In this document: positions 1 to 64,000 of the stretch, piece after piece | Numbering within the stretch: position 1 is the stretch's first letter | Layout: the number at the start of each line of letters is the position of its first letter | NCBI GenBank assembly: GCA_963704905.1 | Contig: CAVPHZ010000001.1 | Coordinates: 643,438 to 707,437, forward strand | Source of the DNA: Candidatus Chisholmbacteria bacterium | GTDB taxonomy: Bacteria; Patescibacteriota; Microgenomatia; UBA1400; Chisholmbacteraceae | Reading direction: 5' to 3' | DNA: 64,000 nucleotides | The notes under the pieces: generated by a model | Databases searched by the model: none | What the model saw: the letters and a program-made list of their open reading frames with translations, nothing else | What the model was told of the DNA's origin: nothing | Translations under genes and position numbers: made by a program

Positions 1-4
1 CGGT

Positions 5-394
5 ATGAGTAAGTATGTTCGCGATATTAATCTCTATTGGTCATTGGGTCAGTGGTTTGTGATTGTTCCTTTAGTTTCTCTGATTGGTTTTGTAGGATTT
101 GCATGGGGTCAGCTGCTTACTTCTGTTATCCTTATTATCCCAATCCGACGGCTTAAGAGGAGAATACCTCTTTCGCTATCTAAATATATATTACCCTATA
201 TTATCATTTCAATAGCTAGTGGTTTATTGGTCAATGGTTTGCATCGATTGGTTCCTGTGGAGAATATTTATCAGCTTTTTTTCTATGCGTTTATTGGAGG
301 GGTTAGCTATCTTGTGCTTGTTTTCGCTTTTCGAAGGAGAGAGGTTTTTGAGAATGTTTTGAAGGTAAAGACGTTTACATTTGAGAAAGGTTAG
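5..394 (+). CDS. Small 4-TM membrane protein, GtrA-like (polysaccharide synthesis/flippase-associated). Possibly 5' truncated at the window edge.
   Basis: 129 aa with about 4 hydrophobic helices and basic loops; size and topology typical of the GtrA family; sits next to a GT-C-like membrane protein. Call rests on topology only. Confidence 0.4.
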   Translation: MSKYVRDINLYWSLGQWFVIVPLVSLIGFVGFAWGQLLTSVILIIPIRRLKRRIPLSLSKYILPYIIISIASGLLVNGLHRLVPVENIYQLFFYAFIGGVSYLVLVFAFRRREVFENVLKVKTFTFEKG

Positions 395-444
395 ATTGCT
401 GCTAATTTTTCTTTTTCTTCGTCCAAATTATTTACGATAGTGAT

Positions 445-1665
445 TTACTTGGTGTTCGGCTTATTACCTTTAAAAAGCGAATGGAATACAACTGCGAAGG
501 CGATGATATTAATGCTTAGTACTGCAAACTCCCAGAGTGGATTGTAGATAAAGAATGATACGAAGATGAGGAATGCATAGGTTGTTGCGAAAGCTGGAAA
601 GTGATTTTTTCTTCGTAAGGTATCCCACAGCATGAGGAAGACGAAACCTGGAAGATGGTGTCGGAAGAATACCCATTTGCTGAGGATATTCGATGCAAGG
701 AGTATGAGTGTGGTAAGGCCGTAGATCTCTAGTTTATCAGACGTTCCTTTTCTGAGCTTGATGTAGAGTATTGACAAAGTGGTGATGGTTGCTAGCAGTA
801 TCGTATTTGCCAATATTGTTAGTGGTTCTGAGAAAGTGTTTATGAGTAATACTCTTCTGGATATTGCATCGATAAACCACCAGAGGCTCGGACCGCGAAT
901 GATCATTTGCTGAGTGTAGCCAATGATTCCGTACCAAGTTTCTCTTGGATATATCAAGAAAAAGGGAGCTACAAATGCAAGGAAGGTGAGGGATGTTGCT
1001 ATTCCTAGTCTTATCGAATTGTTTAGATTTCGGTTGGCTAACAGCATCCAAATTGGGAGAAAAATAAAGATTGCAGATTGCTTTGCAGCAAACGCAATGC
1101 CAAAGAGTAAACCAGCCAGCCAGTAGCGATGGATATCAAGCGTCTGAATAGCAAGAAGAGAAAAGAATACTACCAGTGTTTCGGGATGACCCATAAAGCC
1201 AGAAGTGAAGAGGTAGAAGCCAGAGAAGAAGAGCAGGATGATTACGGTGTTTATTGTTGAGGTTGATAACGTTGGACGGAATTTTTTGATTATCTTGGTG
1301 ATAAGGAAGATGGTTGCGATATCCACTAGAAATAACGAACTACTGTACACCTGGGTAACGAGTTCTTGTGACCAACCAAGTTTTCCCCCGATGATTACGA
1401 ACGGATAGATGAGTAATAATAATAGTGGAGGACAGCAGTACCCTGCACCGTTTGGTGGCGCTATCGAAATAATGCGTAGGTGTGACCAGGGATCAAATGT
1501 GGGTAGGTAGTGAGAGAGGGCTACTAGCCAGGCTTTGTCTTGATGTTGCCATCCCATAAGGTTTGCGAGTGTGCCGACCATGAAATACAATATTGCTGTT
1601 ACTCCGAAGACCCCTGAGGAATTTGAGTAGTATGTTTTCTTGGTTTTCACTTTTCTATGGTTCAT
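445..1665 (-). CDS. Polytopic membrane protein, GT-C-like glycosyltransferase (DUF2029/GT87-like)
   Basis: 406 aa with more than 10 predicted TM helices and conserved acidic/aromatic loops; located in a glycosyltransferase cluster. No strong named motif recognised. Confidence 0.45.
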   Translation of the reverse strand: MNHRKVKTKKTYYSNSSGVFGVTAILYFMVGTLANLMGWQHQDKAWLVALSHYLPTFDPWSHLRIISIAPPNGAGYCCPPLLLLLIYPFVIIGGKLGWSQELVTQVYSSSLFLVDIATIFLITKIIKKFRPTLSTSTINTVIILLFFSGFYLFTSGFMGHPETLVVFFSLLAIQTLDIHRYWLAGLLFGIAFAAKQSAIFIFLPIWMLLANRNLNNSIRLGIATSLTFLAFVAPFFLIYPRETWYGIIGYTQQMIIRGPSLWWFIDAISRRVLLINTFSEPLTILANTILLATITTLSILYIKLRKGTSDKLEIYGLTTLILLASNILSKWVFFRHHLPGFVFLMLWDTLRRKNHFPAFATTYAFLIFVSFFIYNPLWEFAVLSINIIAFAVVFHSLFKGNKPNTK

Positions 1666-1863
1666 GCTTATGTGTTACCCATATATACCATGCTTTTTTG
1701 TAAACGTGCATTCGACTTTTTCTTCTTTCTTGGCAAGCATGTTTTTGGTAAGTTCATGTTATACAAGTTCGGTATGATATTAATCTCATTAGTCAAGTGA
1801 TTGGAGTACGCAAATGCAGGTTCGTAAGCATTTATTAGATCGAGTAGTAATGGTAGGTCTAAA

Positions 1864-2781
1864 ATGAAATCATCACGAATTCCGACTGTGTCTATTATTA
1901 TGCCTAATTATAATGGTAGAGCGGTAGTTGAAGAGTGCCTGACTTCTCTTAAAGCAATGGCCTATCCAAAGAATAAGGTTGAGACAATCATGGTTGATAA
2001 TCACTCCTCTGATGATTCTGTTGAGTTTGTCAAGACGCGTTTCCCTTGGGTAAAGGTTTTAGCACTAGAACGAGGATATGGATTAGCAGGGGCTCTTAAT
2101 AGAGGCGCACAGATTTCCAAAGCTGATTATTTGTTACTGATTAATAATGACATTGTTGCTGATCGATCAGTATTGAAGTATTTAGTGCAGACTGCTCAGA
2201 TGCAGTCGGATGTTGGAGCGGTAGGGCCTATGGCTTTTACCTACCACGATCGAAGTCTCATCGAGAAAGCTTGGGGGAAGATGGATCTTTCGTCTCTTGA
2301 GATTGAGTCAGTTGGGAGAGGGGAAAAAGATACCGGACAATATGATCAAGTTGAACTCGTCGATGCCTGCATTTTCATTACCGTGTTAGTTCCGAGGGAT
2401 GTGTATATGCGGATTGGGCCGTTGAACGAGCGATTTTTCATTTATTATGAAGACAATGATTTCTTTTTTCGCCTCCGAGCTGCAGGCTTGAAGTGCTATC
2501 TTGCAGCTGGTGCGAAAATTTGGCATATGGGGAGCAAGTTAAGTGGCCCTTCCAGTCCACAGACGATTTATTATCTTTCTCGAAACAAACTTCTCTTTCA
2601 AAGTACTCTGCGAGCGTTTTCAGTTGCAGAACACTTGAGAAACGCTCGGTTTTTTGGTTCGTCTTTGTTGCTCTCAGTATTGCGACAGAAAGAGAAGAAG
2701 GAGCATCTCTCAGTTGCTTTGGGTATCATAGATTATTACAGAGGTAAATTTGGAGAGCGAACACTTCGGTTTACAACATGA
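1864..2781 (+). CDS. Family 2 glycosyltransferase (GT-A fold)
   Basis: N-terminal 'VSIIMPNYNG' then 'VDNHSSDDS' (DxD-type) and 'YYEDNDFFFR'; typical GT2 layout. 4-nt overlap with the next GT2. Confidence 0.8.
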   Translation: MKSSRIPTVSIIMPNYNGRAVVEECLTSLKAMAYPKNKVETIMVDNHSSDDSVEFVKTRFPWVKVLALERGYGLAGALNRGAQISKADYLLLINNDIVADRSVLKYLVQTAQMQSDVGAVGPMAFTYHDRSLIEKAWGKMDLSSLEIESVGRGEKDTGQYDQVELVDACIFITVLVPRDVYMRIGPLNERFFIYYEDNDFFFRLRAAGLKCYLAAGAKIWHMGSKLSGPSSPQTIYYLSRNKLLFQSTLRAFSVAEHLRNARFFGSSLLLSVLRQKEKKEHLSVALGIIDYYRGKFGERTLRFTT

Positions 2782-3617
2782 GGAAAAAACTATCGGTTAT
2801 CATTCCGGTTTACAATGAAGAAAAGTACATTGGTGTGTGTCTCTCCTCGATATGTAAGCAGTCACTTCTCCCTGATGAGGTGATCGTTGTAGATGATGGT
2901 TCTACTGATAGGACTGTGAAGATTCTGTCTGAGTTTGAAACACCAAAGTTTCGGTTTCAAGTGTTTCAACAGACGCATCAGGGATCTGCCGTGGCTAGGA
3001 ATTTAGGAGCCAGACGCTCCTTTGGGGATATTTTGATATTTGTTGATGGAGACATGCGCTTTGATAAGCATTATCTCAAGAAATTAGTTGCACCCATCAT
3101 AAAAAGGAAAGCAAAGGCCACGTTCACCAGAGAAGAGTATGTGGCGGATTCTGCTAATGTTTGGTCTAGGTGCTGGAGTGTTAACAGTTATTTACCTCAA
3201 GACCTTCACATTGATCCGAACATGCCTGACGAGACGACGAATTTCCGGGCGATTACTCGAGATGTGTTTTTTGAAACTCAAGGTTATCTCGATACGGGTT
3301 ATGGTGGGGATGTAACAGTTTTGGAGCAATTGCCTGATATCCGAGCCAAAGCGGCTGAAGGTGCGGTGTGTTATCACTACAATCCTTCGTCTTTGTGGGA
3401 AGTTTTCATATCATCGCGGTGGATGGGGAGGGGTGAGGTTATCAGTGCGCGTTGGCGATCGTTTCTGATTTATTCATTGCCCAACTCGCTCCGGAGGGGC
3501 GTTTGGGAGGCTTTTAGGAGGCGTTTACCCTGGTTTATTCCATTCAAGATCGTGGTGGATTTTGGAGTGTGGATAGGACTTGTTGAGCAGAGATTGGGAA
3601 GAGCGCATTATAAGTGA
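2778..3617 (+). CDS. Family 2 glycosyltransferase
   Basis: 'LSVIIPVYNEEKYI ... VVDDGSTDRT ... FVDGDM' GT2 signature. Confidence 0.8.
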   Translation: MRKKLSVIIPVYNEEKYIGVCLSSICKQSLLPDEVIVVDDGSTDRTVKILSEFETPKFRFQVFQQTHQGSAVARNLGARRSFGDILIFVDGDMRFDKHYLKKLVAPIIKRKAKATFTREEYVADSANVWSRCWSVNSYLPQDLHIDPNMPDETTNFRAITRDVFFETQGYLDTGYGGDVTVLEQLPDIRAKAAEGAVCYHYNPSSLWEVFISSRWMGRGEVISARWRSFLIYSLPNSLRRGVWEAFRRRLPWFIPFKIVVDFGVWIGLVEQRLGRAHYK

Positions 3618-3830
3618 GCTTTTATTTATTACTGATATATTAGTGCTACATTCTTTGTAATATTATCTATTACTATATACTATTATATTGTTATATATGA
3701 GGAGTTGGAGACGGATTAGCAGAGAGATGAGTATTTTCTTTTTAGAAAATGTTTTTTTACACTCACGGTCCATTGAAACAATCTGCATTAGGAACGGGGA
3801 TTATTTCGTCTAGTCATTTCGGATTGTTGT

Positions 3831-4706
3831 ATGCATGGTGGTTTTTTCAAGAAGAAGCTGCTCTCTACTATCTGGGAGAAGCCTAGTTACGCACGGGCTA
3901 GTGAGAAAGAAATTCAGAAACAACTTTCGAGTAATCTGGGTCACTTGAGGTTATTGGAGTATTCGAAGAGAGCATCTCTTATTCTCGATTGCGCTTGCGG
4001 TGATGGTAGGGTTCTTTTCCACCTTTGGAGGAAGGATGCGAGATTTTGTGGAGTTGATCTCTCGAGTCGAGCGATTCAAGCAGCAAGAAAACGCCTTGGA
4101 AGGAAGGTGAATGTATCTTTATTTGTTGGAGATGTGGAACGGGTTGCAGTGAAAGGCGGGCTTTTTGATTTGGTGTATAGTTCTTATGCTTTAGAACATG
4201 TTGATGATCCCAAAATGGCAATATTGGAGATGATTCGATTGTTAGCTCGGGGTGGAACAATGATTATTGTCTGTCCTAATTATGGCTCTCCTTTTCATCC
4301 GTCTGCTTCCAGTCCTCCTCCTCGAATGACACTTTTTAGCAGAGCAATGAGGATATTTTTTAAGAGTCATGGAGCTGTGGTTGTTGAGCCACGAAGCTTG
4401 GGTTGGATGAAAGTTCAGCCGAAAGCGATTGTTGAGGGGAGATGGGAGCAAGATTGGGATACTACTGTAGAGCCGTATGTTCAGACATTGCTTCCTTTTT
4501 TACGTAGGAATGGTGTGGAGATTCTTGAGTATTCGTCTGGACTTGAGCGGAGAAGCGAATCCAGCTGGGATGATCTGCGAGGAGTTTCGCTTCAACAATT
4601 GATTTTGAAGATATTTCGGAAGTGGTTTGAATTTCTTGGAAGAATTGGGATTGTACCGTATCTATATTATGGACCAACTTTGTTTGTGGTTGGGAGAAAG
4701 ACATAG
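3831..4706 (+). CDS. Class I SAM-dependent methyltransferase
   Basis: Motif I 'ILDCACGDGR', motif post-I 'GVDLS', 'LVYSSYALEHV'. Confidence 0.7.
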   Translation: MHGGFFKKKLLSTIWEKPSYARASEKEIQKQLSSNLGHLRLLEYSKRASLILDCACGDGRVLFHLWRKDARFCGVDLSSRAIQAARKRLGRKVNVSLFVGDVERVAVKGGLFDLVYSSYALEHVDDPKMAILEMIRLLARGGTMIIVCPNYGSPFHPSASSPPPRMTLFSRAMRIFFKSHGAVVVEPRSLGWMKVQPKAIVEGRWEQDWDTTVEPYVQTLLPFLRRNGVEILEYSSGLERRSESSWDDLRGVSLQQLILKIFRKWFEFLGRIGIVPYLYYGPTLFVVGRKT

Positions 4707-4711
4707 TCCTG

Positions 4712-5944
4712 ATGCGTCTGGATCAACGCATGAACCAGGCAGAGCATGAACCAGGCAGACTCTTCCATTTCGGCGGGTTAGGCACGGATGACACGAATGA
4801 TATTTATAACCTTTCAGTCGCGTCAAGAAAAGAATATATGAATGCTACGAATAGCAAAAAGAGACCAAAAATTGCAATTCTTGTGCCAAGATATGGATTA
4901 GTTGAGCGGGGAGTGGAGAATTTTACCTCTGGATTGGCAGGTCATTTAAAGGGGGATTTTGAATTTACTGTTTACTCTCGGGTTAAAACCCATGAAGACA
5001 CGGAGAAGGTATTTGCTGTGCCTGAGTCCAAAGGTTTTCTTCAGAGTATATATCGTACTTTTCCAGCTGCAAAAAAGTTGATGGATAGGTATTATTTGGA
5101 TCCTCAGAGTGTTGAGATGTTGAGTTTTAGTCTCTCTGTTTTACCAAAGCTGTTATTTGGAACGCATGACCTTTTGTTTCCTCAAAATGGAGTATGGGGA
5201 GCGATGGTTTGCAGAATAATACGAGCAATGAAAGGAACGCCTTTTATTTACCGAAGTGCGGGAGGCAAGGAACCGCTGATTGTGCGACAGAAGCCGGATG
5301 TATATGTTGCAACCACCCCTGAGAATATGAAGTTTATTCGAGAATACCCGAGAGATGTGAAGGTGCAATTGATTCCAAACGCTGTGGATCTTGTGCATTT
5401 TTCACCTCGAGTGAAACCGGTTGATTTACAGATTCGGAGACCAATTGTACTTTGTGTTGGGGCACTGATTCCCTCGAAAAGACATGAGTTGGCGATACGA
5501 GCTGTTTCTAAGTTATCAGAGGGTAGTTTGGTAATTCTTGGTGATGGGCCACTGCGGAGGAATCTTGAGAAAGATGGCTTAAAGTTGTTGGGGAAGCAGC
5601 GATTTCTTTTGCGTAGGGTCAAGCATGCGGATATTGCTGGTTATTATGCTGCGGCTGATGTTTTTACATTGCCTTCGCGGGAAGAACCGTTTGGTATTGT
5701 TTACCTTGAGGCGTTAGCGTCGAATCTTCCGGTTGTTGCTCCTGATGATTCAACGCGACGATATATTATTTCTCGGGCTGGGTTTTTGTACCCACCTGGG
5801 GATGATAATTCTTACGTCAAGGCTTTAGGGAAAGCACTTGGGAAGAACTTTGGTTCTTTGCCAAGGAGACAGGCGGAGAAGTTTAGTTGGGATCGGGTTG
5901 GCAAGGAGTATCGGAAGCTTTTTTATGAACTTACTTCTGCGTAG
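4712..5944 (+). CDS. GT4-family (GT-B) glycosyltransferase. Likely true start is the ATG at 4838 (MNATNSKKRPKIAILVP).
   Basis: C-terminal 'EPFGIVYLEALASNLPVVAPDD' retaining-GT4 EX7E-type motif; N-terminal 'KIAILVP' typical GT-B start. Confidence 0.75.
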   Translation: MRLDQRMNQAEHEPGRLFHFGGLGTDDTNDIYNLSVASRKEYMNATNSKKRPKIAILVPRYGLVERGVENFTSGLAGHLKGDFEFTVYSRVKTHEDTEKVFAVPESKGFLQSIYRTFPAAKKLMDRYYLDPQSVEMLSFSLSVLPKLLFGTHDLLFPQNGVWGAMVCRIIRAMKGTPFIYRSAGGKEPLIVRQKPDVYVATTPENMKFIREYPRDVKVQLIPNAVDLVHFSPRVKPVDLQIRRPIVLCVGALIPSKRHELAIRAVSKLSEGSLVILGDGPLRRNLEKDGLKLLGKQRFLLRRVKHADIAGYYAAADVFTLPSREEPFGIVYLEALASNLPVVAPDDSTRRYIISRAGFLYPPGDDNSYVKALGKALGKNFGSLPRRQAEKFSWDRVGKEYRKLFYELTSA

Positions 5945-5964
5945 TGTGTTGGTTGAGCTGGCCA

Positions 5965-6696
5965 CTATAGTTTGAAGTTATTGATGACGCTGTTTACCTT
6001 AATAACGGCGTCCATGGTTCCGACATCAAAATAGTTTGAGCTCAGCTTCACTGCTTTGAAATTGACCTTTCCCTCTTTTGCTAATACATTGAAACCAACT
6101 CCAAGGAGCCGATCTCCTCTAGTTTTTTGGCTCATTATGTGTTTTTTAAGCTTTTTGAGAGTAGCTACATTTGCCCCCCATATTCCCCAAATCCAATTGC
6201 TGAGCGGGGGGGACTTTTTTACTAACACTCCTCGTACCCGTCCAGCTTGATCAATGCGTACGCTATCATATCTACTTCCGTCGGGCACCTTAAACACCCC
6301 TAAACAGATATCGGCACCATGGAGGAGTTGCCTTTTAAGTCTTACAAAGCTTGCAAGTGGAGAGAAGATTGTATCTGGTAGTCCAAATAAACAGATGTCA
6401 TTGTCGTTGAGATTTGAGATTGGATAGAGGCAAGATTCGGGGAGGGAGGGGGAGTTGTAGAAAACCATGCTGATGTTTGCATTGTAAGTAGCGTATTTTT
6501 TTACGATATCGATTTTCTCCGGATGGATGACGAGTTTAATTTCATCCACCTTGGCGTGTTGCAGCGCGCGTATAGAAAACTCCGAAATTGCATAGTGGCG
6601 ATTCTTGTATGCCACTGGATAGAGCTCTTTTGAAAAAGCAATTGGCTGCAATCTCGAACCTTTTCCAGCCATTGGTAAAATTCCGTAGCATTTCAT
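5965..6696 (-). CDS. Sugar-1-phosphate nucleotidyltransferase (NTP_transferase fold). The ORF extends to 6771, but the start is probably the internal Met at 6696 (MKCYGILPMAGKGSRL).
   Basis: G-x-G-x-R-L pyrophosphorylase motif 'LPMAGKGSRL' right at the proposed N-terminus. Confidence 0.6.
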   Translation of the reverse strand: MKCYGILPMAGKGSRLQPIAFSKELYPVAYKNRHYAISEFSIRALQHAKVDEIKLVIHPEKIDIVKKYATYNANISMVFYNSPSLPESCLYPISNLNDNDICLFGLPDTIFSPLASFVRLKRQLLHGADICLGVFKVPDGSRYDSVRIDQAGRVRGVLVKKSPPLSNWIWGIWGANVATLKKLKKHIMSQKTRGDRLLGVGFNVLAKEGKVNFKAVKLSSNYFDVGTMDAVIKVNSVINNFKL

Positions 6697-6847
6697 CGAT
6701 AAGTTCCCCGTTGTTTGGTGGTTGATGGATATGTGTATCTTAGCAAATTCATCCGCTTGATCACTTGGCATTTGATATTTGACCGATTGTGTTTGGTCAT
6801 AAACCTTTCAGAGATGGTCTTAACAGATTTAGAAGGGTCGATTTCTT

Positions 6848-7183
6848 TTGAAAAAAGTTCCTCATCGGGAAGTTGTTCGCTACTATGCGGTTGCGGATGT
6901 TTTTACGCTTGCATCTAAGGATGGGCTGTTTGGAATTGTGTATCTTGAGTCAATGGCAAGCAATTTACCAGTTGTTGCACCTGATGATGAGAGTGGAAGG
7001 TCCATTTTAGGAAAGGCTGGAGAGTATTTTTCTTCTAGGAGATTTATTGAATATTCTGAGGTGTTGCAAGAGGTTGTTCGAAAGCAATTTGGCCAAAATC
7101 CAAGAAAACAGGCGGAGAAGTATAGTTGGGATGTTGTCGGGAAGCAGTATCGTCAGTTGATTCACATTCTTGTTTCAGCGTAG
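6848..7183 (+). pseudogene. 3' remnant of a GT4 glycosyltransferase (C-terminal ~110 aa only), paralogous to the C-terminus of the 4712..5944 gene
   Basis: 'YYAVADVFTLASKDGLFGIVYLESMASNLPVVAPDDE...RKQAEKYSWDVVGKQYRQL' aligns with 'YYAAADVFTLPSREEPFGIVYLEALASNLPVVAPDDS...RRQAEKFSWDRVGKEYRKL'. Frame opens only at 6833 after a TAG; TTG start; no N-terminal GT-B domain upstream. Confidence 0.6.
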
Positions 7184-7244
7184 AGAACTCCAATTTGTGT
7201 TATTCTAGTTGAGACGTTCTCTCCTAATTGAGGTAATTCTGCCT

Positions 7245-10200
7245 ATGAAAAATACTCGAAAGAAGAAGGTAAAGAATACAGTTTTAAATAGACTTTTTTC
7301 TTTGGCTCTTCACATGCCACCAGTGGCTATCGTTATTTTTGCGTGGTCAATTGTTGCCCGTTGGTATTTTACTCACTCTCCAGCCCTTGGTGTTGATCTT
7401 TTTAATACTGCTACCTATGTGACTTATCTATCGAAAAATTATGTCCCTCGCTTATTTGCATGGAAATATATCTGGTGGTCTGGCCACCCTCTGGTTGGGG
7501 AGTATCCAACGCTTCATGCCTATCTTATTGCTCCGTTTGTCCATTACTTTGGAGCTGTTACAGCTGTACAAGCTTATATGTTAGTGCAGCTTCTTTTATT
7601 TTTCTTGTTTATGTACCTTCTCTTTTCTGAAATATCTAGGAGTCGATATCTTTCGAGCTTTTTGGTCGTGCTGGCGGTATTTTCTATTGGGACTTATGGC
7701 GCCCTCGTATGGGGAGGTTCGTTACCTTACTTTGGTACGCAGACGTTTCTTCCTCTAGTTCTATTTTTGTTTGTCCGATTCCTTCAGCAAAAAGATAAAC
7801 GATCGTTAGTGTTATCCGGAGCTTTGACCGGGTTGAGTCTTTTTGGTCATCCTCAGATCGCAATTGTCTATATTCTTCCAGCGGTGTTTTTACTGTTAGC
7901 GTTATGGTCCGATAAAGCAATACCATTTTTATCGAAGAAAAAGATAAAGATTTTTGCGCTATTTTCCGGACTCGCTGCATTTGTTGGGTATTTTGAAATG
8001 TATGGAAGAACAGGAGTAAGTTTGCTGTTGCTTCCATTGTGGATAGTTAACTACATGCTGTCGTTTTTCGGTTCGAAGCTCCCTTCTTTTGTTCCTGCTC
8101 AAATTACTGAGGGAAATGTGAGCATAGGGGTAGGACTTTCCGCAACACAACTCGCTATTTTAAAAGTACAGCATGAGCGAATTTATTTACTTTTTAAAGA
8201 AATTCACCCTGCTTTTTTTGTCATGATGGGAGTGTTGCTGATCGTCGCACTTGTACTTATTCTTATTTCGAAAAGTAAAAAGCAGTTATTGCGAATGGTG
8301 CCGTATGGGATTCTCAGTTTGTATTTTGTCTTTTACATCTGGCTATATTCCAGAGGAATATCATTTTTTCATGGAGGATGGTATCGAGTATTCTGGTCAT
8401 TTCCACTTTTTTTTGGAATGTTCATTTCTTGGGAGTGGAGTGTTGTTCAACAAGCGGTGAAGAGGTTTGTATCAAAATCTCCGCGGAGAAGTATTCTTAT
8501 TTTCGGATCAGTAATCTTTATTGGAGTGACAATCTGGGTGTTTATTCAGAGTCCAAGAAATTTTTTTGAAAACATTGATAATCTTGATTTAGCCTACAGC
8601 GTACAGAGTAGCGCTTTTCCGGCACCTTTGAACTTTTTATTTCGAGAGCATCAAACAGATCAACTTAAGGAGCAGCTTGTTCCAGGGTGGCTTGAAGCAA
8701 ATAATCGAGAATTTCGATTATATGAAGCAGATGCACAGGTGAATATCTGGTGGAATACGATGTTTGATATGCCAGTTCAACGTGGTTATATTGATCCACC
8801 CATTGGAACTGAACGACGGGGTGGATACTTCTGGTTAGACATTGCCATGAAGGCTGATCAACTCGTAACAGAATTTGAAGTGCCAGAAGATATTGCACTT
8901 CAGAATGCACTGTTTTTACTCGATTGGTTTGGAATTAAATACATCGAAGCAGGACATTCGAGTGATTCTTTTGCTCCACTTTCTTCATACTTACAGAGTG
9001 CTGATCTTTTTTCTAAAGAAGAACGACTTTGGTATCCAGATAAGAAACGCTTTTTTTCATATTATCTCGATCATGAACCAGTTCCATTACGAGCAATAAA
9101 CAAACCACAACTGCTATTTGTGGGAAATGAACCTGCGTATAGAGCAACTGTTGAGGCTCTGCGTACTTCTGCTACGAATCCAGACTTTGTAATTATTCGT
9201 GGCCCTGATTACATTGATCGATTGTCTACGAAAGGATTGCAAAAATATGATGGTTTGATTCTCTATGATTATGCTTATCGAGATTATAGTAATCAAGATC
9301 AAGCGTATGCTGTTGTAGCTGACTTTCTTTCTAGTGGAAAAAATGTGTTTATTGAGACAGGTGGAGGGGTATACGAGTCTGACAGTTTACGAGGGCAGTC
9401 TTTTGCATCAGTGCTTGCCAAAGGAAGAGCATTACCTTCTCTGTTTCCTGTTCTTGCAACTGAAAAGGATAGCTTTGGAGATGATTGGGATCTCACTGTG
9501 GAGAGGAAAAGTTTTCTTGAGGGTGTGAGCGTAGATCAGTTTGCTCCACCATTGAGTTTAAGTACTGAAGGCTCTGAAGACAATGCTCCATGGGAAGTAT
9601 CTTTTGCTGATGAAAAGGCAGTTGATCGTGGAGCTACTGTTTTGATACGCAATCACGGAATACCGGTTGCTGCGGAGAAGCGGTTTGGTGAAGGCAGAAT
9701 TATATGGAGCGGGCTTAATCTTGGTGTGCATGCAGAACAATACCAGAATTATAACGAGCGGTTGTTTTTATCAAATATGTTGCTGTCACTGTATGATTTT
9801 CAATCGCGAATGCAGCCAGAATATGAAGTGGATTCGAAGGCACCAGGTCATCTTTCCGTATCAGTTCATGGAGATGCAAACGGTATTTTCTTAGCTCAAG
9901 AAACCATTGAAGGTTGGGCAGCAACTATCGAAGGGAAGGATACTTCTTTGATACAAAGCCTCGAATTCCCTGAGCCAGGGTTATTTATTAAACTTCCAGC
10001 GAAGGAGTGGAAGAATCTTGATGTAGAGTTTGTCTACCAGGGGAAACAATTCCTTCAGTACTACGAACTAAAGGATGAGTTCAGCTCACCTATATTACAT
10101 CCGACGAACGCATCTGTTATTGCTGTAGTTGGAGATGATAATTCGTATGAGACGTTTTTTCGAAATCTGGGAACGAATAATCTCAATTCAAAAAAGATTA

Positions 10201-11186
10201 TTCCGTTGAAAATTACTGATCCAATAGATTCCCTCAGCTTGGACGAGCTTCGTCAATTTGATGCTGTTGTACTTTATGGGTATCGTTACAAGAATCATGG
10301 GAAAGCATGGAAGCTTTTGGATGCATGGGTGAGAGAAGGTGGAAAGTTGTTTATTGAGACTGGGAGTACTGTGCGTGAGACGAATATTCAATCTGATTCG
10401 TATCCTAATGCTGAGTTGCCTTCCGTCTTTCCTTTATCTGAAACAAAGAAAGATACAATTGGTGATGAGTGGAACTTGACTGTCGAGGATGAGGAGGTAT
10501 TTTCTCGAATAGATGAGGAGCTGTTTGGCCCACCCACGATTGATGGAGAGCCTTGGGAATTTTCATTACCCGTGAGTGAGGATTCATTGCGAGAGGATGC
10601 TGAAGTGATTCTGCGTCATCAAAATATTCCACTCCTTCTCAAGCAGACACTTGGAGATGGTGTGGTTTTTTGGAGTGGAATGAATTTGCCATATCATGCC
10701 ATGGTTCATAAAAGTGCAATGGAGGGACTGTTTATTTCTGAGATTTTGGAGCAGTTAGTATCATTGGAATCAACGTCAATTCCCGAAGATTATTCAGTTG
10801 AACGGAAATCGCCCCAGCAAGCAAGTATCACATCAAAACCGGCTCGGGGAGTACTTTTTCGTGAACAAGTGTATTCTTGGAATGCAAAGCTGGACTCTCC
10901 GAACAAACGCGGGAAACTTACCATTTATAAGACAGGACCAACGTTTCACGGGTACAGTTATGTCTTTATACCAGAGGAAGTCGGAGATGATCAGTTCACT
11001 GTTCATTTTACCTACGGGAAGGTTACGAGTGAGTACTTTTATAGTCTCTTGAGTATCATAACTATGATTATTGTCGTCGAGTATTCAATCTTGGATGGGA
11101 GGATGTTTTCGAGAAGAATGACCCCGATTGTTTTGAAAGGAATGAAAAAAGTTTCGAAATGGTGGGAAAAAGAGGATGAGTATTAA
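7245..11186 (+). CDS. Giant GT-C-like polytopic membrane protein (YfhO/STT3-like architecture): N-terminal ~13-TM domain plus ~850-aa extracytoplasmic domain carrying a tandemly duplicated ~210-aa module. The ORF extends to a TTG at 7209; ATG 7245 with an upstream GAGG is preferred.
   Basis: Conserved acidic first-loop motif 'GVDLFN'; 'GGWYRVFW' and 'NIWWNTMFDMPVQRGYIDPP' shared with two paralogs; C-terminal 'FREQVYSWNAKL'. No named family confirmed. Confidence 0.6.
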   Translation: MKNTRKKKVKNTVLNRLFSLALHMPPVAIVIFAWSIVARWYFTHSPALGVDLFNTATYVTYLSKNYVPRLFAWKYIWWSGHPLVGEYPTLHAYLIAPFVHYFGAVTAVQAYMLVQLLLFFLFMYLLFSEISRSRYLSSFLVVLAVFSIGTYGALVWGGSLPYFGTQTFLPLVLFLFVRFLQQKDKRSLVLSGALTGLSLFGHPQIAIVYILPAVFLLLALWSDKAIPFLSKKKIKIFALFSGLAAFVGYFEMYGRTGVSLLLLPLWIVNYMLSFFGSKLPSFVPAQITEGNVSIGVGLSATQLAILKVQHERIYLLFKEIHPAFFVMMGVLLIVALVLILISKSKKQLLRMVPYGILSLYFVFYIWLYSRGISFFHGGWYRVFWSFPLFFGMFISWEWSVVQQAVKRFVSKSPRRSILIFGSVIFIGVTIWVFIQSPRNFFENIDNLDLAYSVQSSAFPAPLNFLFREHQTDQLKEQLVPGWLEANNREFRLYEADAQVNIWWNTMFDMPVQRGYIDPPIGTERRGGYFWLDIAMKADQLVTEFEVPEDIALQNALFLLDWFGIKYIEAGHSSDSFAPLSSYLQSADLFSKEERLWYPDKKRFFSYYLDHEPVPLRAINKPQLLFVGNEPAYRATVEALRTSATNPDFVIIRGPDYIDRLSTKGLQKYDGLILYDYAYRDYSNQDQAYAVVADFLSSGKNVFIETGGGVYESDSLRGQSFASVLAKGRALPSLFPVLATEKDSFGDDWDLTVERKSFLEGVSVDQFAPPLSLSTEGSEDNAPWEVSFADEKAVDRGATVLIRNHGIPVAAEKRFGEGRIIWSGLNLGVHAEQYQNYNERLFLSNMLLSLYDFQSRMQPEYEVDSKAPGHLSVSVHGDANGIFLAQETIEGWAATIEGKDTSLIQSLEFPEPGLFIKLPAKEWKNLDVEFVYQGKQFLQYYELKDEFSSPILHPTNASVIAVVGDDNSYETFFRNLGTNNLNSKKIIPLKITDPIDSLSLDELRQFDAVVLYGYRYKNHGKAWKLLDAWVREGGKLFIETGSTVRETNIQSDSYPNAELPSVFPLSETKKDTIGDEWNLTVEDEEVFSRIDEELFGPPTIDGEPWEFSLPVSEDSLREDAEVILRHQNIPLLLKQTLGDGVVFWSGMNLPYHAMVHKSAMEGLFISEILEQLVSLESTSIPEDYSVERKSPQQASITSKPARGVLFREQVYSWNAKLDSPNKRGKLTIYKTGPTFHGYSYVFIPEEVGDDQFTVHFTYGKVTSEYFYSLLSIITMIIVVEYSILDGRMFSRRMTPIVLKGMKKVSKWWEKEDEY

Positions 11187-11232
11187 ATTCAATGATCAAT
11201 TATCAATGATTAAGGTTCTAACCATTTGAGCA

Positions 11233-14200
11233 ATGAAACATAGGAACAAAGAAGAACAAGTACCATCGGAAAAAGAAATGCGGCAGCATCTTGTAAAGAA
11301 TAGGCTTTTGAGAATTGTTGCGGTGGTGTTTTCATTGACCTTGCATGTTATTGCGGTGTATGTAATGTACAAGGTTTGGCAGCCGATTGCTGAGTGGTAT
11401 CTGTCAACATTTCCGATACGGGGAATTGATTTTTATAATACCGTGACCTATGTGCGGTACCTTCGAGATAATTCTGTGCTTCGATTTACTGGATGGAAAG
11501 ATATTTGGTTTTCAGGAGCACCTCTAGCAAGTGATTATCCCGGGCTTCATTTTTATCTCATGCAACCACTGGTTAAAACCTATGGCTTGATACGATCAGT
11601 TCAGTATTACATGCTTGGGAGCATCTTTCTGTATGGAGTATTTTCATATCTTCTTTTTTGGAGGATTAGCAAGATTCGGGCGTTAGCTTTAGTCTTAGCG
11701 TTGGCGGTTGTTTATTCCGTTTCTCCATATGGGGCACTTGTATGGGGTGGATCATTACCCTTTTTTGCAACCCAGATGTTTTATCCGTTAGCTATTTTCT
11801 TTCTTGTAAGCTATTTACAAACCAAAAACCGGCGGTGGTTTTACTTGTCTGCTTTGACTACCGGAGTGGCTGTTTTTGGCCATCCGATTGTGCCAATGAT
11901 TTACATGTTGCCGACAGCCGCAGTTTTGATCCTATTTTGGATGGATGGGCAAACGCGACTGTTTAGTCTTAAGAAACTGAAGGATATAACGATCTATGTG
12001 ACCCTTGTGTTTGCAGTAAGTTTTATTGAAATTCGCTATCTTTTAGGTGATGTTGTACGTTTTACATTCGGACGTTTTGCTTCAATATTTCAAATTCTTC
12101 TAGGTGACCTGGGAATGAATCCATATAATACGGAGCTTAATGTTGCTGCTGAAGGTTCTACGGCTGAGGCAGAGTTTGCACGAAATCAGCTTTACTCTAT
12201 CATCTCACAAACGAATTTTACGATATTTGCATTCGGTTCGGTTTTTGCTCTTTTGTTTGTAGTTACGATTATTTTACGGAAGAAAAAGGTTCGATTATTT
12301 TGGATTCTCCCGGGTTTTGTTCTAGCTGCGTATCTCGTGGGTTATATCAGTCTCTATGCATTTGGAATCCCATTCTTCCACGGAGGTTGGTATCGTACAT
12401 TTTGGGCCGTACCAGTAGTATTTTCGTTATTTGTTGCCTGGATGGGTGGTGGGGTAAGAGAGGCGATTAGTGAACGTTTTGGTGTCCTTGCGAAAAAGAA
12501 GGGAATCATTGGTATCTTGTCCGTGGTGCTGGTAAATATTGTAATTCTTGTGGCTGGCGTGTATGCACTTCAGATTTTTTCAACATCAACATTTGAGGAT
12601 ATTGACTCTCGAGGTATTGCATCAAGCGCTTTTCCTGACCGCTTAAATATTCTTACCTCTGATGAAGAGCTTGAGGAGATGAAAGACATTCTCCTCCCAT
12701 CATGGATTGATCCGAATGATCGAAACGTGCGTCTTTACACCATTGACGCTACTGTCAACATTTGGTGGAACTCGCTCTATGATATGCCTCTTGCAAGGGG
12801 ATACATTGATCCCCCGCTTAATACTGCTGAGCGCTGGGGATTATTTTGGCTGGACTCGGTGATGAGTCCTGGTTCGGAAAGCCATCGTAGCAGTCTAGAG
12901 GTCGATTGGGAAGTTCCGGAAGGTGTTGTTAAGAACAACACGAAATTCTTATTTGACTGGTATGCAGTTCGGTATTTAGAAGGCAATCATTCAAGTACTG
13001 GAAATTCGGCATTTGCAGAGCATGTAACGAGCGATGAATTTGTTAATAAACGGGACTCGGCGACATCGTCTGGGTATCTAAAGCGGTATGAAACGTACAG
13101 TGGAAAGGAAGAGTGGGATGAGAAGGGGAGGCAAACACTCAATTACTATCGTGTTAAGAAGAGCTTAACTTCGCCAATTGCTTCTGCAAGCCGGGTTCCA
13201 GCAGTGCTTTTGATCGGATCAGAGGTTGCGTATGACACCTTGATGCGTGTGTTGGGCATGGAAAACCTTAATTCTCAGAAAATGATTCTGGTTAAAGGAC
13301 CCCAAAACATTGATGATGTTGAGCTTTCAGATCTTACCGGTTTTGATGGGGTGATTCTTTATGAGTATGACTATCGAAAGCACAGCAAAGCATGGGCTGC
13401 GATAGATGGATTCGTAAAAAATGGTGGGAGCGTATTTGTTGATACTGGTGCAGAGGTGAAGGAGTCAGACTCCGTTAATCTTCCTGACCGATTTCCAACT
13501 CAATTGCCTGGAATATTTCCACTATTGCGCACGAAACGTGAGGATTTGGGTCGTGATTGGCAGATTGAGGCAAATGAAAGTGAATTAACGAAGGGTGTTG
13601 ATTTTAATGAGTTTTCTCCGCTGGATTTCGATGGTGAACCGTGGAATATTTCTCACCCTCTAGAAAGTGGAGATATTGCAGATGGAGCAGAGGTAATTTT
13701 ACGGCATCGGAGCATTCCAGTAGTGGTGAAGAGTAGTGAATTGGGTGGTGAAGTAATTTGGAGTGGATTTAATCTTCCATATCATATTATTCGCGACTAT
13801 AACGAACAAGAAGCGCAGTTCTTCAGAAATATTCTTTTTGATCTTTTTGGTGTGAATAAACAACTTGTTCGTCCTGATGCGGAGGTTGATTGGATATCAC
13901 CTCAGGAAGTTGTAGTAAAGACGAACGGAGCAAAGGCTGTGCTGTTTAAAGAACAAGCATTTCCTGGATGGACAGCCCGGGTACAGTCGGGCGGGAAGAC
14001 ACAGAATGCAACAATCCATTTGGTTGGGCCGACATCCCCGGGGTTTATGTACGTACGTGTTCCTGAGACTGGTGAGGCAGAGGTTCGATTTAGCTATCAT
14101 GGGGATCCAAGCGTTAAGCGAATCATGATAGTGAGCGCAGTGATTGTTTTGTATCTTCTGGATGCAATTGTGTTTAATGGTGGGGTGCTAACTCGGGCAA

Positions 14201-14271
14201 CGCTGGCTGTTAAAGCGGTTATCAGAAGAATTCTTCGTCGTTGGTGGCAGAAGGATGATGATTATGAGTAA
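11233..14271 (+). CDS. Giant GT-C-like polytopic membrane protein, paralog of 7245..11186 with a single extracytoplasmic module
   Basis: Same motifs: 'GIDFYN', 'GGWYRTFWAVP', 'NIWWNSLYDMPLARGYIDPP', 'FDGVILYEYDYRKHSKAWAAIDGFVKNGG', 'FKEQAFPGWTARVQSGG'. Overlaps the convergent GT4 gene by 10 nt. Confidence 0.6.
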   Translation: MKHRNKEEQVPSEKEMRQHLVKNRLLRIVAVVFSLTLHVIAVYVMYKVWQPIAEWYLSTFPIRGIDFYNTVTYVRYLRDNSVLRFTGWKDIWFSGAPLASDYPGLHFYLMQPLVKTYGLIRSVQYYMLGSIFLYGVFSYLLFWRISKIRALALVLALAVVYSVSPYGALVWGGSLPFFATQMFYPLAIFFLVSYLQTKNRRWFYLSALTTGVAVFGHPIVPMIYMLPTAAVLILFWMDGQTRLFSLKKLKDITIYVTLVFAVSFIEIRYLLGDVVRFTFGRFASIFQILLGDLGMNPYNTELNVAAEGSTAEAEFARNQLYSIISQTNFTIFAFGSVFALLFVVTIILRKKKVRLFWILPGFVLAAYLVGYISLYAFGIPFFHGGWYRTFWAVPVVFSLFVAWMGGGVREAISERFGVLAKKKGIIGILSVVLVNIVILVAGVYALQIFSTSTFEDIDSRGIASSAFPDRLNILTSDEELEEMKDILLPSWIDPNDRNVRLYTIDATVNIWWNSLYDMPLARGYIDPPLNTAERWGLFWLDSVMSPGSESHRSSLEVDWEVPEGVVKNNTKFLFDWYAVRYLEGNHSSTGNSAFAEHVTSDEFVNKRDSATSSGYLKRYETYSGKEEWDEKGRQTLNYYRVKKSLTSPIASASRVPAVLLIGSEVAYDTLMRVLGMENLNSQKMILVKGPQNIDDVELSDLTGFDGVILYEYDYRKHSKAWAAIDGFVKNGGSVFVDTGAEVKESDSVNLPDRFPTQLPGIFPLLRTKREDLGRDWQIEANESELTKGVDFNEFSPLDFDGEPWNISHPLESGDIADGAEVILRHRSIPVVVKSSELGGEVIWSGFNLPYHIIRDYNEQEAQFFRNILFDLFGVNKQLVRPDAEVDWISPQEVVVKTNGAKAVLFKEQAFPGWTARVQSGGKTQNATIHLVGPTSPGFMYVRVPETGEAEVRFSYHGDPSVKRIMIVSAVIVLYLLDAIVFNGGVLTRATLAVKAVIRRILRRWWQKDDDYE

Positions 14272-15431
14272 TTCTGTCGCAATAGATTTCTGAATTTGTT
14301 TCCAATTTTATTTATGTCAAACTCTTCCGCTTGAGATTGTGCTTGGATAGCGAGTTTCTTTCTTGACTTATTATCTTTTAAATATCTTGAAATTTGGCGA
14401 GAAAACTCTGTGGTGTTTTTTAATGGGACTGTGACGAATCCTTTTTTGAAGACTGAACCGAAGATGGGGTTTTGGTAGGCAACGATTGGTAGGCCGCAAG
14501 CCATAGCTTCGGCGGTGGCGAGGCTGAAACCAGCTTCGAGATCGGTCATGAGGAATAGTTTGGAGGACTTTAGAATATCATAGAGCTTAGTTTCTGAAAC
14601 AAAGCCTAGAATATCGATATTCTTCTCTAGCTTTTTTTCCTTTATCAATGATTTAAACTTTTCCTTTGTCTGTGTTCGAGCTTCGCCAATAACTGCTAAC
14701 TTGGCTCTCGAATATTTTTCTATTACTCGTTTCCAGATTTCTGGAAGATCGAAAACTCCTTTAGCAAAGTGAAGTCTGCCAAGAAAAACCGCATCGTAAT
14801 CGTAGTACTTTTTAACTTTATGACTTTTGATTTTCTTAAGATTGATACCTGCTCCGATGGTTTTTACCTTTCTTGTATCAAAATTCATTTTTAGCAGTGT
14901 TTGATTTAGTGGTTCATTAAGAGCAATGACCGCATCGGCCTTTCTTTTAATCATATCTAGGCTAAGTTGTTGAAGAATGTAGGCAGCGGTGTTTGAAAAC
15001 AGATTGCCTGCACGTCTATGGGGGAGTGGAGAGAGATGATGTATACGTACAATCCACTTGATGGATGGATGGTTCATTTTAAACAAGAACGCTGGAAGGA
15101 TGTCAGTAATAATGTTGTTGGTGCTGAGAATTAGGTCGGTTTGAAAACCTTTTAGGGTATCAGATGCTTTTGTCATTCGATAGATGTAAGAAATGAAGTA
15201 TGAAAAGTTGTCGTGTAATACAAGTGGATCGGGTGAGAGCTCAAGAAGTTTTATAGAATTCGTTTTTTTTATCTTTTTCCAGTGGTTTGCAGCGATATTT
15301 GGTATGAGGACAGTGATGTTATAGTCTTTTGTCATGAAGGGTATGAGTTGGCGGAGTAGCGTGTCACCACCACTAACCGCATCTGCTGATAAGTGTCCTA
15401 ACTCCAGGGCTAAGAGGTCTTTCTTTTTCAT
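14262..15431 (-). CDS. GT4-family glycosyltransferase
   Basis: C-terminal 'GFSLATAEAMACGLPIVAY' GT-B nucleotide-sugar binding motif; N-terminal GT-B like. Confidence 0.7.
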   Translation of the reverse strand: MKKKDLLALELGHLSADAVSGGDTLLRQLIPFMTKDYNITVLIPNIAANHWKKIKKTNSIKLLELSPDPLVLHDNFSYFISYIYRMTKASDTLKGFQTDLILSTNNIITDILPAFLFKMNHPSIKWIVRIHHLSPLPHRRAGNLFSNTAAYILQQLSLDMIKRKADAVIALNEPLNQTLLKMNFDTRKVKTIGAGINLKKIKSHKVKKYYDYDAVFLGRLHFAKGVFDLPEIWKRVIEKYSRAKLAVIGEARTQTKEKFKSLIKEKKLEKNIDILGFVSETKLYDILKSSKLFLMTDLEAGFSLATAEAMACGLPIVAYQNPIFGSVFKKGFVTVPLKNTTEFSRQISRYLKDNKSRKKLAIQAQSQAEEFDINKIGNKFRNLLRQNYS

Positions 15432-16576
15432 GAACTGGTGTTGATAATTTTTAACAATCCGGTCGTGTGGTGTTTCCAGGTGTAGTTTTGCTTCACCTTT
15501 TTCCAGGCTGAATGGCCCATTTTCCAGGCAAGACGTTCGTTGTTTATAAGTTTAGTTATGAATGGAAGATAGTCTTCAAGGGATGGGTTTTTTGGGAAAA
15601 AACCATGTAGCCCATGCTCAAAGAGTGATGCAACCCCGGAATCTTGCGGCATGATGATGGGGGCGCCGTGACTTGCAGCTTCTATGCCTCCCATTCCAAA
15701 CGCTTCACTGTTCGGATGAATCCAGACTCTGGCTTGCTTGAAGAGTTTTTTTAGTTGTTTGGTATCAAACTTTTCGATCACTGTGAGTCTTTTACTGACT
15801 CCAAGATGGTTGGCTTGTTGTTTAAACTTGAAGAGGTCGTTAAGGTTTGACCAATTTCCGGCAATGGTTAGTTTTGCTTTGGGTAGTGCTTTGAGTATTT
15901 GAAGCAGGAGTTGGGGGGTTTTTTCTTTTTGCCAACGGCTGATAGCTAGGAGTTGATTACCTCGACGGTTTGGTATATTTTTCAATGGTTTTCCAGCCAA
16001 GGGAAGAATGTGTGGTTTTTGACCATAAGTTTTTTTTATTCTGTTAGCGTGGAAAGTGGAATCGATAACTATTTGTTGGGCGGTTGTTCCAATTTGTTTT
16101 TCAAAGAAATGAGCCAGCGGAAAGAGTATTGGAAAGAGATTGGATAGGGGAGTTTTGACATATGCTTTGGTGAGAATGTATGGAATGGGATCATGGATGA
16201 CGGCAATATAGGGTATGTTTCTCTTTTTTAGTATTGCTTGAGCGGTGAAGCAAGTTGAAGTGCCGTGAGAAAGGATTATATCGAATTCTTTTTTTTTGAT
16301 TAAGCGGGTTGCAAAAAATGGGGTGATGAGGTGAGCTGTGGAGAAGAAGGAGAAAAAGGGAAAACTGTTGGGAGTTTTTAGTGGATCTGGAAGTTTGTCG
16401 GATAAGAAAGTATGTGAAGTCGCTTTTACTAAACTTAGATGATGGCGGCTTTTTTTTCGAGTTAAGATAAGGAGTTGGGCTGAATGACCAAGTTTGTTGA
16501 GTTCTTTGGTTTGTTCAATAGCAGTAAGTTGGACACCGCCTGGTATCAAATAATCTATGAGAATTCCTATCTTCAT
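15428..16576 (-). CDS. GT4-family glycosyltransferase (start taken at MKIGILID; ORF extends to 16603)
   Basis: 'EAFGMGGIEAASHGAPIIMPQDSG' GT4 motif; 4-nt overlap with the downstream GT4. Confidence 0.7.
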   Translation of the reverse strand: MKIGILIDYLIPGGVQLTAIEQTKELNKLGHSAQLLILTRKKSRHHLSLVKATSHTFLSDKLPDPLKTPNSFPFFSFFSTAHLITPFFATRLIKKKEFDIILSHGTSTCFTAQAILKKRNIPYIAVIHDPIPYILTKAYVKTPLSNLFPILFPLAHFFEKQIGTTAQQIVIDSTFHANRIKKTYGQKPHILPLAGKPLKNIPNRRGNQLLAISRWQKEKTPQLLLQILKALPKAKLTIAGNWSNLNDLFKFKQQANHLGVSKRLTVIEKFDTKQLKKLFKQARVWIHPNSEAFGMGGIEAASHGAPIIMPQDSGVASLFEHGLHGFFPKNPSLEDYLPFITKLINNERLAWKMGHSAWKKVKQNYTWKHHTTGLLKIINTSS

Positions 16577-16578
16577 GG

Positions 16579-17274
16579 TTACCCTTTTTTTGCTGCGATC
16601 CAAAAGCTGTCACGAAAAGTGGAGAGTGGGGAGGAGATCATTATCCAAGTTAGCAGATATTGTATAGAGTGAGGCAGATTTCTGGCTGGAAGCGGGAGGT
16701 GCCAGTCAAAGGTGACTGTCTGGTCAATTTTGAACTTCAGCTTGAAATCTGTGAATCCATTTTTTTTGAGGAGTATGGCGAGCGTGCTGGGTGTGTAATA
16801 GAAGATGTGAGTAGGGTCTTTGTACGCGAACCAGTTTTTACCAAGAAGATAGCGTAGCGGACTGCTCCAATTGGGTGTGATCAGAAATATCCAGCCATCG
16901 TTTTTTAACACACGGTTTGCTTCACTTATGAATAGTTTACCTTGCGGTTCATTCAGGTGCTCTATGACTGAGATTGACGTGATAAGTTCAAATGAATTTT
17001 TTGGATAGGTAAGTCTGGTAGCGGAGCACTTTTTTATAAGTCCTTTTTTGTTTAATTTCGTTGCAGTCTTTACTGCCTCATCCTCAATGTCGCAACCGCT
17101 TGCATCAAATCCATGGCTGTTGAGGAAAGAAACTAATCTTCCCGTACCGCAGCCGACATCTAAAATCCTGCTTAGCTTATGTTCTTGAGCAAAGATACGG
17201 ATAGAATTGGCGATATGAAGGTCAAGATGATCGCGATCGTCGAAATACTTATTGTCGTAATGAGCGTCAGACAT
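16579..17274 (-). CDS. Class I SAM-dependent methyltransferase
   Basis: Motif I 'ILDVGCGTGRL', 'SGCDIEDEAV', 'FELITSISVIEHL'. Confidence 0.7.
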   Translation of the reverse strand: MSDAHYDNKYFDDRDHLDLHIANSIRIFAQEHKLSRILDVGCGTGRLVSFLNSHGFDASGCDIEDEAVKTATKLNKKGLIKKCSATRLTYPKNSFELITSISVIEHLNEPQGKLFISEANRVLKNDGWIFLITPNWSSPLRYLLGKNWFAYKDPTHIFYYTPSTLAILLKKNGFTDFKLKFKIDQTVTFDWHLPLPARNLPHSIQYLLTWIMISSPLSTFRDSFWIAAKKG

Positions 17275-17291
17275 TTGGTTGAGTATACCTG

Positions 17292-18785
17292 CTAGTTTTT
17301 CTCCAATTCAAACTCGTAGATTTCGATGTTGTCATGTATTGATGATGAGACAAGTCTGGAGCGATGCGATAATTCACTAACAGTTGATTGTACATCTTGC
17401 GGTGGGCTTAGGAATGTAATACCAACAAACCAGATTCGATTGTATTTTTTTTCGAGATCTTCTATCGGAACAGCTTGTCCTCCAATTTCTTTAAGTGTAT
17501 TTTGACTCAGTCCTGACTTAAAAATTAGAAACTCGTTCTGGTTATCATTGTGGTAGTAGCGGAATGGGAAATAGGAGTAAATGCTTGCATGGGCGATGAC
17601 ATCACCTTCTTTGTAATCAATGAATGGTTTTTGACTGACTATTTTGATTGGATTTCCCTGAAAAATTGGATTCGTTTTCATGAAGATTAGAATAATGATG
17701 TTTAGAGTAATTATTACTCCGAGAATCAATTTCTGGGTTTTTCTTTCAATAAACTTTGTGATGATCAGTGAGATGGTTAGGAAGTAAAAGGGAGAGAAGA
17801 TAGAAAACGAATTTAATGAGTAAATAGGGTAAATGAAGGAGATAAATGTGGCTACGCCAATTGGAAACAGGATAAAGCTTGCTGGCAGAAGAATATTTGT
17901 ATCTTTTCTTTTTTTTGATCCATTTTTGTTGTTGTAGATTGCACTGACTATTCCATAGGCAAAGATTGCAAGGAGCCATAGGGAAAGGATTATTCCTACG
18001 ACTTTTATGTACAGATATGGGCTGTCGAGTAATATGATTTTTAAATTATTTGGCGCAAGGCCTCCCATGCCGTAGGATGCAAATGTGGCTGGGATGATTT
18101 TTGTGAACTCATAGCGCCAAGGTTGAGGGTGATTGTTTATGCGGAATACCATCATCCAGGGGAGGTAGAGAAACAATATAGCACCTTGAAGATACATCCA
18201 TTTCAGGAGTTTTTTTCTTTGACCACTATATTGATAAAAATAAATGAGACTCGCGAGTAGCCAGCTAAAGACAAAGTAGTAGTGGGTGTAGAGCCCGATA
18301 AGCATTGCGATGCTCCAGCCAAATCTCCATTTTCGGTTATCTGTTCTGAGGACTTTAATGAAAAAGAAAAACATAGCGAGATTGAGGAGTATTGCGAGTG
18401 CGTACATTCTGGTTTCTTGGGAGTAGAAGACGTGAAGCGGCGCTGTAGCGAGAAGGGTGGTAGCTATGACTCCTACTTTATGAGAGTGAAGTGTTTTTCC
18501 TGTGAGATACATTACTGGAAGTGCAAGTACTCCGAATATTACAGAGAGTGATCTTAGTGCAATTTCTGAGATTCCAAATATCTGCCAATAGTGCAGAAGG
18601 ATGTAATAGAGAGGCGGGTGATTGTCCGCAGCTGTTGCTCGGATGAGACCAGGGATGTCTCGGTTTGAGACAAAAAAGCTAAACGCTTCGTCAAACCAAA
18701 TGCTTCTTACCGAAAGTGAGGTTGCTCTTATAGCAAAGCCAATTGCGGTGATGGTAATAACGGTAATAATGGTTTTATTTTTCAT
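17292..18785 (-). CDS. GT-C glycosyltransferase of the ArnT/PMT type (GT39/GT83-like)
   Basis: About 12 TM helices; first-loop 'SIWFDEAFSF' (DE motif) and 'ADNHPPLYYILLHYW' characteristic of the ArnT/PMT_2 family. Confidence 0.65.
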   Translation of the reverse strand: MKNKTIITVITITAIGFAIRATSLSVRSIWFDEAFSFFVSNRDIPGLIRATAADNHPPLYYILLHYWQIFGISEIALRSLSVIFGVLALPVMYLTGKTLHSHKVGVIATTLLATAPLHVFYSQETRMYALAILLNLAMFFFFIKVLRTDNRKWRFGWSIAMLIGLYTHYYFVFSWLLASLIYFYQYSGQRKKLLKWMYLQGAILFLYLPWMMVFRINNHPQPWRYEFTKIIPATFASYGMGGLAPNNLKIILLDSPYLYIKVVGIILSLWLLAIFAYGIVSAIYNNKNGSKKRKDTNILLPASFILFPIGVATFISFIYPIYSLNSFSIFSPFYFLTISLIITKFIERKTQKLILGVIITLNIIILIFMKTNPIFQGNPIKIVSQKPFIDYKEGDVIAHASIYSYFPFRYYHNDNQNEFLIFKSGLSQNTLKEIGGQAVPIEDLEKKYNRIWFVGITFLSPPQDVQSTVSELSHRSRLVSSSIHDNIEIYEFELEKN

Positions 18786-19902
18786 TGAGAATAGATTCGA
18801 ATATTGTTATATATGCTTGAGCAGTCTTTTGCCAATTGAATTGTGTTTCTGCTCGATGCTTGGCTGCTTTTCCAAAACTTATTAATAGGTCCTTTTTGTG
18901 AATGAGTCTCATGATGTGGGTTTTGAGCTGATCGGTGTTTTTTGCTACCAATCCAGTTTTGTTATGTTCGATTATCTCTCTGGCTGCACAGTAATCTAGT
19001 GCTAACGCAGGTTTTCCATAAAGAGCTGCTTCGAGGATTGGCATGCCGAAAAATATATATTGATCGCAGGTGATGTAGAGATCACACTTCTTGTAAAGAT
19101 TGGAAAGCTCTTGGTCGGAGATGTTGGGAAGGATTTGTGTGTGATTCGTTTTAATTTCCTTCAGATACTGTAAGTAGTAGGGATTTTGAGAGGATCCTGC
19201 AATTGTGAGATATATTGGTTTTGCTCGTTTCTTCTCAATTTGTTTCACTGCCTCGATTAAGAAATGGAAGCCTTTGTAGGGAGTAATGCGGCTGATTGAG
19301 AGGAGATGGGGATGTCTATTGGTTTGTTTATTTTTACTTTTATTAAGAACATTTGCGCCAAGATGAATTGTGGGTATGTCATATCCGTACAGCGTATGAG
19401 CTTCTTGTGCCGTGTAGTTTGAGATGGCTACTTGTTTATCAGAGAGCCAAAATTGAAGTTTGTCTGAGAAGAGGATAAGCGCATTCCCAAATGCGTTTAC
19501 GAAAATGTCTGCAGTAGAATTTTTCTGGCTGGGAAGTTTTTTTTCTAAATAGCCGTTTAATTGAGTGCCGTAGTAGGTTTTTACAATTGGTATACTGGTG
19601 AGTTTGCAGGCGAGAAAGGTCGGAAGGGTTCCGTGGAAGGATATCAAGTCAAAATTTTCTTCTTTAAGGTATGAAATAAGTTTGGGGATGGCAATGAGTT
19701 TTGCGTTGAATGAAGGACTGCTTTTGATCAACTTGATATTTATATTGAGTTTGTTTAGACCATTTTCAAGCTGTCTGTTGCGTTGGAATGTATACGCAAT
19801 TATTGAAATCTTATGGTGATTAGCGAGGTGTTTTGCTAGTTCTATTGGAGCTCGGGAACCGGAGTGGGTGTTGAGAATTTCAGTGACGACGGCGATTTTC
19901 AT
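18775..19902 (-). CDS. GT4-family glycosyltransferase
   Basis: 'FFGMPILEAALYGKPALALD' motif; GT-B architecture. Confidence 0.7.
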   Translation of the reverse strand: MKIAVVTEILNTHSGSRAPIELAKHLANHHKISIIAYTFQRNRQLENGLNKLNINIKLIKSSPSFNAKLIAIPKLISYLKEENFDLISFHGTLPTFLACKLTSIPIVKTYYGTQLNGYLEKKLPSQKNSTADIFVNAFGNALILFSDKLQFWLSDKQVAISNYTAQEAHTLYGYDIPTIHLGANVLNKSKNKQTNRHPHLLSISRITPYKGFHFLIEAVKQIEKKRAKPIYLTIAGSSQNPYYLQYLKEIKTNHTQILPNISDQELSNLYKKCDLYITCDQYIFFGMPILEAALYGKPALALDYCAAREIIEHNKTGLVAKNTDQLKTHIMRLIHKKDLLISFGKAAKHRAETQFNWQKTAQAYITIFESILNEK

Positions 19903-19938
19903 ATTCCCTTAAGAATGTTTTGTTTGTTTTTTCTTGCT

Positions 19939-20826
19939 TTACGAGTAGATTGCAGGTTTTGGAAATTCCAAATTAATGCGTTGATTTGAGCTTTCAAGAG
20001 TGTCCAGGTGTTTTGTGGACCGGTTGTGAGAAGGCGATACATCGGTACAAGTATGAATTGGACAGGGAAATAGGTAAGCATTTGGAGTGGGGCTGCGTTT
20101 TTTTAGAACGCAACGGAAGCGACCGCGGAAGTGATTGAAGATTGAAGAATAGTTTTCACCAGCCATTTTTCCAGTTCTTCGAAACCCATGATGAATAACA
20201 GCTTTGGGTGTGTACATGATTTTGTAGCCAACTTGTTTGATTGTGAGTGAGAGATCGTAATCTTCACCAGCAAAGAAATACCCCTCGTCAAAGTAACCGG
20301 CTTTTTGTAGTGCTTCTTTTTTCATCATCATTCCAGGACCGGAGAACCAATCTGATTCTCTGATTTGATCTTCATTTGAAGTATCGTAAGGTTGGTAACC
20401 GAGCCAAGGATTGAGACGGAAGCCAGGCCAGGCTGAAGTGTCCTTTGGTTTTAGATAGAGCAGTTTGCCACTTACCATGCCGATTGATGGATCTGAGATT
20501 AAGAGCTTAACTAACTCTTCGATGCAGGTTCTATTGAATGTAGCGTCGTCGTTGGTAATAAAGATTAGTCTACCTTTGGCTTTTTTGGCTGCAATGTTGA
20601 GAGCAGGAGCGAAACCGAGGTTGTGTTTTTTTCTTATGATATCGGCATTAGGGTAGTGCTTTTTAATACTTTGCACAGTTTTATCTGAAGATCCATTGTC
20701 GACGATAATAACTTCAATCTTGTTTTTTGGATATGTTTGTTGCTTTAGTGAATCAAAGAAATCTGGGAGGAGTTTGGCACTATTGAGTGTTGGAAAAATG
20801 ACTGATATCAATGGCTTCTTGTTCAT
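19939..20826 (-). CDS. Family 2 glycosyltransferase
   Basis: 'LISVIFPTLNSAKLL...IIVDNGSSDKT...FITNDDATF' GT2 signature. Confidence 0.8.
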   Translation of the reverse strand: MNKKPLISVIFPTLNSAKLLPDFFDSLKQQTYPKNKIEVIIVDNGSSDKTVQSIKKHYPNADIIRKKHNLGFAPALNIAAKKAKGRLIFITNDDATFNRTCIEELVKLLISDPSIGMVSGKLLYLKPKDTSAWPGFRLNPWLGYQPYDTSNEDQIRESDWFSGPGMMMKKEALQKAGYFDEGYFFAGEDYDLSLTIKQVGYKIMYTPKAVIHHGFRRTGKMAGENYSSIFNHFRGRFRCVLKKRSPTPNAYLFPCPIHTCTDVSPSHNRSTKHLDTLESSNQRINLEFPKPAIYS

Positions 20827-20866
20827 GTGACTTATGTTGTCACTTTACTGGAGATGATAGTTGGAA

Positions 20867-21649
20867 TCAAGAATTCGGAATTACTTGAATTGCGTGTTTT
20901 ACCATGAAGCGGAGTTTGGATTTATACCAAATGAGATATTTTTTCCAAGAGGGAAAGGCATCAAAGGATTGGCTTTGGCCATGGTAGAAGATAATTGTTG
21001 GATCGTATACAACATTCCATCCAGCTTTTTTTGCTCTCAGGCAAAGGTCAGCATCTTCGAAATAGATTGGGAAAAACTTTTCATCAAAAAGACCGATTTT
21101 ATCGAGGACTTTTTTACTTATCATCATGGCTCCACCATCAACCCAAAGTGGATTTTTTTCAATGTCTGGTGAGCGTGGGTCATCTTTAACTAGTCCAAGT
21201 AAAAAGTTGAAGTCGTGTCCATGAGAAGCAATTATTATTGGTTTATCTTTGAAATATATTTTTCCTCCAAGAATACCAATGTTTTTTCTGTTTTCCATTT
21301 TACTTACCATTTTCTTGATACTATTGGGTGTTACTATTAAATCTTCATTGCCGACGAAAATGTATTTTCCGTTACTCTTTGTTATCCCTAGATTTACAGC
21401 TTTGGCAAAGCCAAGGTTCTTTTTAGGAGAAATGAAAATAACTTCAGGAAACTTATTTTGAGTTTGTTTGGGTAAGGCATGAGAGTTGTTAAAGATGATA
21501 ATGATTTCAAGCTTTTCTTTTGGATAGTTCAATTTCTTTATTGACTCGTAAAATTCTTTAAAGTCCTTGCTCACTTTCATGATCGGACTGATAAGGGTTA
21601 CTTTTGGGAGATTAGATGAGTTGGTCTTTCCAAGTGGCGGGTGTTTCAT
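20867..21649 (-). CDS. Family 2 glycosyltransferase
   Basis: 'VTLISPIMKVSKDFKEFYESI...IIIIFNNS...FVGNEDLIV' GT-A layout and 'YFEDADLCLR' motif. Confidence 0.7.
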   Translation of the reverse strand: MKHPPLGKTNSSNLPKVTLISPIMKVSKDFKEFYESIKKLNYPKEKLEIIIIFNNSHALPKQTQNKFPEVIFISPKKNLGFAKAVNLGITKSNGKYIFVGNEDLIVTPNSIKKMVSKMENRKNIGILGGKIYFKDKPIIIASHGHDFNFLLGLVKDDPRSPDIEKNPLWVDGGAMMISKKVLDKIGLFDEKFFPIYFEDADLCLRAKKAGWNVVYDPTIIFYHGQSQSFDAFPSWKKYLIWYKSKLRFMVKHAIQVIPNS

Positions 21650-22634
21650 TGGTTTCGAGTTCTAGCTCTTTTAGGTATTTAAATTTCTGTGGTCCTAACG
21701 TTTTTGCCCATTCTACAGTCCTTTTGATACCTTCTTTTAAGCTGACTTCTGGTTTGAAACCAAGAAGTTTTCTGGATTTCTTATCGGTACAATACGCGTT
21801 TTTTACTTCCAGAGGTCGGTCTGGTCCGTGAATTGGCTTGAGATGATCGTGGATAGTTTCACCTCTAGTGAAGTGTGTGAGCACCTCATTTGAAATGTGG
21901 TTGATCGTGTGTTCTTCTCTTGGTCCGATGTTGATTATTTCTCCATTGGTTCGACGAAGAATTCCTGCTTTGGCGATGTAGGGAGTGACATCAGTGATGT
22001 AGCTAAAGGCTCGTTTTTGTTTTCCGTCACCGTAGATGTAGGGTGGTTTTTCTTGGAGTATACGATTAATAAAGATGGCAATGACATTTCTATACGGATC
22101 GTCCATTCTCTGGCGTGGTCCATAGACATTGTGAGGGCGAATGATGGTGAATTCAATCCCGTAGACTTGTGAAAACACTTTGGTCGCATGTTCCATGGCA
22201 GCTTTGGCGATGCCATAGATATCAACGGGTTTGGGTGGAAGACCTTCATGGAAGGGTGGTTCTTGGTTTCCATACACACTCATTGAAGAGGTTATGACAA
22301 CACGCTTGGTCTTGGCTTTAACAGCACCAACTAAGAGGTTGAGGGTGGCGATGTAATTTCGCTGCGTACAGGAGATAGGAGTAAATTGGCTGCGGCCTTC
22401 GGTCGCGTCTGCAGCCAGATGGTAGATGATTTCTGGTTTGTACTTGTTGATGGCTGAAATGGTTTTGTTTTTGTTTCGAAGATCGATCTTTTCAAAGGTG
22501 CTCTTTTTGTTGATGTTGATTTTGAAGCCACCTGAAAGATCGTCGATGCCAATGACTTGGTGATCGTTATTGATGAGATGGTCAACTAAGTGGCTGCCTA
22601 TGAAACCGGCTGCGCCTGTGACAAGGATTTTCAT
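21612..22634 (-). CDS. NAD-dependent sugar epimerase/dehydratase (extended SDR; UDP-sugar 4-epimerase or 4,6-dehydratase-like)
   Basis: Rossmann 'MKILVTGAAGFIGSHLVDHL', catalytic 'SMSVYG...YGIAKAAMEH' (S...YxxxK). Confidence 0.8.
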   Translation of the reverse strand: MKILVTGAAGFIGSHLVDHLINNDHQVIGIDDLSGGFKININKKSTFEKIDLRNKNKTISAINKYKPEIIYHLAADATEGRSQFTPISCTQRNYIATLNLLVGAVKAKTKRVVITSSMSVYGNQEPPFHEGLPPKPVDIYGIAKAAMEHATKVFSQVYGIEFTIIRPHNVYGPRQRMDDPYRNVIAIFINRILQEKPPYIYGDGKQKRAFSYITDVTPYIAKAGILRRTNGEIINIGPREEHTINHISNEVLTHFTRGETIHDHLKPIHGPDRPLEVKNAYCTDKKSRKLLGFKPEVSLKEGIKRTVEWAKTLGPQKFKYLKELELETNETPATWKDQLI

Positions 22635-22661
22635 ATTACTACTTTTGACTATAGCACAGGT

Positions 22662-23501
22662 TTATTTGTGGCAGATTGCGTGGATGTTTCCACCAAGGAG
22701 GTAGAGTAGGGTAGTGACTAATCCTGATGAAGATAGCCAACCAGAATTTGAAGAATTTGATTTTTTCAATATAGCAGTTGGGCCGAAAGGGAAGACAGTG
22801 AGCGTTGCTTCAACTTTTTTGAATTTGTTTAGAGCGTTTTCCCAAGCGGGAAGGTCAAAGCTGGTTTCGATGATGCCAGCATCGGTCTCTGATTTTCCGA
22901 TTTCTGATATGAAATGAAGGAGGCCGATCCATTTCAATGGTTTTTCCCACCAGCGGAGTTTGGTGGGGCGACGCCAGAGTTTGAGGTTGAATTTTTGCAT
23001 GACCGGTTCCTCGTTAAAGAAAAATACCCCTTTTGGTTTTAGTACTCGATATGCCTCTTCTATGATTGGCTCTGGATCGGGAAAATGATGAAGGGTTTGG
23101 TAGATGAAGACGAGTTCGAACGAGTTGGACTTAAACGGCAGTTTATATGCATCGGCACTGATCGGTTGAGGAATTTTATTCAGTTTTAGGGTAGATTTTA
23201 TTTCTCTGGATTGTTTGAGGCTTTCGTATGAAAGATCGAGCATGATGCCTTGTTCGCCGAATTCTGATGAGAGAAGCATGGCTCGTTGGCCTCGCTCGGC
23301 TCCAATTTCAAGAAATGGTGATAAGTCCCGATCCTGTCGTTGGAGCTCTTGAAAGTCAAGACGAGTTTTGTTGTTTCGATTTCGTAGTTCCTGAACAAGT
23401 TCTACCTTAGTTGGTTCAGCGTCTTCATACCCGCCTTGGTTGAGGTTTTTACGATAGGTGATTTCGGCCTGTTTTTGTTCCGGTGTCTGATATCTGGTCA
23501 T
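22662..23501 (-). CDS. SAM-dependent methyltransferase (type 11-like). The ORF extends to 23594 but overlaps the upstream gene, so the start is placed at Met 23501 (MTRYQ...).
   Basis: 'FLEIGAERGQRAMLL' motif I variant, 'FELVFIYQTLHHF', 'RVLKPKGVFFF'. Confidence 0.55.
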   Translation of the reverse strand: MTRYQTPEQKQAEITYRKNLNQGGYEDAEPTKVELVQELRNRNNKTRLDFQELQRQDRDLSPFLEIGAERGQRAMLLSSEFGEQGIMLDLSYESLKQSREIKSTLKLNKIPQPISADAYKLPFKSNSFELVFIYQTLHHFPDPEPIIEEAYRVLKPKGVFFFNEEPVMQKFNLKLWRRPTKLRWWEKPLKWIGLLHFISEIGKSETDAGIIETSFDLPAWENALNKFKKVEATLTVFPFGPTAILKKSNSSNSGWLSSSGLVTTLLYLLGGNIHAICHK

Positions 23502-24286
23502 TTTCTTCGCGAGATGATGAAATAGGCACTGGGTGGGTTTAACGATTGCGGAAGAAATGGCAGAAACAGACGAAGATTGGTGGGATATGTCCAAAATCCG
23601 TGGAAAATTATTTTAAGATTCGCTCGATCATACATTGTCTTTATTTCTTTGAAATAAAAGGGCATTTCGATAGGCTGCTGCTTGATGTTTTTGAGTTTAG
23701 CTGCTAATTTTCTGAGCTGGCGGGCAAATGGAAATGGAAGCTCACGGTGGATGGTTTGGACTTGCATTGGGGCGATGCGGGCCATTTCGTGGAGGGCTTT
23801 TTGTGGATCAGCGAAATGCTCAAAGCTACCAGCACAGAGAGCAATGTCGAAGTGATCATCGGGGAAAGGGAGATATTCGGCGGCACAGCAGACAAGATGT
23901 TTTGCTCCGTTCTTTTTAGCCTTGAGGAGGGCATTAAAAGAGAAATCTGATCCAAGTGTGGTTGGTGAGAGATGCTCAATCCAGCCTTCTCCGCAAGCAA
24001 TATCCAACGTTTTGTTCCCACGAGCAATTGCAGCGAGTGCTTCGTATGAACCGTCATCGACTTTCAGCCAGTCATCTTCATAGAGTCGGTCGTATCCGTC
24101 CAGGCTGGTTTTTAGAAGTTTGTCTCTGAGTGCTTTTTGTGGAAGGAGGATAGGGATACCCATTTTAATGGGGTAAGATTCTTTGCAATTAGTACAGACG
24201 AGTTTTGAATTGTTCTTTTTGAGTGGCGTGTGGCAGTTGGGACAGACAAGCATGTGTATTGAAGCGTCGTTTTTTTTGGTTACCAT
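23498..24286 (-). CDS. SAM-dependent methyltransferase with N-terminal Trm112-like zinc-ribbon
   Basis: 'CPNCHTPLKK...CTNCKESYPIKMGIPILLP' (CxxC...CxxC) followed by 'LDIACGEGW' motif I and 'FDIALCAGSFEHF'. Confidence 0.6.
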   Translation of the reverse strand: MVTKKNDASIHMLVCPNCHTPLKKNNSKLVCTNCKESYPIKMGIPILLPQKALRDKLLKTSLDGYDRLYEDDWLKVDDGSYEALAAIARGNKTLDIACGEGWIEHLSPTTLGSDFSFNALLKAKKNGAKHLVCCAAEYLPFPDDHFDIALCAGSFEHFADPQKALHEMARIAPMQVQTIHRELPFPFARQLRKLAAKLKNIKQQPIEMPFYFKEIKTMYDRANLKIIFHGFWTYPTNLRLFLPFLPQSLNPPSAYFIISRRK

Positions 24287-24314
24287 GACTACTTTAGTTT
24301 ATCAGAGTTGGAAT

Positions 24315-27122
24315 CTAGTATTCGTTTGACCACCAGTTTCGCATCGGATTTGAGACTCTTTTTTTCAATAGTTTTCTGAAAGGTTCAAGAGGTTTAGTGG
24401 TAAAGCTGAGGGTAATAGTAATGATGATTGTGAGTAGACTCATAGTCGGCAACCCCCAAGTTGTGAGGTTACCTCTAAATCTGAGATCGACTTCTATCGA
24501 ACTTTGCCAAAGGTCTTTTGGAATTGGAATGTACATGAAGCCAAAACTTGCTTTAAGAATTGGAGCTTTGGATCCATTTACCGTTGCCTTCCAGCCTGGA
24601 TGGTAATTTTCTTTAAACATGATACCGGTAGCGTTGGTGGTTCTGATATTGACTGTTGAGGGGTTTGGACGCTCTACGAGGAAATCTCCGGTGGTGATGT
24701 CTGTCTGTGCCACATCTTCCATGATGTTGGCAAGAAGTTCTACCTCTTCAAAGTTGTTGTAACTGATAATGTGGTAGGGCAAGTTGAAGCCCGAGAAGAT
24801 AATTTTACCTTCACCGATAGTACCTTCTGAGAGAATTGGACGGTTGTTTTGCAGAAGCACTGGAGTGACCCATTCTTCAAGCTGTGTTTGGCTAGAAGGG
24901 GCTACGATTTTCCAGGCATCTTGTCCGTAGCGAAGCGGAGCAAATTGGGATTTGTTTATGCCTTGGATTAGCGGTGAGTTCAGCTCTTTGAGCTGCCATT
25001 CTGATTCTTCATCGTACAGCTCAAGCGATTCTATTCCAGGAACTTGCGGTATATTTGTGCCATATTTTTCTACAGCTCCAATATCTACATACACAAGTCC
25101 ACCATTTTCGATGAATGTTTCTATGGTTTGCCACTCGGATCCGGTGAATTGATATAACACCAATGCGTCGACTTGGTTGAGGAGCTGTTGATTTAGATCA
25201 TTTATTGATTCAGGTCCTTTGATGAGGATGAGATTTTTTAAGGCTGGATAAGTAAATGAAAATGCCCGTAACAAGGTGTCGTAGCCAGATCGGTCTGTGA
25301 CGGTGAGGACACGACCTGCATTGGTTGGGGTGATTATTGGGGAAGTGTACTCTCTGCTCAGCTCGGAAAATGTCCAATTCTTGAGTTTTTCATCCTTTGC
25401 AATTAGACCTCTCATCCCAATGATATCGGAGTCGTATCCCACGAGATCTGCACCTACCGATTCTGATGACTCATGGATGTAGCCGATCCCATATGCTTCC
25501 AGAAGTGAGAGACCTCGATTTTTTCTCAGCCTTTCGGGAGTTTGGTCGTCAGGAGTGGGAGTGAGCAGGGACTTTTGGAAGAAAAAGAGCCAGTCTTGAC
25601 CGGATTCTGGAGGAAGGTTGGCGTACCCCCTTATTGAGGGGGTATTTGAATACGCATTCCACCAGATATAAAAATTGGGACGAATGCTTTCAACACGCCA
25701 GTTATGATCATTTACAGGCATCCAATTGGGAATGACTTCTGAGGTTGGAGACTCTTGATATTTTTCAATAATATATTTTTCAAGCCCGGCTGGAATTGTG
25801 GCGGAGATGGGAGTGACTCGAGTAATGTCAAAGCGAAGCGTGTTTGAAACGATTGGTAGCGAAAGCGCGATGAGAATGACAAAGACAGAGCTAGTCATGG
25901 TTGCGATTTTTTCGTCCAAGGATTTAATTCTTCCAAAAGCCGTTGCTGCTAGGGTGAGAATAGATAGACTCAGAGCCCAAAACATTTGTTGAGGGGCAAA
26001 TTCTCCTGAAATGTTGTTGATAAGCTTGAGTTTTGCGAGCATCACGAAGGTTACCAGCCATACGATTATGATCGTTAGACTTTTTAGTTGACTTGGTGTT
26101 GAAGTGCGTTTTTTCCAGATGAGATAGATCAATGGCAATAGGAATGTTGCAACTGGAATAAGCATTGTGAGGCTAAACCAGCGAAGGTCTTCCGGGTAGT
26201 TACCCCAGCAAAGAAGATTGTTACATGGACCAGCAGTTGTGCCTGCGATTTGGCCGTTTATTAATTGAAATGAGACTGGTAGCGAGGCTAGTATGGCAAT
26301 ACCTAAAAACAAGACAATCTGACTAGCCTTTGTTTTGAATGGCTGTTTGTCTGAGAAAAAGAGAAATATGAGTACCGGTATGATAATGGTTATGATGGCA
26401 GAGATTGGATGGAGGAGGAGAGCAGCTGCAGCAAGTAGTGCAGCGGTAGTGAGATAGCCATGCTTTCGACGAAATGAGAATTTACTGATGAGTAGGAGGA
26501 TGATTGGAAGTAGCAGAGCGACACTTGAAATAGGAATTGTTCCCTTGACAACGACGTTGAAGTAGGTAGCAGGAGTGATAAGCAGAATGAAGGTGAATAT
26601 GAGAGCAACGAGAATGCTTCTACTCTTTTCAAAAAAGAGGATGATCGCACTTATTAGATAGAAAAGGATCATCAGCATTGCAGCAAGTTGCAGGCTGGTG
26701 ACAGTGTCGAGAAAATGGGTAAGTGGTGAAATGAGATAGTAGAAGAGTGTGGGGTAGCCACCAATTACTGGCACACCTTCATTCCAGAATGACATCCAGC
26801 CGGTTGGAGGAAATGGTTTTTGTTGGGAGATGAATTTGAACAGTGTTAGGTCGTTGAGGAACAAGCCGCCGAAGACCTGGTTTGCTTCAAGGTAGGGTTT
26901 GGCAATTCTAATGTACCAGATGACAGTGATGAGGATTGCTGAGCATGCCAGAAGTACTAGGTTGAAACCTTCTTTGGCGAGTGATGCGAGTAATTTTTTT
27001 TTAAATTCAGTTTCGGATTGTTGCTCAACTTGTTTTGTAACAGCAAGTTTTGAAACAAAGGTTCTGGTACGTTGTCTTCGATTGAATGATCTTCGCTTCG
27101 TCATACTTTTGTTGTTTTCCAT
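24315..27122 (-). CDS. Giant GT-C-like polytopic membrane protein, third paralog of the 7245/11233 family
   Basis: Acidic first-loop 'FLNDLTLF', 'NFYIWWNAYSNTPSIRGYANLPP', 'VDALVLYQFTGSEWQTIETFIENGGLVYVDIGA', 'FKENYHPGWKATVNGS'. Confidence 0.6.
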   Translation of the reverse strand: MENNKSMTKRRSFNRRQRTRTFVSKLAVTKQVEQQSETEFKKKLLASLAKEGFNLVLLACSAILITVIWYIRIAKPYLEANQVFGGLFLNDLTLFKFISQQKPFPPTGWMSFWNEGVPVIGGYPTLFYYLISPLTHFLDTVTSLQLAAMLMILFYLISAIILFFEKSRSILVALIFTFILLITPATYFNVVVKGTIPISSVALLLPIILLLISKFSFRRKHGYLTTAALLAAAALLLHPISAIITIIIPVLIFLFFSDKQPFKTKASQIVLFLGIAILASLPVSFQLINGQIAGTTAGPCNNLLCWGNYPEDLRWFSLTMLIPVATFLLPLIYLIWKKRTSTPSQLKSLTIIIVWLVTFVMLAKLKLINNISGEFAPQQMFWALSLSILTLAATAFGRIKSLDEKIATMTSSVFVILIALSLPIVSNTLRFDITRVTPISATIPAGLEKYIIEKYQESPTSEVIPNWMPVNDHNWRVESIRPNFYIWWNAYSNTPSIRGYANLPPESGQDWLFFFQKSLLTPTPDDQTPERLRKNRGLSLLEAYGIGYIHESSESVGADLVGYDSDIIGMRGLIAKDEKLKNWTFSELSREYTSPIITPTNAGRVLTVTDRSGYDTLLRAFSFTYPALKNLILIKGPESINDLNQQLLNQVDALVLYQFTGSEWQTIETFIENGGLVYVDIGAVEKYGTNIPQVPGIESLELYDEESEWQLKELNSPLIQGINKSQFAPLRYGQDAWKIVAPSSQTQLEEWVTPVLLQNNRPILSEGTIGEGKIIFSGFNLPYHIISYNNFEEVELLANIMEDVAQTDITTGDFLVERPNPSTVNIRTTNATGIMFKENYHPGWKATVNGSKAPILKASFGFMYIPIPKDLWQSSIEVDLRFRGNLTTWGLPTMSLLTIIITITLSFTTKPLEPFRKLLKKRVSNPMRNWWSNEY

Positions 27123-27907
27123 TTAATGACTAGAAGCAACTTCACAGTGAGAAAAGCAACAGTATGGAGTGGTTGGCGCATTAGCTTTAACTTGTGTTTC
27201 CATAAAGGTGCCAATCGGTGTATGAAATTTGACTGCAGGTTAAATACCCTTGGGTGTTTGTCAGCGTACATTTTGATATGTTGGGTGTAGTACCACTTGC
27301 GACTGATATTTTTTTGCAATCCTACGGGCTCGTGATGAAGGAGATGTTGTTTAGATCTCGTGATCGATGCTTTGTCGTTTTGAAGACGGAGACATAAGTC
27401 CCAGTCTTCACCGGCGATGAGGTTTTCATCGAATCCGTCAAGTTTTTTGAAAACGGTTTTTTTTATGAGACGGGGAGATTCTATGAGTGGATCGCCTTGA
27501 TAGCAGTTGCGCTCCAAGGCTATGGATTTTCCCCAGAAATCATGACCAATTGCTTGCTCTGGAATGATCACTGCATCACTATTTATTTCGGCTAGCTTCT
27601 CAAGTTCATGCAATAGTTTATGCGGGAGTTCCATGTCTGCATCCAAAAACAGGAGATATTTGCCTTTGGCTTTGGCTGCCCCTTGGTTTTTTTGTGTTGA
27701 GCGTTCGGGACCGAGGTTGACTATAGAATATGGAATATTGAATTTTGCATGTTTAATAAGTTTCGTTGCCTCTGAAACTGTTTTGTCAGTTGAGAAGTTA
27801 TCTACGATGATGATTTCTTCGGGGAGCACTGAACTTTTGAGGATACTTTTGAGAAGGCGGGGAAGATTCTGTTGCTCGTTTTTGGTGTTGATGATGATGG
27901 AAATCAT
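27101..27907 (-). CDS. Family 2 glycosyltransferase
   Basis: 'MISIIINTKNEQQNLPRLL...IIVDNFSTDKT...FLDADMELP' GT2 signature. Confidence 0.75.
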   Translation of the reverse strand: MISIIINTKNEQQNLPRLLKSILKSSVLPEEIIIVDNFSTDKTVSEATKLIKHAKFNIPYSIVNLGPERSTQKNQGAAKAKGKYLLFLDADMELPHKLLHELEKLAEINSDAVIIPEQAIGHDFWGKSIALERNCYQGDPLIESPRLIKKTVFKKLDGFDENLIAGEDWDLCLRLQNDKASITRSKQHLLHHEPVGLQKNISRKWYYTQHIKMYADKHPRVFNLQSNFIHRLAPLWKHKLKLMRQPLHTVAFLTVKLLLVIKWKTTKV

Positions 27908-27932
27908 GTGAATTACAGTTAATTGCCAGTGA

Positions 27933-29060
27933 TCAGTGATCAGCAGTTTTATTTATTGCATTTAGAAACTCATCCGTGGTTCGGCTCCATGTGAATTGGG
28001 TGGCATAGGTTATGGCATTGTTGCTCAACCTGGCCCGTAATTTTGGATTGTCAATAAGTTTATTCATCAGACTGGCTACTGATTGAGGTTTATTTTGCTT
28101 AGAGAGCAAACCGGTTCGATTATTTTGAATCGAATCCACTATTCCTGTGACTACATAGGCAATTGATGGGGTGCCGAGGCTGGCGGCTTCGATGATGTTT
28201 AATCCCCAACCTTCTTTTACTGAAGTAGAGAGGATTGCCCAAGAGGAGGCGAGCAGTCTGCGTTTGTCTTCCTCGCTCACAAAGCCGTGAATTTGGACGT
28301 TGTTGTTGAGGTTGAGCTGATTGATTTTATCTTGTAGAAAGCGGATGTAGCTAGGCTTTCCTCGGCCGAGTATGTGCAGTTGGGACTGTGGCGTTTTCTG
28401 TTGAACAATGGCGAAGGCTTTGATGGTTTCTTCGATCCGTTTCATGGGGGTGATTCGACCGAGCGAAATGAACGTTGGGCGTTTCGATTTTGTGTGTGTG
28501 CTTTTTCGTGGGAGAGTAATTCCGGGGGTGATGGTGTGAACATTTTTAACTCCTAGTAATTTAAACTCACTAGCTACTGAGGCTGAGATGACGATAAAGT
28601 GGTGGTTTTGAAATTTGGCTATGTAGGTTCTTTCAAGCATTTTACCGATGAGGTTTCCTGGAAAGGGGACCTCGTAATCCCAGATTTTGTCAGCAAACTC
28701 GAGAGGAAAAAGGATCGTTGGTATGATCGAATAGAGAGGGGTGAAAGAGGGAAGGCCGTGAATTTGATCGACGATGATGTCTGGATTCGGTTCATGAGAA
28801 CGGATAATTTTTCGTACTTCAGATAAGAATAGTGGCCAGCGAAGGTAGCTGGTGAAGTTTGTGGGATAAAAATCTGTAGGACGGATAATACTAACACCAT
28901 TGATTGATTCGCGAGCACTCGCATTCGGATATTTACCGCTGACAATGGTAATTTTGTGACCTCGTTTAACCAACCTTTTGGCAATCTCGTGCGTGAGGAT
29001 TTCCGCTCCACCTGAGAGCGGGTTTTTTATGTCTCGCCATGAGGTAACGAGGATGTGCAT
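27933..29060 (-). CDS. GT4-family glycosyltransferase (start at MHILVTS; ORF extends to 29105)
   Basis: 'EGWGLNIIEAASLGTPSIAY' GT4 motif; GT-B N-domain 'ILVTSWRDIKNPLSGGAE'. Confidence 0.7.
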   Translation of the reverse strand: MHILVTSWRDIKNPLSGGAEILTHEIAKRLVKRGHKITIVSGKYPNASARESINGVSIIRPTDFYPTNFTSYLRWPLFLSEVRKIIRSHEPNPDIIVDQIHGLPSFTPLYSIIPTILFPLEFADKIWDYEVPFPGNLIGKMLERTYIAKFQNHHFIVISASVASEFKLLGVKNVHTITPGITLPRKSTHTKSKRPTFISLGRITPMKRIEETIKAFAIVQQKTPQSQLHILGRGKPSYIRFLQDKINQLNLNNNVQIHGFVSEEDKRRLLASSWAILSTSVKEGWGLNIIEAASLGTPSIAYVVTGIVDSIQNNRTGLLSKQNKPQSVASLMNKLIDNPKLRARLSNNAITYATQFTWSRTTDEFLNAINKTADH

Positions 29061-29110
29061 GGTGGGGCGATTGTAACACGGCTTTTTCTCGTTTGTTATA
29101 ATCAAGTCAT

Positions 29111-29476
29111 ATGGGTGAGGAAGAGAGCATAGGGAAACAAGCTTTTAACTTTCGTTGGGCAACTAATAGTCAGAAAGAGAAATTTGCGTATGTGGACGAT
29201 GAAGCCAGGAGTCTTCGTTTGTTTGTAAAACCTATTCGAGGTCCAGGTGGTAGTGGGGAGTTACAGATTGCACTATTTAGGATAAAGGATGGACACGTGA
29301 TTGATGAGCTTGGAAATGTATTTGAAAAGGGTACAGAAGAGGATGTCGCCGAAGCAGTTGATACCTATATGGCTCGGCTTGGCCAAGTAAAGAAACCTGA
29401 GGATATCTTTGAAGACTCCTATGAAGCTACGCGTCTGTCCTTAAGAAAGATGGCAAAACAATTTGCTGATGAATGA
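29111..29476 (+). CDS. Hypothetical acidic protein (121 aa)
   Basis: Single ORF on the opposite strand inside the glyco island; no motif recognised. Confidence 0.35.
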   Translation: MGEEESIGKQAFNFRWATNSQKEKFAYVDDEARSLRLFVKPIRGPGGSGELQIALFRIKDGHVIDELGNVFEKGTEEDVAEAVDTYMARLGQVKKPEDIFEDSYEATRLSLRKMAKQFADE

Positions 29477-29480
29477 AATG

Positions 29481-30407
29481 CTAGCTTTGTTCGGCAGAGA
29501 AGATGATGCCGCTGGTGGGGATTTCTATGCTTGATGGGGTATCCAGTGAAGGTTCTAAAATTCTGCTCTTTTTCTCTTTAGCGGATGGTTTAGGTTTATC
29601 TGGAAATATAAACACCTCGGAAGGTGAATCATCTACATATTTGCCATTGATCACGGGGATTTTCTGTAGTTCGTCTTGCGTTAGTTCCCGATTATAGAAT
29701 TGGAGGACGTTTTTTCTATAGAAAATTGCCAGTGTCTCGGTGAGCATGTTCAAAACAACTCTCCAGTTGATGTGTGACTTTCCTGGTTTCCAGTTCATGT
29801 GGACTGGAGCCTCAAGAATTTTATTGAATCCTAAGTGGCTGGCTACTACCAGAATTTCCAGGTCGCAGGTCCACTTTTTCACTATCAGCCGAGGCATGAC
29901 CGCTTTGAGGACATGACGCTTAAACATTTTCAGACCAACCTGCGTATCGGTAACATTGAGATTGAATATCATCCTGATGAGCTGCTGATATCCCCAAGAA
30001 TACAAGCGCCGACGGGGGCCGTACTCAACTTGGCTTAAACGATGGCGTTTGCTGCCAATGACTATATCGATATCAGCAAAGGTGATGAGGTCAATGTACA
30101 AAGCAATTTGTCTGGGATGAAGCTGGAGATCTGAGTCCATAAAGCAAATAAGATCTCCCTGTGATTGCTGAAACCCATAGCGCAGGGCAAATCCTTTCCC
30201 TTGGTTTTTGGCGTAGATGAAGGTTCTGAGATGCGGGAGGGAGAGGCTATTTAATTGGGTTGTGGTGATGGCATCGGAACCATCATTGACCGCGATGATT
30301 TCGTAGGGAAGTCCAGTGCTTTGCAGTTCTTCATCAACAACAATAATATTCTTATGAATTTTGGGTTCATTATAGACAGGAAGGATCAGTGAAACCTTCG
30401 GTCTCAT
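29481..30407 (-). CDS. Family 2 glycosyltransferase, polyprenol-phosphate sugar synthase-like (Dpm1/GtrB-like)
   Basis: 'VSLILPVYNEP...IIAVNDGSDA...FMDSDLQ' plus basic C-terminal extension as in Dpm1/GtrB-type enzymes. Confidence 0.65.
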   Translation of the reverse strand: MRPKVSLILPVYNEPKIHKNIIVVDEELQSTGLPYEIIAVNDGSDAITTTQLNSLSLPHLRTFIYAKNQGKGFALRYGFQQSQGDLICFMDSDLQLHPRQIALYIDLITFADIDIVIGSKRHRLSQVEYGPRRRLYSWGYQQLIRMIFNLNVTDTQVGLKMFKRHVLKAVMPRLIVKKWTCDLEILVVASHLGFNKILEAPVHMNWKPGKSHINWRVVLNMLTETLAIFYRKNVLQFYNRELTQDELQKIPVINGKYVDDSPSEVFIFPDKPKPSAKEKKSRILEPSLDTPSSIEIPTSGIIFSAEQS

Positions 30408-30515
30408 ATTACCGAGAGCTTAACAGAGTAGTCGACCATACTTCAAGTCTTCTAGTAAGAATTATGGGGGTACAATATGCTTTCATTTGCCGGAAAAGGG
30501 TATAATTTTCAAATC

Positions 30516-31412
30516 ATGAAGAAATATCTGTTAGTCATCGCTAGTTTACTTTTATTGGCTTTTGTTCCTCAGTCTTCCTATGCTCAGGAATCTGAAGAGC
30601 TCTTGATGACTGAGGCAACGGAGAGTGCGGAAGCGACACCAGCTTCTATTCTTGAAAGTGAGTTGGAAAAACTCAAGGAAACTGATTTGACTGAGCCAAC
30701 CGGTCCTGCGCGGGGAAAGCTTGAACAGTACATGCTTTCGAAAGATCCCGGCCCGTTAGGCATAACCAATTTTTTACAACATGCGATGCGCCGGTCAGTT
30801 GAGCTGGGAGTGCCGGCTACTACTTTGGTACTCTTGCTGTTGTTTCCAATCGTTGGTGCCGTTATTGCTGCAGGCAGACACTTGATTGGATTGAGAGGAT
30901 TTGGCTTGTTTACGACTGCGGCTTTATCAATTGCTTTTTTGGCAACAGGAGTGAAAGTTGGCCTGATCATGTTTATCTTTATCATGTTGGTGGCAAATTT
31001 TGGTCGTGTGATGGTGAGAAGATTGCGTTTGCAATACCTCCCGCGTATTGCACTCCTTTTATGGTTTGTTTCGCTGGGTATTTTTGCATTGCTTTCTATC
31101 TCTCCATATCTTGGAATTTTAGAGCTGATAACTATTTCTATTTTTCCAATTTTACTTCTAGTGCTGTTTGCAGAGACGTATATCGGTGCACGGATTGGAG
31201 TGGGATTTCGAAGATCTATTGAAATGACTGTTGAAACAATCGTTTTGGCTGTCATCTGCTATCTGATTTTGAGTTTGGATTCTTTGCAGCGGTTTGCCGT
31301 GCTTAATCCAGAGATGACGGTGTTATCGGTGGCGGTGTTTGATATCTTTCTGGGAAAGTATGTTGGACTGCGATTGCTTGAGTATTGGAGATTTCGTGAG
31401 CTGTTAAGCTAA
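30516..31412 (+). CDS. Secreted/7-TM membrane protein of the type usually fused to an inactive transglutaminase (7TM_transglut-like). The transglutaminase domain is missing here.
   Basis: Signal peptide 'MKKYLLVIASLLLLAFVPQSSYA', ~90-aa acidic ectodomain, then 7 hydrophobic helices. Immediately upstream of a RimK-like ATP-grasp, the gene neighbourhood described for this family. Confidence 0.5.
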   Translation: MKKYLLVIASLLLLAFVPQSSYAQESEELLMTEATESAEATPASILESELEKLKETDLTEPTGPARGKLEQYMLSKDPGPLGITNFLQHAMRRSVELGVPATTLVLLLLFPIVGAVIAAGRHLIGLRGFGLFTTAALSIAFLATGVKVGLIMFIFIMLVANFGRVMVRRLRLQYLPRIALLLWFVSLGIFALLSISPYLGILELITISIFPILLLVLFAETYIGARIGVGFRRSIEMTVETIVLAVICYLILSLDSLQRFAVLNPEMTVLSVAVFDIFLGKYVGLRLLEYWRFRELLS

Positions 31413-31421
31413 GAGGGGAAT

Positions 31422-32705
31422 ATGAGTATTACTTCGGATATTCTGGGACTCAATGCCAGAAATCATTTATACACCAGTCAATTTAATTCCCGAAAGGGGA
31501 AAAAAATTGCGCAGAGCAAACTGCTTACCAAGCGTTTTCTGAAGAAGCATGGTTTTCCTCATCCTGAGCTTTTTGCTGTATTTAAAAAATTGAATGATGT
31601 GCCAAAGTATGACTGGGGGAGTTTACGAAGAAATTTCGTGATTAAGCCAAGTGAGGGATACGGAGGAGATGGTATTCTTATCATCAAGCGCCGGATCGAC
31701 TCTGAACGATTTCAGACTATTCAAAATAAGGAACTATTGATTGATGACTTGAAACTTCATGTGCTTGATATTCTGGAGGGAAATTACAGCAAGTATGACA
31801 CACCGGATATCGCATTTATCGAAGAGCGTGTACCGAAGCATCCGAAATTTAAGCGTTATGCCTATCGAGGCACTCCGGATATCCGTATCTTAATTTTCAA
31901 CCAAGTTCCGATTATGGCCATGCTGAGATTACCGACGCAAAACTCAGGTGGGAAGGCGAATCTTCATCAAGGAGGACTGTGTGTGGGTTTAGATTTGGCT
32001 ACCGGAATTACCACGCATGGGATGATTTATGATCGCCCGGTTACTACTGTTCCAGACAGCAATTTGAAAGTTAATGGCCTTCGCATACCTCATTGGGACG
32101 AGATGCTTACCATTGCACTCAAGGTGCAGGAGAAGATTGGACTTGGATATCTGGCAGTGGATTTTGTCCTTCATAAAGACAAAGGGCCGATGGTGTTGGA
32201 GTTGACAGTGAGTGCGGGATTAGGAATTCAAATAGCCAATAGAGCTGGTTTGCGGAGAAGACTCGATCGAGTGGAGGGATTGGAGAGTGTCGGTGAGGGG
32301 CGGGGTATTCAGATTTCCAGAGCTTTGTTTGCAGAGCGATTTGCAGACAAAGTACTAGCCGAACGTGGGGCAAAGATTGTCAATATTCAAGAGACCGTCA
32401 AAGTCAAAAGTGCTAAAGGGAAGCGAGTTGAAGTTGAGGCAAAGCTTGATACCGGTGCTTTCCGTACGAGTATTGATAGAAAAGTGGCGGAGGACTTAGG
32501 TCTGTTGGGGAAGAAGAGCTATTTGTGGCATAAATATTATGTGAGTACCCTCGGGCGAGAACGACGACCGATTATTGAGTTGACGTTTTGGTTAAAAGGT
32601 CGTCGGGTAAAAACAGCAGCCAACGTATCGAATCGGATTCGATTTCGGGAGAAACTCCTGATTGGGCGAAGAGATCTCAAGACCTTTCTGGTTCGGGCAG
32701 AATAA
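31422..32705 (+). CDS. RimK-like ATP-grasp amidoligase fused to a C-terminal retropepsin-like aspartic peptidase domain
   Basis: ATP-grasp body ('VIKPSEGYGGDGILII', 'LAVDFVLHKDKGPMVLELTVSAGL'); C-terminal ~110 aa carries 'AKLDTGAFRTSI' (D-T-G-A catalytic motif, codons 32448-32456). Confidence 0.65.
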   Translation: MSITSDILGLNARNHLYTSQFNSRKGKKIAQSKLLTKRFLKKHGFPHPELFAVFKKLNDVPKYDWGSLRRNFVIKPSEGYGGDGILIIKRRIDSERFQTIQNKELLIDDLKLHVLDILEGNYSKYDTPDIAFIEERVPKHPKFKRYAYRGTPDIRILIFNQVPIMAMLRLPTQNSGGKANLHQGGLCVGLDLATGITTHGMIYDRPVTTVPDSNLKVNGLRIPHWDEMLTIALKVQEKIGLGYLAVDFVLHKDKGPMVLELTVSAGLGIQIANRAGLRRRLDRVEGLESVGEGRGIQISRALFAERFADKVLAERGAKIVNIQETVKVKSAKGKRVEVEAKLDTGAFRTSIDRKVAEDLGLLGKKSYLWHKYYVSTLGRERRPIIELTFWLKGRRVKTAANVSNRIRFREKLLIGRRDLKTFLVRAE

Positions 32706-32709
32706 TTCT

Positions 32710-34179
32710 ATGATTTCAATTTCTTCATTACCTGAAGCGAGAAACGCATTGCATGGTATTGGGAAAGTCGTAGGATTGGGAGTCAATGCTTTTCCTCGCG
32801 TTGGCATTATTCCTTTCCTTGATGATTATCAAATTATCGCTATAACCGAAACTGCTGATCTTTCCATCATTCGCAGAGATGTTTCAGTTGTAACCGTGAA
32901 TGGTGATTTTCGTGGGAGGACGAAGAAACTTAATACCCTCTCGCTACTTCAGCACCAGAAAGTGCAACAGCAGTTGAAAAAACAGAGTAAAGGAACCGGT
33001 GTTTTTATATATAAGTCGTCAAAACGAATTGAAGAGATCGTTGACCGCTTGGGTTTAAAGCTTCTGTCAAATCGCAGTGAGGTACGTGATTCCTTTGAAG
33101 ATAAATGGAAGTTTAGACAACTGGCACTGATTGCCGGATTACCCATCCCGGCAGGTGCGCAACTGTTAATAGATGAATTTACTCCAGAATGGTATGCAAC
33201 TGCGCGGAAAGCGTATGGTTCTCAATTGGTTATCCAAATTACTGATTACTCAAAAGGTGGAGGAATCGGAACCTTTTTCATTTCGAGTTTGGAGGATGTA
33301 CGAGAATTTCATGCATTTGTTAGCCGTCGGCGTAAGGCAGGGAGAGATTTACAGCGGATGAATATCACGACGCGTATTGATGGTGAGTCGGCGAGCATTA
33401 GTGCTTGTGCAACTCGTCATGGAATACTTGTTTCTCGGGTACAACGGCAGATTGTGGATGTCCATGATGTGGTTGGATATCACGGCAGGAGCGGTGTTTT
33501 TTGCGGGCATGATTGGGGAAATCGATACGGAGATGCAATTCAAAAGGAAGCCAGTAAGATCGCCCAAGATGTTGGTAAGCTGATGTTTTCCAAAGGATAT
33601 CGGGGGATATTTGGTGTTGATTTGGTTGTCAATCAACATACCGGTGATATTCATTTGATTGAGGTGAATTCTCGGTACACGGCGGCATATCCTGTATATA
33701 CCATGATGCAGCTTGCGCATGACGAAATTCCCTTAGATGCTTGGCATCTTTTGGAATTCTCTGATATTGAATATGAAATGGATTTTGATGAGATCCAGCA
33801 ACTGTATGAGCGGCCAAAGGTTGGGGCCCAGCTTATCTTGCATAACCTGGAACGAGCCTGGGTGAATGTAGGTGGAAGTGTGAAAGCAGGGGTGTATTCA
33901 TTTAGGTCAAATGCAAAAGGTCAAAAATTAAAATCCGACCTGGAATGGGTAAGGGAAGGATATAGATTTCAAGATTTGAAATCTGAAAGTGAATTTGTGT
34001 TGACAGATGGTGTGCCTAAGAGAGGATCGAAATTAAAACCAGGAGCGAGGTTAGGAAGGTTGCTCTACAGACGAGAAGTCATGCAAGATGATCGCAACGA
34101 ACTTCAATCAGAAATCAAGGGGAGTGTTCAAGCGCTGTACTCTTTATATGGTTTAAAAAGAGTTACGAAGAAAAAATAA
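32710..34179 (+). CDS. ATP-grasp ligase (start at ATG 32710, 5 nt after the upstream stop; the ORF track starts at 32662 in the same frame)
   Basis: 'GIFGVDLVVNQHTGDIHLIEVNSRYTAAYP' (E-x-N Mg-binding motif of ATP-grasp enzymes), glycine-rich 'KGGGIGTFFI'. Confidence 0.65.
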   Translation: MISISSLPEARNALHGIGKVVGLGVNAFPRVGIIPFLDDYQIIAITETADLSIIRRDVSVVTVNGDFRGRTKKLNTLSLLQHQKVQQQLKKQSKGTGVFIYKSSKRIEEIVDRLGLKLLSNRSEVRDSFEDKWKFRQLALIAGLPIPAGAQLLIDEFTPEWYATARKAYGSQLVIQITDYSKGGGIGTFFISSLEDVREFHAFVSRRRKAGRDLQRMNITTRIDGESASISACATRHGILVSRVQRQIVDVHDVVGYHGRSGVFCGHDWGNRYGDAIQKEASKIAQDVGKLMFSKGYRGIFGVDLVVNQHTGDIHLIEVNSRYTAAYPVYTMMQLAHDEIPLDAWHLLEFSDIEYEMDFDEIQQLYERPKVGAQLILHNLERAWVNVGGSVKAGVYSFRSNAKGQKLKSDLEWVREGYRFQDLKSESEFVLTDGVPKRGSKLKPGARLGRLLYRREVMQDDRNELQSEIKGSVQALYSLYGLKRVTKKK

Positions 34180-35155
34180 ACTTCAATAATTTTTCAGTAA
34201 CGGGCTGGGGTTTTCCACTATTTGGCCATTCATGAAGACGGAGCGAAGGATCAGAGTTGACTTCAAGAACCGCAATATTTAAAGGTTCGGAACCTTTAAT
34301 CGCTGGTTGGGTGTAGTCTTTGATAAGCGCGTCTATACCGCAGACTGTTAGTCCGGTTGCATGGGCAGTTTTCTCGATGACATCGATTATTGAGGTGTGA
34401 ATATCGTTTAATGAGATGGTTTCGACGGTCCCGCCCGCTTGGAAGTTGGCAATAGGGTAGGGTACAAGCTTCTTGTCTTTTGGGACTATTGAGTTCAGCG
34501 TCAGGCCTTGGTTTTCGATGTGCCAGATAATGCGAGGCCAGTTGAGCATGCGGTTTTGCATTCTCCTGCCAGTTTTCTTTCTTTCTTCTAAGAGTCTTTG
34601 GTTGTGAGTTTCTATAAGATCTTTGATTGTGTTGTTTCCGTCTCCTGTGAGCACTGGCGGATGACGGCGGACGACTCCGATTATCTTTCCGCTTAAAATG
34701 AAGAAACGAAAATCATCAGCCTTGATGTACTTTTGGATAATTAGTGAATTGGAATGCTTGATCGCCTGTCGAGCAGTATTTTCCAGAGATCGCCGATTTT
34801 TTATCCCTATGTAGACATCATGGCCTTTTTCCCCTTCGGATGGTTTTACAACCAGAGGAAATTTAGGTAGATTGACTTTCTCAAGATCTTGGATCGATTT
34901 CATCTCAGTCTCTTCTGGATAAGGAATATTAAGTTTGTCAAGGAGTTGGTGTGTGATTCTTTTGTTTCTTGTTTGTTTGATAGCTTTTACAGGATTGATT
35001 CCGTAGCTTTTTTTAGTGACGATGTGAGTTTTTCCGTCCTTGGTGAGTTTAAGCTTCAGCTTTTCTTCATCAAGAAGATCTACATTAATCCCTAGAGATT
35101 GCGCTGTTGCGATAAGAATTTGAGAGTTGGTGTTGGGAATTTTGGAGAGCAACAT
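34163..35155 (-). CDS. ATP-grasp ligase (cyanophycin-synthetase/RimK-like)
   Basis: 'LVVKPSEGEKGHDVYIG', 'IIQKYI', 'NIAVLEVNSDPSL' E-x-N motif. Confidence 0.65.
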   Translation of the reverse strand: MLLSKIPNTNSQILIATAQSLGINVDLLDEEKLKLKLTKDGKTHIVTKKSYGINPVKAIKQTRNKRITHQLLDKLNIPYPEETEMKSIQDLEKVNLPKFPLVVKPSEGEKGHDVYIGIKNRRSLENTARQAIKHSNSLIIQKYIKADDFRFFILSGKIIGVVRRHPPVLTGDGNNTIKDLIETHNQRLLEERKKTGRRMQNRMLNWPRIIWHIENQGLTLNSIVPKDKKLVPYPIANFQAGGTVETISLNDIHTSIIDVIEKTAHATGLTVCGIDALIKDYTQPAIKGSEPLNIAVLEVNSDPSLRLHEWPNSGKPQPVTEKLLKFIFSS

Positions 35156-35158
35156 TGA

Positions 35159-35716
35159 TCAGCGTTCTTGGTCAGGGTTTTCTTTAGACTGTTTTTCTTT
35201 CAGGGCACTTTCGAGTGTGGTCCACAGCTCCTTAAGTGCTCCTTTAGGCAATGATCTGACCGTTCGAAAGAACTGCATTCCGTTTTGGGTAAATTTTTCA
35301 ATGGTACCTGATTCAACCAGCTTATGTTTCTGATCTTGAATACCAATTGTGGCGTTTAGTGCGGTAACAATTTCTGCTTCTCTTTTTGGAAATTTTTCGA
35401 GTGTATGCGCTGCGGCGATCCAAGAAAATATCGTTTCAACCGCTAAGCTGTTTAGCAGCCTTTTTCCGTTTGGAAGAATAATATTTTCTGGCTCGATACC
35501 AAGCTGTTCTCGCAGATAGGCTTCCTGCCGGTCAGTATTGCTTGTACCTTTGTCTTCGATGTCTCTTTTTTTGAGCGGAACGACATAGTTTCTATCAGGT
35601 GAAGTAAGTTTTAGAACTTCTAGTTCCTGAAGATGTCTAATATCTTCAGCGGTTATCAGTCTGGTATTTTCAATCCGCTCGGCAATGGATTCTGGCTGTT
35701 GAGGTAACTCTGTCAC
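35159..35716 (-). CDS. Hypothetical protein (185 aa), translationally coupled to the downstream ATP-grasp
   Basis: Stop overlaps or abuts the next start (35159 vs 35155); no motif recognised. Confidence 0.4.
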   Translation of the reverse strand: MTELPQQPESIAERIENTRLITAEDIRHLQELEVLKLTSPDRNYVVPLKKRDIEDKGTSNTDRQEAYLREQLGIEPENIILPNGKRLLNSLAVETIFSWIAAAHTLEKFPKREAEIVTALNATIGIQDQKHKLVESGTIEKFTQNGMQFFRTVRSLPKGALKELWTTLESALKEKQSKENPDQER

Positions 35717-35786
35717 GCTAATATTCTATCTGATTAAGCAAGCGGTTGGTATAATTCATAAATCTGGTTGAAAGGATGTTTGTCTC

Positions 35787-36998
35787 ATGAAGAAATTTAT
35801 ACTTGTTCTAGGTTTTGGTCGGTCTGTGAAGCGGCTGTTTGATGTGATTGAGCGGGAGTTTTCTGAGCATACTCCTGTGTACTGTACTTATGGGAAGCGG
35901 CTGGAGTTTTTCGAGAAGAATGCGTTTTGTTTTCTAAAAAATGGGGAAGAGGAAACGCGGATTCGGACTGTTGTTGATGGAAAAGGCAAGGTGGTGGGGG
36001 TCGTAAACCTCACTGATAGTTACATTGATTTACATGGAAAGTTGGTTGATATCTTCAAGGTTCCCGGCCCTTCGTTTTCGGCTGTTAGTCTGGTGAAGAA
36101 CAAGGCTAAGTTGTTTAGGCTCATGGTTGAGAACGGTTTGGCCGACTTTCATCCCAAATCGGTGGTCATTGAGCTTAATGAGGTTGAGCACGAAATTGAG
36201 AGATTTGGCTATCCGTGCGTGCTTAAGCCGGTTGTGGGGAGCAAGAGCAGAGGAGTGTTTGTGATTCGTAGCTCCAACGGTCTTCAAAGGGCATTAAAAC
36301 GGCTCAACAAACACTTCTCGCAGATTACCATCCGTCGGAATTTGGAAGCCAAGAATGTACTTTTACAAGAGTATGTCACCGGTCAACAGGTTGCACCAGT
36401 TTCATACGTTGATGCTGAAGGTGAGCTGAGGATTATTGCCGAAGTAGACGTACTTTGTGGAACTGATGTTGGACAGCAGCATATGCAGTGTGTGTACCGA
36501 ACGACCCCTTCAGTGCTGGATAAAGCAATGATGCAGCAGATACAGCAATTACTGCAACAAATTGTGAAGGCCGCAGGGCTCAGATCGACACTGCTGGATC
36601 CTGAGCTGATGATTAGTGGGAGAGGCCTGAAACTGATGGAAATTAATGCTCGGTTGGGTGGATACCGGACAGAATTGTTTAAACCCGCATATGGGATTGA
36701 TCTAGAGAAAATGGTGGTTCAGTTGGCGCTGGGAGAGGAACTGGATATTGATTTGAAAAAGAAAGAGAGTTGTACAGCAGTTGAGGTATGGGAAGAGAAG
36801 AGCGGGAGACTCTTAGAATTTTCTTTTCCTAATCAGGATCAAGTTTATCATTATGAGCAGCTTATTCAGAAGGGTGAGGAGTATTTGGTGCCTCCTGAAG
36901 GAGATGTTCCGATTGCTTCATTTTATGTTCTGGCTCAATCAGACAGTTTGAAAAAAGCTCAGGAGATTCGGAGGACCATCTCAACCTCGATTTCTTAA
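35787..36998 (+). CDS. ATP-grasp ligase (PurK/Ddl/CPSase-type ATP-grasp_4-like)
   Basis: 'GYPCVLKPVVGSKSRGVFVI', 'LLQEYVTGQ', 'LKLMEINARLGGY' E-x-N motif. Confidence 0.65.
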   Translation: MKKFILVLGFGRSVKRLFDVIEREFSEHTPVYCTYGKRLEFFEKNAFCFLKNGEEETRIRTVVDGKGKVVGVVNLTDSYIDLHGKLVDIFKVPGPSFSAVSLVKNKAKLFRLMVENGLADFHPKSVVIELNEVEHEIERFGYPCVLKPVVGSKSRGVFVIRSSNGLQRALKRLNKHFSQITIRRNLEAKNVLLQEYVTGQQVAPVSYVDAEGELRIIAEVDVLCGTDVGQQHMQCVYRTTPSVLDKAMMQQIQQLLQQIVKAAGLRSTLLDPELMISGRGLKLMEINARLGGYRTELFKPAYGIDLEKMVVQLALGEELDIDLKKKESCTAVEVWEEKSGRLLEFSFPNQDQVYHYEQLIQKGEEYLVPPEGDVPIASFYVLAQSDSLKKAQEIRRTISTSIS

Positions 36999-37135
36999 TT
37001 CTAACATTACTCTCAAGATAAATAGGAGGCGATACGAGAAATGATTGAACGATGTTTGAGGAATATACGCTGAACGTTTGTGAACACTATATTTACTCTT
37101 ATGTTTACTTGCACGGCTTTTGATACAATGCTGTT

Positions 37136-38311
37136 ATGACTACTCGAGAAAAAGATCCAAAGACTATCCGAATCGCGGTGGGGATGAGCGGTGGTGTTGA
37201 TTCAGCTGTTTCGGCTGCGCTGTTGAAAGAACAAGGGTACGACGTTACTGGTGTGCACATGGTATGTTTTGACGAACCAGGGTGTCGTGCACCGGAGGAT
37301 CGAAAGGATGCGCTGGCAGTTGCCCTTCAGCTTGATATTCCATTTGATGTATTGGATTTTCAAAAGCCTTACAAGAAAAAGGTGATCGACTATTTTTACT
37401 CCGAATATAAAGCAGGTCGGACGCCGAATCCCGATGTGATGTGTAATAAGGAGATAAAGTTTGGACTATTTTTAGAGTGGGCGTTGAAGAACAAATTTGA
37501 TTATGTAGCGACTGGGCATTACGCTCGCATTCGAAGAATGCGGAAAATATCAAATCTCAAATCTCAATTACCAAAAAAGTCTCAATACTCAAATTCTAAA
37601 TCTAACAGACAATTTCATTACAAACTTCTAAGAGGAAAGGACCAGAAGAAAGATCAGAGTTACTTTTTGTATGTGATGACCCAAAAGCAGCTAAAGCACA
37701 CGCTGTTTCCCATTGGGGAAATGACAAAGACACAGGTGAGGAAAGAGGCAAAGAAACGGAAATTGTATGTTGCTGACAAACCTGACAGTCAAGGGATTTG
37801 TTTTTTAGGAGATATTGACCCCCAGAAGTTTTTGAGAAGAAGAATAAAAGAGAGAAAGGGTAACGTGGTGGATATGAAAGGCAATGTGATTGGAGAGCAT
37901 ACAGGTGTGTGGTTTTATACAATTGGTCAGCGGCATGGATTCAGTGTAGATCATGGGTTACAAAGATTAGATCAGCGAAAGAGGAATGATTTTCCTCCCT
38001 TATACGTGGTGGGTAAAGATGTTGTTCGGAATCGCTTAATAGTTGGGATAGAAAAGGAAGCTGAGCGTGATAATTTCAGGGTAGAAGATGTTCATCTAAT
38101 TAGTGGCGAATCTCAATTTATGAATCACGAATTAAAAGATTTGAAGGTGAGGATTCGGCATGGGGGAAAATTGATACCATTTGAACCTACCTTTAAGGGT
38201 TCAACCTTGCAAGGTGTGAGGTTGAAAGAAGCGCAGCGGGGAGTGGCGCCTGGTCAGAGTGCGGTGTTTTATGATGGAGAGGTGTGTTTGGGTGGTGGGG
38301 TGATTTCTTGA
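37136..38311 (+). CDS. mnmA: tRNA-specific 2-thiouridylase MnmA, with a ~25-aa low-complexity insertion
   Basis: PP-loop 'VGMSGGVDSAVSA', 'CNKEIKFG', 'KDQSYFL', 'DSQGICFLG' catalytic Cys region; insertion 'RKISNLKSQLPKKSQYSNSKSNRQF' encoded by tctcaa-type repeats at 37545-37620. Confidence 0.85.
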   Translation: MTTREKDPKTIRIAVGMSGGVDSAVSAALLKEQGYDVTGVHMVCFDEPGCRAPEDRKDALAVALQLDIPFDVLDFQKPYKKKVIDYFYSEYKAGRTPNPDVMCNKEIKFGLFLEWALKNKFDYVATGHYARIRRMRKISNLKSQLPKKSQYSNSKSNRQFHYKLLRGKDQKKDQSYFLYVMTQKQLKHTLFPIGEMTKTQVRKEAKKRKLYVADKPDSQGICFLGDIDPQKFLRRRIKERKGNVVDMKGNVIGEHTGVWFYTIGQRHGFSVDHGLQRLDQRKRNDFPPLYVVGKDVVRNRLIVGIEKEAERDNFRVEDVHLISGESQFMNHELKDLKVRIRHGGKLIPFEPTFKGSTLQGVRLKEAQRGVAPGQSAVFYDGEVCLGGGVIS

Positions 38312-38445
38312 TAGTTGGTGTAGAAAATTCTGTCTAGGATAGGTAAATCAATCCCTTGGATATCTAATACTCTTTTAACTACCTATAAACTACCTATAAT
38401 TGGAATTAGAAGTTAGAATGCTCAACTTTTTTTCATCTTACAACT

Positions 38446-38733
38446 ATGAGTTTTTTTGGACGTAAGGAAGCAAATCCTGCTAGACAAATGATTGAAGCAG
38501 CCAATGTTGCTCAACTTCCGGGTCATACTTGGCCTAGTGCCAATTTGAGTTGTGGTGGTGCTGGAAAGCCACCCGAGAGTGTCTCAGATAATGGTAAAGG
38601 GGAATACATCAATCAACTTATGGGTAACTGCGGGATGTGTGATCAGCTATTTATTTTTGTCAAATCTACAGGGGCATGGGTTACCGTGGACCAATTTGAT
38701 CAGGTAGTTGCTGATCCTCAAGCCAGTTGGTGA
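38446..38733 (+). CDS. Hypothetical small Cys-containing protein (95 aa)
   Basis: ORF only; weak. Confidence 0.25.
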   Translation: MSFFGRKEANPARQMIEAANVAQLPGHTWPSANLSCGGAGKPPESVSDNGKGEYINQLMGNCGMCDQLFIFVKSTGAWVTVDQFDQVVADPQASW

Positions 38734-38780
38734 AAGTTTTGAAGTCTTTGGTCAGGTGTGTTATGCTGAATCTGTTCAAG

Positions 38781-40874
38781 ATGGCAGAAGAACAGCAGCC
38801 TACTTCACAACCAGATGCAGTATCATCTCCGAAAGAGCCTTTTTTAAAACGGTTTATTGTTTTTCTTACGAGTTCGTTCTCGGGATTTTTAGTTATCGTT
38901 GCCGTAGTCGCGTTGATGTTGTTTATCTTTGGGAGAAAAGGCGGTTCAATCAGCATTCCTGGCTTTCCGTCTCGGCCAACAAAGTCGACTGAGCGGGTGG
39001 AAGCATTTTCTTCTGAGGAGGAATTCAAGGAGTATCTCAGTCAGGCAGAAGAGCTGATCCGTAGCGGTTTTGGTGGTGCGATGGTAAATATGCAAACTCG
39101 GGAAATGCAAGCGTTTGAAGAAGCTGGAGATTTGGCTGCACCACTTGCTTTAGAAGGCGCTCCTTCCAGTGTTGGCACAACTCCTTCACGAGTATCGGAG
39201 ACGAATGTTCAAGTTCGGGGGATTGATGAGCCAGACATATTAAAAACCGATGGGCAGTCGATATTCTTTTCGAGTAACCTGTTTTTTGCCCGACCGCTTC
39301 AATTGGATGCTCCGTCCTTTATTGAACCTGATGTTTTTACTGAAGAAGAGTCGATACTTCCACCTGAACCTGTACGCAATCAAGCTACAAAAGTAATTGA
39401 TGCGTTTCCTCCAGCTGATCTTGAAGTGATTAGCGGAATTGATAAGCAGGGTGAGATGCTGCTGGCTGATGATATGCTGGTGGTTTTTTCAAACAATGAT
39501 GTATTTGGATATGATGTTTCCAGTCCGGAAAGTCCGAAGCAACAGTGGACGATTGATCTGGACAGCAGGACTCAAATTGTGTCATCCCGACTTTTTAATG
39601 ATACCGTCTATCTTGTCACGCAGACGAGGATTAATTCGTTGGATCCTTGCCCGATTCCACTGAGAAGTGGCGGTCAAGAGCTGTTCATTGCCTGTGATGA
39701 GATCTTCCACCCTGTCCGTCCCATTCCTGCGGATTCGACGTTTACAGTATTGGCTTTTGATCCATCCACCGGAGATGTTGAAGCCCGGCAATCGTTTGTC
39801 GGTACCAGCGGGCAAAGCGTGGTGTATATGTCGCTTCACGGGATTTACATCACCTACAACTTCTTTGAGAGTCCGCTGAATTTCTTTTACGACTTTCTGG
39901 TTACTGAGGGAAGCGGGTTATTGCCCAAGATTCTGATCGATAAGTTGGGAAGCTTACGTTCACTTGAAATCAGCGCTGAGGCTAAGATGGTTGAACTTCA
40001 GAAGCTCATGGAAGAGTACGACGCTTCCCTTGACAGTGATGATCGGTTGAAACTGCAGAATGAGATGGAAAATCGAATGGAACGGTATATGCAAAAACGG
40101 TTGAGGGATTTCCAGCAAACAGGAATTGTGCGGATTGATGTACCGGACCTGAATATCAGAGCTGCGGGAAGCGTGCCAGGAATGCCGTTGAATCAATTTT
40201 CTCTTGATGAGTACAGGGGAAATTTACGTATAGCCACAACAGTCAACGATTCAATGTTCGGAACTGGGACTGAGAGCGCTAATGATGTCTATGTGCTCGA
40301 TTCCACACTAAGTGTGATTGGACAGGTTCAGGGGCTGGGACTTACAGAACGGATTTATTCGGCGAGATTTATCGGTGACCGGGGATATTTGGTAACCTTT
40401 AGGCGGATTGACCCTTTCTATGTTCTGGATCTCTCAGATGCGCGAAAGCCTGTCATGCGCGGAGAGCTAAAGATTCCAGGGTTTTCTTCTTACCTGCATC
40501 CTATTTATGAGGATGTGATCCTTGGAGTTGGCGAAGAAGGCAACAAAGTGAAGCTGTCATTGTTTGATGTGGGAGATGCGGAGAATCCAACTGAGTCAAG
40601 CAAGTACCAGCTGGATGAATACTGGACTGATGTGGCGAATACCCATCATGCGTTTTTGATGGATGCAAAGCATATGGTATTTTTCATTCCCGGAAGCCAA
40701 GGCGGATATGTGTTTAGCTATGCTGGGGATGAGCTGGAATTACTGCGAGCCGTAAGCGATATCAGCGCACGGCGGGCGCTGTTTATTGACGATTATCTCT
40801 ATATTGTGGGTGACGATAAGATTGTAGTTTTGAATGAGAATGATTGGACAGAGGTGAATAGGTTGGTGTTTTAG
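38781..40874 (+). CDS. Membrane-anchored secreted beta-propeller-domain protein (COG4880/Beta_propel-like). The ORF extends to 38727; start placed at MAEEQQ.
   Basis: N-terminal TM anchor 'FIVFLTSSFSGFLVIVAVVALMLFIF'. C-terminal region has 'YSARFIGDRGYLVTFRRIDPFYVLDLSDARKPVMRGELKIPGFSSYLHP', which I associate with this propeller family. Recognition is from memory only. Confidence 0.45.
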   Translation: MAEEQQPTSQPDAVSSPKEPFLKRFIVFLTSSFSGFLVIVAVVALMLFIFGRKGGSISIPGFPSRPTKSTERVEAFSSEEEFKEYLSQAEELIRSGFGGAMVNMQTREMQAFEEAGDLAAPLALEGAPSSVGTTPSRVSETNVQVRGIDEPDILKTDGQSIFFSSNLFFARPLQLDAPSFIEPDVFTEEESILPPEPVRNQATKVIDAFPPADLEVISGIDKQGEMLLADDMLVVFSNNDVFGYDVSSPESPKQQWTIDLDSRTQIVSSRLFNDTVYLVTQTRINSLDPCPIPLRSGGQELFIACDEIFHPVRPIPADSTFTVLAFDPSTGDVEARQSFVGTSGQSVVYMSLHGIYITYNFFESPLNFFYDFLVTEGSGLLPKILIDKLGSLRSLEISAEAKMVELQKLMEEYDASLDSDDRLKLQNEMENRMERYMQKRLRDFQQTGIVRIDVPDLNIRAAGSVPGMPLNQFSLDEYRGNLRIATTVNDSMFGTGTESANDVYVLDSTLSVIGQVQGLGLTERIYSARFIGDRGYLVTFRRIDPFYVLDLSDARKPVMRGELKIPGFSSYLHPIYEDVILGVGEEGNKVKLSLFDVGDAENPTESSKYQLDEYWTDVANTHHAFLMDAKHMVFFIPGSQGGYVFSYAGDELELLRAVSDISARRALFIDDYLYIVGDDKIVVLNENDWTEVNRLVF

Positions 40875-40974
40875 ATACTTATGACTGCCGTTGACTTTTC
40901 AGGGGTATCTGGTATTATACTTCATGCTTTTACTATGACCTAACGTGCCGACCAAGATTCATTTTCTTGAGGTA

Positions 40975-41003
40975 GAGCCTCGACTTGGTTGAGGCTTTTT
41001 TTG
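40975..41003 (+). terminator. Rho-independent terminator after the beta-propeller gene
   Basis: 'gagcctcgacttggttgaggc' hairpin followed by 'ttttttt'. Confidence 0.5.
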
Positions 41004-41071
41004 TCGGTAAAATCGCAGCTCGCTCCTTGACAATCGAATATTTTTTAGCCAGTAAGGTAATTTTTGTATTT

Positions 41072-41100
41072 TTGATAGTTTTAGATGTGATAGGATAAAT
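41072..41100 (+). promoter_or_regulatory. Candidate sigma70-type promoter for 16S rRNA
   Basis: 'ttgata'-17 nt-'ataaat' ending 9 nt before the mature 16S 5' end. Confidence 0.3.
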
Positions 41101-41107
41101 TTTTATT

Positions 41108-42597
<1,490 letters not shown>

Positions 42598-42689
42598 AAG
42601 GAGTTTACATAACTCACGCAAGGTTTGTCGGAGTCCTTGTCCCGCTCGGCGGGAGAAAGAAACCGACCCTATCACATCTAAGACTAACA

Positions 42690-42790
42690 AGAATTGGTTG
42701 GAATCAGATTAAAATCGGTTGAAATTAGTTAGAATTGGTTGGAATTAGTTGCAATTAGTTTAAATCAGTCGAAGTCGGTTGGAATTTGCT
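42690..42790 (+). repeat. Degenerate 10-bp tandem repeat (about 10 units of g/t-aat-y-r-gtt-r) directly after 16S
   Basis: 'gaattggttg gaatcagatt aaaatcggtt gaaattagtt agaattggtt ggaattagtt gcaattagtt taaatcagtc gaagtcggtt ggaatttgct'. Confidence 0.7.
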
Positions 42791-42796
42791 AGAGAA

Positions 42797-42822
42797 GAAC
42801 CGCTCGGGAGAGCGGTTTTTTT
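42797..42822 (+). terminator. Rho-independent terminator after 16S and the spacer repeat
   Basis: 'gaaccgctcgggagagcggtt' perfect hairpin plus 'ttttttt'. Confidence 0.7.
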
Positions 42823-42849
42823 GTGGTGTATGGTAAGATTCGGTGCTTT

Positions 42850-43935
42850 ATGCCAGATGCTGAGAAAAATTTACCATTTAGTGAAGAAGCTCTACCTACT
42901 CTGAGGAGAATGGTTGAGTATGAAGAGGAAATTGGTGTGAGAGATCCTGCAAGTTTAATGCCATTTTCTTTGTATAAGGCTGCTCTTCAAGCAGAGATTC
43001 AGAATGGACTATTTACTTTGGACGCTACCACTGAAGAAGAAAAGTTAGCTCAGGATTTATCAACCGAAGAGTTGACATTGGTTGGACCTTATCTGTCTGT
43101 AATTGCAGAAGCTCGTGTTTTTCGAAGAAAATACTATCCCGAGATTGCACGTTCAGCCGCTATCAGTACTGGATACTTCAGAGAGATTGTCTTTGCTGGA
43201 AGTGAAATTTTTCCTGACGCGTTATTGTATTTGGCAAAAAGTAAGGATGAATCAGTTGAAGAATTAATACTTGTGGAACGGTTGGGGGCATTAGCTGAAG
43301 ACATGCAAGTATATGTGGAAGATGTGATATCAAATATGCTTCTTCAGCAAGGAGCTATTCCTGAAGATCAGAGTGAGAAAGTTTATGATATTTTTGACGA
43401 TCCTCCTGATCATACTTCTGATATCTATACTGAACTTCGGCAATTATTTCTACTTGCATATCAGGTGGTTGATAGGCGAAGACCTGTGGCTATGCAAGAA
43501 AGTGAAAAGAGAACACGAGAGAGTTTTTATTTTGGAGATGAGGAGATTCAGTTAACTGAAGCGCAGAGGATAATTCTTGAACCTTTTGAAGATCTTATTG
43601 CGCAGTCTCTTAAGTTTAGAAGTGTACATAAAATTGTCATTGCTGATGATGTAATGCAGGGACCTTCCGGCTCTCAAAATTTTTATCAAGATATTTCTGA
43701 GCAGATAGCAACAGCATTACCAGATGGTATTCCTTTTTTGGTTGCAAAATATGACATTAGGGAATTTGATTTGGTATTGCCTCATCTTGATAAGATGGTT
43801 GGGCAAATGATAACTGTGGTAAAACCATATATGATTGAGGATGAAAGTAAAGATGAGCTTCGAGAAGATGCACCACCACATATCCAAGATCTCTTTGAAT
43901 TAATGAATTCTTCATTGGATGTGTTTTATTTGTAG
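42850..43935 (+). CDS. Hypothetical acidic protein (ORF extends to a GTG at 42823; ATG 42850 preferred)
   Basis: Long ORF immediately after the terminator; no motif recognised. Confidence 0.4.
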   Translation: MPDAEKNLPFSEEALPTLRRMVEYEEEIGVRDPASLMPFSLYKAALQAEIQNGLFTLDATTEEEKLAQDLSTEELTLVGPYLSVIAEARVFRRKYYPEIARSAAISTGYFREIVFAGSEIFPDALLYLAKSKDESVEELILVERLGALAEDMQVYVEDVISNMLLQQGAIPEDQSEKVYDIFDDPPDHTSDIYTELRQLFLLAYQVVDRRRPVAMQESEKRTRESFYFGDEEIQLTEAQRIILEPFEDLIAQSLKFRSVHKIVIADDVMQGPSGSQNFYQDISEQIATALPDGIPFLVAKYDIREFDLVLPHLDKMVGQMITVVKPYMIEDESKDELREDAPPHIQDLFELMNSSLDVFYL

Positions 43936-44086
43936 GAAAGGATTTGTGTTTTTTTGAACAGCTATAGAGGGCGGTTTTTTGGTGGATTTATTGATGAAGG
44001 AGCCAAGGCTGGAAAGGAATTCTCCAAAAGTTTTTGATATTTCTCGGGAAGCCAAGTATCTGTTATCATACTCATGAAGGATATCT

Positions 44087-44302
44087 ATGAAATTTTTTGG
44101 CGTGCTCTTTGTCATCACTTCGCTGGTTTGTCTGTTTCTGGGATTTATGGGGCTCAAGGGGGATATTGACCATGATTCCTACATTCGGAAGTGGACATTG
44201 TACTGGAAGGCATCGACTCAGTCCGGATATAAAATCATTGGGATTGTGTATTTGTTTCTGGGGGGGCTGCTTTACTTTGTGGCGTTGGCGATGTTGATTT
44301 GA
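44087..44302 (+). CDS. Small 2-TM membrane protein (71 aa)
   Basis: Two hydrophobic helices; precedes obg. Confidence 0.3.
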   Translation: MKFFGVLFVITSLVCLFLGFMGLKGDIDHDSYIRKWTLYWKASTQSGYKIIGIVYLFLGGLLYFVALAMLI

Positions 44303-44411
44303 GGGTTGGGTTGAATTGTCGTTTTGAGTCTCCTAAAAAGTCTGTATGCTTTTCAGGATAAACATGAACAATGATTTTCGGTTGTTATGGCTTCTTTATA
44401 GACTCTTATAG

Positions 44412-45458
<1,047 letters not shown>

Positions 45459-45540
45459 AGTGATTCTTCATTTAATCGGTCACGATACCTCTAAAGGTGA
45501 GACCTGGTAAGGTGCTCTATGGAGGAGGTTTACATTCTTT

Positions 45541-46467
45541 CTAGCTTGATTGTGAAGCGGTAGTTGTGACTAGGCAGCCGTTCCAGCCTCCGGGTCCGGC
45601 GAGGTTGGACCACTGCTGCCAGGTTCCAGACTCATAGAGATGATCCCAGCTAGTAGAGCCGCTGGAGCCGAAGTAACCTACAGGACCATTGCCAGTTTGA
45701 GCTTCGTCTCCCCAATACATGGTATGCCAACCGTTCCAGCCTCCGCTCCAGCTGATGGTGGTGTGATACAGCAGGGGATTACTACCATCTTGGTTGGCGG
45801 TGATGGTGCAGGATGGAGTTCCTTGGGTGGCTTCGACAGTGGTAACGACTTTGCATTGACCAACACCACCTGGACCATGGACATTGGTCCATTGATCCCA
45901 GGTTCCTGGATTGTAAACATGATCCCAGCTGACTGATCCGTATCGGCCATAGAAACCAACTGGACCGTTTCCTGTCTGACTTTCATCTCCCCAGTAAAAT
46001 GCGTGCCAGCCATCATAGGCCCGATCCCAACCAACTGTGGTGTGGAAGAGCTGCGGGTTTGAACCGTCTTTGGTGATGGAAATGCTGCAGGTGGCTGGAT
46101 CGGATTGACCCTCGATGGTTATTTTCAATACGCATTGGGCAGTTCCACCCGGTCCAGACATATGCGTCCATTGATCCCAAGTTCCCTGGTTGTAAAAATG
46201 ATCCCAGTTAGCTGAACCGCTAGAACCGAAATAGCCTATGGGCCCGTTGCCGGTTTGGGCTTCATCGCCCCAATACAACAGGTGCCAGCCATTCCAGCCG
46301 CCACTCCAACTTAAACTGGTGTGGAACACATGACGGTTCCCTGAATCTTGGTTTGAAGAAAGAGTACATTTTGGAGAATCAAGCGCAAACGATTTGGTGA
46401 TGAATCCAGTCGCTACTAGAAGGAGCGAAGTAAGTATTGCTGCTGCGATATTTTTTCTGCTGTTCAT
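45541..46467 (-). CDS. Secreted protein of three PKD-like ~95-aa repeats (start at MNSRKN; ORF extends to 46503)
   Basis: Signal peptide; three repeats of 'C..S.Q.....H.T.SW.GGWNGWH..YWGDE.QTGNGP.G..G..GS..WDH.Y..GTW.QW....GPGG...C'. Confidence 0.55.
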   Translation of the reverse strand: MNSRKNIAAAILTSLLLVATGFITKSFALDSPKCTLSSNQDSGNRHVFHTSLSWSGGWNGWHLLYWGDEAQTGNGPIGYFGSSGSANWDHFYNQGTWDQWTHMSGPGGTAQCVLKITIEGQSDPATCSISITKDGSNPQLFHTTVGWDRAYDGWHAFYWGDESQTGNGPVGFYGRYGSVSWDHVYNPGTWDQWTNVHGPGGVGQCKVVTTVEATQGTPSCTITANQDGSNPLLYHTTISWSGGWNGWHTMYWGDEAQTGNGPVGYFGSSGSTSWDHLYESGTWQQWSNLAGPGGWNGCLVTTTASQSS

Positions 46468-46562
46468 GTCTCGGGCAGCCCGAGTGAATGTAGTGTATTG
46501 CACCTTCAGTATACTGCATTGATCAAGCCCTGTTTTTAAAGGTTCGGAACCTTAGTTTGCCA

Positions 46563-46610
46563 AAAAAAGACAGCTCTGAGAAGTGAATCTCAGCAAGCTG
46601 TCTTTTTTAT
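46563..46610. terminator. Bidirectional rho-independent terminator
   Basis: 'aaaaaaagacagctctgagaagtgaatctcagcaagctgtctttttt': long interrupted hairpin flanked by an A-run and a T-run. Confidence 0.6.
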
Positions 46611-46619
46611 ATGGACAGA

Positions 46620-47567
46620 TTAGTTTTGGGCAGTTATTGTTTCGAGACAACCACCCCAGCCTCCGGGTCCTTCAAGATTTGACCATTGCTGCCAAGTTCC
46701 AGCATTGTAGAGATGGTCCCAGCTGGTTGAGCCGGATTGACCAAAGTAGCCGACTGGATCTGTACCAGTGACCCCTTCGTCACCCCAGTAGAACAGATGC
46801 CAGCCATCCATTGCACCATCCCAAGTAAGCGTAGAGTGGTACAAGAGAGGATTCCCACTATCTGCAGTTGTGGTCACTGAACAGACTGGCGGGTTCGGTT
46901 GTGGGGGAGTTACTACGGTGACTGTTTCAACACAGCCTCCGCCTCCTCCCGGTCCATCAACGTTTGCCCATTGCTGCCAAGTTCCAGGATCATATTCATG
47001 ATCCCAACTTGTCATACCATTTTTGCCAAAAAATCCTGGACCTTCCGCTCCTGTTACAGCTTCATCACCCCAGTGGAAGAGCGACCAATTATCATATGTT
47101 CCACTCCAAGTTACTGTTGAGTGATAGAGGAGTGGGTTGGTAGCATCTTGAGTTGAGGTAATGCTGCAAGTTGCAGGATCGGATGGAGGATATTGGGCGG
47201 TGACTGTTTGAATACAGTTTCCGTTGCCCCCTGGTCCTGAAAGGTTTGACCATTGCTGCCAGGTACCTCCGTTGTAGACGTGATCCCAACTAGACGTGCC
47301 ACTCGAGCCAAAGTAGCCGACCGGTCCGTTGTGTGTTTGAGCCTCGTCTCCCCAATGGAAAAGATGCCAGCTATTATAGGCTCCACTCCAACTTATCGTT
47401 GTGTGGTAGAGGAAAGGATCATTGGTGTCTTGGGTTGCAGTGATACTGCAGGTTGCCGGGTCGATAGCCTGAACTGTTTGTGCGAGTCCGGTGCTGCCGA
47501 TAAGAAGCAAGGTTGTTGTTCCAAGAATAACCGCTAATTTTGTTAACGATTTCATTATTCTTCTCAC
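46620..47567 (-). CDS. Secreted protein of three PKD-like repeats, paralog of 45541..46467
   Basis: Signal peptide 'MKSLTKLAVILGTTTLLLIGSTGLAQTVQA'; same repeat consensus ('WGDEA.T...GP.G.FG..G..SWDH.Y..GTWQQW....GPGG..C'). Confidence 0.55.
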   Translation of the reverse strand: MRRIMKSLTKLAVILGTTTLLLIGSTGLAQTVQAIDPATCSITATQDTNDPFLYHTTISWSGAYNSWHLFHWGDEAQTHNGPVGYFGSSGTSSWDHVYNGGTWQQWSNLSGPGGNGNCIQTVTAQYPPSDPATCSITSTQDATNPLLYHSTVTWSGTYDNWSLFHWGDEAVTGAEGPGFFGKNGMTSWDHEYDPGTWQQWANVDGPGGGGGCVETVTVVTPPQPNPPVCSVTTTADSGNPLLYHSTLTWDGAMDGWHLFYWGDEGVTGTDPVGYFGQSGSTSWDHLYNAGTWQQWSNLEGPGGWGGCLETITAQN

Positions 47568-49321
47568 CTCCTTTCTTTTGTAGAGGTGAAAAATAGCTTT
47601 GCCAAGCTATTTTGAACGTACTCGAGTGGGATGATAGCAGAAAAAAAGACTGGTGTCAAAATGTTATGGGGTTGAATGATATGCCTTTAAGGGTTCAACC
47701 TTTTAAGGTCGTAAAAAAACGGTAGACATGTGAAGTGAGAGGGGGAGAGCGATGAGTGCGGTGAAGGGGTTAACCTTCAAAGACTGGGTGCTCTGCCCGA
47801 CTTTTATTCAATGCTACCGTTTTTGTTTTGACCGAGGTTTCGGCCAGCGCAATGGTTTCGACAACGTGCGTCGAAGCTGCGCTGGCGAGAAATGATCTCG
47901 ATCAAGTTCCCCAGTTCCGGAGTAGTTTTGTTCCAATCCGGAACTGGGGGAATAACGGGTTATCCCTGCTTACCAGGGGGTACGATTGGGAATTCTCGGG
48001 TGGAGTTCAGGTCCTACCCAAAGTGACCCGGAACAGTCCAGGTAATATCTTTCAACGAGACCCCAATCAACTGTGAATTCTTCTCCTGGACTGTAGTAGT
48101 GGTTTTGCTCTTGGAGTGGTTCATGCACGAGTGCTCGACCATCGTCGAGTACAATGACAACGCCGATAAGGCGGCTGTCCACTGCGAAGGAACTATACCC
48201 TCCGACATCTACCCACTGACCATTGCTGGTCGGAGGGCACGGAGTGGATGTTACCTGTGCAGGAGCAGAACTGTTACCACCAACAGGCGTCTTACCATAT
48301 AACCCTTGTCATTATGAAGAATCTCTTCATCTGTTACTTCCTTCTCACTTTGCCTATGCTCTCACTGAGCACTTTTGTTACTTGCCCAGACAGTAATCGT
48401 CAGGGTTTTGGCAAAAGCAATCTGCGTTTCGCAGATTTTTGGTGCCTTCTCCAGTATCTTAGGAGCTTCACCTTCTCCCTTCCTCAGGGGGAGTAGGTGA
48501 TTTTTGGACGTTGTCCAAAAAAGACTGTAAGTGAGCAGAGGAGAAGAGACAACTTTATCTGATACTGTTGCTTCCTCTGTTCCGCTCACTTTCTGTGAGA
48601 AGCGAAAACAAGGGTATAACCCGCTACTTTTTTATTAAAGTGCGAACCTTTCAGCAATAGGTTTTTTCTTCCGCAGATGTGGAAGAAAAACGAGTACTGA
48701 GAAAGGAATGTACGATTAGTTTGTAAGATAAATATTCAGTTTAATTGTGTTCCACTTTCGTCCTTTTGGACTCTTCAGCTCCGATACACATCGGAGGAGT
48801 GGAACGGGTAGTCTAGATTGCTTGTTGGTAAAAATGTTGGGGTGTGAGTGAGACGATAAGTGTCTCAATCAACGATTGCATGTAATATGCCCAACAGATC
48901 TACGTTCAAGCAGTCTATATGTGACTACCCAGTTCCGACTTGACAGGGAATTCCCTTGCCGTTCCAGTCAAGCTTGTGCTTGATAGTTTTAACTAAGCGC
49001 GAGAGCGCGAAGTGAACGACTAATGGGAGTGTTTCCCATTCAAGTTTCCCAGTCCCGGGTGAGGGGTCCCACACCGGGACTGGGAGAACTGATGACAAGA
49101 TAAGTGCTGGGGAGATTGAACTCCAATCCAATAGCCTCTCGATACGCTGCTATTGATTTTCGTTCATTTTTTCCTGCTTGTAGAGGTAAAACGCTGCGAT
49201 CTCATGGCTCTCAAAACGCTCCATGGATCACGTATCTACAAGTGGATCTCCGGTTGGGGTGATTTCTAGCCTGTCAGGTTTTTTAGGCCTGATTTTTTCT
49301 AGAGGCTAGGGTTGATGCTTG

Positions 49322-52300
49322 TTACTGCGAAGCACCTCCTTGGAGTGCGGTTAACAGCGCGATGTTCTGCGCCATTGAGCCGATGTAGTCAGCAGCGCTG
49401 GCTACGATTCCAAGGTTGACTGCGAGGTCTGCGCGGGCGCTGAACGAAGCGTCCATGTCCGCTTGGACCAAACAGTCGACAACGGATACTCCCGAATAAT
49501 CTGCGCAGGCGGCTGCCTGTGCATCCGAGAGTGTTGAACTGTTCGAGCTTGCATCGATCGGTTGTCCCGTCAATGGGGCAGCCAACTCTTGCGAAGTAGG
49601 GGTAAGGCGGTCTGGAGACCACCAGCCGGGTTTGACACCGACCAGCGAATCCTGATTCAGACCTTCGAGTACTCGCAGCTCGGTGGGCAGACCTTCGTTG
49701 TCAAGCTCAGCAACATTGAGGTTGCCTTCGATGAGCATTACAACGTATCCACCACCGGGGCGAAACGCCAGTGATTCGGCGTCTGTGCTGAAGATTTTGT
49801 CATCGCCACTCTGCAAGTAGGGCTTTGAAACGAACTGCCCTGCCTGTTGCATCACCCAAGCTTCCTGGTCGGGATACCAGGTGATGCTGGTGGTTGCGCC
49901 TTCGACACCGAGGGCATCGGCTTCGAGAGCTGTCGCTCCGACCTCCGCTTTCTGAATAGAGGCGGTGTTCACGATGGTTTCGCAAACCATAACCAATCCG
50001 TCTGGGCTGACGACTGGTTTCTGGCAGTCCGAAGCCATGAGCTCCCGCTCTGACCCGTCGAGCTTGATGCGTTCGACTGTGTACTTTCCATCCCTCTCAG
50101 CAGTGAAGTAGACATGATTGTCGGTGCTAGTGAAGGGATGCAGTTCATTGACATCAGCGGTGTCGGTCAGCTGGTGAGGAGTTCCGCCGAACACGGGCAT
50201 AGAGTAGAGGTCACTTTGATCCTCTGTTTCGACAGAGAAGTCCCACTGGCAACCGTCCTTGGTGATCGAAATCACCGGGTCGGTGCTTTTACCATCCAAA
50301 TCGATTTTCACATCGACCTGGGGTTCGTGGGTGAACGTTCCGTCGGCAATCTCGTCCAGGATGTACGAGATCGTCATGCCCTGCTTCCAAAAGATGTGCT
50401 CTTCAGGAAGACACTGAGCTACCTGCGCGATGACTTCGGGCGGAGCTTGCGTTGTCGTCGGCGGTTCCTCAAAGGTGACGCTGTCGTTACAGGTAACTGA
50501 GCCACCTGGGCCGGTGACCGTAAAGGTCAGGTCGTAGGTTCCAGCGGAGGTGTACTGATGCTCGCGCATCTCCGTACCGCTCATACCCTCGAAACCAACC
50601 TCGGTTTCATCGCCCCATTCGAGGATTTGCCATCCCTCGCCATTTTCCCAGCTTGCGTTAGCGTTGATGCGCCGTTCCTCTTGCGAGGTGATTTCGGTGC
50701 TCAGACTGCAGGTGGGTGCCGGCGGAGGTGGCGGAGGCTCAAAGGTGACGCTGTCGTTACAGGTAACTGAGCCACCTGGGCCGGTGACCGTAAAGGTCAG
50801 GTCGTAGGTTCCAGCGGAGGTGTACTGATGCTCGCGCATCTCCGTACCGCTCATACCCTCGAAACCAACCTCGGTTTCATCGCCCCATTCGAGGATTTGC
50901 CATCCCTCGCCATTTTCCCAGCTTGCGTTAGCGTTGATGCGCCGTTCCTCTTGCGAGGTGATTTCGGTGCTCAGACTGCAGGTGGGTGCCGGTGGAGGTG
51001 GCGGAGGCTCAAAGGTGACCTTAGCCTTGCATGTTACCTTTCCACCAGGGCCATGAACAACCAAGCGCAGACGGTAGGTTCCAGCCTCTGGATACACATG
51101 GGTTTCCTCAAAGGTCCCATCAGTACCAGCGAAAGAAACTTGTTCGCCATTGTGGCCCCAGTACAGGGTGGTTCCATCCTCATAAGCGTTGCCATAGCTG
51201 CCACTGGCTACTGCCTCGTACAGGTTGTCAGTAGTGCTGACTTCCAAACTGCAGGTGGGTGCCGGCGGAGGTGGCGGAGGCTCAAAGGTGACCTTAGCCT
51301 TGCATGTTACCTTTCCACCAGGGCCATGAACAACCAAGCGCAGACGGTAGGTTCCAGCCTCTGGATACACATGGGTTTCCTCAAAGGTCCCATCAGTACC
51401 AGCGAAAGAAACTTGTTCGCCATTGTGGCCCCAGTACAGGGTGGTTCCATCCTCATAAGCGTTGCCATAGCTGCCACTGGCTACTGCCTCGTACAGGTTG
51501 TCAGTAGTGCTGACTTCCAAACTGCAGGTGGGTGCCGGCGGAGGTGGCGGAGGCTCAAAGGTAACTTCATCCGAGCAGCTTGTGGTGCCACCGGGTCCGG
51601 TAACCGTGAACTCTTGGACATACGTTCCGTAGTCCGAGAACTGATGCTCACGGGTCTCGTTGCCGGAAGCTCCTTGAAAGCCAACATCGGTTCCATCACC
51701 CCAGGTGAGGATGTGCCAGTCTTCATTACCGCCGTCCCAGCTCACGTTGGTGCTGATCTGCTTCTCGTCTTCGTTGACGACGGTGGTGTTCACCGAGCAG
51801 GTGGGTGCCGGCGGAGGTGGCGGGGGTTCCTCAAAGGTAACTTCATCCGAGCAGCTTGTGGTGCCACCGGGTCCGGTAACCGTGAACTCTTGGACATACG
51901 TTCCGTAGTCCGAGAACTGATGCTCACGGGTCTCGTTGCCGGAAGCTCCTTGAAAGCCAACATCGGTTCCATCACCCCAGGTGAGGATGTGCCAGTCTTC
52001 ATTACCGCCGTCCCAGCTCACGTTGGTGCTGATCTGCTTCTCGTCTTCGTTGACGACGGTGGTGTTCACCGAGCAGGTGGGTGCCGGCGGAGGTGGCGGG
52101 GGGCAATCCGGTTTGTAGATCGTTCCGGATGCGCTCCATGTATCGATCACGTTACCTTCACCATCATACCAGGTGACAGTTACGGACCAGTCCGCCGACT
52201 GTTGTCCATCAGCCCAGGTTCCGACGAGGTTCGAGCTTTCCGTTATTACACCTTCTTGGCCATTCCAGACGGTATTCACCTTGACTTCCCAGCCTTCGCA

Positions 52301-53041
52301 GGTGGGACATTCGGTGACGTCGCCGTGCCAGTCAGGAGTAACTGGAACGCAGCTTCTATTGTCCACCGTTGCGGTGGGGTTAAAGTTCACTGCGGTCTCG
52401 TCCATGCAGCCGGGGATTTCCACAGGCTCTACGGGCGGATACTCACAGCTCCCATTGTCCACCGTTGCGGTGGGGTTAAAGTTCACTGCGGTCTCGTCCA
52501 TGCAGCCGGGGATTTCCACAGGCTCTACGGGCGGATACTCACAGCTCCCATTGTCCACCGTTGCGGTGGGGTTAAAGTTCACTGCGGTCTCGTCCATGCA
52601 GCCGGGGATTTCCACAGGCTCTACGGGCGGATACTCACAGCTCCCATTGTCCACCGTTGCGGTGGGGTTAAAGTTCACTGCGGTCTCGTCCATGCAGCCG
52701 GGGATTTCCTTCGGAGGTTCCGGTGTTGGATCCTCTTTTGGGGGTTCCACAATCTCAGTGACTACTGGACCAACCTCTTCAGTAACAACAGGATCTCCAC
52801 TCCCATCATTAACTGGAGGCATTTCTGATGGATTGATAGGATCGGGCTCGCTGCCGCGATCCTTGTCCTCTGTGAGGACGGGCTGATCTACAACCACTCC
52901 CTCCGCGGGTGCGGGGGGATTGTTGTCCTGGGCAAAAGCCATGGGCACGAACGCGAAGTTCGATGCGATCATAGCAATCGCCAGGATTAACCCGATTATA
53001 TTCGGGGTTTTGCGGGATAACCGCAAGAGCTTGCTTTTCAT
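49322..53041 (-). CDS. Giant secreted surface protein (1239 aa). Signal peptide; Pro-rich region; 4x Cys-bracketed 32-aa repeat; 6 PKD-like domains as three exact duplicate pairs joined by 'EPPPPPPAPT' linkers; TolB-like beta-propeller region; C-terminal unknown domain.
   Basis: RBS 'aaggaga' 8 nt upstream of ATG 53041; 'MKSKLL...FVPMAFAQD' signal; PKD signature 'WHILTWGDGTDV...HQFSDYGTYVQEFTVTGPGG'; 'YFTAERDGKYTV...VVSPDG' propeller blades. Confidence 0.65.
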   Translation of the reverse strand: MKSKLLRLSRKTPNIIGLILAIAMIASNFAFVPMAFAQDNNPPAPAEGVVVDQPVLTEDKDRGSEPDPINPSEMPPVNDGSGDPVVTEEVGPVVTEIVEPPKEDPTPEPPKEIPGCMDETAVNFNPTATVDNGSCEYPPVEPVEIPGCMDETAVNFNPTATVDNGSCEYPPVEPVEIPGCMDETAVNFNPTATVDNGSCEYPPVEPVEIPGCMDETAVNFNPTATVDNRSCVPVTPDWHGDVTECPTCEGWEVKVNTVWNGQEGVITESSNLVGTWADGQQSADWSVTVTWYDGEGNVIDTWSASGTIYKPDCPPPPPPAPTCSVNTTVVNEDEKQISTNVSWDGGNEDWHILTWGDGTDVGFQGASGNETREHQFSDYGTYVQEFTVTGPGGTTSCSDEVTFEEPPPPPPAPTCSVNTTVVNEDEKQISTNVSWDGGNEDWHILTWGDGTDVGFQGASGNETREHQFSDYGTYVQEFTVTGPGGTTSCSDEVTFEPPPPPPAPTCSLEVSTTDNLYEAVASGSYGNAYEDGTTLYWGHNGEQVSFAGTDGTFEETHVYPEAGTYRLRLVVHGPGGKVTCKAKVTFEPPPPPPAPTCSLEVSTTDNLYEAVASGSYGNAYEDGTTLYWGHNGEQVSFAGTDGTFEETHVYPEAGTYRLRLVVHGPGGKVTCKAKVTFEPPPPPPAPTCSLSTEITSQEERRINANASWENGEGWQILEWGDETEVGFEGMSGTEMREHQYTSAGTYDLTFTVTGPGGSVTCNDSVTFEPPPPPPAPTCSLSTEITSQEERRINANASWENGEGWQILEWGDETEVGFEGMSGTEMREHQYTSAGTYDLTFTVTGPGGSVTCNDSVTFEEPPTTTQAPPEVIAQVAQCLPEEHIFWKQGMTISYILDEIADGTFTHEPQVDVKIDLDGKSTDPVISITKDGCQWDFSVETEDQSDLYSMPVFGGTPHQLTDTADVNELHPFTSTDNHVYFTAERDGKYTVERIKLDGSERELMASDCQKPVVSPDGLVMVCETIVNTASIQKAEVGATALEADALGVEGATTSITWYPDQEAWVMQQAGQFVSKPYLQSGDDKIFSTDAESLAFRPGGGYVVMLIEGNLNVAELDNEGLPTELRVLEGLNQDSLVGVKPGWWSPDRLTPTSQELAAPLTGQPIDASSNSSTLSDAQAAACADYSGVSVVDCLVQADMDASFSARADLAVNLGIVASAADYIGSMAQNIALLTALQGGASQ
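50472..52091 (-). repeat. Three consecutive pairs of perfectly identical ~270-276-bp coding units (PKD-domain duplications) inside the giant gene
   Basis: 50472-50741 equals 50742-51011; 51012-51281 equals 51282-51551; 51552-51821 equals 51822-52091 apart from one 6-nt difference. Read directly from the sequence. Confidence 0.8.
52345..52728 (-). repeat. Four tandem 96-bp units encoding 'EIPGCMDETAVNFNPTATVDNGSCEYPPVEPV'
   Basis: Unit 'actcacagctcccattgtccaccgttgcggtggggttaaagttcactgcggtctcgtccatgcagccggggatttccacaggctctacgggcggat' repeated head-to-tail; first and last copies slightly variant. Confidence 0.8.
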
Positions 53042-55162
53042 CGAAAATTCTCCTTAAAGTGAGTTACGAAGTGAGCTTCCATATCCATTGGGGAGAGCAA
53101 CCATACGAGGGTTGGATCTCCAGGATACTTCTGCTCCTTCTGAGGTTTTACCTGACTGTGCAGGGATAGAGATTTAACACCCTCTATCAGGGTAAAATTT
53201 TTGTTAATTCCCAAAGCAGTGATGTTGGTGTGATGAAGGGGAGCGTGGAGGCAAGGAACTACCCGCCACGTCTCCGCGCAGGTGCTTTAGAGGTTTTTTA
53301 GTCCTTTACCTCCACAATCCCCCTCACCAGCTGTTTCACTGATCGGGATTTCACTTTGGAGAAATCGATGAATCCACCATTTTTTCAGATGTTTTTCATC
53401 TTGTCATTCAGTTGTTAATGAGCAATCATCTCGGTCTCTAGACGTAATCTAGAGGAGATGACTTTGTCCCCATATCTTTCGGGACGGTTCTCCCGGCAAA
53501 TGTCGGGGGGTGTCCCAGATTGACCTAGGGAGGATTACCCACCTTGCGATGTCCAACTCTCCATAGGCCAAAAAAAGAGAAAACCACCCAGGGAGTCTAG
53601 TCTGACAAAAAAATACGAACACCGATGTATTAACATCATTTGGTATTGTATTGATTGTCAGGGACTTACCCTGGGTGGTGGATGGCGGTTTACTCTTCTC
53701 AAGCGGCATGAATGAAAAAAATTAAATAATTGCTTATTTGGTTTTTTTGCTTGAGATTTGTTTTTGCGTTGATCTGGTATTGAGTACGTTCCATGTAATA
53801 ATGGATACACAGATCGGGCGCAAAGATTGCGCTGATGCCAATGGGACTTTGAAAAAGTACCGTGCACCAGGGGGAGTTACCCCAACCGAGTCAGTTTTCC
53901 GAAGAAAATTGATTTGGGTCCGCTTGGGTTTCACATTGGCTCTCTACCTGTTTTTTTGGACAGTGTCCCAGATAAATTTGTGATTCCCATGACGTGGCGG
54001 TGTGGTACTTGATGAAAGTTGCCCGAAGGCAGATCTTTTTTCAATACCGAGGCCAACTATAGCCATCCTTTTTTAAAGAGCGACACACGCCTTCTGCAGG
54101 GGAGATGTTGCACCGAAGTGCGAGTCTCGAGCAGGTCCTGCAAATAGCAGGGGCGCGGTCTCTGTTCTCTGGACTGGTCCAGAGAGAACTGGAGAGAAAT
54201 AGGGATTCTCATCAGATCTCTTTGGAACAAAAGATTGCCTTGGAGGGTTTGGTTGTACCTGCTGGTTTTTCTTCGTTTGTCTTGAAAAATCAGGGTCAAA
54301 CCATAAAAAAGCCGTGAACCAAGGTCACGGCATAGTACACCAGATACAGTACTCTGGTAGGTACGTTTTTTGCCAGGATGAACCTGGCGTGATTCCTCGA
54401 GATAATTTGTTGCATTATCCCAGGATGTGACCTCTAAAGCATTTACCTCTAAAGCTTTTTAAAGAGCAGATGTGTCTTCTAGACTTTACCCTGGTAAGAC
54501 GCCGGAAAGGACTACCCTATGTATATTTTCACATAAGATATTTCACAGCCTCCCACCAGAGTGAAATCCAGAAGTGAGCGGCGAAAATCTGACGATTTTC
54601 ACAACCTATAATGATGTCAATGTGTCTCCTCGAGATTACTCGAGGGGAATACTGTCATTGCCTGGAATCCAGCTTATGAGTTACTTCTTTACTCACATAA
54701 AGAAGTAACCAAGAAAGTGTGCCCCAAGCTGTGTCGATGTCTTCACCTACGATTTTCGCTCGGGAAGTCCTTCCGAAATTCCCTTTGGTCAGTTTCGGTT
54801 TTCCTTTAGCGAACATCGGGTTCAGTAGAATCGACTCCGCTAAGGGTTTCTGCTCAGATTTTTTTATGTCAATTTGGCCAACCAAAAGCCACGATGTACG
54901 TGGCAGTTGGGAGTAAAAAAAATTAGCTTATTGGGCTAATTTTCTCTGTCCGAATTCTTGGGGCGCAGTATACTATAGTATTAGCAATTTGTCAAGGTAA
55001 CTGCTAGTAGCATAAACATACCGATATACTAGGCTAAGAGATACATATGTTTCAATTGGTATCTACACCTTTACGGTGTAGTCAGTTTGGGAAATATTAG
55101 TGCCGATGAGAATATTGATTGGCTATGGTAGGATAAGGAGAAATTAATAGAAATAAGGAATT

Positions 55163-55432
55163 ATGACTGAAGCTGAGGGAAGCGAGAGCAATCTATCCGC
55201 CGAAGGAAGACGAGAACTAGAAGGACAGATCGGAGATCTGGTCACTGGTCCGATGACAAGCGGGACAGAAGCCGAGCAACAAGAAGCACGGGGCTTAGCT
55301 GCTAGTATGAGTCGCCTTCTTGGAAGAGAGCCAGTGTTTAAGAGTGTACGAAGAGATGAGAAGACTGGCAGATTAATTGAGGAGAGCGGTACGATTACGA
55401 ATGAAGGAGAACGTAAGAAAAAGAAGAAATAA
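55163..55432 (+). CDS. Hypothetical small acidic protein (89 aa) immediately upstream of tRNA-Ile
   Basis: Good SD ('aagga' 6 nt upstream of ATG); ends in poly-Lys; no motif. Confidence 0.4.
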   Translation: MTEAEGSESNLSAEGRRELEGQIGDLVTGPMTSGTEAEQQEARGLAASMSRLLGREPVFKSVRRDEKTGRLIEESGTITNEGERKKKKK

Positions 55433-55439
55433 GATTTTA

Positions 55440-55515
55440 GGGCGAATAGCTCAGTTGGTTAGAGCGCAGTCCTGATAAGACTGAGGTCCATGGTTCGAAT
55501 CCATGTTCGCCCACC
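55440..55515 (+). tRNA. tRNA-Ile (anticodon GAU)
   Basis: 'gggcgaatagctcagttggttagagcgcagtcctgataagactgaggtccatggttcgaatccatgttcgccca': cloverleaf, anticodon loop 'cctgataag'; CCA not fully encoded. Confidence 0.9.
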
Positions 55516-55662
55516 TCGCTGCACTCAGTGCAGGCACTTCTTATTGCGTTCAGTAGAAGTACCTCTTGTATACCTTCTCAACTGTCCCGTTTTTGTGAAT
55601 GTTGTTTGATCTCAGCTTGACATGATTGTGAGACAATCGTACGCTATTGATAGAGGGTTTTT

Positions 55663-56076
55663 ATGTCCAATGGTGAGACTTCCAAAGATGAGTATATGCA
55701 GCTGTTCAATGAAATTATTCAGCAGCAATGCATTATTCTCGGTCCGGATATCTCAATCATTATCGCAAAGAAGGTCGACGGGCTGATTTTTTCTGAAGAT
55801 GGAAAAGTAACTGATTTTCAAGGAGATGGTCAGCCATTGTTGCAAAAACTTATCAATGGATTCGTAAATCTCTCTGGAATGATTGTGAGGAAAACTATCG
55901 AGCCGCTACTGGCTAAACATCCTGCTGCAGCTGCAAAAGTGACCGGGCAACCTGCTGGAAGCATACAGACTCCACAGACTCCGTTACCAAACCCACTGCC
56001 AGTTTCAGTTCAACCTCAACCTCAGCCTCAGCAACCTCTACCAAATGAACAGTCAGTCCCGAAGGAGGGATCATGA
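55663..56076 (+). CDS. Hypothetical protein with Pro/Gln-rich C-terminus (137 aa)
   Basis: ORF between tRNA-Ile and tRNA-Ala; 'QPQPQPQQPLP' tail; 4-nt overlap with the next ORF. Confidence 0.4.
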   Translation: MSNGETSKDEYMQLFNEIIQQQCIILGPDISIIIAKKVDGLIFSEDGKVTDFQGDGQPLLQKLINGFVNLSGMIVRKTIEPLLAKHPAAAAKVTGQPAGSIQTPQTPLPNPLPVSVQPQPQPQQPLPNEQSVPKEGS

Positions 56077-56645
56077 GAAGTGTAAAAGGATTTACACTTG
56101 CCGGTCTTCTAGTTTTGGTTTTTCCAGCATCGGTATTTGCGGTGGGGTTGGATTCGTCATCATTTCTTTATAGCTCAGATATTCTTGCTCCGCTTGACAT
56201 TAATATAGTCCAGGACATTGGATTAATTCTGCCCGTTGTTGTTGCTTGGTTTGCCATCCGTGTGGCTCGGCTCATGCAGGGTGGGAAGTTTGAGCGTATT
56301 TGGAAGCTGATTGCAGCAGGGATGGGTGTCCTGGCCATCATTAAAGTCGTTGATGGTTTGGAAAATTTGGGAGTACTGTATGTTGTGGGATTGCGGAATC
56401 TCTTGGAATTTGTGATGATCGTTGTCTTTTTTACGGCATTTTTGTACGGATACCGTTCGCTCATGCTGGCCATTCGGGGTCCAAGTATAGAAAAACCTGT
56501 CATTACCGTGCCCAAAGAGGAATTGGGACAAAGTGGTGCTGAGGAGAAACCAGCTAAGGAGGGTGAACCACAGGAGACTCTGCCTGCAGAATCCGAGAAG
56601 AAGACTCCGACAAAAGATCAGAAGAATAAAGATAAAACGAAATAA
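56073..56645 (+). CDS. Secreted/membrane protein (signal peptide plus ~4 TM) with Lys-rich C-terminus (190 aa)
   Basis: 'MRSVKGFTLAGLLVLVFPASVFA' signal peptide; hydrophobic helices; translationally coupled to the upstream ORF. Confidence 0.45.
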   Translation: MRSVKGFTLAGLLVLVFPASVFAVGLDSSSFLYSSDILAPLDINIVQDIGLILPVVVAWFAIRVARLMQGGKFERIWKLIAAGMGVLAIIKVVDGLENLGVLYVVGLRNLLEFVMIVVFFTAFLYGYRSLMLAIRGPSIEKPVITVPKEELGQSGAEEKPAKEGEPQETLPAESEKKTPTKDQKNKDKTK

Positions 56646-56742
56646 ACCTCTTATTTAAAGACTCCTCTTTGCGCGTTTGTATGCGCTGACACCTTTATTG
56701 CTGTAATCCGTTTGATTTTTGAATGTGATCGGATTGATATTG

Positions 56743-56771
56743 TTGACTTCTTTAGGGGTGTCTGTTAGGAT
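56743..56771 (+). promoter_or_regulatory. Candidate promoter for tRNA-Ala-23S-5S
   Basis: 'ttgact'-17 nt-'taggat' about 275 nt upstream of tRNA-Ala. Confidence 0.3.
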
Positions 56772-57046
56772 ACAGATTGCCAATTTTTTAGGCGAACTTT
56801 AGGAGGCTTTTTCTACAACTCATGAGAATATTTGGTTTACATCGATTGCTTCAGTGCCGTCTTCGAAGGTGGCAAACGTAGTCGCGACTCCTGATCCTCA
56901 TGTGTTGAGAAGAATCTCCGTAAGCGGAGATTTTTTATTGACATACCCGTCGGGTTGGACAGGGGCCTGTAGCTCCCTGTAAAAATTTATACGTTTCCAA
57001 ATTTTTACAGGGCGAGACGCTATCAGAAATTGCTGGCCTTTAAAAA

Positions 57047-57122
57047 GGGCCTGTAGCTCAGTTGGCTAGAGCGCTACATTTGCAATGTAGAGGTCACCGG
57101 TTCGAGTCCGGTCAGGTCCACC
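57047..57122 (+). tRNA. tRNA-Ala (anticodon UGC) with the G3-U70 identity pair
   Basis: 'gggcctgtagctcagttggctagagcgctacatttgcaatgtagaggtcaccggttcgagtccggtcaggtccacc'; acceptor gggcctg/caggtcc gives G3-U70. Confidence 0.9.
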
Positions 57123-57371
57123 TCGATTTGCTAAGCAAATCTCGGTGCGGGCACCTAAAAATAAGAAGCGTGTAAAGCATTTTTCGATGCGGGCACCTTT
57201 TAAAATAAGAACGAATCAAAGGTTGATGAGAGTTTATCTTTCATAAATATAAACTTTCGTGAGTCTTTGATCAGAGATGATCATATGAGCTCAGGCTAGC
57301 TCTTTGACAAGTGAATAGAATGTTTTGTCAAGTCATATTCCCATATGACTTGGTAGGACCGATCTTTGTAG

Positions 57372-60370
<2,999 letters not shown>

Positions 60371-60493
60371 TTACATTGATCGGTGCATTCTATTCATTTT
60401 TCAGAGAGCAAGCGAAAGCCACGCCACTATATTTGATGTGGTGAGGTAAACTTGGACAATTTACTCAAGTTTTAGAATCATATATAATACTAT

Positions 60494-60611
60494 TGCTGGT
60501 CTTTTGAGCGGGGTGGCCCTACCTCTTCCCATACCGAACAGAGTCGTCAAACACCCCAGCGCTGACGATAGTGCTACCGCAAGGTTGCGCGAAAATAGGT
60601 CAAGGCCAGCA
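60494..60611 (+). rRNA. rrf: 5S ribosomal RNA
   Basis: 5' 'ttgctggtc' pairs with 3' 'ggccagca'; internal 'cccataccgaacagag' loop C block; followed by 'tttttgtgg'. Confidence 0.8.
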
Positions 60612-60643
60612 TTTTTGTGGAGTTTTTGGAAATAAAAGTACAG

Positions 60644-60994
60644 CTAGATGCTTTTGCCAGTTAAGTATCTGAATGCACGAAGGATTGGTTTAATATGTTC
60701 ATCCGCCTTTGATGCTATTGCTTGCTTTACCGAAATTTCTACGGCTTCCTGTAATCTTTCCGTTACTTGCGCTATCCCCTTTAAGCCTTGAGTATACAAT
60801 TGGCCAGGATTGAGTTGTAAACAGGCTGCGATGACTTCGGGGATAAGATCTTGTTTTTCAGCCGCATTGAGAAGAATATCGGCTGTAGCGACGACAGCAG
60901 CTTCTGGGATACCTATATCTTGATCCTCTGCTATTTTCATCAACCCTTGTTTATACCAATATGTGGCTTGTGGTAGCTGTTTTTCTATTTGCAT
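60644..60994 (-). CDS. Hypothetical protein (116 aa)
   Basis: ORF only. Confidence 0.35.
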   Translation of the reverse strand: MQIEKQLPQATYWYKQGLMKIAEDQDIGIPEAAVVATADILLNAAEKQDLIPEVIAACLQLNPGQLYTQGLKGIAQVTERLQEAVEISVKQAIASKADEHIKPILRAFRYLTGKSI

Positions 60995-61065
60995 ATTATT
61001 TTTCTGAGAGAAATTGTATTGGAATTATACCCTATAGTAGAAATTTTTCATCCTGGTAATAAATT

Positions 61066-61089
61066 AGTCAAGGCCTGCTTTTTTGTGGG
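61066..61089 (+). repeat. Copy of the 5S rRNA 3'-terminal motif plus T-tract ('agtcaaggcctgcttttttgtggg')
   Basis: Matches the 5S 3' end 'ggtcaaggccagcatttttgtgg' (60597-60619). Confidence 0.5.
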
Positions 61090-61185
61090 TAATATTCCTT
61101 CCGCATTCTTTCTTAGATCAATGTCATTTCAAAGACACAAGCTTTTTCATTGCAAATGGTTAGTTGTATGTTTATAGTAGTAACT

Positions 61186-61794
61186 ATGAGTGAAACATCA
61201 GAAGGGCTTGAAAAACCACACACTTTCGGAGGTTTAGAGCAGGTAACTCCGGAAGGAAAGGATGATACTGGCGTGACGGTGGGGACTGAGAGTATTGGGA
61301 AGATTCCTGGAGAGCGGTTGGCCATCAAAGCCGATGAGCTGTTAGATAGAGCCAAAGAGTTTGGACAAGGCATGGTTGAACGTTTTCAAGGAGAAGAAGA
61401 TCAGTGGGATGAGGATTCGGTTGACGGACTCCGAAAGACGATGGCTGAGTTGGCCCGATCAAAACAATGGGATGAAAGTCGTTATGGCCAATTGACTGAT
61501 GTGATAAATGAAAAGACCGTTGCTCTAATTCAAGGTATTGGAAGCCGAATTCAGAGTGCGAGAGATTTTTTTGGTGATAAGGACATTTCGTTTGATCCAG
61601 AGCTTATGCAACACATGGAGACCAGGCGTGATAATTTACGAGCTCATTTGGAAGACCCACAGGAGCGTCGGCGTTATCCACTCCTTCAACCGTTAGCGCG
61701 GCTCACGACAAGATTGAAAATTAGAGCTGCTGAGAAAGCAATAGCACAGCAAGAAGCAGTACGATTGAAAGCACCCATTTTGGCAGGGGAGTAG
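61186..61794 (+). CDS. Hypothetical protein (start at MSETSEG; ORF extends to 61150)
   Basis: ORF only; acidic. Confidence 0.4.
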   Translation: MSETSEGLEKPHTFGGLEQVTPEGKDDTGVTVGTESIGKIPGERLAIKADELLDRAKEFGQGMVERFQGEEDQWDEDSVDGLRKTMAELARSKQWDESRYGQLTDVINEKTVALIQGIGSRIQSARDFFGDKDISFDPELMQHMETRRDNLRAHLEDPQERRRYPLLQPLARLTTRLKIRAAEKAIAQQEAVRLKAPILAGE

Positions 61795-61807
61795 TTTTTC
61801 GCTCAAT

Positions 61808-62113
61808 ATGACCAATAATTCGAAAGATCTGACAGTTGAAAATAGAGTGGAGATGAGCAATCTTCCACAGCCAACCAAAGACATCATTTTAAATCTTGTT
61901 CCGTTCATGGATAAGGATCCAGCGATAAAAAAACGAATCGTTGATCTGCTTCAACTAGAGGAGGATTTCGCAGCCTATCAGGCTCAAAAGACTGAAGATT
62001 TTGTAAGGGGACTTGAGGAACTAGAGAAGTATGCCAATCAAGTTGGAGGGAAAGCAAATCAAGTATCAGCTATAGGCAAGAATAAGTCGGCACTCTTCTC
62101 TAAAAAAGAGTAG
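61808..62113 (+). CDS. Hypothetical protein (101 aa)
   Basis: ORF only; 14 nt after the upstream stop. Confidence 0.4.
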   Translation: MTNNSKDLTVENRVEMSNLPQPTKDIILNLVPFMDKDPAIKKRIVDLLQLEEDFAAYQAQKTEDFVRGLEELEKYANQVGGKANQVSAIGKNKSALFSKKE

Positions 62114-62230
62114 GGTATTTTCGTTTTACCTCTCTTAATTCTCCCATTTTAAGTTATCAAAAAGAGATTCTGACGGTTTGAGCGGATGGTGCGGCGGACG
62201 AGCCGGTCGTTATTACTATTCAGTTATAGT

Positions 62231-62256
62231 GGTTCAAGGCCAGCTTTTATTGTGGG
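62231..62256 (+). repeat. Copy of the 5S 3'-terminal motif ('ggttcaaggccagcttttattgtggg'), preceded by a degenerate 5S-5'-like 'tttgagcggatggtgcggc'
   Basis: Direct comparison with 5S (60494-60611). Confidence 0.5.
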
Positions 62257-62333
62257 TAAATACGAGGTCGGACCTCGTATGCTCGTACACTCGATAAGTG
62301 AAGGATTCAGTACTATTCATCTTGCCGAAAAAG

Positions 62334-62358
62334 GGGTCAAGGCCAGCGTTTTTTGTGC
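62334..62358 (+). repeat. Copy of the 5S 3'-terminal motif ('gccgaaaaaggggtcaaggccagcgttttttgtgc', compared with 5S 'gcgcgaaaataggtcaaggccagcatttttgtgg')
   Basis: About 85% identity over ~32 nt to the 5S 3' end. Confidence 0.5.
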
Positions 62359-62422
62359 ACTTTCCTAATGGATCGACAACTATTTTCCAGCTCTGTGGTA
62401 CAATATAAATTGACAAATACTT

Positions 62423-62980
62423 ATGGGTCTTCCTGTTGTAGAGACAGAGCGATATTTTGTAGGAGTTGAGGAACGTTCAGATTACGAGGACGATCGCTTC
62501 CGGCGCTATCAAGATCAGAATGGAATTCTTCCAAAACCTCTTTATTCTCAAGTTCGAACACTTTCTTTATCCCCTGAATATTTTTACTCAGCCGTCTCCT
62601 CTGTTAGCACACCCACTCGCGCACAAGCCGAAACTATGATGGAAAGAGCAGGTGTTGAGGATGACGGTGAGGAGATCGTTGTGTCCTATAGCATACTCCG
62701 TAATAATACCCTATGGTTATTCGATGGGCCGGAAGAACCGGAACAAGACCTTTTACAGGTCGTGTTACAGGTCTTTGGTCACCGACTTCGATATTGGAAA
62801 AATGTTCCATCCTGGTGTGATCAGGAGGTGTTTGCCGAGGCACTGTTGATTCATGATAGAAATGAAGAACATCAGCGATTCACTGCCAGCCTTCCACACA
62901 TCTTTCCAAATGAGAGTGACAATGCTCTGCTTAATAGCTTGGTTTCACAGCTATCCAAGGAAACTTTCCCAGCTGGATAG
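62423..62980 (+). CDS. Hypothetical protein (185 aa)
   Basis: ORF preceded by an extended -10 'tggtacaat' at ~62395. Confidence 0.4.
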   Translation: MGLPVVETERYFVGVEERSDYEDDRFRRYQDQNGILPKPLYSQVRTLSLSPEYFYSAVSSVSTPTRAQAETMMERAGVEDDGEEIVVSYSILRNNTLWLFDGPEEPEQDLLQVVLQVFGHRLRYWKNVPSWCDQEVFAEALLIHDRNEEHQRFTASLPHIFPNESDNALLNSLVSQLSKETFPAG

Positions 62981-62997
62981 GTTTTTTGTGGATTTTT

Positions 62998-63933
62998 TTA
63001 ATATGAAGGCGTAGGAGGAATGTAGTCAGATGTTGGTTCTATGGGGAAGAGTTTGATTTCTTGCCAGGAGTTGATGAGGTAGCCGCTGATACCTACTTGA
63101 GAATTGAAGGTTGAATCAAGGTAGGTGTCGGAAAAGGCTTGGATTTCAAGTTTCACTGGAACCAATTGGTTGGTCGAGAGAGTGATGAGCTCCTCGTTTC
63201 GAGCGTCTGATTTGAGGCCGTGGACGGATAGCTCTCGCCGGTCGTCGGAGAGATCCCAAATTGTAAACGCAGCGTAGGGATTATCGGGATTGGCGCTGGA
63301 GATGTGCTTTGTAAGTATGGCATAGAGCGTATAGACTGTGCGATCTGGGTTGGGAGTAACATTTCTGATGTCTACGATTCCTGGCTGGTTTTGACTGAGG
63401 AGACTTTGGAGTGTGGCAGGTAGGTTGTCGGTGCGGTGCTGTTTGAACGTGTGGTGATAGGTGGTCAGATTTTGTGGGTAATAATTTAGATGAATGGAGA
63501 TGAACGGGTATTCAAAATCATAGAGAAGACGGTGTTCTTGTTCATACAGATCCACCTGATTTATTTCTTGAAAAGTGATGATGCTGTTGAGCAGATGATC
63601 AAGAGAAGAGAGATACTCCGGGTCCTCTGATTTGAGAGAATGAAAGGCATTTAATTCCGGTAGATTGTATTGGCGCCAGTCAGCATGGTTTCTTTTTATT
63701 TGCTCTTGGCGGTATTTTTCCTCTTCTTCGTCATGAGATTGACTGAACGCGTTTTGATCTAATCGGATGTCATTTTGGTAAAGATCGGTGTAGTTTTCAA
63801 ACTGCCAGTCGACATCAGCATATTTTTGGTAGAGCTTAAGTCGATGTTCTTTGAGTGTATGAAGGGCAAGCTTCAGACCCGCAAGTTGGGATTTTTCTAT
63901 ATCGGTCAGCTCATCTTTGGCAGTCAACTCCAT
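62998..63933 (-). CDS. Hypothetical protein (311 aa)
   Basis: ORF only; acidic, Tyr/Gln-rich. Confidence 0.4.
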   Translation of the reverse strand: MELTAKDELTDIEKSQLAGLKLALHTLKEHRLKLYQKYADVDWQFENYTDLYQNDIRLDQNAFSQSHDEEEEKYRQEQIKRNHADWRQYNLPELNAFHSLKSEDPEYLSSLDHLLNSIITFQEINQVDLYEQEHRLLYDFEYPFISIHLNYYPQNLTTYHHTFKQHRTDNLPATLQSLLSQNQPGIVDIRNVTPNPDRTVYTLYAILTKHISSANPDNPYAAFTIWDLSDDRRELSVHGLKSDARNEELITLSTNQLVPVKLEIQAFSDTYLDSTFNSQVGISGYLINSWQEIKLFPIEPTSDYIPPTPSY

Positions 63934-64000
63934 AACCTCGGATTCGAGCTGAGGAAGGAGTGATTGTTGCTGTGGAAATGCATCTGAAGATAGATGCTGG

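Follow-up and report, generated by a model that had tools for sequence, protein, structure and literature searches.

Gene content of the locus

We analysed a window of 64,000 nt from contig CAVPHZ010000001.1 (GCA_963704905.1, Candidatus Chisholmbacteria bacterium; forward-strand positions 643,438-707,437) by applying Pfam and NCBIfam profile searches to its ORFs. The initial annotation had described more than 25 genes, nearly all glycan-related, at positions 1-30407. We count 25 ORFs there, of which 24 are indeed glycan-related by Pfam or NCBIfam or, for a flippase fragment, by way of a relative:

1..394, +, Wzx/MOP-family flippase, C-terminal 130 residues (ORF 5-394, open leftward)
445..1665, -, GT-C membrane glycosyltransferase, GT87-like (Pfam GT87 27.2 bits, cut-off 25; weak PMT_2)
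1864..3617, +, overlapping GT2 pair, 1864-2781 and 2778-3617 (Glycos_transf_2, E 1e-21 and 1e-35)
3831..4706, +, class-I SAM methyltransferase (Methyltransf_11/25/31/23)
4712..5944, +, GT4 (Glycos_transf_1, E 1.6e-24)
5965..6771, -, sugar-1-phosphate nucleotidyltransferase (NTP_transferase; weak RmlA/AglF-type matches, all below cut-offs)
6848..7183, +, GT4 C-terminal remnant, 111 aa, probable pseudogene (in-frame stops upstream)
7209..11186, +, giant GT-C paralog 1, 1325 aa (PTPS_related, PF10131, 32.7 bits, cut-off 26.4)
11233..14271, +, giant GT-C paralog 2, 1012 aa, the modelled protein (AlphaFold2), paralog of the 7209 gene
14262..16603, -, core GT4 pair, 14262-15431 and 15428-16603 (Pfam)
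16579..17274, -, core class-I SAM methyltransferase (Methyltransf_23, E 2e-22)
17292..18785, -, core GT-C glycosyltransferase, PMT_2-type (PMT_2 34.5 bits, cut-off 26.1)
18775..19902, -, GT4 (Glycos_transf_1, E 1.5e-30)
19939..21649, -, GT2 pair, 19939-20826 and 20867-21649 (Pfam)
21612..22634, -, SDR NDP-sugar epimerase/dehydratase (Epimerase, E 3e-56)
22662..24286, -, class-I SAM methyltransferase pair, 22662-23594 (start likely at 23501) and 23498-24286 (Pfam)
24315..27122, -, giant GT-C paralog 3, 935 aa, divergent (23% identity to paralog 2, full length)
27101..27907, -, GT2 (Glycos_transf_2, E 1e-21)
27933..29105, -, GT4 (Glycos_transf_1, E 3e-36)
29111..29476, +, hydrophilic 121-aa ORF, no Pfam or NCBIfam match
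29481..30407, -, GT2 resembling polyprenyl-phosphate sugar synthases (best NCBIfam matches PgfS, ArnC-type and PpgS, all far below cut-offs)

The window holds 16 glycosyltransferases in total: six GT2 (1864, 2778, 19939, 20867, 27101, 29481) where seven had been proposed, five GT-C-type membrane enzymes (445, 7209, 11233, 17292, 24315) as proposed, and five full-length GT4 (4712, 14262, 15428, 18775, 27933), to which the 111-aa remnant is added, where six had been proposed. The SDR enzyme (Epimerase domain at 21612), the nucleotidyltransferase (NTP_transferase domain at 5965) and all four class-I methyltransferases, with exact starts at 3831, 16579, 22662 and 23498, were likewise recovered. 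A GtrA-like protein had also been proposed, and no ORF matches GtrA even at E ≤ 5. The ORF cut by the left edge aligns to a Polysacc_synt_3 flippase, with 32% identity to residues 362-482 of a 490-aa protein in a relative (L027:7775-9247; Wzx/MOP, E 1.8e-50). Since this flippase C-terminus has no upstream stop, the locus extends past the left edge of the window.

The nucleotidyltransferase gene is lineage-specific, missing at the equivalent position in relative L002, and lies between GT4 gene 4712 and the GT4 remnant. With the 4712 product the remnant shares 51% identity, over residues 300-410 of that protein. The GT2 pair 1864/2778 has a counterpart upstream of the giant genes in L002 and L003, and the methyltransferase pair 22662/23498, whose second member bears an N-terminal Trm112p-like zinc ribbon, recurs in L001 and L002. 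At its 3' end, GT2 gene 27101 shares 22 nt with the beginning of giant paralog 3, forming an adjacent GT-A/GT-C pair. In the window, profile searches gave no Bac_transf or MraY/WecA type enzyme that could act as initiating phosphoglycosyl transferase, and the 25 commonest families of the relatives' loci do not include one either, so the start of the carrier-linked pathway was not located. No locus enzyme reaches the curated NCBIfam cut-off of a named equivalog; the SDR, for instance, scores 139 bits against its nearest model, dTDP-glucose 4,6-dehydratase, with a cut-off of 365. We have therefore left sugars, linkages and methylation targets unassigned.

Next to this block, Pfam identifies an ATP-grasp cluster:

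30477..36998, 7TM_transglut, ATPgrasp_ST (with a C-terminal protease-like region), ATP-grasp_3, RimK-like, a 185-aa ORF and ATP-grasp_4

It may be a putative functional extension of the glycan locus. In relatives it did not appear in the ±10 kb around the giant genes, a range that would not reach it, since in the window the cluster lies 16 kb from these genes.

Giant GT-C paralogs

Paralogs 1 and 2 share 34% identity, and the C-terminal extracytoplasmic module of paralog 2 matches paralog 1 twice, indicating a duplication in the latter. The AlphaFold2 model of paralog 2 (pLDDT 81.5, pTM 0.79) was compared with solved structures using Foldseek, and the best matches are all GT-C enzymes: STT3, AglB, PglB, AftD, AftA, DPY19 and ArnT (E 2e-8 to 7e-4). 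The STT3/AglB oligosaccharyltransferases (OSTs) fill the top 16 places with 583-728 aligned columns, AftD aligns over about 1010 columns, and no YfhO- or PF10131-type structure is among the matches. The hits to STT3, AglB, PglB, AftD and ArnT belong to the membrane part, and those to STM3548, lin1909 and GH164 to the C-terminal domain. The giants model as a GT-C fold in the membrane. To this are added a large extracytoplasmic domain of class-I-glutamine-amidotransferase-like type with a beta-sandwich, an anchor at the C-terminus and, on the cytoplasmic side, a conserved tail reading WWEKEDE.

Besides this C-terminal WWEKEDE, the family carries the motifs LGVDFYN, WGGSLPYF, HGGWYR, VNIWWN and RGYIDPP. 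The first-loop Asp is present in 52 of 54 members, WW in 51-52 and RGY in 53-54. The near-invariant WW lies about 50 residues past the last membrane helix and occurs as WWN, WWP or WWS, not as WWD. Paralog 3 has Leu at the first-loop Asp site (GGLFLND here, GGDYFN in orthologs) and, judging from this substitution, may be inactive. Sequence searches gave no match to any solved OST, a profile built from the WW region gave none at E ≤ 10 either, and no locus protein matches Pfam STT3. Paralog 3 has a sub-threshold Pfam match to YfhO (18.1 bits, cut-off 28.5).

The closest sequence families are PF10131 (PTPS_related) and PF20176 (DUF6541), both uncharacterised families of the GT-C clan; PF10131 is a clan member whose function is not known (PMC7801869). 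Scores above the PF10131 threshold were obtained for the 1325-aa paralog and for some relatives, and because the profile covers the membrane part as well as the C-terminal alpha/beta domain, the architecture is common to PF10131 and the giants. However, most giant members, including the 1012-aa and 935-aa proteins, fall below the threshold, and the family has motifs of its own. Among the papers searched, none ties this GT-C system to Microgenomates or Patescibacteria.

Composition of the block

The block had been called AT-rich, at 28-38% GC by hand count. Computed GC is instead 41.7% for 1-30407, against 44.1% in the next stretch (30408-45000) and 44.2% in the window as a whole. Within the block, 500-bp windows range from 34 to 46%, and 60-base lines have a median of 41.7% with only about a quarter at or below 38%. 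Gene by gene, the block spans 35-45%, compared with 42.3% for mnmA, 45.4% for obg and 38.1% for the ORF at 42823; the compositional outlier in the window is the PKD gene (56.7%). GC3 is 0.415 in the block and 0.401 in other genes (Mann-Whitney p = 0.38). Total GC by gene is slightly lower in the block (0.421 vs 0.435, p = 0.044) because GC1 differs, reflecting amino-acid composition. Synonymous codon use correlates with that of the adjacent housekeeping genes at r = 0.93, and tetranucleotide r is 0.83-0.89 for the block as opposed to 0.15 for the PKD region. A G/C skew of about +0.2 runs unbroken over 1-45 kb, into mnmA and obg, while its sign at codon position 3 flips with gene orientation. 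In GC3, synonymous codon use, tetranucleotides and strand skew the block is continuous with its housekeeping neighbours, the background here being the 34 kb of flank in the window. No integrase, transposase or other mobility gene, tRNA, or flanking or direct repeat was found at the block.

Conservation among Microgenomates

We identified a common core in 22 further GTDB genome loci from five named Microgenomates candidate phyla, the Daviesbacteria, Levybacteria, Curtissbacteria, Chisholmbacteria and Gottesmanbacteria. It consists of two tandem giant GT-C paralogs followed by a convergent GT4-GT4-methyltransferase-PMT_2-like GT-C series and often a third giant paralog. Collinearity holds in relatives at 70% and 40% protein identity: twelve genes are collinear in a relative with 47-73% identity and about 15 in another with 22-58%, and gene order is kept down to roughly 30-40% protein identity. 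Of the nine relatives examined, at least six (L007, L008, L009, L017, L024, L027) have one ORF of about 780 aa in place of the GT4-GT4 pair, whose identity across loci is 33-61%. Methyltransferase 16579 is the best-conserved small gene, with 44-64% identity and a constant position, and GT-C 17292, which has weak NCBIfam matches to Agl23 and a mycobacterial mannosyltransferase, has a counterpart in most related loci. Only the periphery differs between lineages, in GT2s, SDR, extra methyltransferases, nucleotidyltransferase and carbamoyltransferases. A census of 130 neighbouring ORFs in nine relatives counted 26 methyltransferases, 23 GT4, 21 GT2, 12 PMT_2, 8 SDR and 4 Wzx; an abundance of methyltransferases is conserved in this locus type. 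A neighbour-joining tree of the giant paralogs (without support values) has three clades with recurring lineage groupings and congruent subtrees, which point to inheritance of the locus as a unit. Daviesbacteria and Curtissbacteria are split in this tree, which could reflect loose MAG naming or old transfers.

These data bear on the suggestion that the block is a surface-polysaccharide island, AT-rich and moving horizontally, whose presence would differ between related strains as it does for O-antigen or capsule loci. Variability is common in surface-glycan loci, the periphery here does vary by lineage, the GT4 remnant beside the inserted nucleotidyltransferase gene indicates local remodelling, and total GC is marginally low. 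That GC gap, however, lies in codon position 1, and GC3, synonymous codons, tetranucleotides and strand skew all match the flanking genes; mobility features are missing, and core order is shared by five candidate phyla with congruent paralog trees. We regard a mobile island as very improbable and already largely refuted. Wzx/Wzy O-antigen and capsule loci do resemble the block in their clustered glycosyltransferases, sugar-nucleotide genes, Wzx flippase and lineage-variable accessory genes, but here we found no Wzy polymerase, Wzz chain-length regulator, WaaL ligase or initiating phosphoglycosyl transferase, and the core is kept across candidate phyla rather than strain-variable and has no compositional anomaly.

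Candidate acceptors of the glycan

GT-C enzymes use polyprenyl-phosphate-linked donors on the extracytoplasmic side. Somewhat short of an even chance, in our judgement, is that the locus builds or decorates a lipoglycan anchored in the membrane, or else a secondary wall polymer. The GT4s in the cytoplasm would supply a primer, either a glycolipid or lipid-linked, to be extended and branched outside by GT-C enzymes from polyprenyl-phosphate sugars, as modelled on mycobacterial LM/LAM and arabinogalactan (PimE GT87, AftD) and on Gram-positive CsbB/GtcA/YfhO-type systems (PMC5836110; PMC8035078). The five GT-C enzymes of three types, including GT87-like and PMT_2-like members, fit this reading, PMT_2 being the commonest GT-C domain in Gram-positive multi-component transmembrane glycosylation systems (PMC8035078). 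So do the overlapping GT2/GT-C pair (27101-27907 with 24315-27122), which mirrors csbB-yfhO, the affinity of GT2 29481 to polyprenyl-phosphate sugar synthases, and the YfhO match of the 935-aa paralog, although that match is far under its cut-off. In CsbB/GtcA/YfhO, GtlA/GtlB and GacI-L (PMC5836110, PMC8035078), too, a GT-A-fold GT2 adjoins a multi-spanning GT-C, and these systems share with the locus a flippase, a PMT_2-type GT-C and a large GT-C with extra extracytoplasmic domains. Yet they are three-gene modules, whereas the locus combines five GT-C with 11 cytoplasmic glycosyltransferases and four methyltransferases, its flippase is Wzx-type with no GtrA-type flippase in the window, and its giants are PF10131-like rather than YfhO (PF09586). 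The mycobacterial AftD, AftA, EmbA-C and PimE/GT87 enzymes similarly bring several GT-C families, one GT87-like, to a single envelope glycan, and AftD, among the fold matches, is itself a giant GT-C with large extracytoplasmic carbohydrate-binding domains and a C-terminal anchor. The locus differs in that none of its proteins matches the Arabinose_trans or AftD families by sequence, its extracytoplasmic domains are class-I-glutamine-amidotransferase-like rather than recognised carbohydrate-binding modules, and it is methyltransferase-rich and encodes a Wzx. Any teichoic acids or lipoglycans of this lineage would be putative.

It seems unlikely, on present evidence, that the acceptor is protein, with the giants as OSTs that transfer a lipid-linked oligosaccharide en bloc, once methylated and flipped, to S-layer proteins, pilins or other proteins of the surface. 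The WW of the giants sits at roughly the place where OSTs carry their WWDYG motif, but it reads WWN, WWP or WWS in place of WWD. The 16 leading STT3/AglB matches extend beyond the membrane domain of about 460 residues; with no YfhO/PF10131-type structure among the solved-structure matches, however, this ranking may just mirror the set of large GT-C enzymes with solved structures. The flippase, of Wzx and not GtrA type, points to the flipping of an oligosaccharide. The locus would then correspond, in a bacterium, to the archaeal Agl pathway, with the latter's AglB OST, AglJ/G/I/E/D GT2s, AglP methyltransferase, flippase-like AglR, Dol-P-Man GT-C AglS and AglF nucleotidyltransferase (PMC3871713). 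The parts list does parallel the Haloferax volcanii cluster (PMC3871713): an AglF-like nucleotidyltransferase, several GT2/GT4, an AglP-like SAM methyltransferase, an AglR-like (Wzx-like) flippase, an AglS-like GT-C using polyprenyl-phosphate sugar and a large GT-C that, when modelled, comes nearest to STT3/AglB. But the host is bacterial, the NCBIfam matches to Agl23, AglF, AglJ, AglG and Agl16 are weak and all below curated cut-offs, and there are three giant paralogs instead of one OST. These giants fall outside STT3/AglB by sequence and lack WWDYG, and no candidate acceptor protein was found.

Proposed pathway

Taken together, the locus suggests the following route. The nucleotidyltransferase and SDR epimerase/dehydratase, identified by their domains, would make activated sugars from putative substrates. 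Judging by family membership, cytoplasmic GT4 and GT2 enzymes would assemble a lipid-linked oligosaccharide, and polyprenyl-phosphate monosaccharides would come from at least one of the GT2s. The four class-I methyltransferases may methylate the sugars, as their conserved context suggests, and the Wzx-type flippase would transfer the lipid-linked glycan outward. Outside the membrane the five GT-C enzymes would complete the glycan, with the PMT_2-like and GT87-like enzymes drawing on polyprenyl-phosphate donors to attach single sugars. The three giant PF10131-like paralogs, predicted GT-C enzymes from the model, may move or lengthen the glycan on the final acceptor (protein, lipoglycan or wall polymer), while their extracytoplasmic domains may hold the acceptor or mediate paralog assembly.

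We conclude that the block is quite probably a chromosomal, vertically inherited envelope-glycan assembly locus, old and conserved, of an ultra-small Microgenomates (CPR/Patescibacteria) bacterium, organised about the three giant membrane enzymes, and not a recent island. In agreement with the initial annotation, its 16 glycosyltransferases, five of them GT-C, together with the Wzx-type flippase and four methyltransferases, support the view that the product would be a multi-sugar surface glycan, probably methylated and part-assembled on a lipid carrier.

Gene content of the glycan locus

The five GT-C-type membrane proteins proposed for the glycan locus (window positions 1-30407) in the initial annotation were all recovered, together with its one SDR protein, one nucleotidyltransferase and four class-I SAM methyltransferases (starting at 3831, 16579, 22662 and 23498). 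GT2 enzymes are present but number six rather than the seven counted there, according to our Pfam search, and five of the six GT4 enzymes are full-length while the sixth is a remnant. A GtrA-like protein had also been named, but neither small ORF matches GtrA even at E ≤ 5. The GT4 remnant (6848-7183) directly precedes the first giant gene, at a place where a relative with a 40%-identical ortholog of the 1012-aa giant protein has a single GT4 gene, and belongs to the following feature:

5965-7183: local remodelling, with a nucleotidyltransferase gene on the opposite strand that separates a full-length GT4 gene from a 111-aa C-terminal GT4 remnant

Upstream of the ORF at the left edge there is no stop, and its alignment falls on the final 120 residues of a relative's 490-aa Polysacc_synt_3 (Wzx-type) flippase. 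As this C-terminus of a flippase is uninterrupted upstream, the locus extends to the left of the window. Among all non-nested ORFs of at least 100 aa in the whole window we found no Wzy/O-antigen-ligase-type or Bac_transf/MraY-type proteins, and neither the window nor the common neighbours in the relatives' loci yielded an initiating phosphoglycosyl transferase. The locus therefore departs from a Wzx/Wzy-dependent polysaccharide locus in that Wzx is present in part and both Wzy and the initiating enzyme were not found. GT2 genes adjoin GT-C genes in the block, and in NCBIfam the GT2 enzyme at 29481 comes nearest to PgfS, ArnC and PpgS (40-54 bits against cut-offs of 370-529). Every NCBIfam match that would name a specific enzyme falls far below its curated cut-off.

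Base composition and strand asymmetry

The initial annotation had put the GC content of the block at 28-38% and read the locus as an AT-rich, possibly mobile island. A sliding-window profile and direct counts gave 41.7% for the block, 44.1% for the adjoining 14.6 kb and 44.2% for the whole window. The estimate of 28-38% is therefore wrong. The median GC of the block's 60-base lines is also 41.7%, with only about a quarter at or below 38%. Hand counts on sample lines were misleading, and the mobility argument that rested on them fails. Per-gene GC within the block (35-45%) overlaps the values for mnmA (42.3%), obg (45.4%) and the ORF at 42823 (38.1%). Third-position GC records mutational history, and measured against the remaining 34 kb of the window it does not set the block apart (0.415 versus 0.401 in 16 other ordinary genes; Mann-Whitney p = 0.38). 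The small difference in total GC sits at the first codon position (0.485 versus 0.551) and is due to amino-acid composition. Synonymous codon fractions of plus-strand genes in the block and elsewhere correlate at r = 0.93, and the tetranucleotide correlation of every 4-kb block window to the local reference is 0.83-0.89. The one compositional outlier of the window lies elsewhere:

49322-53041, minus strand: PKD-domain gene, 1239 aa, 56.7% GC, tetranucleotide r = 0.15

Further, G exceeds C very strongly on the plus strand (skew about +0.2), without a break between 1 and 45 kb and irrespective of gene orientation. At third positions the G-C skew is +0.3 to +0.65 in plus-strand genes and -0.23 to -0.59 in minus-strand genes, and this change of sign is the same inside and outside the block. 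Owing to this asymmetry, plus- and minus-strand genes of the same locus correlate at only r = 0.51 in synonymous codons. That the block shares the strand skew of its flank argues against recent import, since such sharing is not expected of an imported segment. Within the 1-45 kb examined, no tRNA, integrase, transposase or flanking direct repeat is associated with the block, and a repeat search for island borders, in which the left boundary of the locus lies outside the window, found only the GT4 duplication and a stem flanking the 16S gene. In pattern scans, promoter-like sites were fewer than in shuffled sequences and terminator-like sites were as many as expected. Against the 34-kb flank, then, the block shows none of the deviant GC3, codon use or oligonucleotide content of a genomic island.

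A family of giant GT-C proteins

Three of the five GT-C proteins are unusually large:

7209-11186: first giant GT-C gene, 1325 aa
11233-14271: second giant GT-C gene, 1012 aa
24315-27122, minus strand: third giant GT-C gene, 935 aa

These proteins are paralogs, the 1012-aa protein having full-length identities of 34% to the 1325-aa and 23% to the 935-aa protein, and the C-terminal module of the 1325-aa protein is present twice. When 1.84 billion cluster representatives (50% identity) were searched with a profile, 586 clusters matched at E ≤ 1e-30, rising to 1094 at E ≤ 1e-3; the family is thus small and restricted. In the literature searched we found no description of the family, of the three-paralog arrangement or of a methyltransferase-rich Microgenomates core, and nothing relevant that links Microgenomates or Patescibacteria to this system.

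AlphaFold2 modelled the 1012-aa protein with confidence (pLDDT 81.5, pTM 0.79). Up to about residue 460 the model is a helical membrane domain; residues 460-955 make up an extracytoplasmic region with an alpha/beta domain and a beta-sandwich, and a transmembrane helix (959-981) and a final helix follow. Foldseek matched the membrane part to solved GT-C enzymes (STT3, AglB, PglB, AftD, AftA, DPY19 and ArnT), and the C-terminal part to the class-I-glutamine-amidotransferase-like proteins STM3548 and lin1909 and to the C-terminal region of GH164. In profile searches the STM3548 match is weak (E = 0.009) and that to the IFT52 GIFT domain non-significant (E = 0.5). The model thus has the multi-spanning N-terminal GT-C-fold domain of the superfamily, to which the 1325- and 935-aa paralogs are assigned by homology to the 1012-aa protein.

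PF10131 (PTPS_related) belongs to the GT-C clan and has no known function (PMC7801869). Against its gathering threshold of 26.4 bits, the 1325-aa protein passes (32.7), and the 935-aa and 1012-aa proteins score 24.4 and 12.7; giant proteins of relatives score 15.7-44.6 bits. Because PF10131 matches the membrane part as well as the alpha/beta domain, the giant family could be a divergent branch of PF10131, or else a sister family. The YfhO family (PF09586) is matched only by the 935-aa paralog, below threshold (18.1 versus 28.5 bits) and over 48 C-terminal residues.

The family also carries the acidic residue of GT-C enzymes. A G-x-D-x-x-N motif directly follows the first long helix, in a first loop that the model would place outside the membrane, and 52 of 54 members have its Asp. 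One exception is gapped at this column and the other is the window's 935-aa paralog (24315-27122, minus strand), in which Leu replaces the Asp at residue 87 (GGDYFN to GGLFLND). All orthologs of this paralog have the Asp, so judging by its sequence the window's protein may be an inactive copy, or its acidic residue may have shifted. Other conserved motifs are WGGSLPYF, GHP, HGGWYRxFW and RGYIDPP, along with an invariant His at position 851, and in the three window giants and the relatives' loci L001-L027 nearly every member ends, after the last membrane helix, in a conserved cytoplasmic tail, WW[EQ][KR]E[DE]E.

Oligosaccharyltransferases (OSTs) are marked by a WWDYG motif in their C-terminal domain. 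The giant family has a VNIWWN motif, with WW in 51-52 of 54 members, but here WW is followed by N, P or S and not by D. A profile of this region found no OST among solved structures at E ≤ 10, and the giant proteins have no match to Pfam STT3. Their likeness to STT3, AglB and PglB is therefore one of fold and not of sequence.

Conservation in Microgenomates

A metagenomic contig with a 70%-identical ortholog of the 1012-aa protein is collinear with the window over twelve genes (7209-24286; identities 47-73%). Contigs with a 40%-identical ortholog keep the order GT2-GT2-(methyltransferase)-GT4-giant-giant, followed by a convergent GT4-GT4-methyltransferase-GT-C-GT4-GT2-GT2-methyltransferase-methyltransferase series. 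A scan that took a single genome for each GTDB species yielded 22 loci, which belong to Daviesbacteria, Levybacteria, Curtissbacteria, Chisholmbacteria, Gottesmanbacteria and unnamed Patescibacteria. The window proteins have their nearest named relatives in Candidatus Microgenomates, Chisholmbacteria, Pacebacteria and Woesebacteria, and with the nearest MnmA only 63% identical, the window probably comes from a Microgenomates (CPR/Patescibacteria) genome in a sparsely sampled lineage. We also observed Microgenomates-type loci in MAG records titled "uncultured Gammaproteobacteria bacterium" (L007, L009, L012, L013, L016, L018, L021, L023 and L025), titles that look unreliable and are evidently mislabelled.

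A tblastn matrix of these loci revealed a recurring core of two tandem giant paralogs and then a convergent GT4-GT4-methyltransferase-(GT4)-PMT_2-like block, often with the third giant paralog on the other strand. Of the nine genomes with ORFs listed, at least six have the two GT4 genes as a single ORF of about 780 aa. Besides the giant genes, 130 ORFs in nine loci include 26 class-I methyltransferases, 23 GT4, 21 GT2, 12 PMT_2, 8 SDR proteins, 5 carbamoyltransferases and 4 Wzx flippases, so that the methyltransferase load is conserved in loci of this type.

A neighbour-joining tree of 54 giant proteins, which carries no support values and splits some named taxa, resolves three old paralog clades corresponding to the first tandem, second tandem and opposite-strand copies. 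The same lineage groupings repeat in each clade, with the window pairing with the 70% and 40% relatives beside two Curtissbacteria. The duplications are therefore older than these lineages and the set diverged together, as vertical inheritance predicts. Variability (GT2 number, SDR, nucleotidyltransferase, carbamoyltransferases) is confined to the periphery. Among the relatives on record, the nearest MnmA of which is 63% identical to that of the window, the core has neither the patchy presence nor the incongruent trees of an island. With the core collinear in relatives and no mark of mobility on the block, the idea of a mobile island finds no support.

Proposed pathway and acceptor

In the cytoplasm, GT2 and GT4 enzymes draw on nucleotide sugars, and Wzx flippases carry polyprenyl-diphosphate oligosaccharides across the membrane. 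From such established knowledge of its families we take the locus to encode, most likely, a lipid-carrier-dependent pathway. GT-C enzymes take polyprenyl-phosphate-linked donors outside the membrane (PMC8035078). A methylated glycan would be started inside the cell by the GT2 and GT4 enzymes, flipped outward by the Wzx flippase and completed or transferred outside the membrane by the five GT-C enzymes. The initial annotation's guess of a methylated, multi-sugar surface glycan built partly on a lipid carrier is in this respect reasonable, its AT-rich and mobile aspect aside. Domains, fold and conservation are observed features of the locus, from which we infer substrates, order of steps, methylation targets and acceptor. 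Compared with transmembrane glycosylation systems of the multi-component type, which combine a GT-A-fold polyprenyl-phosphate sugar synthase, a flippase and a GT-C enzyme, the block has five GT-C enzymes and a partial, Wzx-type flippase, and GtrA was not found.

The acceptor may be a lipoglycan or wall polymer, as in YfhO-type or mycobacterial systems, although we hold this only tentatively; the PMT_2 and GT87 members, an overlapping GT2/GT-C gene pair and the one GT2 closest to polyprenyl-phosphate sugar synthases all point this way. Transfer en bloc to protein, in the manner of an OST and parallel to the archaeal Agl pathway (PMC3871713), seems rather unlikely: OSTs lead the fold ranking of the 1012-aa model and a Wzx flippase is present, but the giant family lacks both a sequence-level OST signal and the WWD motif. 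It is more doubtful still that the three giant paralogs, kept as a set across Microgenomates, form a hetero-oligomeric machine for glycan transfer outside the membrane, joined by their amidotransferase-like domains and coupled through the WWEKEDE tail to the cytoplasmic GT4-GT4/methyltransferase enzymes, that glycosylates surface proteins en bloc like an OST. If true, this would be an unrecognised bacterial protein-glycosylation system in ultra-small CPR bacteria, evolutionarily separate from PglB and PglL.

Neighbouring features

A cluster with four ATP-grasp genes (30477-36998) directly follows the block. They encode ATPgrasp_ST, whose C-terminal region is protease-like, ATP-grasp_3, RimK-like and ATP-grasp_4 proteins, and are accompanied by a membrane protein of the 7TM_transglut type and an ORF of 185 aa. 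The cluster may serve to attach amino acids or peptides to some surface product. The window also carries bacterial 16S, 23S and 5S genes, which are unlinked: a lone 16S gene (41102-42595) lies about 13 kb upstream of tRNA-Ile, tRNA-Ala, 23S and 5S (55440-60611), with obg, two GC-rich ORFs (45541-47567; 50-52% GC, no family match) and the PKD gene between 16S and tRNA-Ile. On either side of the 16S gene lie the arms of a 27-nt inverted repeat (89% complementary), probably the processing stem of this gene. Tandem repeats in the PKD gene (270-276 nt, 98-99% identical; 96 nt x 3.8, 99%) are near-perfect, which suggests that the repeats of a surface protein expanded recently. In the 2.4 kb upstream of tRNA-Ile (53041-55440) no ORF exceeds 89 aa and Rfam gave no match at E ≤ 0.1, and a 1.75-kb stretch without ORFs above 82 aa (47567-49322) holds a ribozyme candidate:

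48750-48804, minus strand: hammerhead ribozyme candidate, type III (Rfam RF00008, 35.6 bits against a gathering score of 48.5)

This candidate (E = 9e-5 over 9.9 kb searched) retains the CUGANGA and GAAA core and three intact stems.

Significance

CPR bacteria have tiny genomes that lack many basic biosynthetic pathways, and their lifestyle is thought to rely on cell-surface contact with a host. Here a glycan pathway takes up at least 30 kb, about 4% of the 772,908-bp contig. That its core is kept across several Microgenomates candidate phyla points to a product that is central to the envelope and lineage-defining, and not to a strain-variable coat. Clustered glycan synthesis with GT-C steps is a kind of system already known; of the giant GT-C family, we know of no studied member. 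This family and the consistent methyltransferase load of its loci are concrete targets for learning what covers these cells.

Follow-up and report, generated by a model that had tools for sequence, protein, structure and literature searches.

A CPR variant of the RloB/RloC system is followed by a variable set of ATP-grasp ligases

Introduction

A system combining a 7TM-inactive-transglutaminase protein, a RimK-like ATP-grasp ligase and a PF05618 peptidase was reportedly predicted by Iyer, Abhiman, Burroughs and Aravind in 2009. The RloABC operon of Pseudomonas aeruginosa has been characterised genetically by Lormand et al. 2025 (PMC11957051). RloA cuts stretches of at least eight Glu residues, and the defects that the rloA1-3 triple mutant shows are suppressed by deletion of either rloB or rloC (PMC11957051). 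This suppression indicates that RloB and RloC make something that the protease must process. Work on the Rim system has shown that RimB trims the polyglutamate made by RimK and that a natural RimB-RimK hybrid is active (PMC11957791). Here, we describe a six-gene cluster from a Chisholmbacteria-like member of the Patescibacteria (CPR), a bacterium with a tiny genome, and compare it with these systems.

Results

The window, by which we mean the whole 64,000-nt stretch of DNA that was analysed, contains six open reading frames, A to F, all present at the coordinates and on the strands listed here.

A: 30477..31412, + strand; signal peptide, acidic extracytoplasmic segment of ~70 aa and 7TM region (PF14402)
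A, alternative start: ATG 30516, + strand
B: 31422..32705, + strand; RloC/RimK-like ATP-grasp ligase with C-terminal retropepsin-like aspartic peptidase
B ligase domain: aa 13-285, nt 31458-32276, + strand
B linker: disordered, ~40 aa, between the ligase and peptidase domains
B retropepsin-like domain: aa 316-427, nt 32367-32702, + strand
Catalytic D-T-G-A codons of the B retropepsin: aa 343-346, nt 32448..32459, + strand; preceded by K341 and followed by Arg382, Arg405 and Arg416
C: 32710..34179, + strand; 489-aa three-domain ATP-grasp ligase, reading frame open from TTG 32662
D: 34163..35155, - strand; 330-aa stand-alone ATP-grasp ligase
E: 35159..35716, - strand; soluble orphan protein of 185 aa, with D starting 3 nt downstream
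F: 35787..36998, + strand; 403-aa ATP-grasp_4 ligase, L-amino-acid-ligase-like

The six proteins were assigned to families by Pfam and NCBIfam profile searches against curated cut-offs, and both the reading frames and these assignments agree with the genes and protein types given in a preliminary description of the locus. The 5-nt intergenic gap reported there does not exist: 9 nt separate A from B, 4 nt separate B from C if C starts at ATG 32710 (a start at TTG 32662 gives a 44-nt overlap), 3 nt separate E from D, and C and D share 17 nt at their 3' ends. A, B and C are tightly coupled, and D-E and F form separate transcription units on different strands. Four ATP-grasp genes lie within 6.5 kb of the window. 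The cluster borders a glycosyltransferase island, as had been described, but this adjacency holds only in the Chisholmbacteria-like lineage.

Protein A matches PF14402 (7TM_transglut) with 80.7 bits against a cut-off of 25 (1.5e-22, aa 118-309). Only the 7TM part of the family is present, and it aligns solely to RloB residues 312-506. Hydropathy analysis gives a signal peptide, an acidic segment of ~70 residues and about seven hydrophobic helices, and the cytoplasmic tail carries a motif, GLRLxEYxRF, that is conserved among A homologues. Of 80 loci found by the B search, about 76 have an A homologue immediately upstream of B, and A-B is the conserved core of the cluster. RloABC and the window have in common a PF14397/TIGR02291-type ATP-grasp ligase gene immediately preceded by one for a PF14402 7TM protein, a D-T-G-A retropepsin of PF05618 in the same unit, and the pairing of the ligase with a protease that processes its product. 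In contrast to RloB, the window 7TM protein has no transglutaminase-like domain and is 311 rather than ~510 aa long. The protease is joined to the ligase C-terminus, whereas RloA is secreted and stand-alone; because of this fusion, the window protease is cytoplasmic. The window proteins also score under the NCBIfam equivalog cut-offs for RloB, RloC and RloA, and the CPR-type core, unlike that of RloABC, has between one and three additional ATP-grasp ligases after it and, in some loci, a MATCAP-like peptidase. A-B is a CPR variant of the RloB/RloC system. The preliminary description had proposed an expanded 7TM/RimK-like ligase/retropepsin system, which the domain identities and the loci support, and had regarded it as the best candidate for an undescribed system, which does not apply to the core, already known as RloB/RloC of P. 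aeruginosa (PMC11957051).

Protein B belongs to PF14397 (ATPgrasp_ST; 217 bits, 2.8e-64) and reaches 276.6 bits against TIGR02291, under the 314.2 cut-off. Structure comparison places its ligase domain closest to the ArgX/LysX-LysW and RimK-RpsF (5zk6) folds, but B is not a member of the RimK family itself (TIGR00768 score of 49.5 against a cut-off of 143). An E-x-N motif had been claimed for all four ATP-grasp enzymes; the motifs quoted for C, D and F are there, but B has E-L-T at this position, as do its 55 nearest relatives. Judging from the sequence, this loss of the Mg-binding Asn may alter or weaken the ligase activity of B. Residues 275-315 have pLDDT values below 50 in the AF2 model. 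The profile of the C-terminal domain matches the solved PF05618 proteins 9g59 (E 5.5e-6), 9g58 and 2pma, its K-x-D-T-G-A motif and three arginines are invariant in alignment A1, and the retropepsin catalytic residues are kept in most CPR-type loci. The motif and arginines are also those conserved in the polyglutamate-cleaving RimB/RloA family. RimK/RimB and the RimBK hybrid (Little et al. 2025, PMC11957791) resemble B in that a cytoplasmic ligase, specific for glutamate in the Rim case, is paired or fused with a retropepsin-like endopeptidase, which in the Rim case trims polyglutamate. The order of fusion is reversed, however, with the peptidase N-terminal in RimBK and C-terminal in B. The Rim system also lacks a 7TM partner, unlike the window, and its target RpsF is not implicated in the window cluster.

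The three remaining ligases have intact catalytic motifs and belong to different classes. C is an ATP-grasp_3 protein with a remote PRK06524 match and is a member of the biotin-carboxylase/PurK/L-amino-acid-ligase structural class. We compared C and F with the L-amino-acid ligases and ATP-grasp peptide ligases BL00235, BacD, PGM1, BesA and LdmS. C is 12-15% identical to these enzymes, its fold is equally near to PurK and biotin carboxylase, and, unlike them, it carries an extra C-terminal beta-rich region of ~100 aa. F matches PF13535 (1.3e-20), PDB 3vot (2.5e-10) and BacD (1.3e-6). D is homologous to the G domain of cyanophycin synthetase (PDB 7txv, 7.8e-32), the C-terminal half of GshAB and NAGGN synthetase, in all of which an ATP-grasp domain lengthens a peptide at its C-terminal carboxylate. 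Identity to these proteins is 27-30% over ~270 aa, and D scores 179.6 bits against TIGR02068 (cut-off 850; model residues 164-472). D consists of the ATP-grasp domain alone, without the Mur-ligase-like M domain, the N domain or the GshA half, which rules it out as a cyanophycin or glutathione synthetase in its own right. E falls into no Pfam family, its one NCBIfam match is not significant (far under the cut-off, E 0.006), and it has only 6-7 relatives among 1.84 billion representative proteins. A homologue that is 31% identical adjoins D in locus L081 in an order inverted relative to the window, and L147 has another beside C. E is a lineage-restricted orphan.

Homologues of C (30-43% identity) and F (37-44%) adjoin A-B pairs in other genomes. 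Searching from the C side gave A-B-C in L088, A-B-MATCAP-x-C in L089 and A-B-RimK-C-D in L091; in L092, the C homologue has RimK, GshB-like and Opp transporter genes as neighbours, and no A-B pair appears before the contig ends. The F family has only five close homologues, and the three contexts examined (L093, L094 and L095) all place them inside A-B clusters. D orthologues occur in L081, L012 and L002, and D-like genes follow A-B in ten loci (L018, L025, L026, L030, L031, L091, L093, L114, L129 and L130).

Among the B-ascertained CPR-type loci, a set from which loci found via C, D or F were left out, 21 of 29 have one to three extra ATP-grasp genes within 6 kb downstream of B. None of 28 has one upstream (Fisher p = 2.6e-9 against downstream, a value that overstates independence because the loci are phylogenetically related). 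Counted as reading frames, the 158 kb of flank downstream of B contain 35 extra ligases and the 224 kb of upstream flank contain none, and no extra ATP-grasp genes were found in ~45 proteobacterial rloBC loci. Many accessory ligase genes overlap the B stop codon by 3-6 nt, and Pfam confirmed accessory genes after B as RimK-type ligases. The accessory families vary by lineage among RimK-type, C, D and F, a pattern that fits alternative or independent products as well as one stepwise pathway. In L084, whose B is 81% identical to that of the window, A-B-C is followed directly by mnmA, a recurrent downstream boundary of the cluster; the absence of D, E and F despite this identity shows that the accessory set is variable. 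L012 and L002 have toxin-antitoxin and Fic genes inserted between B and C. The synteny expected from the preliminary description is thus present for the C and F homologues beside A-B and in the 21 of 29 loci, but L084 shows that the six genes are not a fixed unit. The placement of extra ligases downstream of B and the linkage of C and F to A-B are new here.

The peptidase also varies. The catalytic Asp of B is replaced by Asn in L018, L025, L114 and L130, and a MATCAP-like carboxypeptidase gene then follows B; in L093, the B peptidase domain is degenerate and the next gene encodes a retropepsin on its own. This substitution of a different peptidase for an inactivated retropepsin is likewise new here. 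A MATCAP-like gene is also found in L089, and these loci other than L093 recall the tubulin tyrosine ligase/MATCAP cycle, in which an ATP-grasp ligase and a PF08014 MATCAP-family metallocarboxypeptidase follow an add-and-remove logic. Unlike that cycle, the setting is bacterial and includes a 7TM partner, and the window itself has no MATCAP gene.

Discussion

We propose, with a probability of roughly 0.55, that the cluster is a Chisholmbacteria-like RloB/RloC membrane-associated amidoligase system with a variable accessory-ligase cassette. On our best reading, this modular ligase/peptidase system would build and size an acidic peptide or tail and hand it to the 7TM protein, a chemistry that we infer. 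With ATP, the RimK/LysX-like ligase domain of B would polymerise an acidic chain, or lengthen one, in the cytoplasm; this chain, most probably rich in Glu, would be a free peptide or the tail of a carrier. Polyglutamate, for Pseudomonas RloC as for the other members of the system, is extrapolated from protease specificity. C (BC/Lal class), D (CphA-G/GshB class, extending peptide C-terminal carboxylates) and F (Lal class, making or extending dipeptides) would add or pre-assemble further residues, and we infer stepwise ligation onto a single substrate. The fused retropepsin domain of B would dimerise and trim the chain to length, a step that falls to secreted RloA in Pseudomonas. The conserved cytoplasmic tail of A would serve as the docking site for the ligase, and A would then export, anchor or sense the product at the envelope, and E may be a lineage-specific accessory of D.

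The ligases could instead perform reversible C-terminal tailing of a specific protein, as RimK/RimB do on S6 and TTL/MATCAP on tubulin, with the retropepsin or MATCAP removing what is added and the 7TM protein acting as target, by its cytoplasmic tail, or as membrane regulator rather than exporter. The B structural neighbours are caught on protein C-termini (RimK-RpsF, ArgX/LysX-LysW), RimB takes Glu tails off RpsF (PMC11957791), MATCAP-like carboxypeptidases recur in the cluster, the A tail is highly conserved, and a few A orthologues end in acidic runs (EEEEE in L114, EEDEEE in L013, DDEE in L094). We nevertheless consider tailing unlikely: window A ends in RELLS, not Glu, none of the proteins encoded in the cluster is a candidate carrier with an acidic end (the last residues are PDQER in E and ARKKA in its homologue), it would be unusual for one tail to need four classes of ligase, and Rlo genetics indicate an envelope role (PMC11957051). 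Alternatively, only A-B, perhaps with C, may be a system, and functionally independent ligases for, e.g., dipeptide osmolyte, storage-polymer or thiol synthesis may have gathered in a variable slot between A-B and mnmA. The gene content of L084, the inverted D/E order in L081, the insertions in L012 and L002, the mnmA boundary and the small soluble peptides made by the D relatives NAGGN synthetase and GshAB all agree with such a slot. This account is improbable given that the extra ligases are confined to the downstream side of B and that the rare F family lies in A-B clusters in every context examined; D-like and MATCAP genes right after B where its protease is dead are also hard to explain without a shared substrate.

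An envelope role could also mean amino-acid decoration of peptidoglycan precursors or another lipid-linked intermediate, as by the ATP-grasp D-aspartate cross-bridge ligases, with the 7TM protein holding the lipid-linked substrate. Mutants in rlo have defects in cell shape, beta-lactam sensitivity and hypo-osmotic survival, and Vibrio rlo orthologues belong to the VxrAB cell-wall-damage regulon (PMC11957051); in L089 and L091, genes for class A PBPs follow closely after the cluster, and the window cluster abuts the glycosyltransferase island. We give this idea very little credence, because the PBP and glycosyltransferase adjacencies are lineage-specific, a polyglutamate-type endopeptidase has no obvious role there, a suspected FemAB-like gene in L086 has no Pfam match, and the cluster has no Mur-ligase or lipid-carrier genes. 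Ordinary housekeeping ligases (PurK, PurT, Ddl, AccC, CarB, GshB), a graspetide (RiPP) system and anti-phage defence are effectively refuted. Weak sub-threshold family matches and the PurK- and biotin-carboxylase-like fold of C would point to housekeeping, but matches of the ligases to PurK, Ddl, AccC, GshB, CarB and CphA are far under cut-offs (purK 18.6 against 318, Ddl at most 34 against 243, accC 28 against 626, cyanophycin synthetase 180 against 850), and the earlier view of them as something else holds. No intergenic small ORF could encode a graspetide precursor peptide, and PADLOC gave no matches.

We therefore return to the RloB/RloC-type amidoligase system with its accessory cassette. 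Its modular layout recurs across related bacteria, which probably reflects one peptide building and trimming pathway at the cell membrane. Because C, D and F would each add or pre-assemble residues, strains with different ligase sets may make different products.

Results

A cluster of ATP-grasp ligases with an RloB/RloC-type core

Six densely packed open reading frames span positions 30477-36998 on strands + + + - - +, as the preliminary description had them:

30477-31412 (+), A, 7TM membrane protein
31422-32705 (+), B, ATP-grasp ligase fused to a retropepsin domain
32710-34179 (+), C, ATP-grasp protein
34163-35155 (-), D, ATP-grasp protein
35159-35716 (-), E, orphan
35787-36998 (+), F, ATP-grasp protein

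A and B are 9 nt apart, E and D 3 nt, and B and C 4 nt if ATG 32710 is the start of C; C and D share 17 nt at their 3' ends. A promoter and terminator scan gave counts at the level of shuffled sequence and left transcription units undefinable. Profile-HMM searches of Pfam and NCBIfam, which had been proposed as a check, assigned A to PF14402, B to PF14397 and C, D and F to the ATP-grasp proteins, and found no family for E. Housekeeping roles, which had been raised as the outcome that would undo the proposal, were rejected: against models for PurK, PurT, PurD, Ddl, AccC, CarB and GshB the four ligases scored 12-84 bits, far below the curated NCBIfam equivalog cut-offs of 243-1027. The cluster is also not an anti-phage locus by PADLOC, which returned no matches. 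We likewise discarded a graspetide/RiPP reading; unlike graspetide clusters, the window has no precursor-peptide gene beside its ligases, and the intergenic spaces of 69, 70 and 137 nt hold no plausible small precursor ORF.

A matched PF14402 ("7TM_transglut") with 80.7 bits (cut-off 25). By hydropathy, the 311-residue protein begins with a signal peptide and an acidic stretch of about 70 residues, followed by roughly seven hydrophobic helices and a short tail of basic character. Its alignment to the RloB model is confined to positions 312-506, the C-terminal 7TM half; the inactive transglutaminase domain of RloB is absent from A, which scored 64.8 bits on NF052267 (cut-off 900). Where A starts is uncertain, as a TATAAT at 30501-30506 lies 9 nt 5' of a second ATG (30516) that opens the signal peptide (MKKYLL...). 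Relatives of 302-306 aa are consistent with the later start, and the mRNA is possibly nearly leaderless. The cytoplasmic tail (31370-31412) carries a motif, G-(K/R)-Y-x-G-L-R-L-x-E-Y-x-R-F, that is near-invariant across orthologues. When tails from L013, L025, L094 and L114 (loci from other genomes) were compared, a few A orthologues were found to encode acidic ends (EEEEE, EEDEEE, DDEE) that recall the Glu-Glu acceptor end of RpsF; A of the window ends in RELLS.

B matched PF14397 (ATPgrasp_ST) with 217.4 bits (cut-off 31.4) and TIGR02291 ("alpha-L-glutamate ligase-like") with 276.6 bits, just under the hypothetical-equivalog cut-off of 314.2. B thus belongs to the RloC-type ligase family but lacks equivalog status, and is unlike the RimK family, on whose TIGR00768 model it scored 49.5 bits (cut-off 143.4). 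The organism belongs to the CPR bacteria, and the nearest named relative of B, from Candidatus Chisholmbacteria, is 79% identical. The E-x-N motifs quoted in the preliminary description stand for C, D and F and fail for B, which reads E-L-T at residues 260-262 where the Mg-binding E-x-N of ATP-grasp enzymes is expected. The same residues occur in 55 of the 120 closest relatives, the others having Asn; because the E-x-T variant is clade-specific and conserved, it is probably functional.

Aspartic-peptidase matches in Pfam and NCBIfam to residues 322-422 of B are weak, the window sequence alone scoring 17.8 against a Pfam gathering threshold of 27, and many B homologues bear a precomputed PF05618 match. 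In an alignment of 17 B homologues (A1), K341-x-D343-T-G-A346, R382, R405 and G415-R416 are invariant. A K-x-D-T-G-A motif with conserved Arg and Gly-Arg residues is a hallmark of retropepsins. As a whole-chain fold search was swamped by the ATP-grasp domain, the retropepsin domain was tested by sequence profile instead; it matched the PF05618 structures 9g59 (5.5e-6), 9g58 and 2pma, and through the 9g59 alignment K341, R382, R405 and R416 would be the counterparts of RloA K46, R114 and R137. In the AF2 model, the ATP-grasp domain is predicted with confidence and connects through a disordered linker (275-315) to a C-terminal domain rich in beta structure. With a single DTG per chain, B would require dimerization for proteolysis, as is established in retropepsin enzymology.

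The claim that the cluster is an undescribed system does not hold for its core, since the A-B pair is of a known kind: it corresponds to RloB/RloC, and NCBIfam already names RloB and RloA (PMC11957051). The rlo genes of Pseudomonas aeruginosa form an operon, RloA cuts Glu runs of at least 8, loss of either rloB or rloC by deletion rescues an rloA1-3 triple mutant from hypo-osmotic lethality, and the RloB/RloC system influences antibiotic tolerance, biofilm formation and cell shape (PMC11957051). RimB is a cytoplasmic homologue that trims the polyglutamate made by RimK, and in the RimBK hybrid the peptidase domain is N-terminal (PMC11957791). The window resembles the RloABC system in that a PF14402 7TM gene adjoins a PF14397 ligase gene, and differs from it in the missing transglutaminase domain and in the peptidase, which is the C-terminal domain of a cytoplasmic ligase whereas RloA stands alone and is secreted with a signal peptide. 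Models of RloA1-3 scored 19-20 bits against cut-offs of 210-280. The domain in B shares D343-T-G-A346 and PF05618 homology with the RimB/RloA retropepsins, yet its C-terminal position is the reverse of that in RimBK.

Extra ligases lie downstream of A-B in CPR-type loci

A genome scan with A1 yielded 80 loci, against which the window proteins were searched by tblastn and phmmer. The expected synteny was upheld for the A-B pair, with A directly 5' of B in about 76 of the 80 loci, and varied for D, E and F, which are missing from L084 and L085. Two architectures emerged, a proteobacterial one (RloB of ~510 aa, RloC of ~325 aa) and a CPR-type one (A of 210-340 aa, fused B of 420-500 aa). CPR-type records that carry a name come from Woesebacteria, Beckwithbacteria, Levybacteria, Kaiserbacteria, Paceibacterota, Moraniibacteriota and Patescibacteria; proteobacterial names stand in the titles of several TPA MAG records.

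To count extra ligases, a panel of ATP-grasp queries was run against all ORFs of the loci ascertained through B, taking those of CPR type with at least 3 kb downstream. One to three extra ATP-grasp ORFs lie within 6 kb 3' of B in 21 of 29 such loci (35 ORFs in 158 kb), compared with 0 of 28 CPR-type loci 5' of A-B (224 kb in total; Fisher p = 2.6e-9, ignoring kinship), and none was found on either side in about 45 proteobacterial loci. They are mostly on the strand of B, often overlapping its stop codon by 3-6 nt, and those sampled are RimK-type ligases by Pfam.

Searches with the accessory proteins led back to the same neighbourhood. C homologues of 30-43% identity sit beside A-B in L088, L089 and L091, with L092 the only exception, and all three F homologue contexts examined lie within A-B clusters. 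A metagenome scan with a D alignment returned mostly full-length cyanophycin synthetases and RimK genes and few D orthologues, so that L114, L129, L130 and L147 were its only informative loci. These domain identities and gene linkages are direct observations.

Gene order at loci of other genomes compared with the window cluster.
L081-83 (Chisholmbacteria): glycosyltransferase island-A-B-C-E'-D-mnmA
L084, L085 (B 81% identical): A-B-C-mnmA, without D, E, F
L086: A-B-301aa-604aa (RimK-type)
L088: A-B-C
L089: A-B-MATCAP-181aa-C
L091: A-B-RimK-type-C-D-like; four consecutive ligases
L092: RimK, GshB-like gene, Opp transporter, C; contig ends there
L093: A-B-retropepsin-RimK-type-F-...-D-like-MFS
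L094: A-B-F-RimK-type-mnmA
L095: A-B-RimK-type-F
L114, L130: A-B-MATCAP-D (stand-alone D-like)
L129: A-B-...-RimK-D (stand-alone D-like)

The 301-aa gene of L086 was considered as FemAB-like and rejected for want of Pfam support. Genes of mobile type were read from the sequence between B and C in two loci: a VapBC-like antitoxin/PIN pair in L012 (2046-2746) and a Fic-domain gene with the motif HPFIDGNGRTAR in L002 (2049-3077). A block with thioredoxin, thioredoxin reductase, glutamate dehydrogenase and DsbA genes, and ferredoxin in some, lies 5' of A in L086, L088, L093, L094 and L095. That glutamate dehydrogenase is encoded near a putative glutamate ligase could have meaning, or could be mere lineage synteny.

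Accessory proteins

In C, D304, E318, N320, R322 and the glycine-rich loop are invariant among homologues, and on these catalytic residues C should be active; its family is small, with 57 matches. D (330 aa) scored 179.6 bits on TIGR02068 against 850, covering only model positions 164-472. It matches the G domain of CphA1 (7txv residues 217-480, 7.8e-32), CphA2 and the GshB half of GshAB, and has none of the other domains of cyanophycin synthetase and GshAB. Unlike cyanophycin synthetase (~870 aa, with N, G and Mur-ligase-like M domains), D aligns to the G domain only. CphA G and GshB-type domains extend a peptide at its C-terminal carboxylate. F matched PF13535 with 74 bits (cut-off 27), the structure 3vot (2.5e-10) and BacD, and has the MEINAR motif. 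It is homologous to L-amino-acid ligases, a class with an E-x-N-x-R motif that makes dipeptides from free amino acids, and is a candidate for the same activity. The F family, with five close homologues, is rarer than that of C.

For E, which has no Pfam or NCBIfam family, 1.84 billion representative proteins contained no more than 6-7 relatives, one beside D in L081 with the order inverted and another beside C in L147. Conservation of E beyond the Chisholmbacteria-like lineage was rejected, as the 181-aa ORF in the corresponding place in L089 is unrelated and the search of all representatives gave only 7 matches. A role as a LysW/RpsF-like acceptor was also set aside because E and its homologue lack an acidic C-terminus. 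E diverges far faster than B (31% vs 79% identity). D and E are minus-strand neighbours both in the window (34163-35716) and in L081 (12828-14421), in opposite order, which indicates a local rearrangement inside the accessory cassette.

A degenerate retropepsin coincides with a second peptidase gene

We aligned all fused B proteins for the state of the retropepsin domain. In L018, L025, L114 and L130, KxDTGA is replaced by A-L-x-N-T-G-R and the arginines are gone; in each, a gene for a MATCAP-like metallocarboxypeptidase (PF08014) directly follows B. The same change occurs in L031, where the contig stops shortly 3' of B, and the catalytic Asp is also gone from the L023 retropepsin. In L093 the degenerate B domain is followed by a separate gene for a 116-aa RimB-like retropepsin. 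From these sequences the loci look like cases of peptidase swap. With the dead B retropepsin followed by another peptidase gene in L018, L025, L093, L114 and L130, the system appears to need a peptidase, and a C-terminal exopeptidase able to stand in for an endopeptidase would imply that the substrate has a free peptide C-terminus.

Other features of the window

The preliminary description placed the cluster beside a glycosylation island; we abandoned a functional link between the two because the adjacency is kept only in the close lineage and lost outside it. A 935-aa polytopic membrane protein within this upstream glycosyltransferase island (24315-27122, minus strand), with weak YfhO and PTPS_related matches, is conserved together with the island in the Chisholmbacteria relatives L081 and L084. 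It probably transfers glycans or lipid-linked sugars and lies outside the ligase system. The rRNA genes of the window are split: 16S (41102-42595) is followed by ~12.8 kb of protein-coding sequence, including an Obg GTPase gene (44439-45458), before tRNA-Ile (55440), tRNA-Ala (57047), 23S (57385-60364) and 5S (60495-60611). The same coding stretch includes a 1239-aa PKD-repeat protein (49322-53041) in a GC-rich patch (0.57 vs ~0.43 elsewhere), and the two tRNA genes flank an ORF of 190 aa.

Discussion

Iyer et al. (2009) reportedly predicted the same three-component 7TM-ligase-peptidase system. The searchable literature gave no description of the transglutaminase-less 7TM protein, of a retropepsin fused at the C-terminus, of the recurrent but variable cassette of accessory ligases or of the MATCAP/retropepsin swap; queries on Patescibacteria with RimK and on MATCAP with ATP-grasp returned nothing relevant.

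From homologues and Rlo genetics we infer a chemistry, an order of steps and a role for A. On the best-supported reading, the B ligase would build an acidic chain, C, D and F would add or pre-assemble residues, the fused retropepsin would trim the chain to size, and A would take up the product at the membrane. The protease-ligase fusion would make processing possible on the cytoplasmic side. Together with ligase classes that extend C-termini and the carboxypeptidase swap, the fusion suggests that the system works on a peptide chain whose C-terminus is free. Tentatively, at a probability of about one in four, we propose that CPR bacteria possess a modular assembly line built from ATP-grasp enzymes only, an RloC-like ligase with interchangeable C, D, F and RimK ligases, balanced by a fused retropepsin or a MATCAP carboxypeptidase swapped in for it. 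It would make a strain-specific heteropeptide of defined sequence, with neither ribosome nor NRPS, delivered via or onto the 7TM protein at the surface.

Three readings are the main rivals. In protein C-terminal tailing, the ligases would extend a protein; the closest solved folds to the ligase part of B are ArgX/LysX with LysW and RimK with RpsF. The accessory genes could instead be independent ligases collected in a variable slot, as the differing complements of the loci would allow.

Decoration of peptidoglycan precursors is the third. Genes for class A penicillin-binding proteins (transglycosylase plus transpeptidase) lie just 3' of the cluster in L089 (9760-11997) and L091 (6749-9430), and such neighbours in two unrelated loci may suggest a tie to the envelope or to peptidoglycan.

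If the heteropeptide reading is true, the sequence of the peptide would be encoded by which ligases a genome carries, and the surface product could serve envelope homeostasis or host-cell contact. The CPR variants are natural experiments that constrain RloB/RloC chemistry, and their compact co-linear sets of 3-6 genes are heterologously expressible, offering a handle on what RloB/RloC make. For CPR biology, the cluster would count among the rare modules dedicated to biosynthesis in genomes stripped of most of it, with the strain-to-strain variability expected of a surface or interaction trait.

What the first reader, a model, noticed from the sequence alone, without database searches (positions are those of the whole stretch)
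32390..32705. Retropepsin-type D-T-G-A domain fused to the C-terminus of the RimK-like ligase
The last ~110 residues of the 427-aa ATP-grasp carry 'VEVEAKLDTGAFRTSI' (codons at 32445-32461). D-T-G-A is the catalytic hallmark of retroviral-type aspartic peptidases. The RimK-associated 'Zn_protease' family has this fold but is usually a separate gene. A ligase-peptidase fusion implies coupled extension and trimming of a peptide substrate.
Basis: partly seen in the sequence, partly recalled or inferred. Interest (0 to 1): 0.6.

Follow-up and report, generated by a model that had tools for sequence, protein, structure and literature searches.

The report
Peptide ligase fused to retropepsin-like protease
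A gene in this small-genome (Patescibacteria-type) bacterium really does join an ATP-dependent amino-acid ligase to a retrovirus-style aspartic protease, a lineage-wide rearrangement of the recently described Rlo/Rim "add-and-trim polyglutamate" systems that puts the protease inside the cell next to the ligase.

Summary
ORF 31422-32705 (+) encodes 427 aa. Residues 13-285 are an RloC-type ATP-grasp ligase (PF14397, E=3e-64). Residues 318-427 are a retropepsin-fold domain with D343-T-G-A and a second signature, LLIGRRDL. An AlphaFold model of the tail (pLDDT 92) matches Pseudomonas RloA, Legionella DUF785, foamy-virus, Ddi1 and HIV proteases. DTGA is kept in 119 of 120 fused homologs. The Lys/Arg residues that bind polyglutamate in RloA are also conserved (K341, R382, R405), and the tail carries a net charge of +16.

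The fusion is not a one-off. 316 species-level genomes, nearly all Microgenomates/Patescibacteria by title, encode a relative. The 80 loci examined always show the fused layout and almost always a 7TM gene (PF14402, an RloB C-half without the transglutaminase domain) directly upstream. Relatives split the same three modules differently (protease-7TM + ligase; all three in one chain; ligase-protease-MATCAP).

Most likely function: coupled extension and endoproteolytic trimming of an acidic, polyglutamate-like peptide, carried out in the cytoplasm. This is inferred, not shown.

It is a new variant of a known kind. RloABC and a reverse-order RimB-RimK hybrid were published in 2025. Interest is moderate.

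The parts
30477..31412 (+). 7TM membrane protein gene. It corresponds to the RloB C-terminal half only, with no inactive-transglutaminase domain. It has an N-terminal hydrophobic signal/anchor, then a ~60-aa acidic low-complexity segment, then the 7TM bundle. The true start may be the internal Met at about nt 30516.
   Evidence: PF14402 7TM_transglut E=1.5e-22. The NCBIfam RloB model matches only its positions 312-506 of 508, at 64.8 bits against a cutoff of 900. Hydropathy. A homolog lies directly upstream of the fusion gene in nearly all of the 80 related loci.
31422..32705 (+). Ligase-protease fusion gene (427 aa). It starts 9 nt after the 7TM gene stop and is preceded by GAGGGGA.
   Evidence: Full-length AF2 model with pLDDT 87.7 and pTM 0.73. 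More than 120 full-length homologs at 50-83% identity.
31458..32276 (+). ATP-grasp ligase domain (aa 13-285), RloC / 'sugar-transfer associated' type. K75, D247 and E260 are invariant. The third Mg-ligand position, 262, is Thr here (Asn in 64 and Thr in 56 of 120 homologs).
   Evidence: PF14397 E=2.8e-64. TIGR02291 276.6 bits over model positions 10-309 of 317. Foldseek: CphA1, ArgX/LysX and RimK at E~1e-10 to 1e-9. Column counts.
32277..32372 (+). Helical linker (aa 286-317) between the ligase and the protease. It has lower model confidence and no acidic tract.
   Evidence: pLDDT blocks of 61-80 in this stretch, helices at 294-303 and 308-314. Sequence.
32373..32702 (+). Retropepsin-fold aspartic peptidase domain (aa 318-427). 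It is all-beta with a short ordered flap hairpin, net charge +16, pI 10.7, and no Cys.
   Evidence: Tail AF2 model with pLDDT 92.3. Foldseek top hits are RloA 9g58 at 9e-7 and 2pma at 1.6e-6, followed by foamy-virus, Ddi1, ApRick, HTLV and HIV proteases. Profile against PDB sequences. 32/32 family members hit PF05618. Charge.
32448..32459 (+). D343-T-G-A346 catalytic motif. It is the only DTG in the protein, so it supplies one half-site.
32655..32678 (+). LLIGRRDL (aa 412-419): the second retropepsin signature, hydrophobic-hydrophobic-Gly-Arg-(Arg)-Asp (compare HIV PR IIGRNLL). G415 is invariant; R416, D418 and L419 are conserved in at least 90%.
32442..32444 (+). K341, two residues before the catalytic Asp. 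Equivalent to RloA_Pa K46, a polyglutamate contact.
   Evidence: The alignment to 9g58 pairs it with K26 (D28 is the catalytic Asp). Identical spacings tie 9g58 to the RloA_Pa numbering in PMC12239564. Conserved in at least 90%.
32565..32567 (+). R382, equivalent to RloA_Pa R114. R114A decreased RloA activity among the strongest effects seen and failed to rescue growth.
   Evidence: invariant; aligned with R94 of 9g58 and 9g59 and R91 of 2pma.
32634..32636 (+). R405, equivalent to RloA_Pa R137. It lies 23 residues after R382, the same spacing as in RloA, RloA2 and Lpg0085.
32710..34179 (+). Downstream 489-aa ATP-grasp protein, a second ligase, probably in the same operon. This position is variable across relatives: usually a ~300-aa RimK-type ATP-grasp, sometimes a MATCAP/DUF1704 peptidase or DUF3541.
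   Evidence: PF02655 E=1.7e-9 and PRK06524-like 164 bits. 52% identical ortholog in Chisholmbacteria locus L002. Survey of neighbours.

Best explanation
The gene encodes a bifunctional cytoplasmic enzyme. The N-terminal RloC-type ATP-grasp domain uses ATP to add amino acids, most likely glutamate, to a carboxylate, building an acidic peptide tail or a free polymer. The C-terminal RimB/RloA-type retropepsin domain is active only when two copies pair, each giving one Asp343. It cuts within that acidic chain, which sets its length or recycles it, and may also stimulate the ligase as RimB does for RimK. The adjacent 7TM protein is the obligatory third partner, either a membrane anchor or a conduit for the product.

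Shown here: the identity of both domains, conservation of the catalytic and polyGlu-contact residues, the strongly basic protease surface, the absence of any signal or TM segment, the conserved two-gene core, and the alternative fusions of the same three modules.

Inferred: ligase and protease activity, the nature of the substrate, dimerisation, and the role of the 7TM protein.
For: - Domain identity.
- Conservation: DTGA in 119/120 homologs, with D343/G345/A346/R382/R405/G415 invariant and K341 near-invariant.
- Substrate-contact residues: K341/R382/R405 align with RloA K46/R114/R137, whose mutation decreases polyGlu cleavage (R114A and R137A most strongly) (with PMC12239564).
- Charge: tail +16, family mean +13, against +2 for HIV PR.
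- Ligase catalytic residues K75/D247/E260 are invariant.
- The closest ligase structures all act on peptide or protein carboxylates (CphA1, ArgX/LysX, RimK).
- The fusion plus an upstream 7TM gene is present in essentially all of the 80 species-level loci examined.
- Rosetta-stone relatives: protease-7TM next to an unfused 288-292-aa ATPgrasp_ST (L085-L087), a single protease-7TM-ligase chain (P0209/L084), and ligase-protease-MATCAP (P0235, P0259).
- A tandem two-protease relative (P0132, DTG at 59 and 181) shows that the working unit has two half-sites.
- Experimental precedent: RimB trims polyGlu made by RimK and stimulates RimK, and the RimBK hybrid is active (PMC11957791). RloA cleaves stretches of 8 or more Glu, and rloB/rloC deletions suppress the loss of rloA (PMC12239564).
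Against: - No biochemical data exist for any member of this fused family or for RloC's product.
- The window tail scores just below Pfam's PF05618 threshold (23.4 against 27 bits) and far below the NCBIfam RloA cutoffs.
- The ligase scores below the TIGR02291 trusted cutoff (276.6 against 314.2).
- The third Mg-ligand Asn is Thr here and in about half of the family.
- No polyacidic candidate substrate is encoded in the 64-kb window.
- The flap is much shorter than in RloA, so specificity may differ.
- In Pseudomonas the protease acts outside the membrane, so a cytoplasmic protease may not do the same job.
Confidence: 0.6

Rival explanations
1. Different chemistry. The ATPgrasp_ST ligase does not make polyglutamate but attaches other amino acids to a cell-surface glycan or lipid-linked precursor (hence Pfam's name 'sugar-transfer associated'). 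The protease acts on a different, still acidic, peptide substrate linked to envelope biogenesis.
For: GT4 and GT2 glycosyltransferases and a large YfhO/PTPS-like membrane protein lie immediately upstream, and this synteny is kept in Chisholmbacteria. Several further ATP-grasp ligases are clustered here. RloC's product is unknown (PMC12239564). The Pseudomonas rlo phenotypes concern the cell envelope and cell shape.
Against: The glycosyltransferase linkage is not seen in the more distant locus L001. The polyGlu-contact residues and the very basic surface of the protease are conserved. The nearest structural relatives of the ligase act on peptide carboxylates.
Confidence: 0.17
2. Maturation protease. 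As in retroviral Gag-Pol, the domain mainly cuts its own polyprotein (releasing itself from the ligase) or processes the 7TM partner, rather than trimming the ligase product.
For: Retropepsins embedded in polyproteins typically self-process (general knowledge of family A2). The linker at aa 286-317 is the least confident part of the model. Relatives carry the protease fused to the 7TM protein itself.
Against: The linker has no acidic tract of the kind RloA and RimB require (8 or more Glu). The RimBK hybrid was purified and was active as a hybrid protein. The linker is helical and conserved (F303 invariant, L302 and F307 conserved in at least 90%).
Confidence: 0.12
3. Non-catalytic module. The retropepsin fold serves only to dimerise the ligase, to bind the acidic product, or to activate the ligase allosterically.
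For: RimB binding up-regulates RimK ATPase and poly-Glu synthesis (PMC11957791). The sequence scores against curated protease models are weak.
Against: DTGA is kept in 119/120 homologs, the GR(R)D motif is also kept, and all the substrate-contact basic residues are kept. That pattern is what purifying selection on catalysis would produce.
Confidence: 0.08
4. Artefact: a chance DTGA, or two genes merged by a frameshift or a gene-calling error.
For: The bare tetrapeptide is not rare: 2 copies in the window against 0.63 expected.
Against: The same uninterrupted fused ORF occurs in about 75 independent genomes and in more than 120 database proteins. The domain is confidently folded.
Confidence: 0.01

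Closest known systems
RloABC system of Pseudomonas (Lormand et al., mBio 2025, PMC12239564; PDB 9g58, 9g59; Legionella Lpg0085, 2pma)
   Same: It has the same three modules: a PF05618-type retropepsin-like peptidase with DTGA, a PF14402 7TM protein and a PF14397/TIGR02291-type cytoplasmic ATP-grasp, all in one operon. The polyGlu-contact residues K46/R114/R137 are conserved. RloA structures are the best fold and profile matches.
   Different: Here the protease is fused to the C-terminus of the ligase and has neither a signal peptide nor the periplasmic Cys pair, so it is cytoplasmic rather than secreted. The 7TM protein lacks the inactive transglutaminase domain. The flap is much shorter. The lineage is Patescibacteria, not Proteobacteria. 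NCBIfam trusted cutoffs for RloA, RloB and RloC are all missed.
RimBK hybrid (Desulfotalea psychrophila DP2392; Little et al., JBC 2025, PMC11957791) and the separate RimB + RimK pair
   Same: A retropepsin-like peptidase and a glutamate-ligase-type ATP-grasp sit in one cytoplasmic polypeptide or complex, and the protease is experimentally active on polyGlu tails. It offers the same logic of add-and-trim plus ligase stimulation.
   Different: The domain order is reversed (RimB is N-terminal there; the protease is C-terminal here). The ATP-grasp family differs (RimK PF08443/TIGR00768 there; PF14397 here, with TIGR00768 scoring only 49.5 against a cutoff of 143). There is no 7TM partner in the rim locus. 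The taxa differ (Flavobacteriales and Rhodobacterales against Patescibacteria). This therefore looks like an independent fusion.
Retroviral and Ddi1-type retropepsins (clan AA: HIV-1 PR, foamy virus PR, Ddi1 RVP, Rickettsia ApRick)
   Same: Same fold, DTGA active-site loop, flap hairpin and h-h-G-R-D/N motif, with one Asp per chain.
   Different: 14-25% identity. The substrate channel is highly basic (+16). The domain is attached to a ligase rather than to Gag-Pol or UBL/UBA domains.
Tubulin tyrosine ligase / MATCAP cycle (functional analogue)
   Same: An ATP-grasp ligase that extends a protein C-terminus is paired with a dedicated peptidase that removes the added residues. Relatives of this protein are literally fused to a MATCAP/DUF1704 domain (P0235, P0259) or are followed by one (L001).
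   Different: The window locus has no MATCAP gene. The peptidase here is an aspartic endopeptidase, not a metallocarboxypeptidase. The resemblance is one of logic, not homology of the peptidase.

Membership tests
Clan AA retropepsin-like aspartic peptidases | Active-site motif hydrophobic-hydrophobic-D-T/S-G-A | tested here: met
   K-L-D343-T-G-A346. DTGA in 119/120 homologs and DSGA in 1.
Clan AA retropepsin-like aspartic peptidases | Second motif hydrophobic-hydrophobic-Gly followed by Arg-Asp/Asn | tested here: met
   L-L-I-G415-R-R-D418-L. G415 is invariant; R416 and D418 are conserved in at least 90%.
Clan AA retropepsin-like aspartic peptidases | Retropepsin beta-barrel fold with flap hairpin | tested here: met
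   Tail model with pLDDT 92.3. Foldseek PDB gives 46 hits at E<=1e-3; all 50 listed matches are retropepsin-type proteases, with TM-scores up to 0.68.
Clan AA retropepsin-like aspartic peptidases | Homodimer supplying two catalytic Asp | not testable with these tools
   There is only one DTG in the protein, and no multimer prediction was available. Indirect support: relative P0132 carries two tandem domains, and RloA and RimB act as dimers.
Pfam PF05618 (Zn_protease / RimB-like, ex-DUF785) | Score at or above the gathering threshold (27 bits) | tested here: not met
   The window tail scores 23.2-23.4 bits. It reaches 24.2-24.3 bits on PF13650 (GA 24.3), which is borderline.
Pfam PF05618 (Zn_protease / RimB-like, ex-DUF785) | Family-level homology to solved members (RloA, Lpg0085) | tested here: met
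   32/32 tail-family members hit PF05618 at E<=0.01, the best at 1e-9. The tail profile against PDB sequences gives 9g59 at 7e-7, 9g58 at 1.7e-4 and 2pma at 2.6e-3. These are also the top fold hits.
RloA (NCBIfam NF052262/3/4; secreted osmotic-stress retropepsins) | Trusted-cutoff score (210-280 bits) | tested here: not met
   19-25 bits, partial alignments only.
RloA (NCBIfam NF052262/3/4; secreted osmotic-stress retropepsins) | N-terminal signal peptide and conserved periplasmic disulfide pair | tested here: not met
   There is no hydrophobic segment anywhere in the 427-aa protein. The tail contains no Cys (sequence). The feature is defined in PMC12239564.
RloA / RimB functional class (polyglutamate endopeptidase) | Basic residues lining the channel (RloA K46, R114, R137) | tested here: met
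   K341, R382 and R405 align to them and are invariant or near-invariant. Net charge is +16.
RloA / RimB functional class (polyglutamate endopeptidase) | Cleavage of stretches of 8 or more consecutive Glu, abolished by Asp mutation | not testable with these tools
   This needs an enzyme assay.
RloC / TIGR02291 alpha-L-glutamate ligase-like | Trusted-cutoff score (314.2 bits) | tested here: not met
   276.6 bits, E=2e-82, aligned over model positions 10-309 of 317. It is the closest family, but the score is below the equivalog cutoff.
Pfam PF14397 ATPgrasp_ST | Gathering threshold (31.4 bits), full-length domain | tested here: met
   217.4 bits over model positions 2-277 of 278.
RimK (TIGR00768 / PF08443) | Trusted cutoff of the RimK subfamily (143.4 bits) | tested here: not met
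   49.5 bits. PF08443 matches only aa 226-267, at 26.1 bits. RimK structures are fold neighbours at E~1e-9.
RimBK hybrid (PMC11957791) | RimB domain N-terminal to a RimK domain | tested here: not met
   The order here is ligase (aa 13-285) then protease (aa 318-427), and the ligase is not of the RimK family.
RloB (NF052267; inactive transglutaminase fused to 7TM) | Periplasmic inactive transglutaminase domain plus 7TM domain | tested here: not met
   Only the 7TM half matches (model positions 312-506 of 508; 64.8 bits against a cutoff of 900). PF14402 is met at 80.7 bits. The extracytoplasmic part is a ~60-aa low-complexity segment.

The most novel reading that the evidence does not exclude
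The same protease module sits outside the membrane in Pseudomonas (secreted RloA) and in protease-7TM fusions (one carrying a Herpetosiphonaceae label), but inside, welded to the ligase, in Patescibacteria. If both arrangements do the same job, the substrate must be reachable from both faces of the membrane. That would make the RloB-type 7TM protein a translocase for a ligase-made polyanionic peptide, and the Rlo family an unrecognised pathway for making, exporting and length-trimming a non-ribosomal acidic polymer. The Patescibacteria two-gene version would then be the minimal, biochemically most tractable form.
Probability: 0.15. Interest if true: 0.7.

Novelty: new variant of a known kind. 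Interest (0 to 1): 0.42.

Why it matters
The Rlo system was named only in 2025. Its ligase product, its physiological protease substrate and the role of its 7TM protein are all unknown, even though it controls osmotic tolerance, biofilm formation and antibiotic sensitivity in Pseudomonas.

The fused, transglutaminase-less, two-gene version found here, and the other module partitions found around it, give independent genomic proof that ligase, protease and 7TM protein act on one substrate. They show that the transglutaminase domain is dispensable, and that the protease can work on the cytoplasmic side.

A single soluble 427-aa polypeptide carrying both activities is an attractive object for working out what RloC-type ligases make. 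The finding also corrects database annotation: these proteins are named only as 'ATP-grasp' or 'hypothetical', with the protease unmentioned.

Tried and rejected
- Second half-site in cis: none. There is a single DTG at 343, and the tail profile finds no other copy in any window ORF.
- The other DTGA in the window (nt 13441, in the 1012-aa ORF 11233-14271) is a chance match: no profile hit and no Pfam family.
- Candidate polyacidic substrates encoded in the window: none. The only hits were a DEEEE in ORF 62998-63933 (-) and a 64-aa ORF ending in EE.
- Frameshift or merged-gene artefact: rejected, because about 75 independent loci carry the same fused ORF.
- Short 105-160-aa 'standalone' hits in the exhaustive search: the two inspected (P0122, P0125) begin inside the ligase-protease linker, so they look like fragments of fused genes rather than free proteases.
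- Exact look-up of the window protein's contig: not on record.
- The 2009 comparative-genomics paper on amidoligases that, from memory, first linked these modules could not be retrieved. Any earlier mention of the fusion there is therefore unchecked.
- Full-text searches for PF14397, PF14402 and TIGR02291 found no papers. Neither 2025 paper mentions Patescibacteria or Chloroflexota.
Full report

Yes. ORF 31422-32705 on the + strand encodes 427 aa. 'VEVEAKLDTGAFRTSI' is residues 336-351, and D-T-G-A is residues 343-346, nt 32448-32459. The tetrapeptide alone proves nothing: it occurs twice in the six-frame translation of the window, against 0.63 expected in shuffles. The second copy, in an orphan 1012-aa ORF, is not recognised by a profile of the tail. 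What makes this copy real is everything around it.

**2. What the protein is**

Pfam assigns residues 13-285 to PF14397 (ATPgrasp_ST, E=2.8e-64). NCBIfam aligns residues 5-304 almost end to end with TIGR02291 'alpha-L-glutamate ligase-like protein' (276.6 bits, below the 314.2 trusted cutoff). That is the family of RloC.

The last ~110 residues give weak single-sequence hits:
- PF13650, 24.3 bits, right at its cutoff
- PF05618, 23.2 bits against a cutoff of 27
- the three NCBIfam RloA models, E~1e-5

The family-level evidence is much stronger:
- 120 full-length fused homologs (50-83% identical) keep DTGA in 119 cases and DSGA in the other.
- In their alignment, D343, G345, A346, S350, G378, R382, G393, R405 and G415 are invariant.
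- A second retropepsin signature, hydrophobic-hydrophobic-G-R-(R)-D-L, is present at 412-419.
- All 32 sampled tails hit PF05618 at E<=0.01, the best at 1e-9.
- A profile of the tails finds the RloA crystal structures in the PDB sequence set: 9g59 at 7e-7 and 9g58 at 1.7e-4. It also finds Legionella Lpg0085/DUF785 (2pma) and, more weakly, the Rickettsia retropepsin ApRick.

An AlphaFold2 model of the tail alone is confident (pLDDT 92.3). Its best Foldseek matches in the PDB are RloA (9e-7) and 2pma, followed by foamy-virus protease, RloA2, Ddi1 RVP domains, ApRick, and HTLV, HIV, FIV and EIAV proteases. There are 46 hits at E<=1e-3, and all 50 listed matches are retropepsin-type proteases.

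The full-length model (pLDDT 87.7, pTM 0.73) shows an ATP-grasp body. Its nearest solved relatives are the cyanophycin synthetase G domain, ArgX/LysX and RimK, all of which act on peptide or protein carboxylates.

**3. Is the active site plausible, and what would it cut?**

In the profile-to-PDB alignment, the tail's K341, D343, R382 and R405 pair with K26, D28, R94 and R117 of P. fluorescens RloA. The spacings D to R (66) and D to R (89) are identical to D48/R114/R137 in the P. aeruginosa RloA numbering used by Lormand et al. The 23-residue Arg-Arg spacing is also seen in RloA2 and Lpg0085.

In that paper, K46, R114 and R137 are the pseudosymmetric contacts to an octaglutamate substrate. R114A and R137A had the strongest effects on activity and failed to rescue growth. 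RloA cleaves only stretches of 8 or more Glu (PMC12239564).

The tail is extremely basic: net +16 over 110 aa, pI 10.7, family mean +13, against +2 for HIV-1 protease. The inference is that the substrate is an acidic, polyglutamate-like peptide.

On the ligase side, the ATP-binding Lys (K75) and the Mg ligands D247 and E260 are invariant. The third ligand position is Asn in 64 and Thr in 56 of the 120 homologs, and it is Thr here. That is a caveat but clearly a tolerated family state.

**4. Surroundings and relatives**

The gene directly upstream (30477-31412, 9-nt spacer) is a PF14402 7TM protein that matches only the C-terminal 7TM half of RloB. An N-terminal signal/anchor and a ~60-aa acidic low-complexity segment stand where the inactive transglutaminase domain would be.

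A scan of one genome per species found 316 genomes encoding a relative of the tail. The 80 best are, by title, Chisholm-, Woese-, Shapiro- and Beckwithbacteria and other Microgenomates/Patescibacteria. A number of MAGs carry 'Gammaproteobacteria', 'Bathyarchaeia' or 'Methanoperedens' labels that I distrust; one is a 615-kb 'chromosome'.

In all ~75 loci with complete genes, the tail is part of a 420-515-aa fused ORF. A 7TM homolog lies immediately upstream in all but one or two.

The downstream position varies: most often a ~300-aa RimK-type ATP-grasp (PF08443), sometimes the 480-aa ATP-grasp seen here, a cyanophycin-synthetase-like ATP-grasp, DUF3541, or a MATCAP/DUF1704 metallopeptidase.

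An exhaustive profile search of 1.84 billion cluster representatives found 1,474 clusters at E<=1e-3. It also revealed other partitions of the same modules:

| Arrangement | Examples |
|---|---|
| protease-7TM (~380 aa) | P0201, P0212; a 90%-identity cluster-mate of P0201 is labelled Herpetosiphonaceae |
| two tandem proteases-7TM | P0132 |
| protease-7TM-ATPgrasp_ST in one 657-aa chain | P0209 |
| ATPgrasp_ST-protease-MATCAP (~800 aa) | P0235, P0259 |

Where the protease is fused to the 7TM protein, the next gene is an unfused 288-292-aa ATPgrasp_ST (L085-L087). So ligase, protease and 7TM protein form one functional unit whose parts have been joined in at least four ways. This is a classic Rosetta-stone pattern.

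**5. Topology**

In the protease-7TM(-ligase) proteins, a hydrophobic anchor precedes the protease. By the odd number of following helices, the protease would then be outside and the C-terminal ligase inside. This matches Pseudomonas, where RloA is secreted and RloC is cytoplasmic.

The window protein has no hydrophobic segment at all, and the tail has no cysteines. It therefore lacks the periplasmic disulfide of RloA and resembles cytosolic RimB in that respect. The Patescibacteria version thus has the protease on the cytoplasmic side, physically tied to the ligase.

**6. Mechanism (inferred)**

By analogy with RimB/RimK, the most likely function has three parts:
- The ligase extends an acidic peptide.
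- The protease domain, paired with a second copy through oligomerisation of the enzyme, cuts inside that chain and so limits or recycles it. It may also activate the ligase.
- The 7TM protein anchors the complex or passes on the product.

The analogy rests on three published results. [quoted passage not shown] A natural RimB-RimK hybrid is an active protease (PMC11957791). In Pseudomonas, loss of rloB or rloC suppresses the loss of all RloA proteases (PMC12239564).

The tandem-protease relative P0132 supports the idea that two half-sites are needed.

Rivals:
- A different ligase product tied to the neighbouring glycosyltransferase cluster.
- A self-processing or partner-processing protease.
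- A catalytically silent dimerisation or activation module.
- An artefact. Only this one is excluded by the data.

**7. Comparison with what is known, and novelty**

The system is closest to RloABC. It fails the defining features of each named component:
- no signal peptide or disulfide, so it is not RloA;
- no transglutaminase domain, so the partner is not RloB;
- below the trusted cutoff for RloC.

It is also not a RimBK hybrid: the domain order is reversed, the ATP-grasp family is different, and a 7TM partner is present.

Ligase-retropepsin fusion as a principle is published (2025). The three-module association is embodied in Pfam and NCBIfam models, and from memory it was predicted by earlier comparative genomics that I could not retrieve.

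The following points were not found in the two 2025 papers or in full-text searches:
- the RloC-type ligase-protease fusion itself;
- its near-universal presence in a large Patescibacteria clade;
- the loss of the transglutaminase domain;
- the inside-versus-outside flip of the protease.

Public records name these proteins only by their ligase half.

Verdict: a real feature, correctly read, and a new variant of a known kind. It is of moderate interest, mainly as a lever on the unsolved Rlo mechanism.

Noticed in passing
window 31422-36998: Four ATP-grasp genes lie within 5.6 kb: the fusion; a 489-aa PRK06524-like one at 32710-34179 (+); a 330-aa one resembling the cyanophycin-synthetase / GshAB ATP-grasp module at 34163-35155 (-); and a 403-aa ATP-grasp_4 at 35787-36998 (+). 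A 185-aa ORF with no family (35159-35716, -) sits among them. The first three and the 185-aa ORF are syntenic in Chisholmbacteria locus L002.
   Followed up: partly
window 24315-30407: A cell-surface glycan cluster lies immediately upstream on the opposite strand: a 935-aa YfhO/PTPS-related membrane protein, two GT2 glycosyltransferases and one GT4, plus a 121-aa ORF without a family (29111-29476). The synteny is kept in Chisholmbacteria (L002/L003) but not in the more distant L001.
   Followed up: partly
window 41102-60611: The rRNA genes are unlinked or stretched. 16S is at 41102-42595 and 23S at 57385-60364 (5S at 60495-60611), about 14.8 kb apart. Protein genes lie between them, including Obg (44439-45458) and a 1239-aa PKD-repeat protein. 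tRNA-Ile (55440) and tRNA-Ala (57047) are themselves separated by 1.5 kb holding two ORFs (137 and 190 aa) with no Pfam family.
   Followed up: partly
window 49322-53041 (-) and 50828-52828 (+): A 666-aa ORF runs antisense inside the 1239-aa PKD-repeat ORF. That is unusually long for a shadow ORF at 44% GC. It has no credible Pfam match, so it is probably a by-product of the repeat composition.
   Followed up: partly
window 11233-14271 (+): A 1012-aa ORF with no Pfam family contains the only other DTGA in the window (nt 13441). It is not related to the protease domain.
   Followed up: partly
P0235 (798 aa), P0259 (800 aa); L001 7315-8742: Relatives carry a triple fusion of ATPgrasp_ST, retropepsin and MATCAP/DUF1704 (a tubulin-detyrosinase-type metallopeptidase with HExxH), or have a separate MATCAP gene right after the fusion. 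That is a ligase with both an endo- and a carboxypeptidase editor. P0259 is annotated in GenBank as 'ketopantoate hydroxymethyltransferase', which looks wrong.
   Followed up: partly
P0132 (487 aa); L086 4001-5464, L087 2798-4261: Two tandem retropepsin domains (DTG at 59 and 181) are fused to the 7TM domain. This is a single-chain pseudo-dimer, reminiscent of the duplication proposed to have given rise to pepsins.
   Followed up: partly
P0174 (539 aa): A class I lysyl-tRNA synthetase domain is followed by a C-terminal copy of this retropepsin domain. It may be a real fusion or a merged gene call.
   Followed up: no
L006, L008, L017, L066 and others; L007, L024, L068: Many MAGs carrying this Patescibacteria-type locus are titled 'uncultured Gammaproteobacteria/Pseudomonadales', 'Bathyarchaeia' or 'Methanoperedens'. 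One 'Gammaproteobacteria' record is a 615-kb complete chromosome. These are probably taxonomic mislabels or mis-binned contigs.
   Followed up: no
window 32205-32207 (residue 262 of the fusion): The canonical ATP-grasp E-x-N third metal ligand is Thr in the window protein and in 56 of 120 homologs (Asn in 64). This splits the family into two states, and the consequence is unknown.
   Followed up: partly

Follow-up and report, generated by a model that had tools for sequence, protein, structure and literature searches.

The stretch of DNA analyzed here (hereafter, the window) comprises 64,000 nucleotides from a small-genome bacterium of the candidate phyla radiation (CPR) that is related to Ca. 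Chisholmbacteria (Microgenomates). Within a 12.8-kb stretch between the 16S gene and the genes for tRNA-Ile, tRNA-Ala and 23S rRNA, the ORF finder placed three minus-strand ORFs (45541-46503, 46620-47567 and 49322-53041), the first two encoding a pair of small paralogs and the third a giant protein. The database versions of the small proteins begin at internal ATGs, and exact-sequence look-ups, performed with the ORF-finder starts and with P0001, returned no match. Read by eye from the sequence, the N-termini of all three proteins follow a basic-hydrophobic-AxA pattern (VQA/I, SFA/L and AFA/Q), and all three are probably exported through these Sec-type signal-like N-termini. The initial annotation had described three minus-strand genes for predicted secreted PKD-like repeat proteins, namely two paralogous three-repeat proteins and one giant of 1239 aa, and this description was borne out, since the ORFs, the AxA N-termini and the units were all found and the two paralogs (55% identical) carry three units each. 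The features of the locus are collected in Table 1.

Table 1. Genes, protein domains and non-coding features in and around the block (window coordinates)
Feature	Coordinates	Strand	Remarks
16S rRNA gene	41102..42595	+	convergent with the block; landmark kept in relatives L002 and L008
Small paralog 2 (P0003)	45541..46467	-	308 aa from ATG 46467; ORF reaches GTG 46503; signal-like N-terminus and three PKD-like units
Small paralog 1 (P0001)	46620..47555	-	311 aa from ATG 47555; ORF reaches GTG 47567; signal-like N-terminus and three PKD-like units
Promoter-like site (TTGACA, 17 nt, TG-TATCAT)	47631..47659	-	11/12 matches; before small paralog 1
Element C, structured non-coding	47712..47971	-	nhmmer to L001 740-982, E 1e-6
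Hammerhead type III-like motif	48750..48804	-	in the ORF-free gap between giant and small paralogs; Rfam RF00008
Giant gene (P0008)	49322..53041	-	1239 aa, predicted exported multidomain surface protein; codons skewed to C-ending
C-terminal helical domain of giant, ~70 aa	49325..49579	-	possible cell-wall anchor; low-confidence linker in front
TolB-like six-bladed beta-propeller of giant	49595..50404	-	~aa 880-1149; conserved core of the giant family
Six PKD units of giant	50450..52084	-	aa 320-864; order A A B B C C, PPPPPPAP linkers; Pfam PKD_4
32-aa module of giant, EIPGCMDETAVNFNPTATVDNGSCEYPPVEPV, four copies	52325..52708	-	copies 1-3 DNA-identical (96 nt each)
Element A, ~105-nt hairpin	54466..54577	-	precedes giant-family genes by 1.4-2.7 kb in three lineages
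Element B, non-coding	54658..54887	-	adjoins A; nhmmer to L002 449-704 (E 1.7e-7) and L004 2781-3014 (E 2e-5)

The units of the small paralogs are Trp-rich and bracketed by Cys, and measure ~88 aa from start to start, compared to 90-92 aa, including a poly-Pro linker, in the giant. A single consensus, TCS...W.GG..W..L.WGD...G.SG...H.Y..GT[YW]...GPGG..C, fits both, and the ~90-aa unit proposed earlier was thus correct for both types of protein. The giant's units passed the Pfam thresholds (PKD_4, 74.1 bits against a threshold of 27, E 9.3e-21, in six stretches; PKD, 45.5 bits against 23.5), while the small proteins yielded zero Pfam matches at E<=1, PKD included. An HMM built from 18 small-paralog units covered each of the giant's six units from one end to the other (E 7e-11 to 9e-18), and P0277 holds one giant-type unit and one small-type unit within a single protein. 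At the level of sequence, homology of the small-paralog units to accepted PKD domains is demonstrable. The AlphaFold model of small paralog 1 (pLDDT 86.4) consists of three complete beta-sandwiches, in keeping with the seven- to eight-strand sandwich of PKD domains, and a Foldseek search with this model returned tandem FN3/Ig strings, with no specific PKD entry on top. Like the PKD repeat proteins (PF18911 PKD_4 and PF00801 PKD), the proteins described here are made of ~85-aa beta-sandwiches set in tandem on linkers; unlike them, each unit is flanked by a Cys pair (TCS...GPGGxxxC). Where the PKD families show a WDFGDG motif the giant's units carry a WGDG-type motif, and the small-paralog units differ further in their richness in Trp (GTWxQW, HWGDE) and in escaping detection by Pfam. 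Their subfamily counts 7 members in 5.8 billion clusters, the named or placed ones coming from Chisholmbacteria-like genomes, and a search of viral contigs found no relative of the small family.

The giant is composed, in order, of a Pro/acidic spacer, four 32-aa two-Cys modules, six PKD units joined by rigid poly-Pro linkers, a TolB-like propeller and a helical domain of ~70 aa. The 32-aa module is the only part with many database matches, including T9SS-sorting-domain proteins (two of the matches named as Bacteroidota), and a homology search with the whole giant was swamped by it, with matches covering ~10% of the query; it was the C-terminal module, searched alone, that revealed the family, in which one member (P0133) holds a single copy of the 32-aa module. 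The PKD units form three tandem doublets, within each of which the domain bodies are 100% identical at the DNA level and the poly-Pro linker alone varies; TRF reported periods of 270/273/276 over this region at 98-99%. The exact repeats of the giant could in principle be a product of mis-assembly. The propeller was modeled by AlphaFold with a pLDDT of 82.7, and the top 19 Foldseek matches were all TolB (E 1.5e-10 to 7e-9, TM ~0.5), although by sequence it stays below the family cutoffs (TIGR02800, 25 bits against 343; DUF5050, 16 against 27; PD40, weak). It shares its fold with the six-bladed TolB/PD40 propellers; it differs from TolB in its fusion to PKD repeats and in lacking the N-terminal domain of that family. 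CPR bacteria are not known to have an outer membrane. Relatives include P0128 (49% identity), P0129 (40%) and P0131, P0133 and P0134 (~30% each).

At the C-terminus of the giant, the last ~66 aa scored 22.7 bits against Pfam DUF3597, under the gathering cutoff of 29.8, and matched PHROG 2307, annotated as 'L-alanyl-D-glutamate peptidase', with an E value of 3.3e-9; the same domain was also found in the short proteins P0162 and P0203. DUF3597 is listed as one of the kinds of cell-wall-binding domain carried by amidases/endolysins of Bacillus phages (PMC11674121). There the module is part of a lysin, whereas here it ends a structural protein. DUF3597 is itself uncharacterised, and a wall-binding role for the giant's C-terminus is putative.

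The domain make-up of these proteins also recalls the Pam-type CPR pilus, with its Ig-like pilins and donor-strand exchange. Pam pilins are CPR-specific, Sec-exported, Ig-like, Cys-paired and abundant, occur as paralog pairs and are found in Microgenomatia (bioRxiv 10.64898/2026.03.03.709456), and CPR Ig-like pilins ranked second and ninth in abundance among the proteins of Ca. Mycosynbacter (Troman et al. 2026, bioRxiv 10.64898/2026.03.03.709456). The giant even has a weak NCBIfam match to PamR (40 bits); this match falls far under the 300-bit cutoff and spans 41 residues of a PKD unit, and the small proteins match no NCBIfam model. In addition, the structural model shows three complete sandwiches rather than an N-terminal sandwich followed by a C-terminal Ig domain that is cut short and completed by a donor strand, and the window ORFs scanned included no chaperone-like genes. 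A role for the giant and the small paralogs as subunits or accessories in such a pilus is, in our view, very unlikely.

The block had been proposed to be a laterally acquired, possibly foreign island, since its GC content (given as about 58-62% in sample lines) exceeded that of its surroundings and even that of the rRNA genes. The GC content was 56.7% for the giant (52-60% in 200-nt windows), 51.7% and 50.0% for the small genes and 52.5% for the whole block, compared to 42.2% for bases 1-41000, 54.4% for the 16S gene and 50.9% for the 23S gene. Both the high values and the excess over rRNA therefore apply to the giant only and fail for the small genes, which lie at 50-52%; the rise at the giant is limited to its ORF, and the stretch that separates the giant from the small genes has 46.4% GC. 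When GC3 was controlled for amino-acid composition, the small genes did not deviate (observed/expected 0.454/0.385, z 2.5, for paralog 2 and 0.380/0.388, z -0.3, for paralog 1), the other genes of the window ranging from z -5.6 to 3.1. The surplus GC of the small genes resides at codon position 2 (0.55), and is explained by amino-acid composition (Gly, Pro, Trp, Thr, Ser and Ala). In the giant GC3 remained far above expectation (0.606/0.387, z 15.6) in every segment, with the unrepeated C-terminus/propeller at z 8.9, and the tetranucleotide correlation with the rest of the window was the worst of all (0.18 against 0.45-0.67). The suggestion that amino-acid codons drive part of the GC content holds for the small genes; in the giant, a codon bias to C-ending codons is the cause. 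This gene favors ATC, GAC, AAC, ACC, AGC, GGC, GTC and TGC, together with AAG; the increase in AAG, CAG and GAG departs from the classic pattern of translational selection. A replication-strand effect as the source of the high GC3 was ruled out, as other minus-strand genes have a GC3 of 0.35-0.49. High expression with translational selection would be a leading candidate for the cause of the bias; no ribosomal-protein or EF-Tu/elongation-factor genes were present among the window ORFs.

Genomic islands, like this locus, show local compositional deviation, and the mean GC of the block (52.5% against a background of 42%) and a dinucleotide distance elevated over 45-55 kb both point in that direction. 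The block also contains a hammerhead-like motif. Hammerhead-type elements have been reported near phage genes in bacteria. On the other hand, the small genes fit host codon usage, and the locus differs from genomic islands in several ways. No integrase or transposase was detected among the block ORFs with Pfam, PHROGs and NCBIfam; the sequences on either side of the block share no direct or inverted repeats of note, so the flanks carry no sign of the integration scars that the initial annotation had suggested looking for; the nearest tRNA gene (tRNA-Ile, 55440-55515, plus strand) has its 3' end facing away from the block; and the small family is not found in viral contigs. The two ORF-free gaps held no pseudogene remnants of the family or of the relatives' accessory genes. 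The PKD units searched alone gave no relative above 43% identity and no candidate donor. Synteny, described below, contradicts the proposal, and acquisition of the whole 7.5-kb block as an island is highly improbable.

For the comparison with relatives, usable flanks were available in three lineages, supplemented by two short contigs, and the locus scan used a reduced alignment (A5), alignment A4 being too diverse. In Ca. Chisholmbacteria RIFCSPHIGHO2_01_FULL_52_32 (L002), whose 16S gene is ~85% identical to that of the window, genes for ATPgrasp_ST and RimK-like ATP-grasp proteins, mnmA and the 16S gene are followed by a small homologue in convergent orientation and then by a gene resembling the giant, as in the window. 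The giant-like protein of L002 (778 aa) is collinear with the last PKD units and the propeller of the window giant, with an identity of only ~23%, which falls short of proving strict orthology. L001 carries a giant-like fragment, two small paralogs and obg, the paralogs being convergent with obg exactly as in the window, and in the contig of P0005 an 858-aa PKD_4/Tricorn_N protein lies upstream of a small homologue. In the window, L002 and L008, a giant-family gene lies in convergent orientation to the 16S gene, at a distance from the 3' end of the latter of 6.7, 5.8 and 2.1 kb, respectively, the 16S identities among these three being 76-85%. Gene order is kept in lineages at 85% and 79% 16S identity, and the locus, rather than being absent from the corresponding site in relatives or patchily distributed, lies beside 16S in L002 and L008 and beside obg in L001.

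The codon bias of the giant recurs in these homologues. Over their own backgrounds, the giant-family genes show a GC3 excess of z 15.6 in the window, 8.4 in L002 and 7.3 in L008, while their neighbors range from -2.8 to 3.6; the codon-shift vectors correlate (r 0.79, 0.72 and 0.58), with a mean shift to C-ending codons of +0.20, +0.21 and +0.11 and Ala codons unchanged. These data point to the bias being a property of the giant gene family, not of this genome. Because the locus lies beside 16S in distant relatives too, and the shift recurs in the 16S-adjacent homologues, the high GC content is best explained by amino-acid make-up and a gene-specific, family-intrinsic codon bias rather than by recent import. 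Overall, these results support, with a probability of roughly 0.7, a vertically inherited, lineage-specific locus of adhesin-like surface proteins, the large member of which has a codon bias intrinsic to its family.

The giant could alternatively be the only recently foreign gene, its allele having been replaced by homologous recombination from a related, GC-richer CPR lineage, possibly via the adjacent, conserved 16S gene, with the small paralogs native. Its codon likelihood (-1.69 and -1.66 bits/codon on the backgrounds of L002 and L004, against -1.75 on that of its own genome), its tetranucleotide profile and its third-position GC skew (0.22, among the lowest values in the window) are each what a foreign gene would show, its GC3 deviates in every segment with the GC rise confined to the ORF, and relatives with 52-55% GC exist. 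Yet the homologues in L002 and L008 show an excess of the same kind at the same locus, which would require repeated import from donors ever richer in GC; no close donor was found either, and the best full-module relative (49% identity) lies on contig L003, which has 46% GC and shares the window's upstream hairpin, and the PKD units have no relative above the 43% noted above. The shift is moreover limited to C-ending codons and spares Ala. We regard an import of the giant alone as unlikely. The recurrence of the GC3 excess would also be expected if it were a by-product of GC-biased gene conversion through frequent recombination at a repeat-rich surface gene under diversifying selection, and the perfect tandem doublets and the three identical 96-nt copies indicate very recent recombination or duplication in a family that diverges fast (23-49% identity between lineages). 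In this case, however, the unrepeated propeller is shifted as much as the repeats, the shift in the window and L002 is to C-ending codons and not to G+C overall (Ala GCC/GCG do not rise), and the small paralogs, which are repeat proteins as well, are unshifted; gene conversion as the source of the bias is unlikely.

Several non-coding features accompany the genes of this locus. The region around the promoter-like site is conserved in L001 up to 47673. A long-range stem and, after it, a U-run (ACCGUUUUUUU) give the end of element C a terminator-like appearance; the MFE z of the element is -7 to -11, with 33 shared pairs, 2 of them compensatory. The hammerhead-like motif scored 35.6 bits against RF00008, under the gathering score of 48.5 (E 1.8e-5), and Rfam searches over the gaps and related loci returned only this sub-threshold match. 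This candidate ribozyme has a complete core (CUGAAGA/GAAA/UC, with a U-H cleavage site) and three helices; the MFE fold is a three-way junction (z -4.4), and the 64 kb contain a single occurrence of the core pattern. Element A was recovered by a covariance model (R1) at 124 bits in the window, 124 in L003 and 74 in L002, compared to 32-44 on the opposite strand, with 84 of 84 cells paired and 2 compensatory pairs. Reading element B as a 76-aa ORF was rejected, its indels not being multiples of three and only 11 aa being conserved. It is conceivable, if rather improbable, that the giant family is the major host-attachment or envelope protein in a group of Microgenomates CPR, at a fixed site convergent to 16S and with a codon bias kept across lineages, and that the structured RNAs around it, hitherto undescribed (A, B, C and the hammerhead), process, stabilise or regulate its transcript and the one from the small paralogs, as a CPR-specific, RNA-controlled surface module.

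As to function, export, anchoring and binding can be proposed from sequence and structural models, and wall anchoring, adhesion and high expression would fit together as follows. The C-terminal domain may hold the giant on the cell wall, with the propeller, the PKD stalk and the Cys modules pointing outward, and the giant and the small paralogs may attach to a partner surface or glycan, that is, mediate host or substrate attachment. The perfect tandem doublets suggest that stalk length could be varied by ongoing unequal recombination. In parasitic Patescibacteria, some of the highest expression levels belong to genes for secreted proteins of the PKD, Ig-like and peptidoglycan-binding types (Kuroda et al. 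2024, PMC10936435). Those proteins likewise combine a CPR origin, a signal peptide and a PKD/Ig-like and wall-binding toolkit with a proposed role in host attachment; they belong to another class, Paceibacteria, and are likened to the present ones by analogy. The Pam pilus offers a second parallel, from which the proteins described here differ in having complete domains, no significant match to Pam models and no chaperone genes found nearby.

Taken together, the raw GC contrast at this locus was misleading twice, because of amino-acid make-up in one case (the small genes) and of gene-family codon bias in the other (the giant), and synteny in relatives was needed to tell such composition effects from lateral transfer. 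Leads to new CPR RNAs come from the hammerhead-like motif and from flanks that are unusually structured and in part conserved, and the recurrent C-ending bias, if a true expression signal, would mark an abundant envelope protein. The locus delimits a PKD subfamily that is very narrow and escapes Pfam, together with a propeller-bearing surface-protein family tied to the 16S-adjacent region in Chisholmbacteria-like CPR genomes. Attachment to a host or substrate is a candidate role for proteins of this kind in bacteria whose way of life is little known.

The 16S rRNA gene lies upstream of the tRNA-Ile, tRNA-Ala, 23S and 5S genes with a stretch encoding surface proteins between them, so that 12.8 kb parts it from the other genes of the rRNA operon. 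In order, this stretch contains a 370-aa ORF, obg, two small genes, a 1.75-kb gap, a gene for a 1239-aa protein (the giant) and a 2.1-kb gap. The products of the small genes and the giant gene (P0001, P0003 and P0008) were all found on one 772,908-bp contig in the protein database. The rRNA genes as a whole are unlinked (41102-60611), with two further ORFs between the two tRNA genes. The 370-aa ORF has the lowest third-position GC (GC3) in the window (0.24, z = -5.6), a departure toward AT that exceeds the departure of the small genes toward GC; it had no match in Pfam, PHROGs or NCBIfam and is missing at the corresponding site of the related contig L002 (Ca. Chisholmbacteria RIFCSPHIGHO2_01_FULL_52_32).

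Coordinates and composition of features in the window and at related loci
Feature	Position	Strand	Remarks
Bases 1-41000	1-41000		GC 42.2%
Beta_propel gene, 715 aa	38727-40874	+	PF09826, E 2e-103
16S rRNA gene	41102-42595	+	GC 54.4%
Three overlapping ~20-nt direct repeats (AGAATTGGTTGGAAT...)	42690-42764	+	directly follow 16S 3' end
370-aa ORF	42823-43935	+	between 16S and obg
obg	44439-45458	+	
Two small genes	45541-46503 and 46620-47567	-	GC 51.7% and 50.0%
ORF-free gap 1	47568-49321		small genes to giant; GC 46.4%
Element C	47712-47971	-	conserved at L001 740-982
Hammerhead type III-like motif	48750-48804	-	complete: core CUGAAGA, GAAA, UC cleavage site, three helices
Giant gene	49322-53041	-	GC 56.7%
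Four 32-aa modules of giant (GCMDETAVNFNPTATVDNGSCEY)	52325-52708	-	three identical at DNA level
ORF-free gap 2	53042-55162		beyond giant
Terminator-like hairpin	54331-54311		
Hairpin A	54466-54577	-	~105 nt, near-perfect; counterparts L003 375-484 (+), L002 224-329 (+)
Element B	54658-54887	-	adjoins hairpin A; counterparts L002 449-704, L004 2781-3014
Promoter-like site	54995-54967		
tRNA-Ile	55440		
Two ORFs	55663-56645		
tRNA-Ala	57047		
23S rRNA gene	57385-60364		GC 50.9%
L002 381-aa ORF	8397-9542	+	
L002 16S rRNA gene	11099-12613		
L008 16S rRNA gene	13183-14907		

The initial annotation had read the small genes and the giant as a GC-rich block and a possible foreign island. For each gene, an expected GC3 was derived from the protein it encodes together with the codon usage of the other 39 ORFs. 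With amino-acid composition controlled in this way, the claimed deviation disappeared for the small genes (z = 2.5 and -0.3), whose surplus GC sits at codon position 2, whereas it persisted for the giant, with a GC3 of 0.606 versus an expected 0.387 (z = 15.6). The shift affected all segments of the giant, even the propeller, which is not repeated (z = 8.9); the GC rise was limited to the giant ORF, in a window of ~42-44% GC overall, and the tetranucleotide profile of the giant correlated least with the remainder of the window (0.18 versus 0.45-0.67). Recombination-linked GC-biased conversion is a possible source of this high GC3.

No integrase or transposase was matched on the ORFs of the block, the integration scars suggested for its flanks were looked for and no flanking repeats were found, and the nearest tRNA is oriented away from the block. 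The comparative evidence against a foreign origin is stronger than this absence of mobility signatures. The related locus L001 has the same order as the window, with a giant-like fragment, two small paralogs and a convergent obg. L002, whose 16S is ~85% identical to that of the window, carries ATPgrasp_ST, RimK-like ATP-grasp genes, mnmA and 16S as found in the window at 31-42.6 kb. Next come a convergent small homologue and, on its upstream side, a 778-aa protein that aligns collinearly with the last PKD units and the propeller of the giant. In L008 (16S ~79% identical), a 574-aa family member is convergent to 16S and lies 2.1 kb from its 3' end; the L008 16S itself, at 1725 nt, exceeds the Rfam model by ~190 nt. 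In L002 mnmA directly abuts 16S, without the Beta_propel gene that separates the two in the window. L002 also encodes a 381-aa Pro/Thr-rich protein that is GC3-enriched (z = 5.2), its gene being flanked by the giant-like gene on one side and the small homologue on the other; a 361-aa counterpart occurs on the contig carrying the protein P0005, and the window yielded no homologue.

The GC3 excess of the family member over its own neighbours (z = -2.8 to 3.6) recurred in the window, L002 and L008 (z = 15.6, 8.4 and 7.3), and the codon-preference shifts correlated across the three lineages (r = 0.79, 0.72 and 0.58). They mainly involved C-ending codons (ATC, GAC, AAC, TGC, TTC, GTC, GGC, ACC) and AAG, with no change in Ala codons. 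The excess is best explained by a bias intrinsic to the gene family; recent import into this genome does not account for an excess that goes with the family at a conserved site. Replacement of the giant allele from a GC-richer relative is possible, as its codons fit the backgrounds of L002 and of the related locus L004 slightly better than that of its own genome. For the family-intrinsic bias, the leading candidate cause is translational selection in an abundant surface protein. The argument is one of analogy: the most highly expressed or abundant products of cultured bacteria of the candidate phyla radiation (CPR) include secreted PKD/Ig-like proteins (PMC10936435) and CPR pilins (bioRxiv 10.64898/2026.03.03.709456); no ribosomal-protein genes lie within the 64-kb window. 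The initial observation is partly confirmed: an island, with neither mobility genes nor flanking repeats and at a site kept in relatives, is not supported, and the description of secreted PKD-like repeat proteins holds.

The small proteins share 55% identity, and each consists of a signal-like N-terminus followed by three ~88-aa units with an invariant Cys at either end and many invariant Trp residues. Six clusters among 5.8 billion, plus the protein P0007, make up their family; the sole named relative comes from Ca. Chisholmbacteria metagenome-assembled genomes, and Pfam, PHROGs and NCBIfam models did not recognise them. Each of the six repeats of the giant, which Pfam assigns to PKD_4 (74 bits), was matched over its full length by an HMM built from the 18 small-protein units (E 7e-11 to 9e-18). 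The AlphaFold model of P0001, one of the small proteins, showed three beta-sandwiches (pLDDT 86.4), for which Foldseek returned only generic tandem FN3/Ig strings, and P0277, a protein of another organism, contains one unit of each type, giant and small. These results bear out the PKD-like unit and the consensus first proposed for it. Membership of the Pam pilus families was rejected, since the PamR match of the giant scored 40 bits where the cutoff is 300 and the small proteins had no match; compared with Pam pilus families, the domains of the small proteins are complete.

From its N-terminus, the giant comprises a signal-like segment, a Pro/acidic spacer, the four 32-aa Cys modules, a region of ~80 aa, six PKD units in the order A A B B C C with PPPPPPAP linkers, a ~290-aa module modelled as a six-bladed propeller (pLDDT 82.7) and a helical end of ~70 aa. 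The bodies of the PKD doublets are 100% identical at the DNA level, and searched alone the units had closest relatives of at most 43% identity. The Cys module (GCxDxxAxNFNPxAxxDNGSCEY), the one segment of the giant for which database matches were numerous, is widespread in large T9SS-sorting-domain proteins (40-58% identity), two of the matches being named as Bacteroidota. This is apparently a small disulfide module that has not been described before; weak Pfam matches to photosystem I PsaN, below or near threshold, are probably spurious. The top structural matches of the propeller were TolB (Foldseek, E 1.5e-10), and an exhaustive HMMER search placed the C-terminal 380 aa in a family with a common propeller core (P0128, 49% identity to the giant; P0129, 40%; P0131, P0133 and P0134, ~30%), of which P0133 also carries one Cys module. 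The helical end matched DUF3597 weakly and, at E 3.3e-9, a PHROG of L-Ala-D-Glu peptidases from phages; DUF3597, itself uncharacterised, is listed for Bacillus phage amidases as one type of cell-wall-binding domain (PMC11674121).

Both ORF-free gaps, which sit in an otherwise compact genome and in which neither internal repeats nor pseudogene remnants were found, were far more structured than other DNA. Over 140-nt windows, the mean folding-energy z-score (plus/minus strand) was -3.0/-3.4 for gap 1 (47560-49330) and -1.8/-2.5 for gap 2 (53030-55450), compared to -0.04/-0.09 for 35 windows of other intergenic DNA and about -0.5 to 0 for coding controls, and similar structure flanks the family genes of L001, L002, L003 and L008. 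Three lineages share hairpin A, which lies upstream of a giant-family gene in each, at a distance of 1.4-2.7 kb; the covariance model of the hairpin was strand-specific (74-124 bits on the gene strand versus 32-44 on the opposite strand) and kept 84 of 84 pair cells, with just two compensatory pairs among the three sequences, and it matched no Rfam family. The L002 and L004 copies of element B hardly differ from each other, and indels in this element exclude a coding region. A promoter-like site and a terminator-like hairpin bracket hairpin A and element B. Element C is the most strongly structured part of gap 1 (z = -7 to -11) and ends in a stem and a U-run just upstream of the strong promoter-like site of the small paralogs. 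The hammerhead type III-like motif, ~520 nt downstream of the stop codon of the giant on the same strand, scored 35.6 bits, under the Rfam gathering score of 48.5, and was not found in related loci.

Overall, the block proteins are a new, very narrow variety of PKD-repeat surface proteins at a conserved CPR locus. All three would be exported by the Sec pathway; the C-terminal domain of the giant probably holds it on the cell wall, so that its propeller, poly-Pro/PKD stalk and Cys modules would face outward, and the small Trp-rich proteins may be binders, either soluble or associated with the surface. The doublets, exact and in tandem, suggest that unequal recombination is still going on, which could alter the length of the stalk. 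The role of these proteins is likely to be attachment to a host cell or to polysaccharide.
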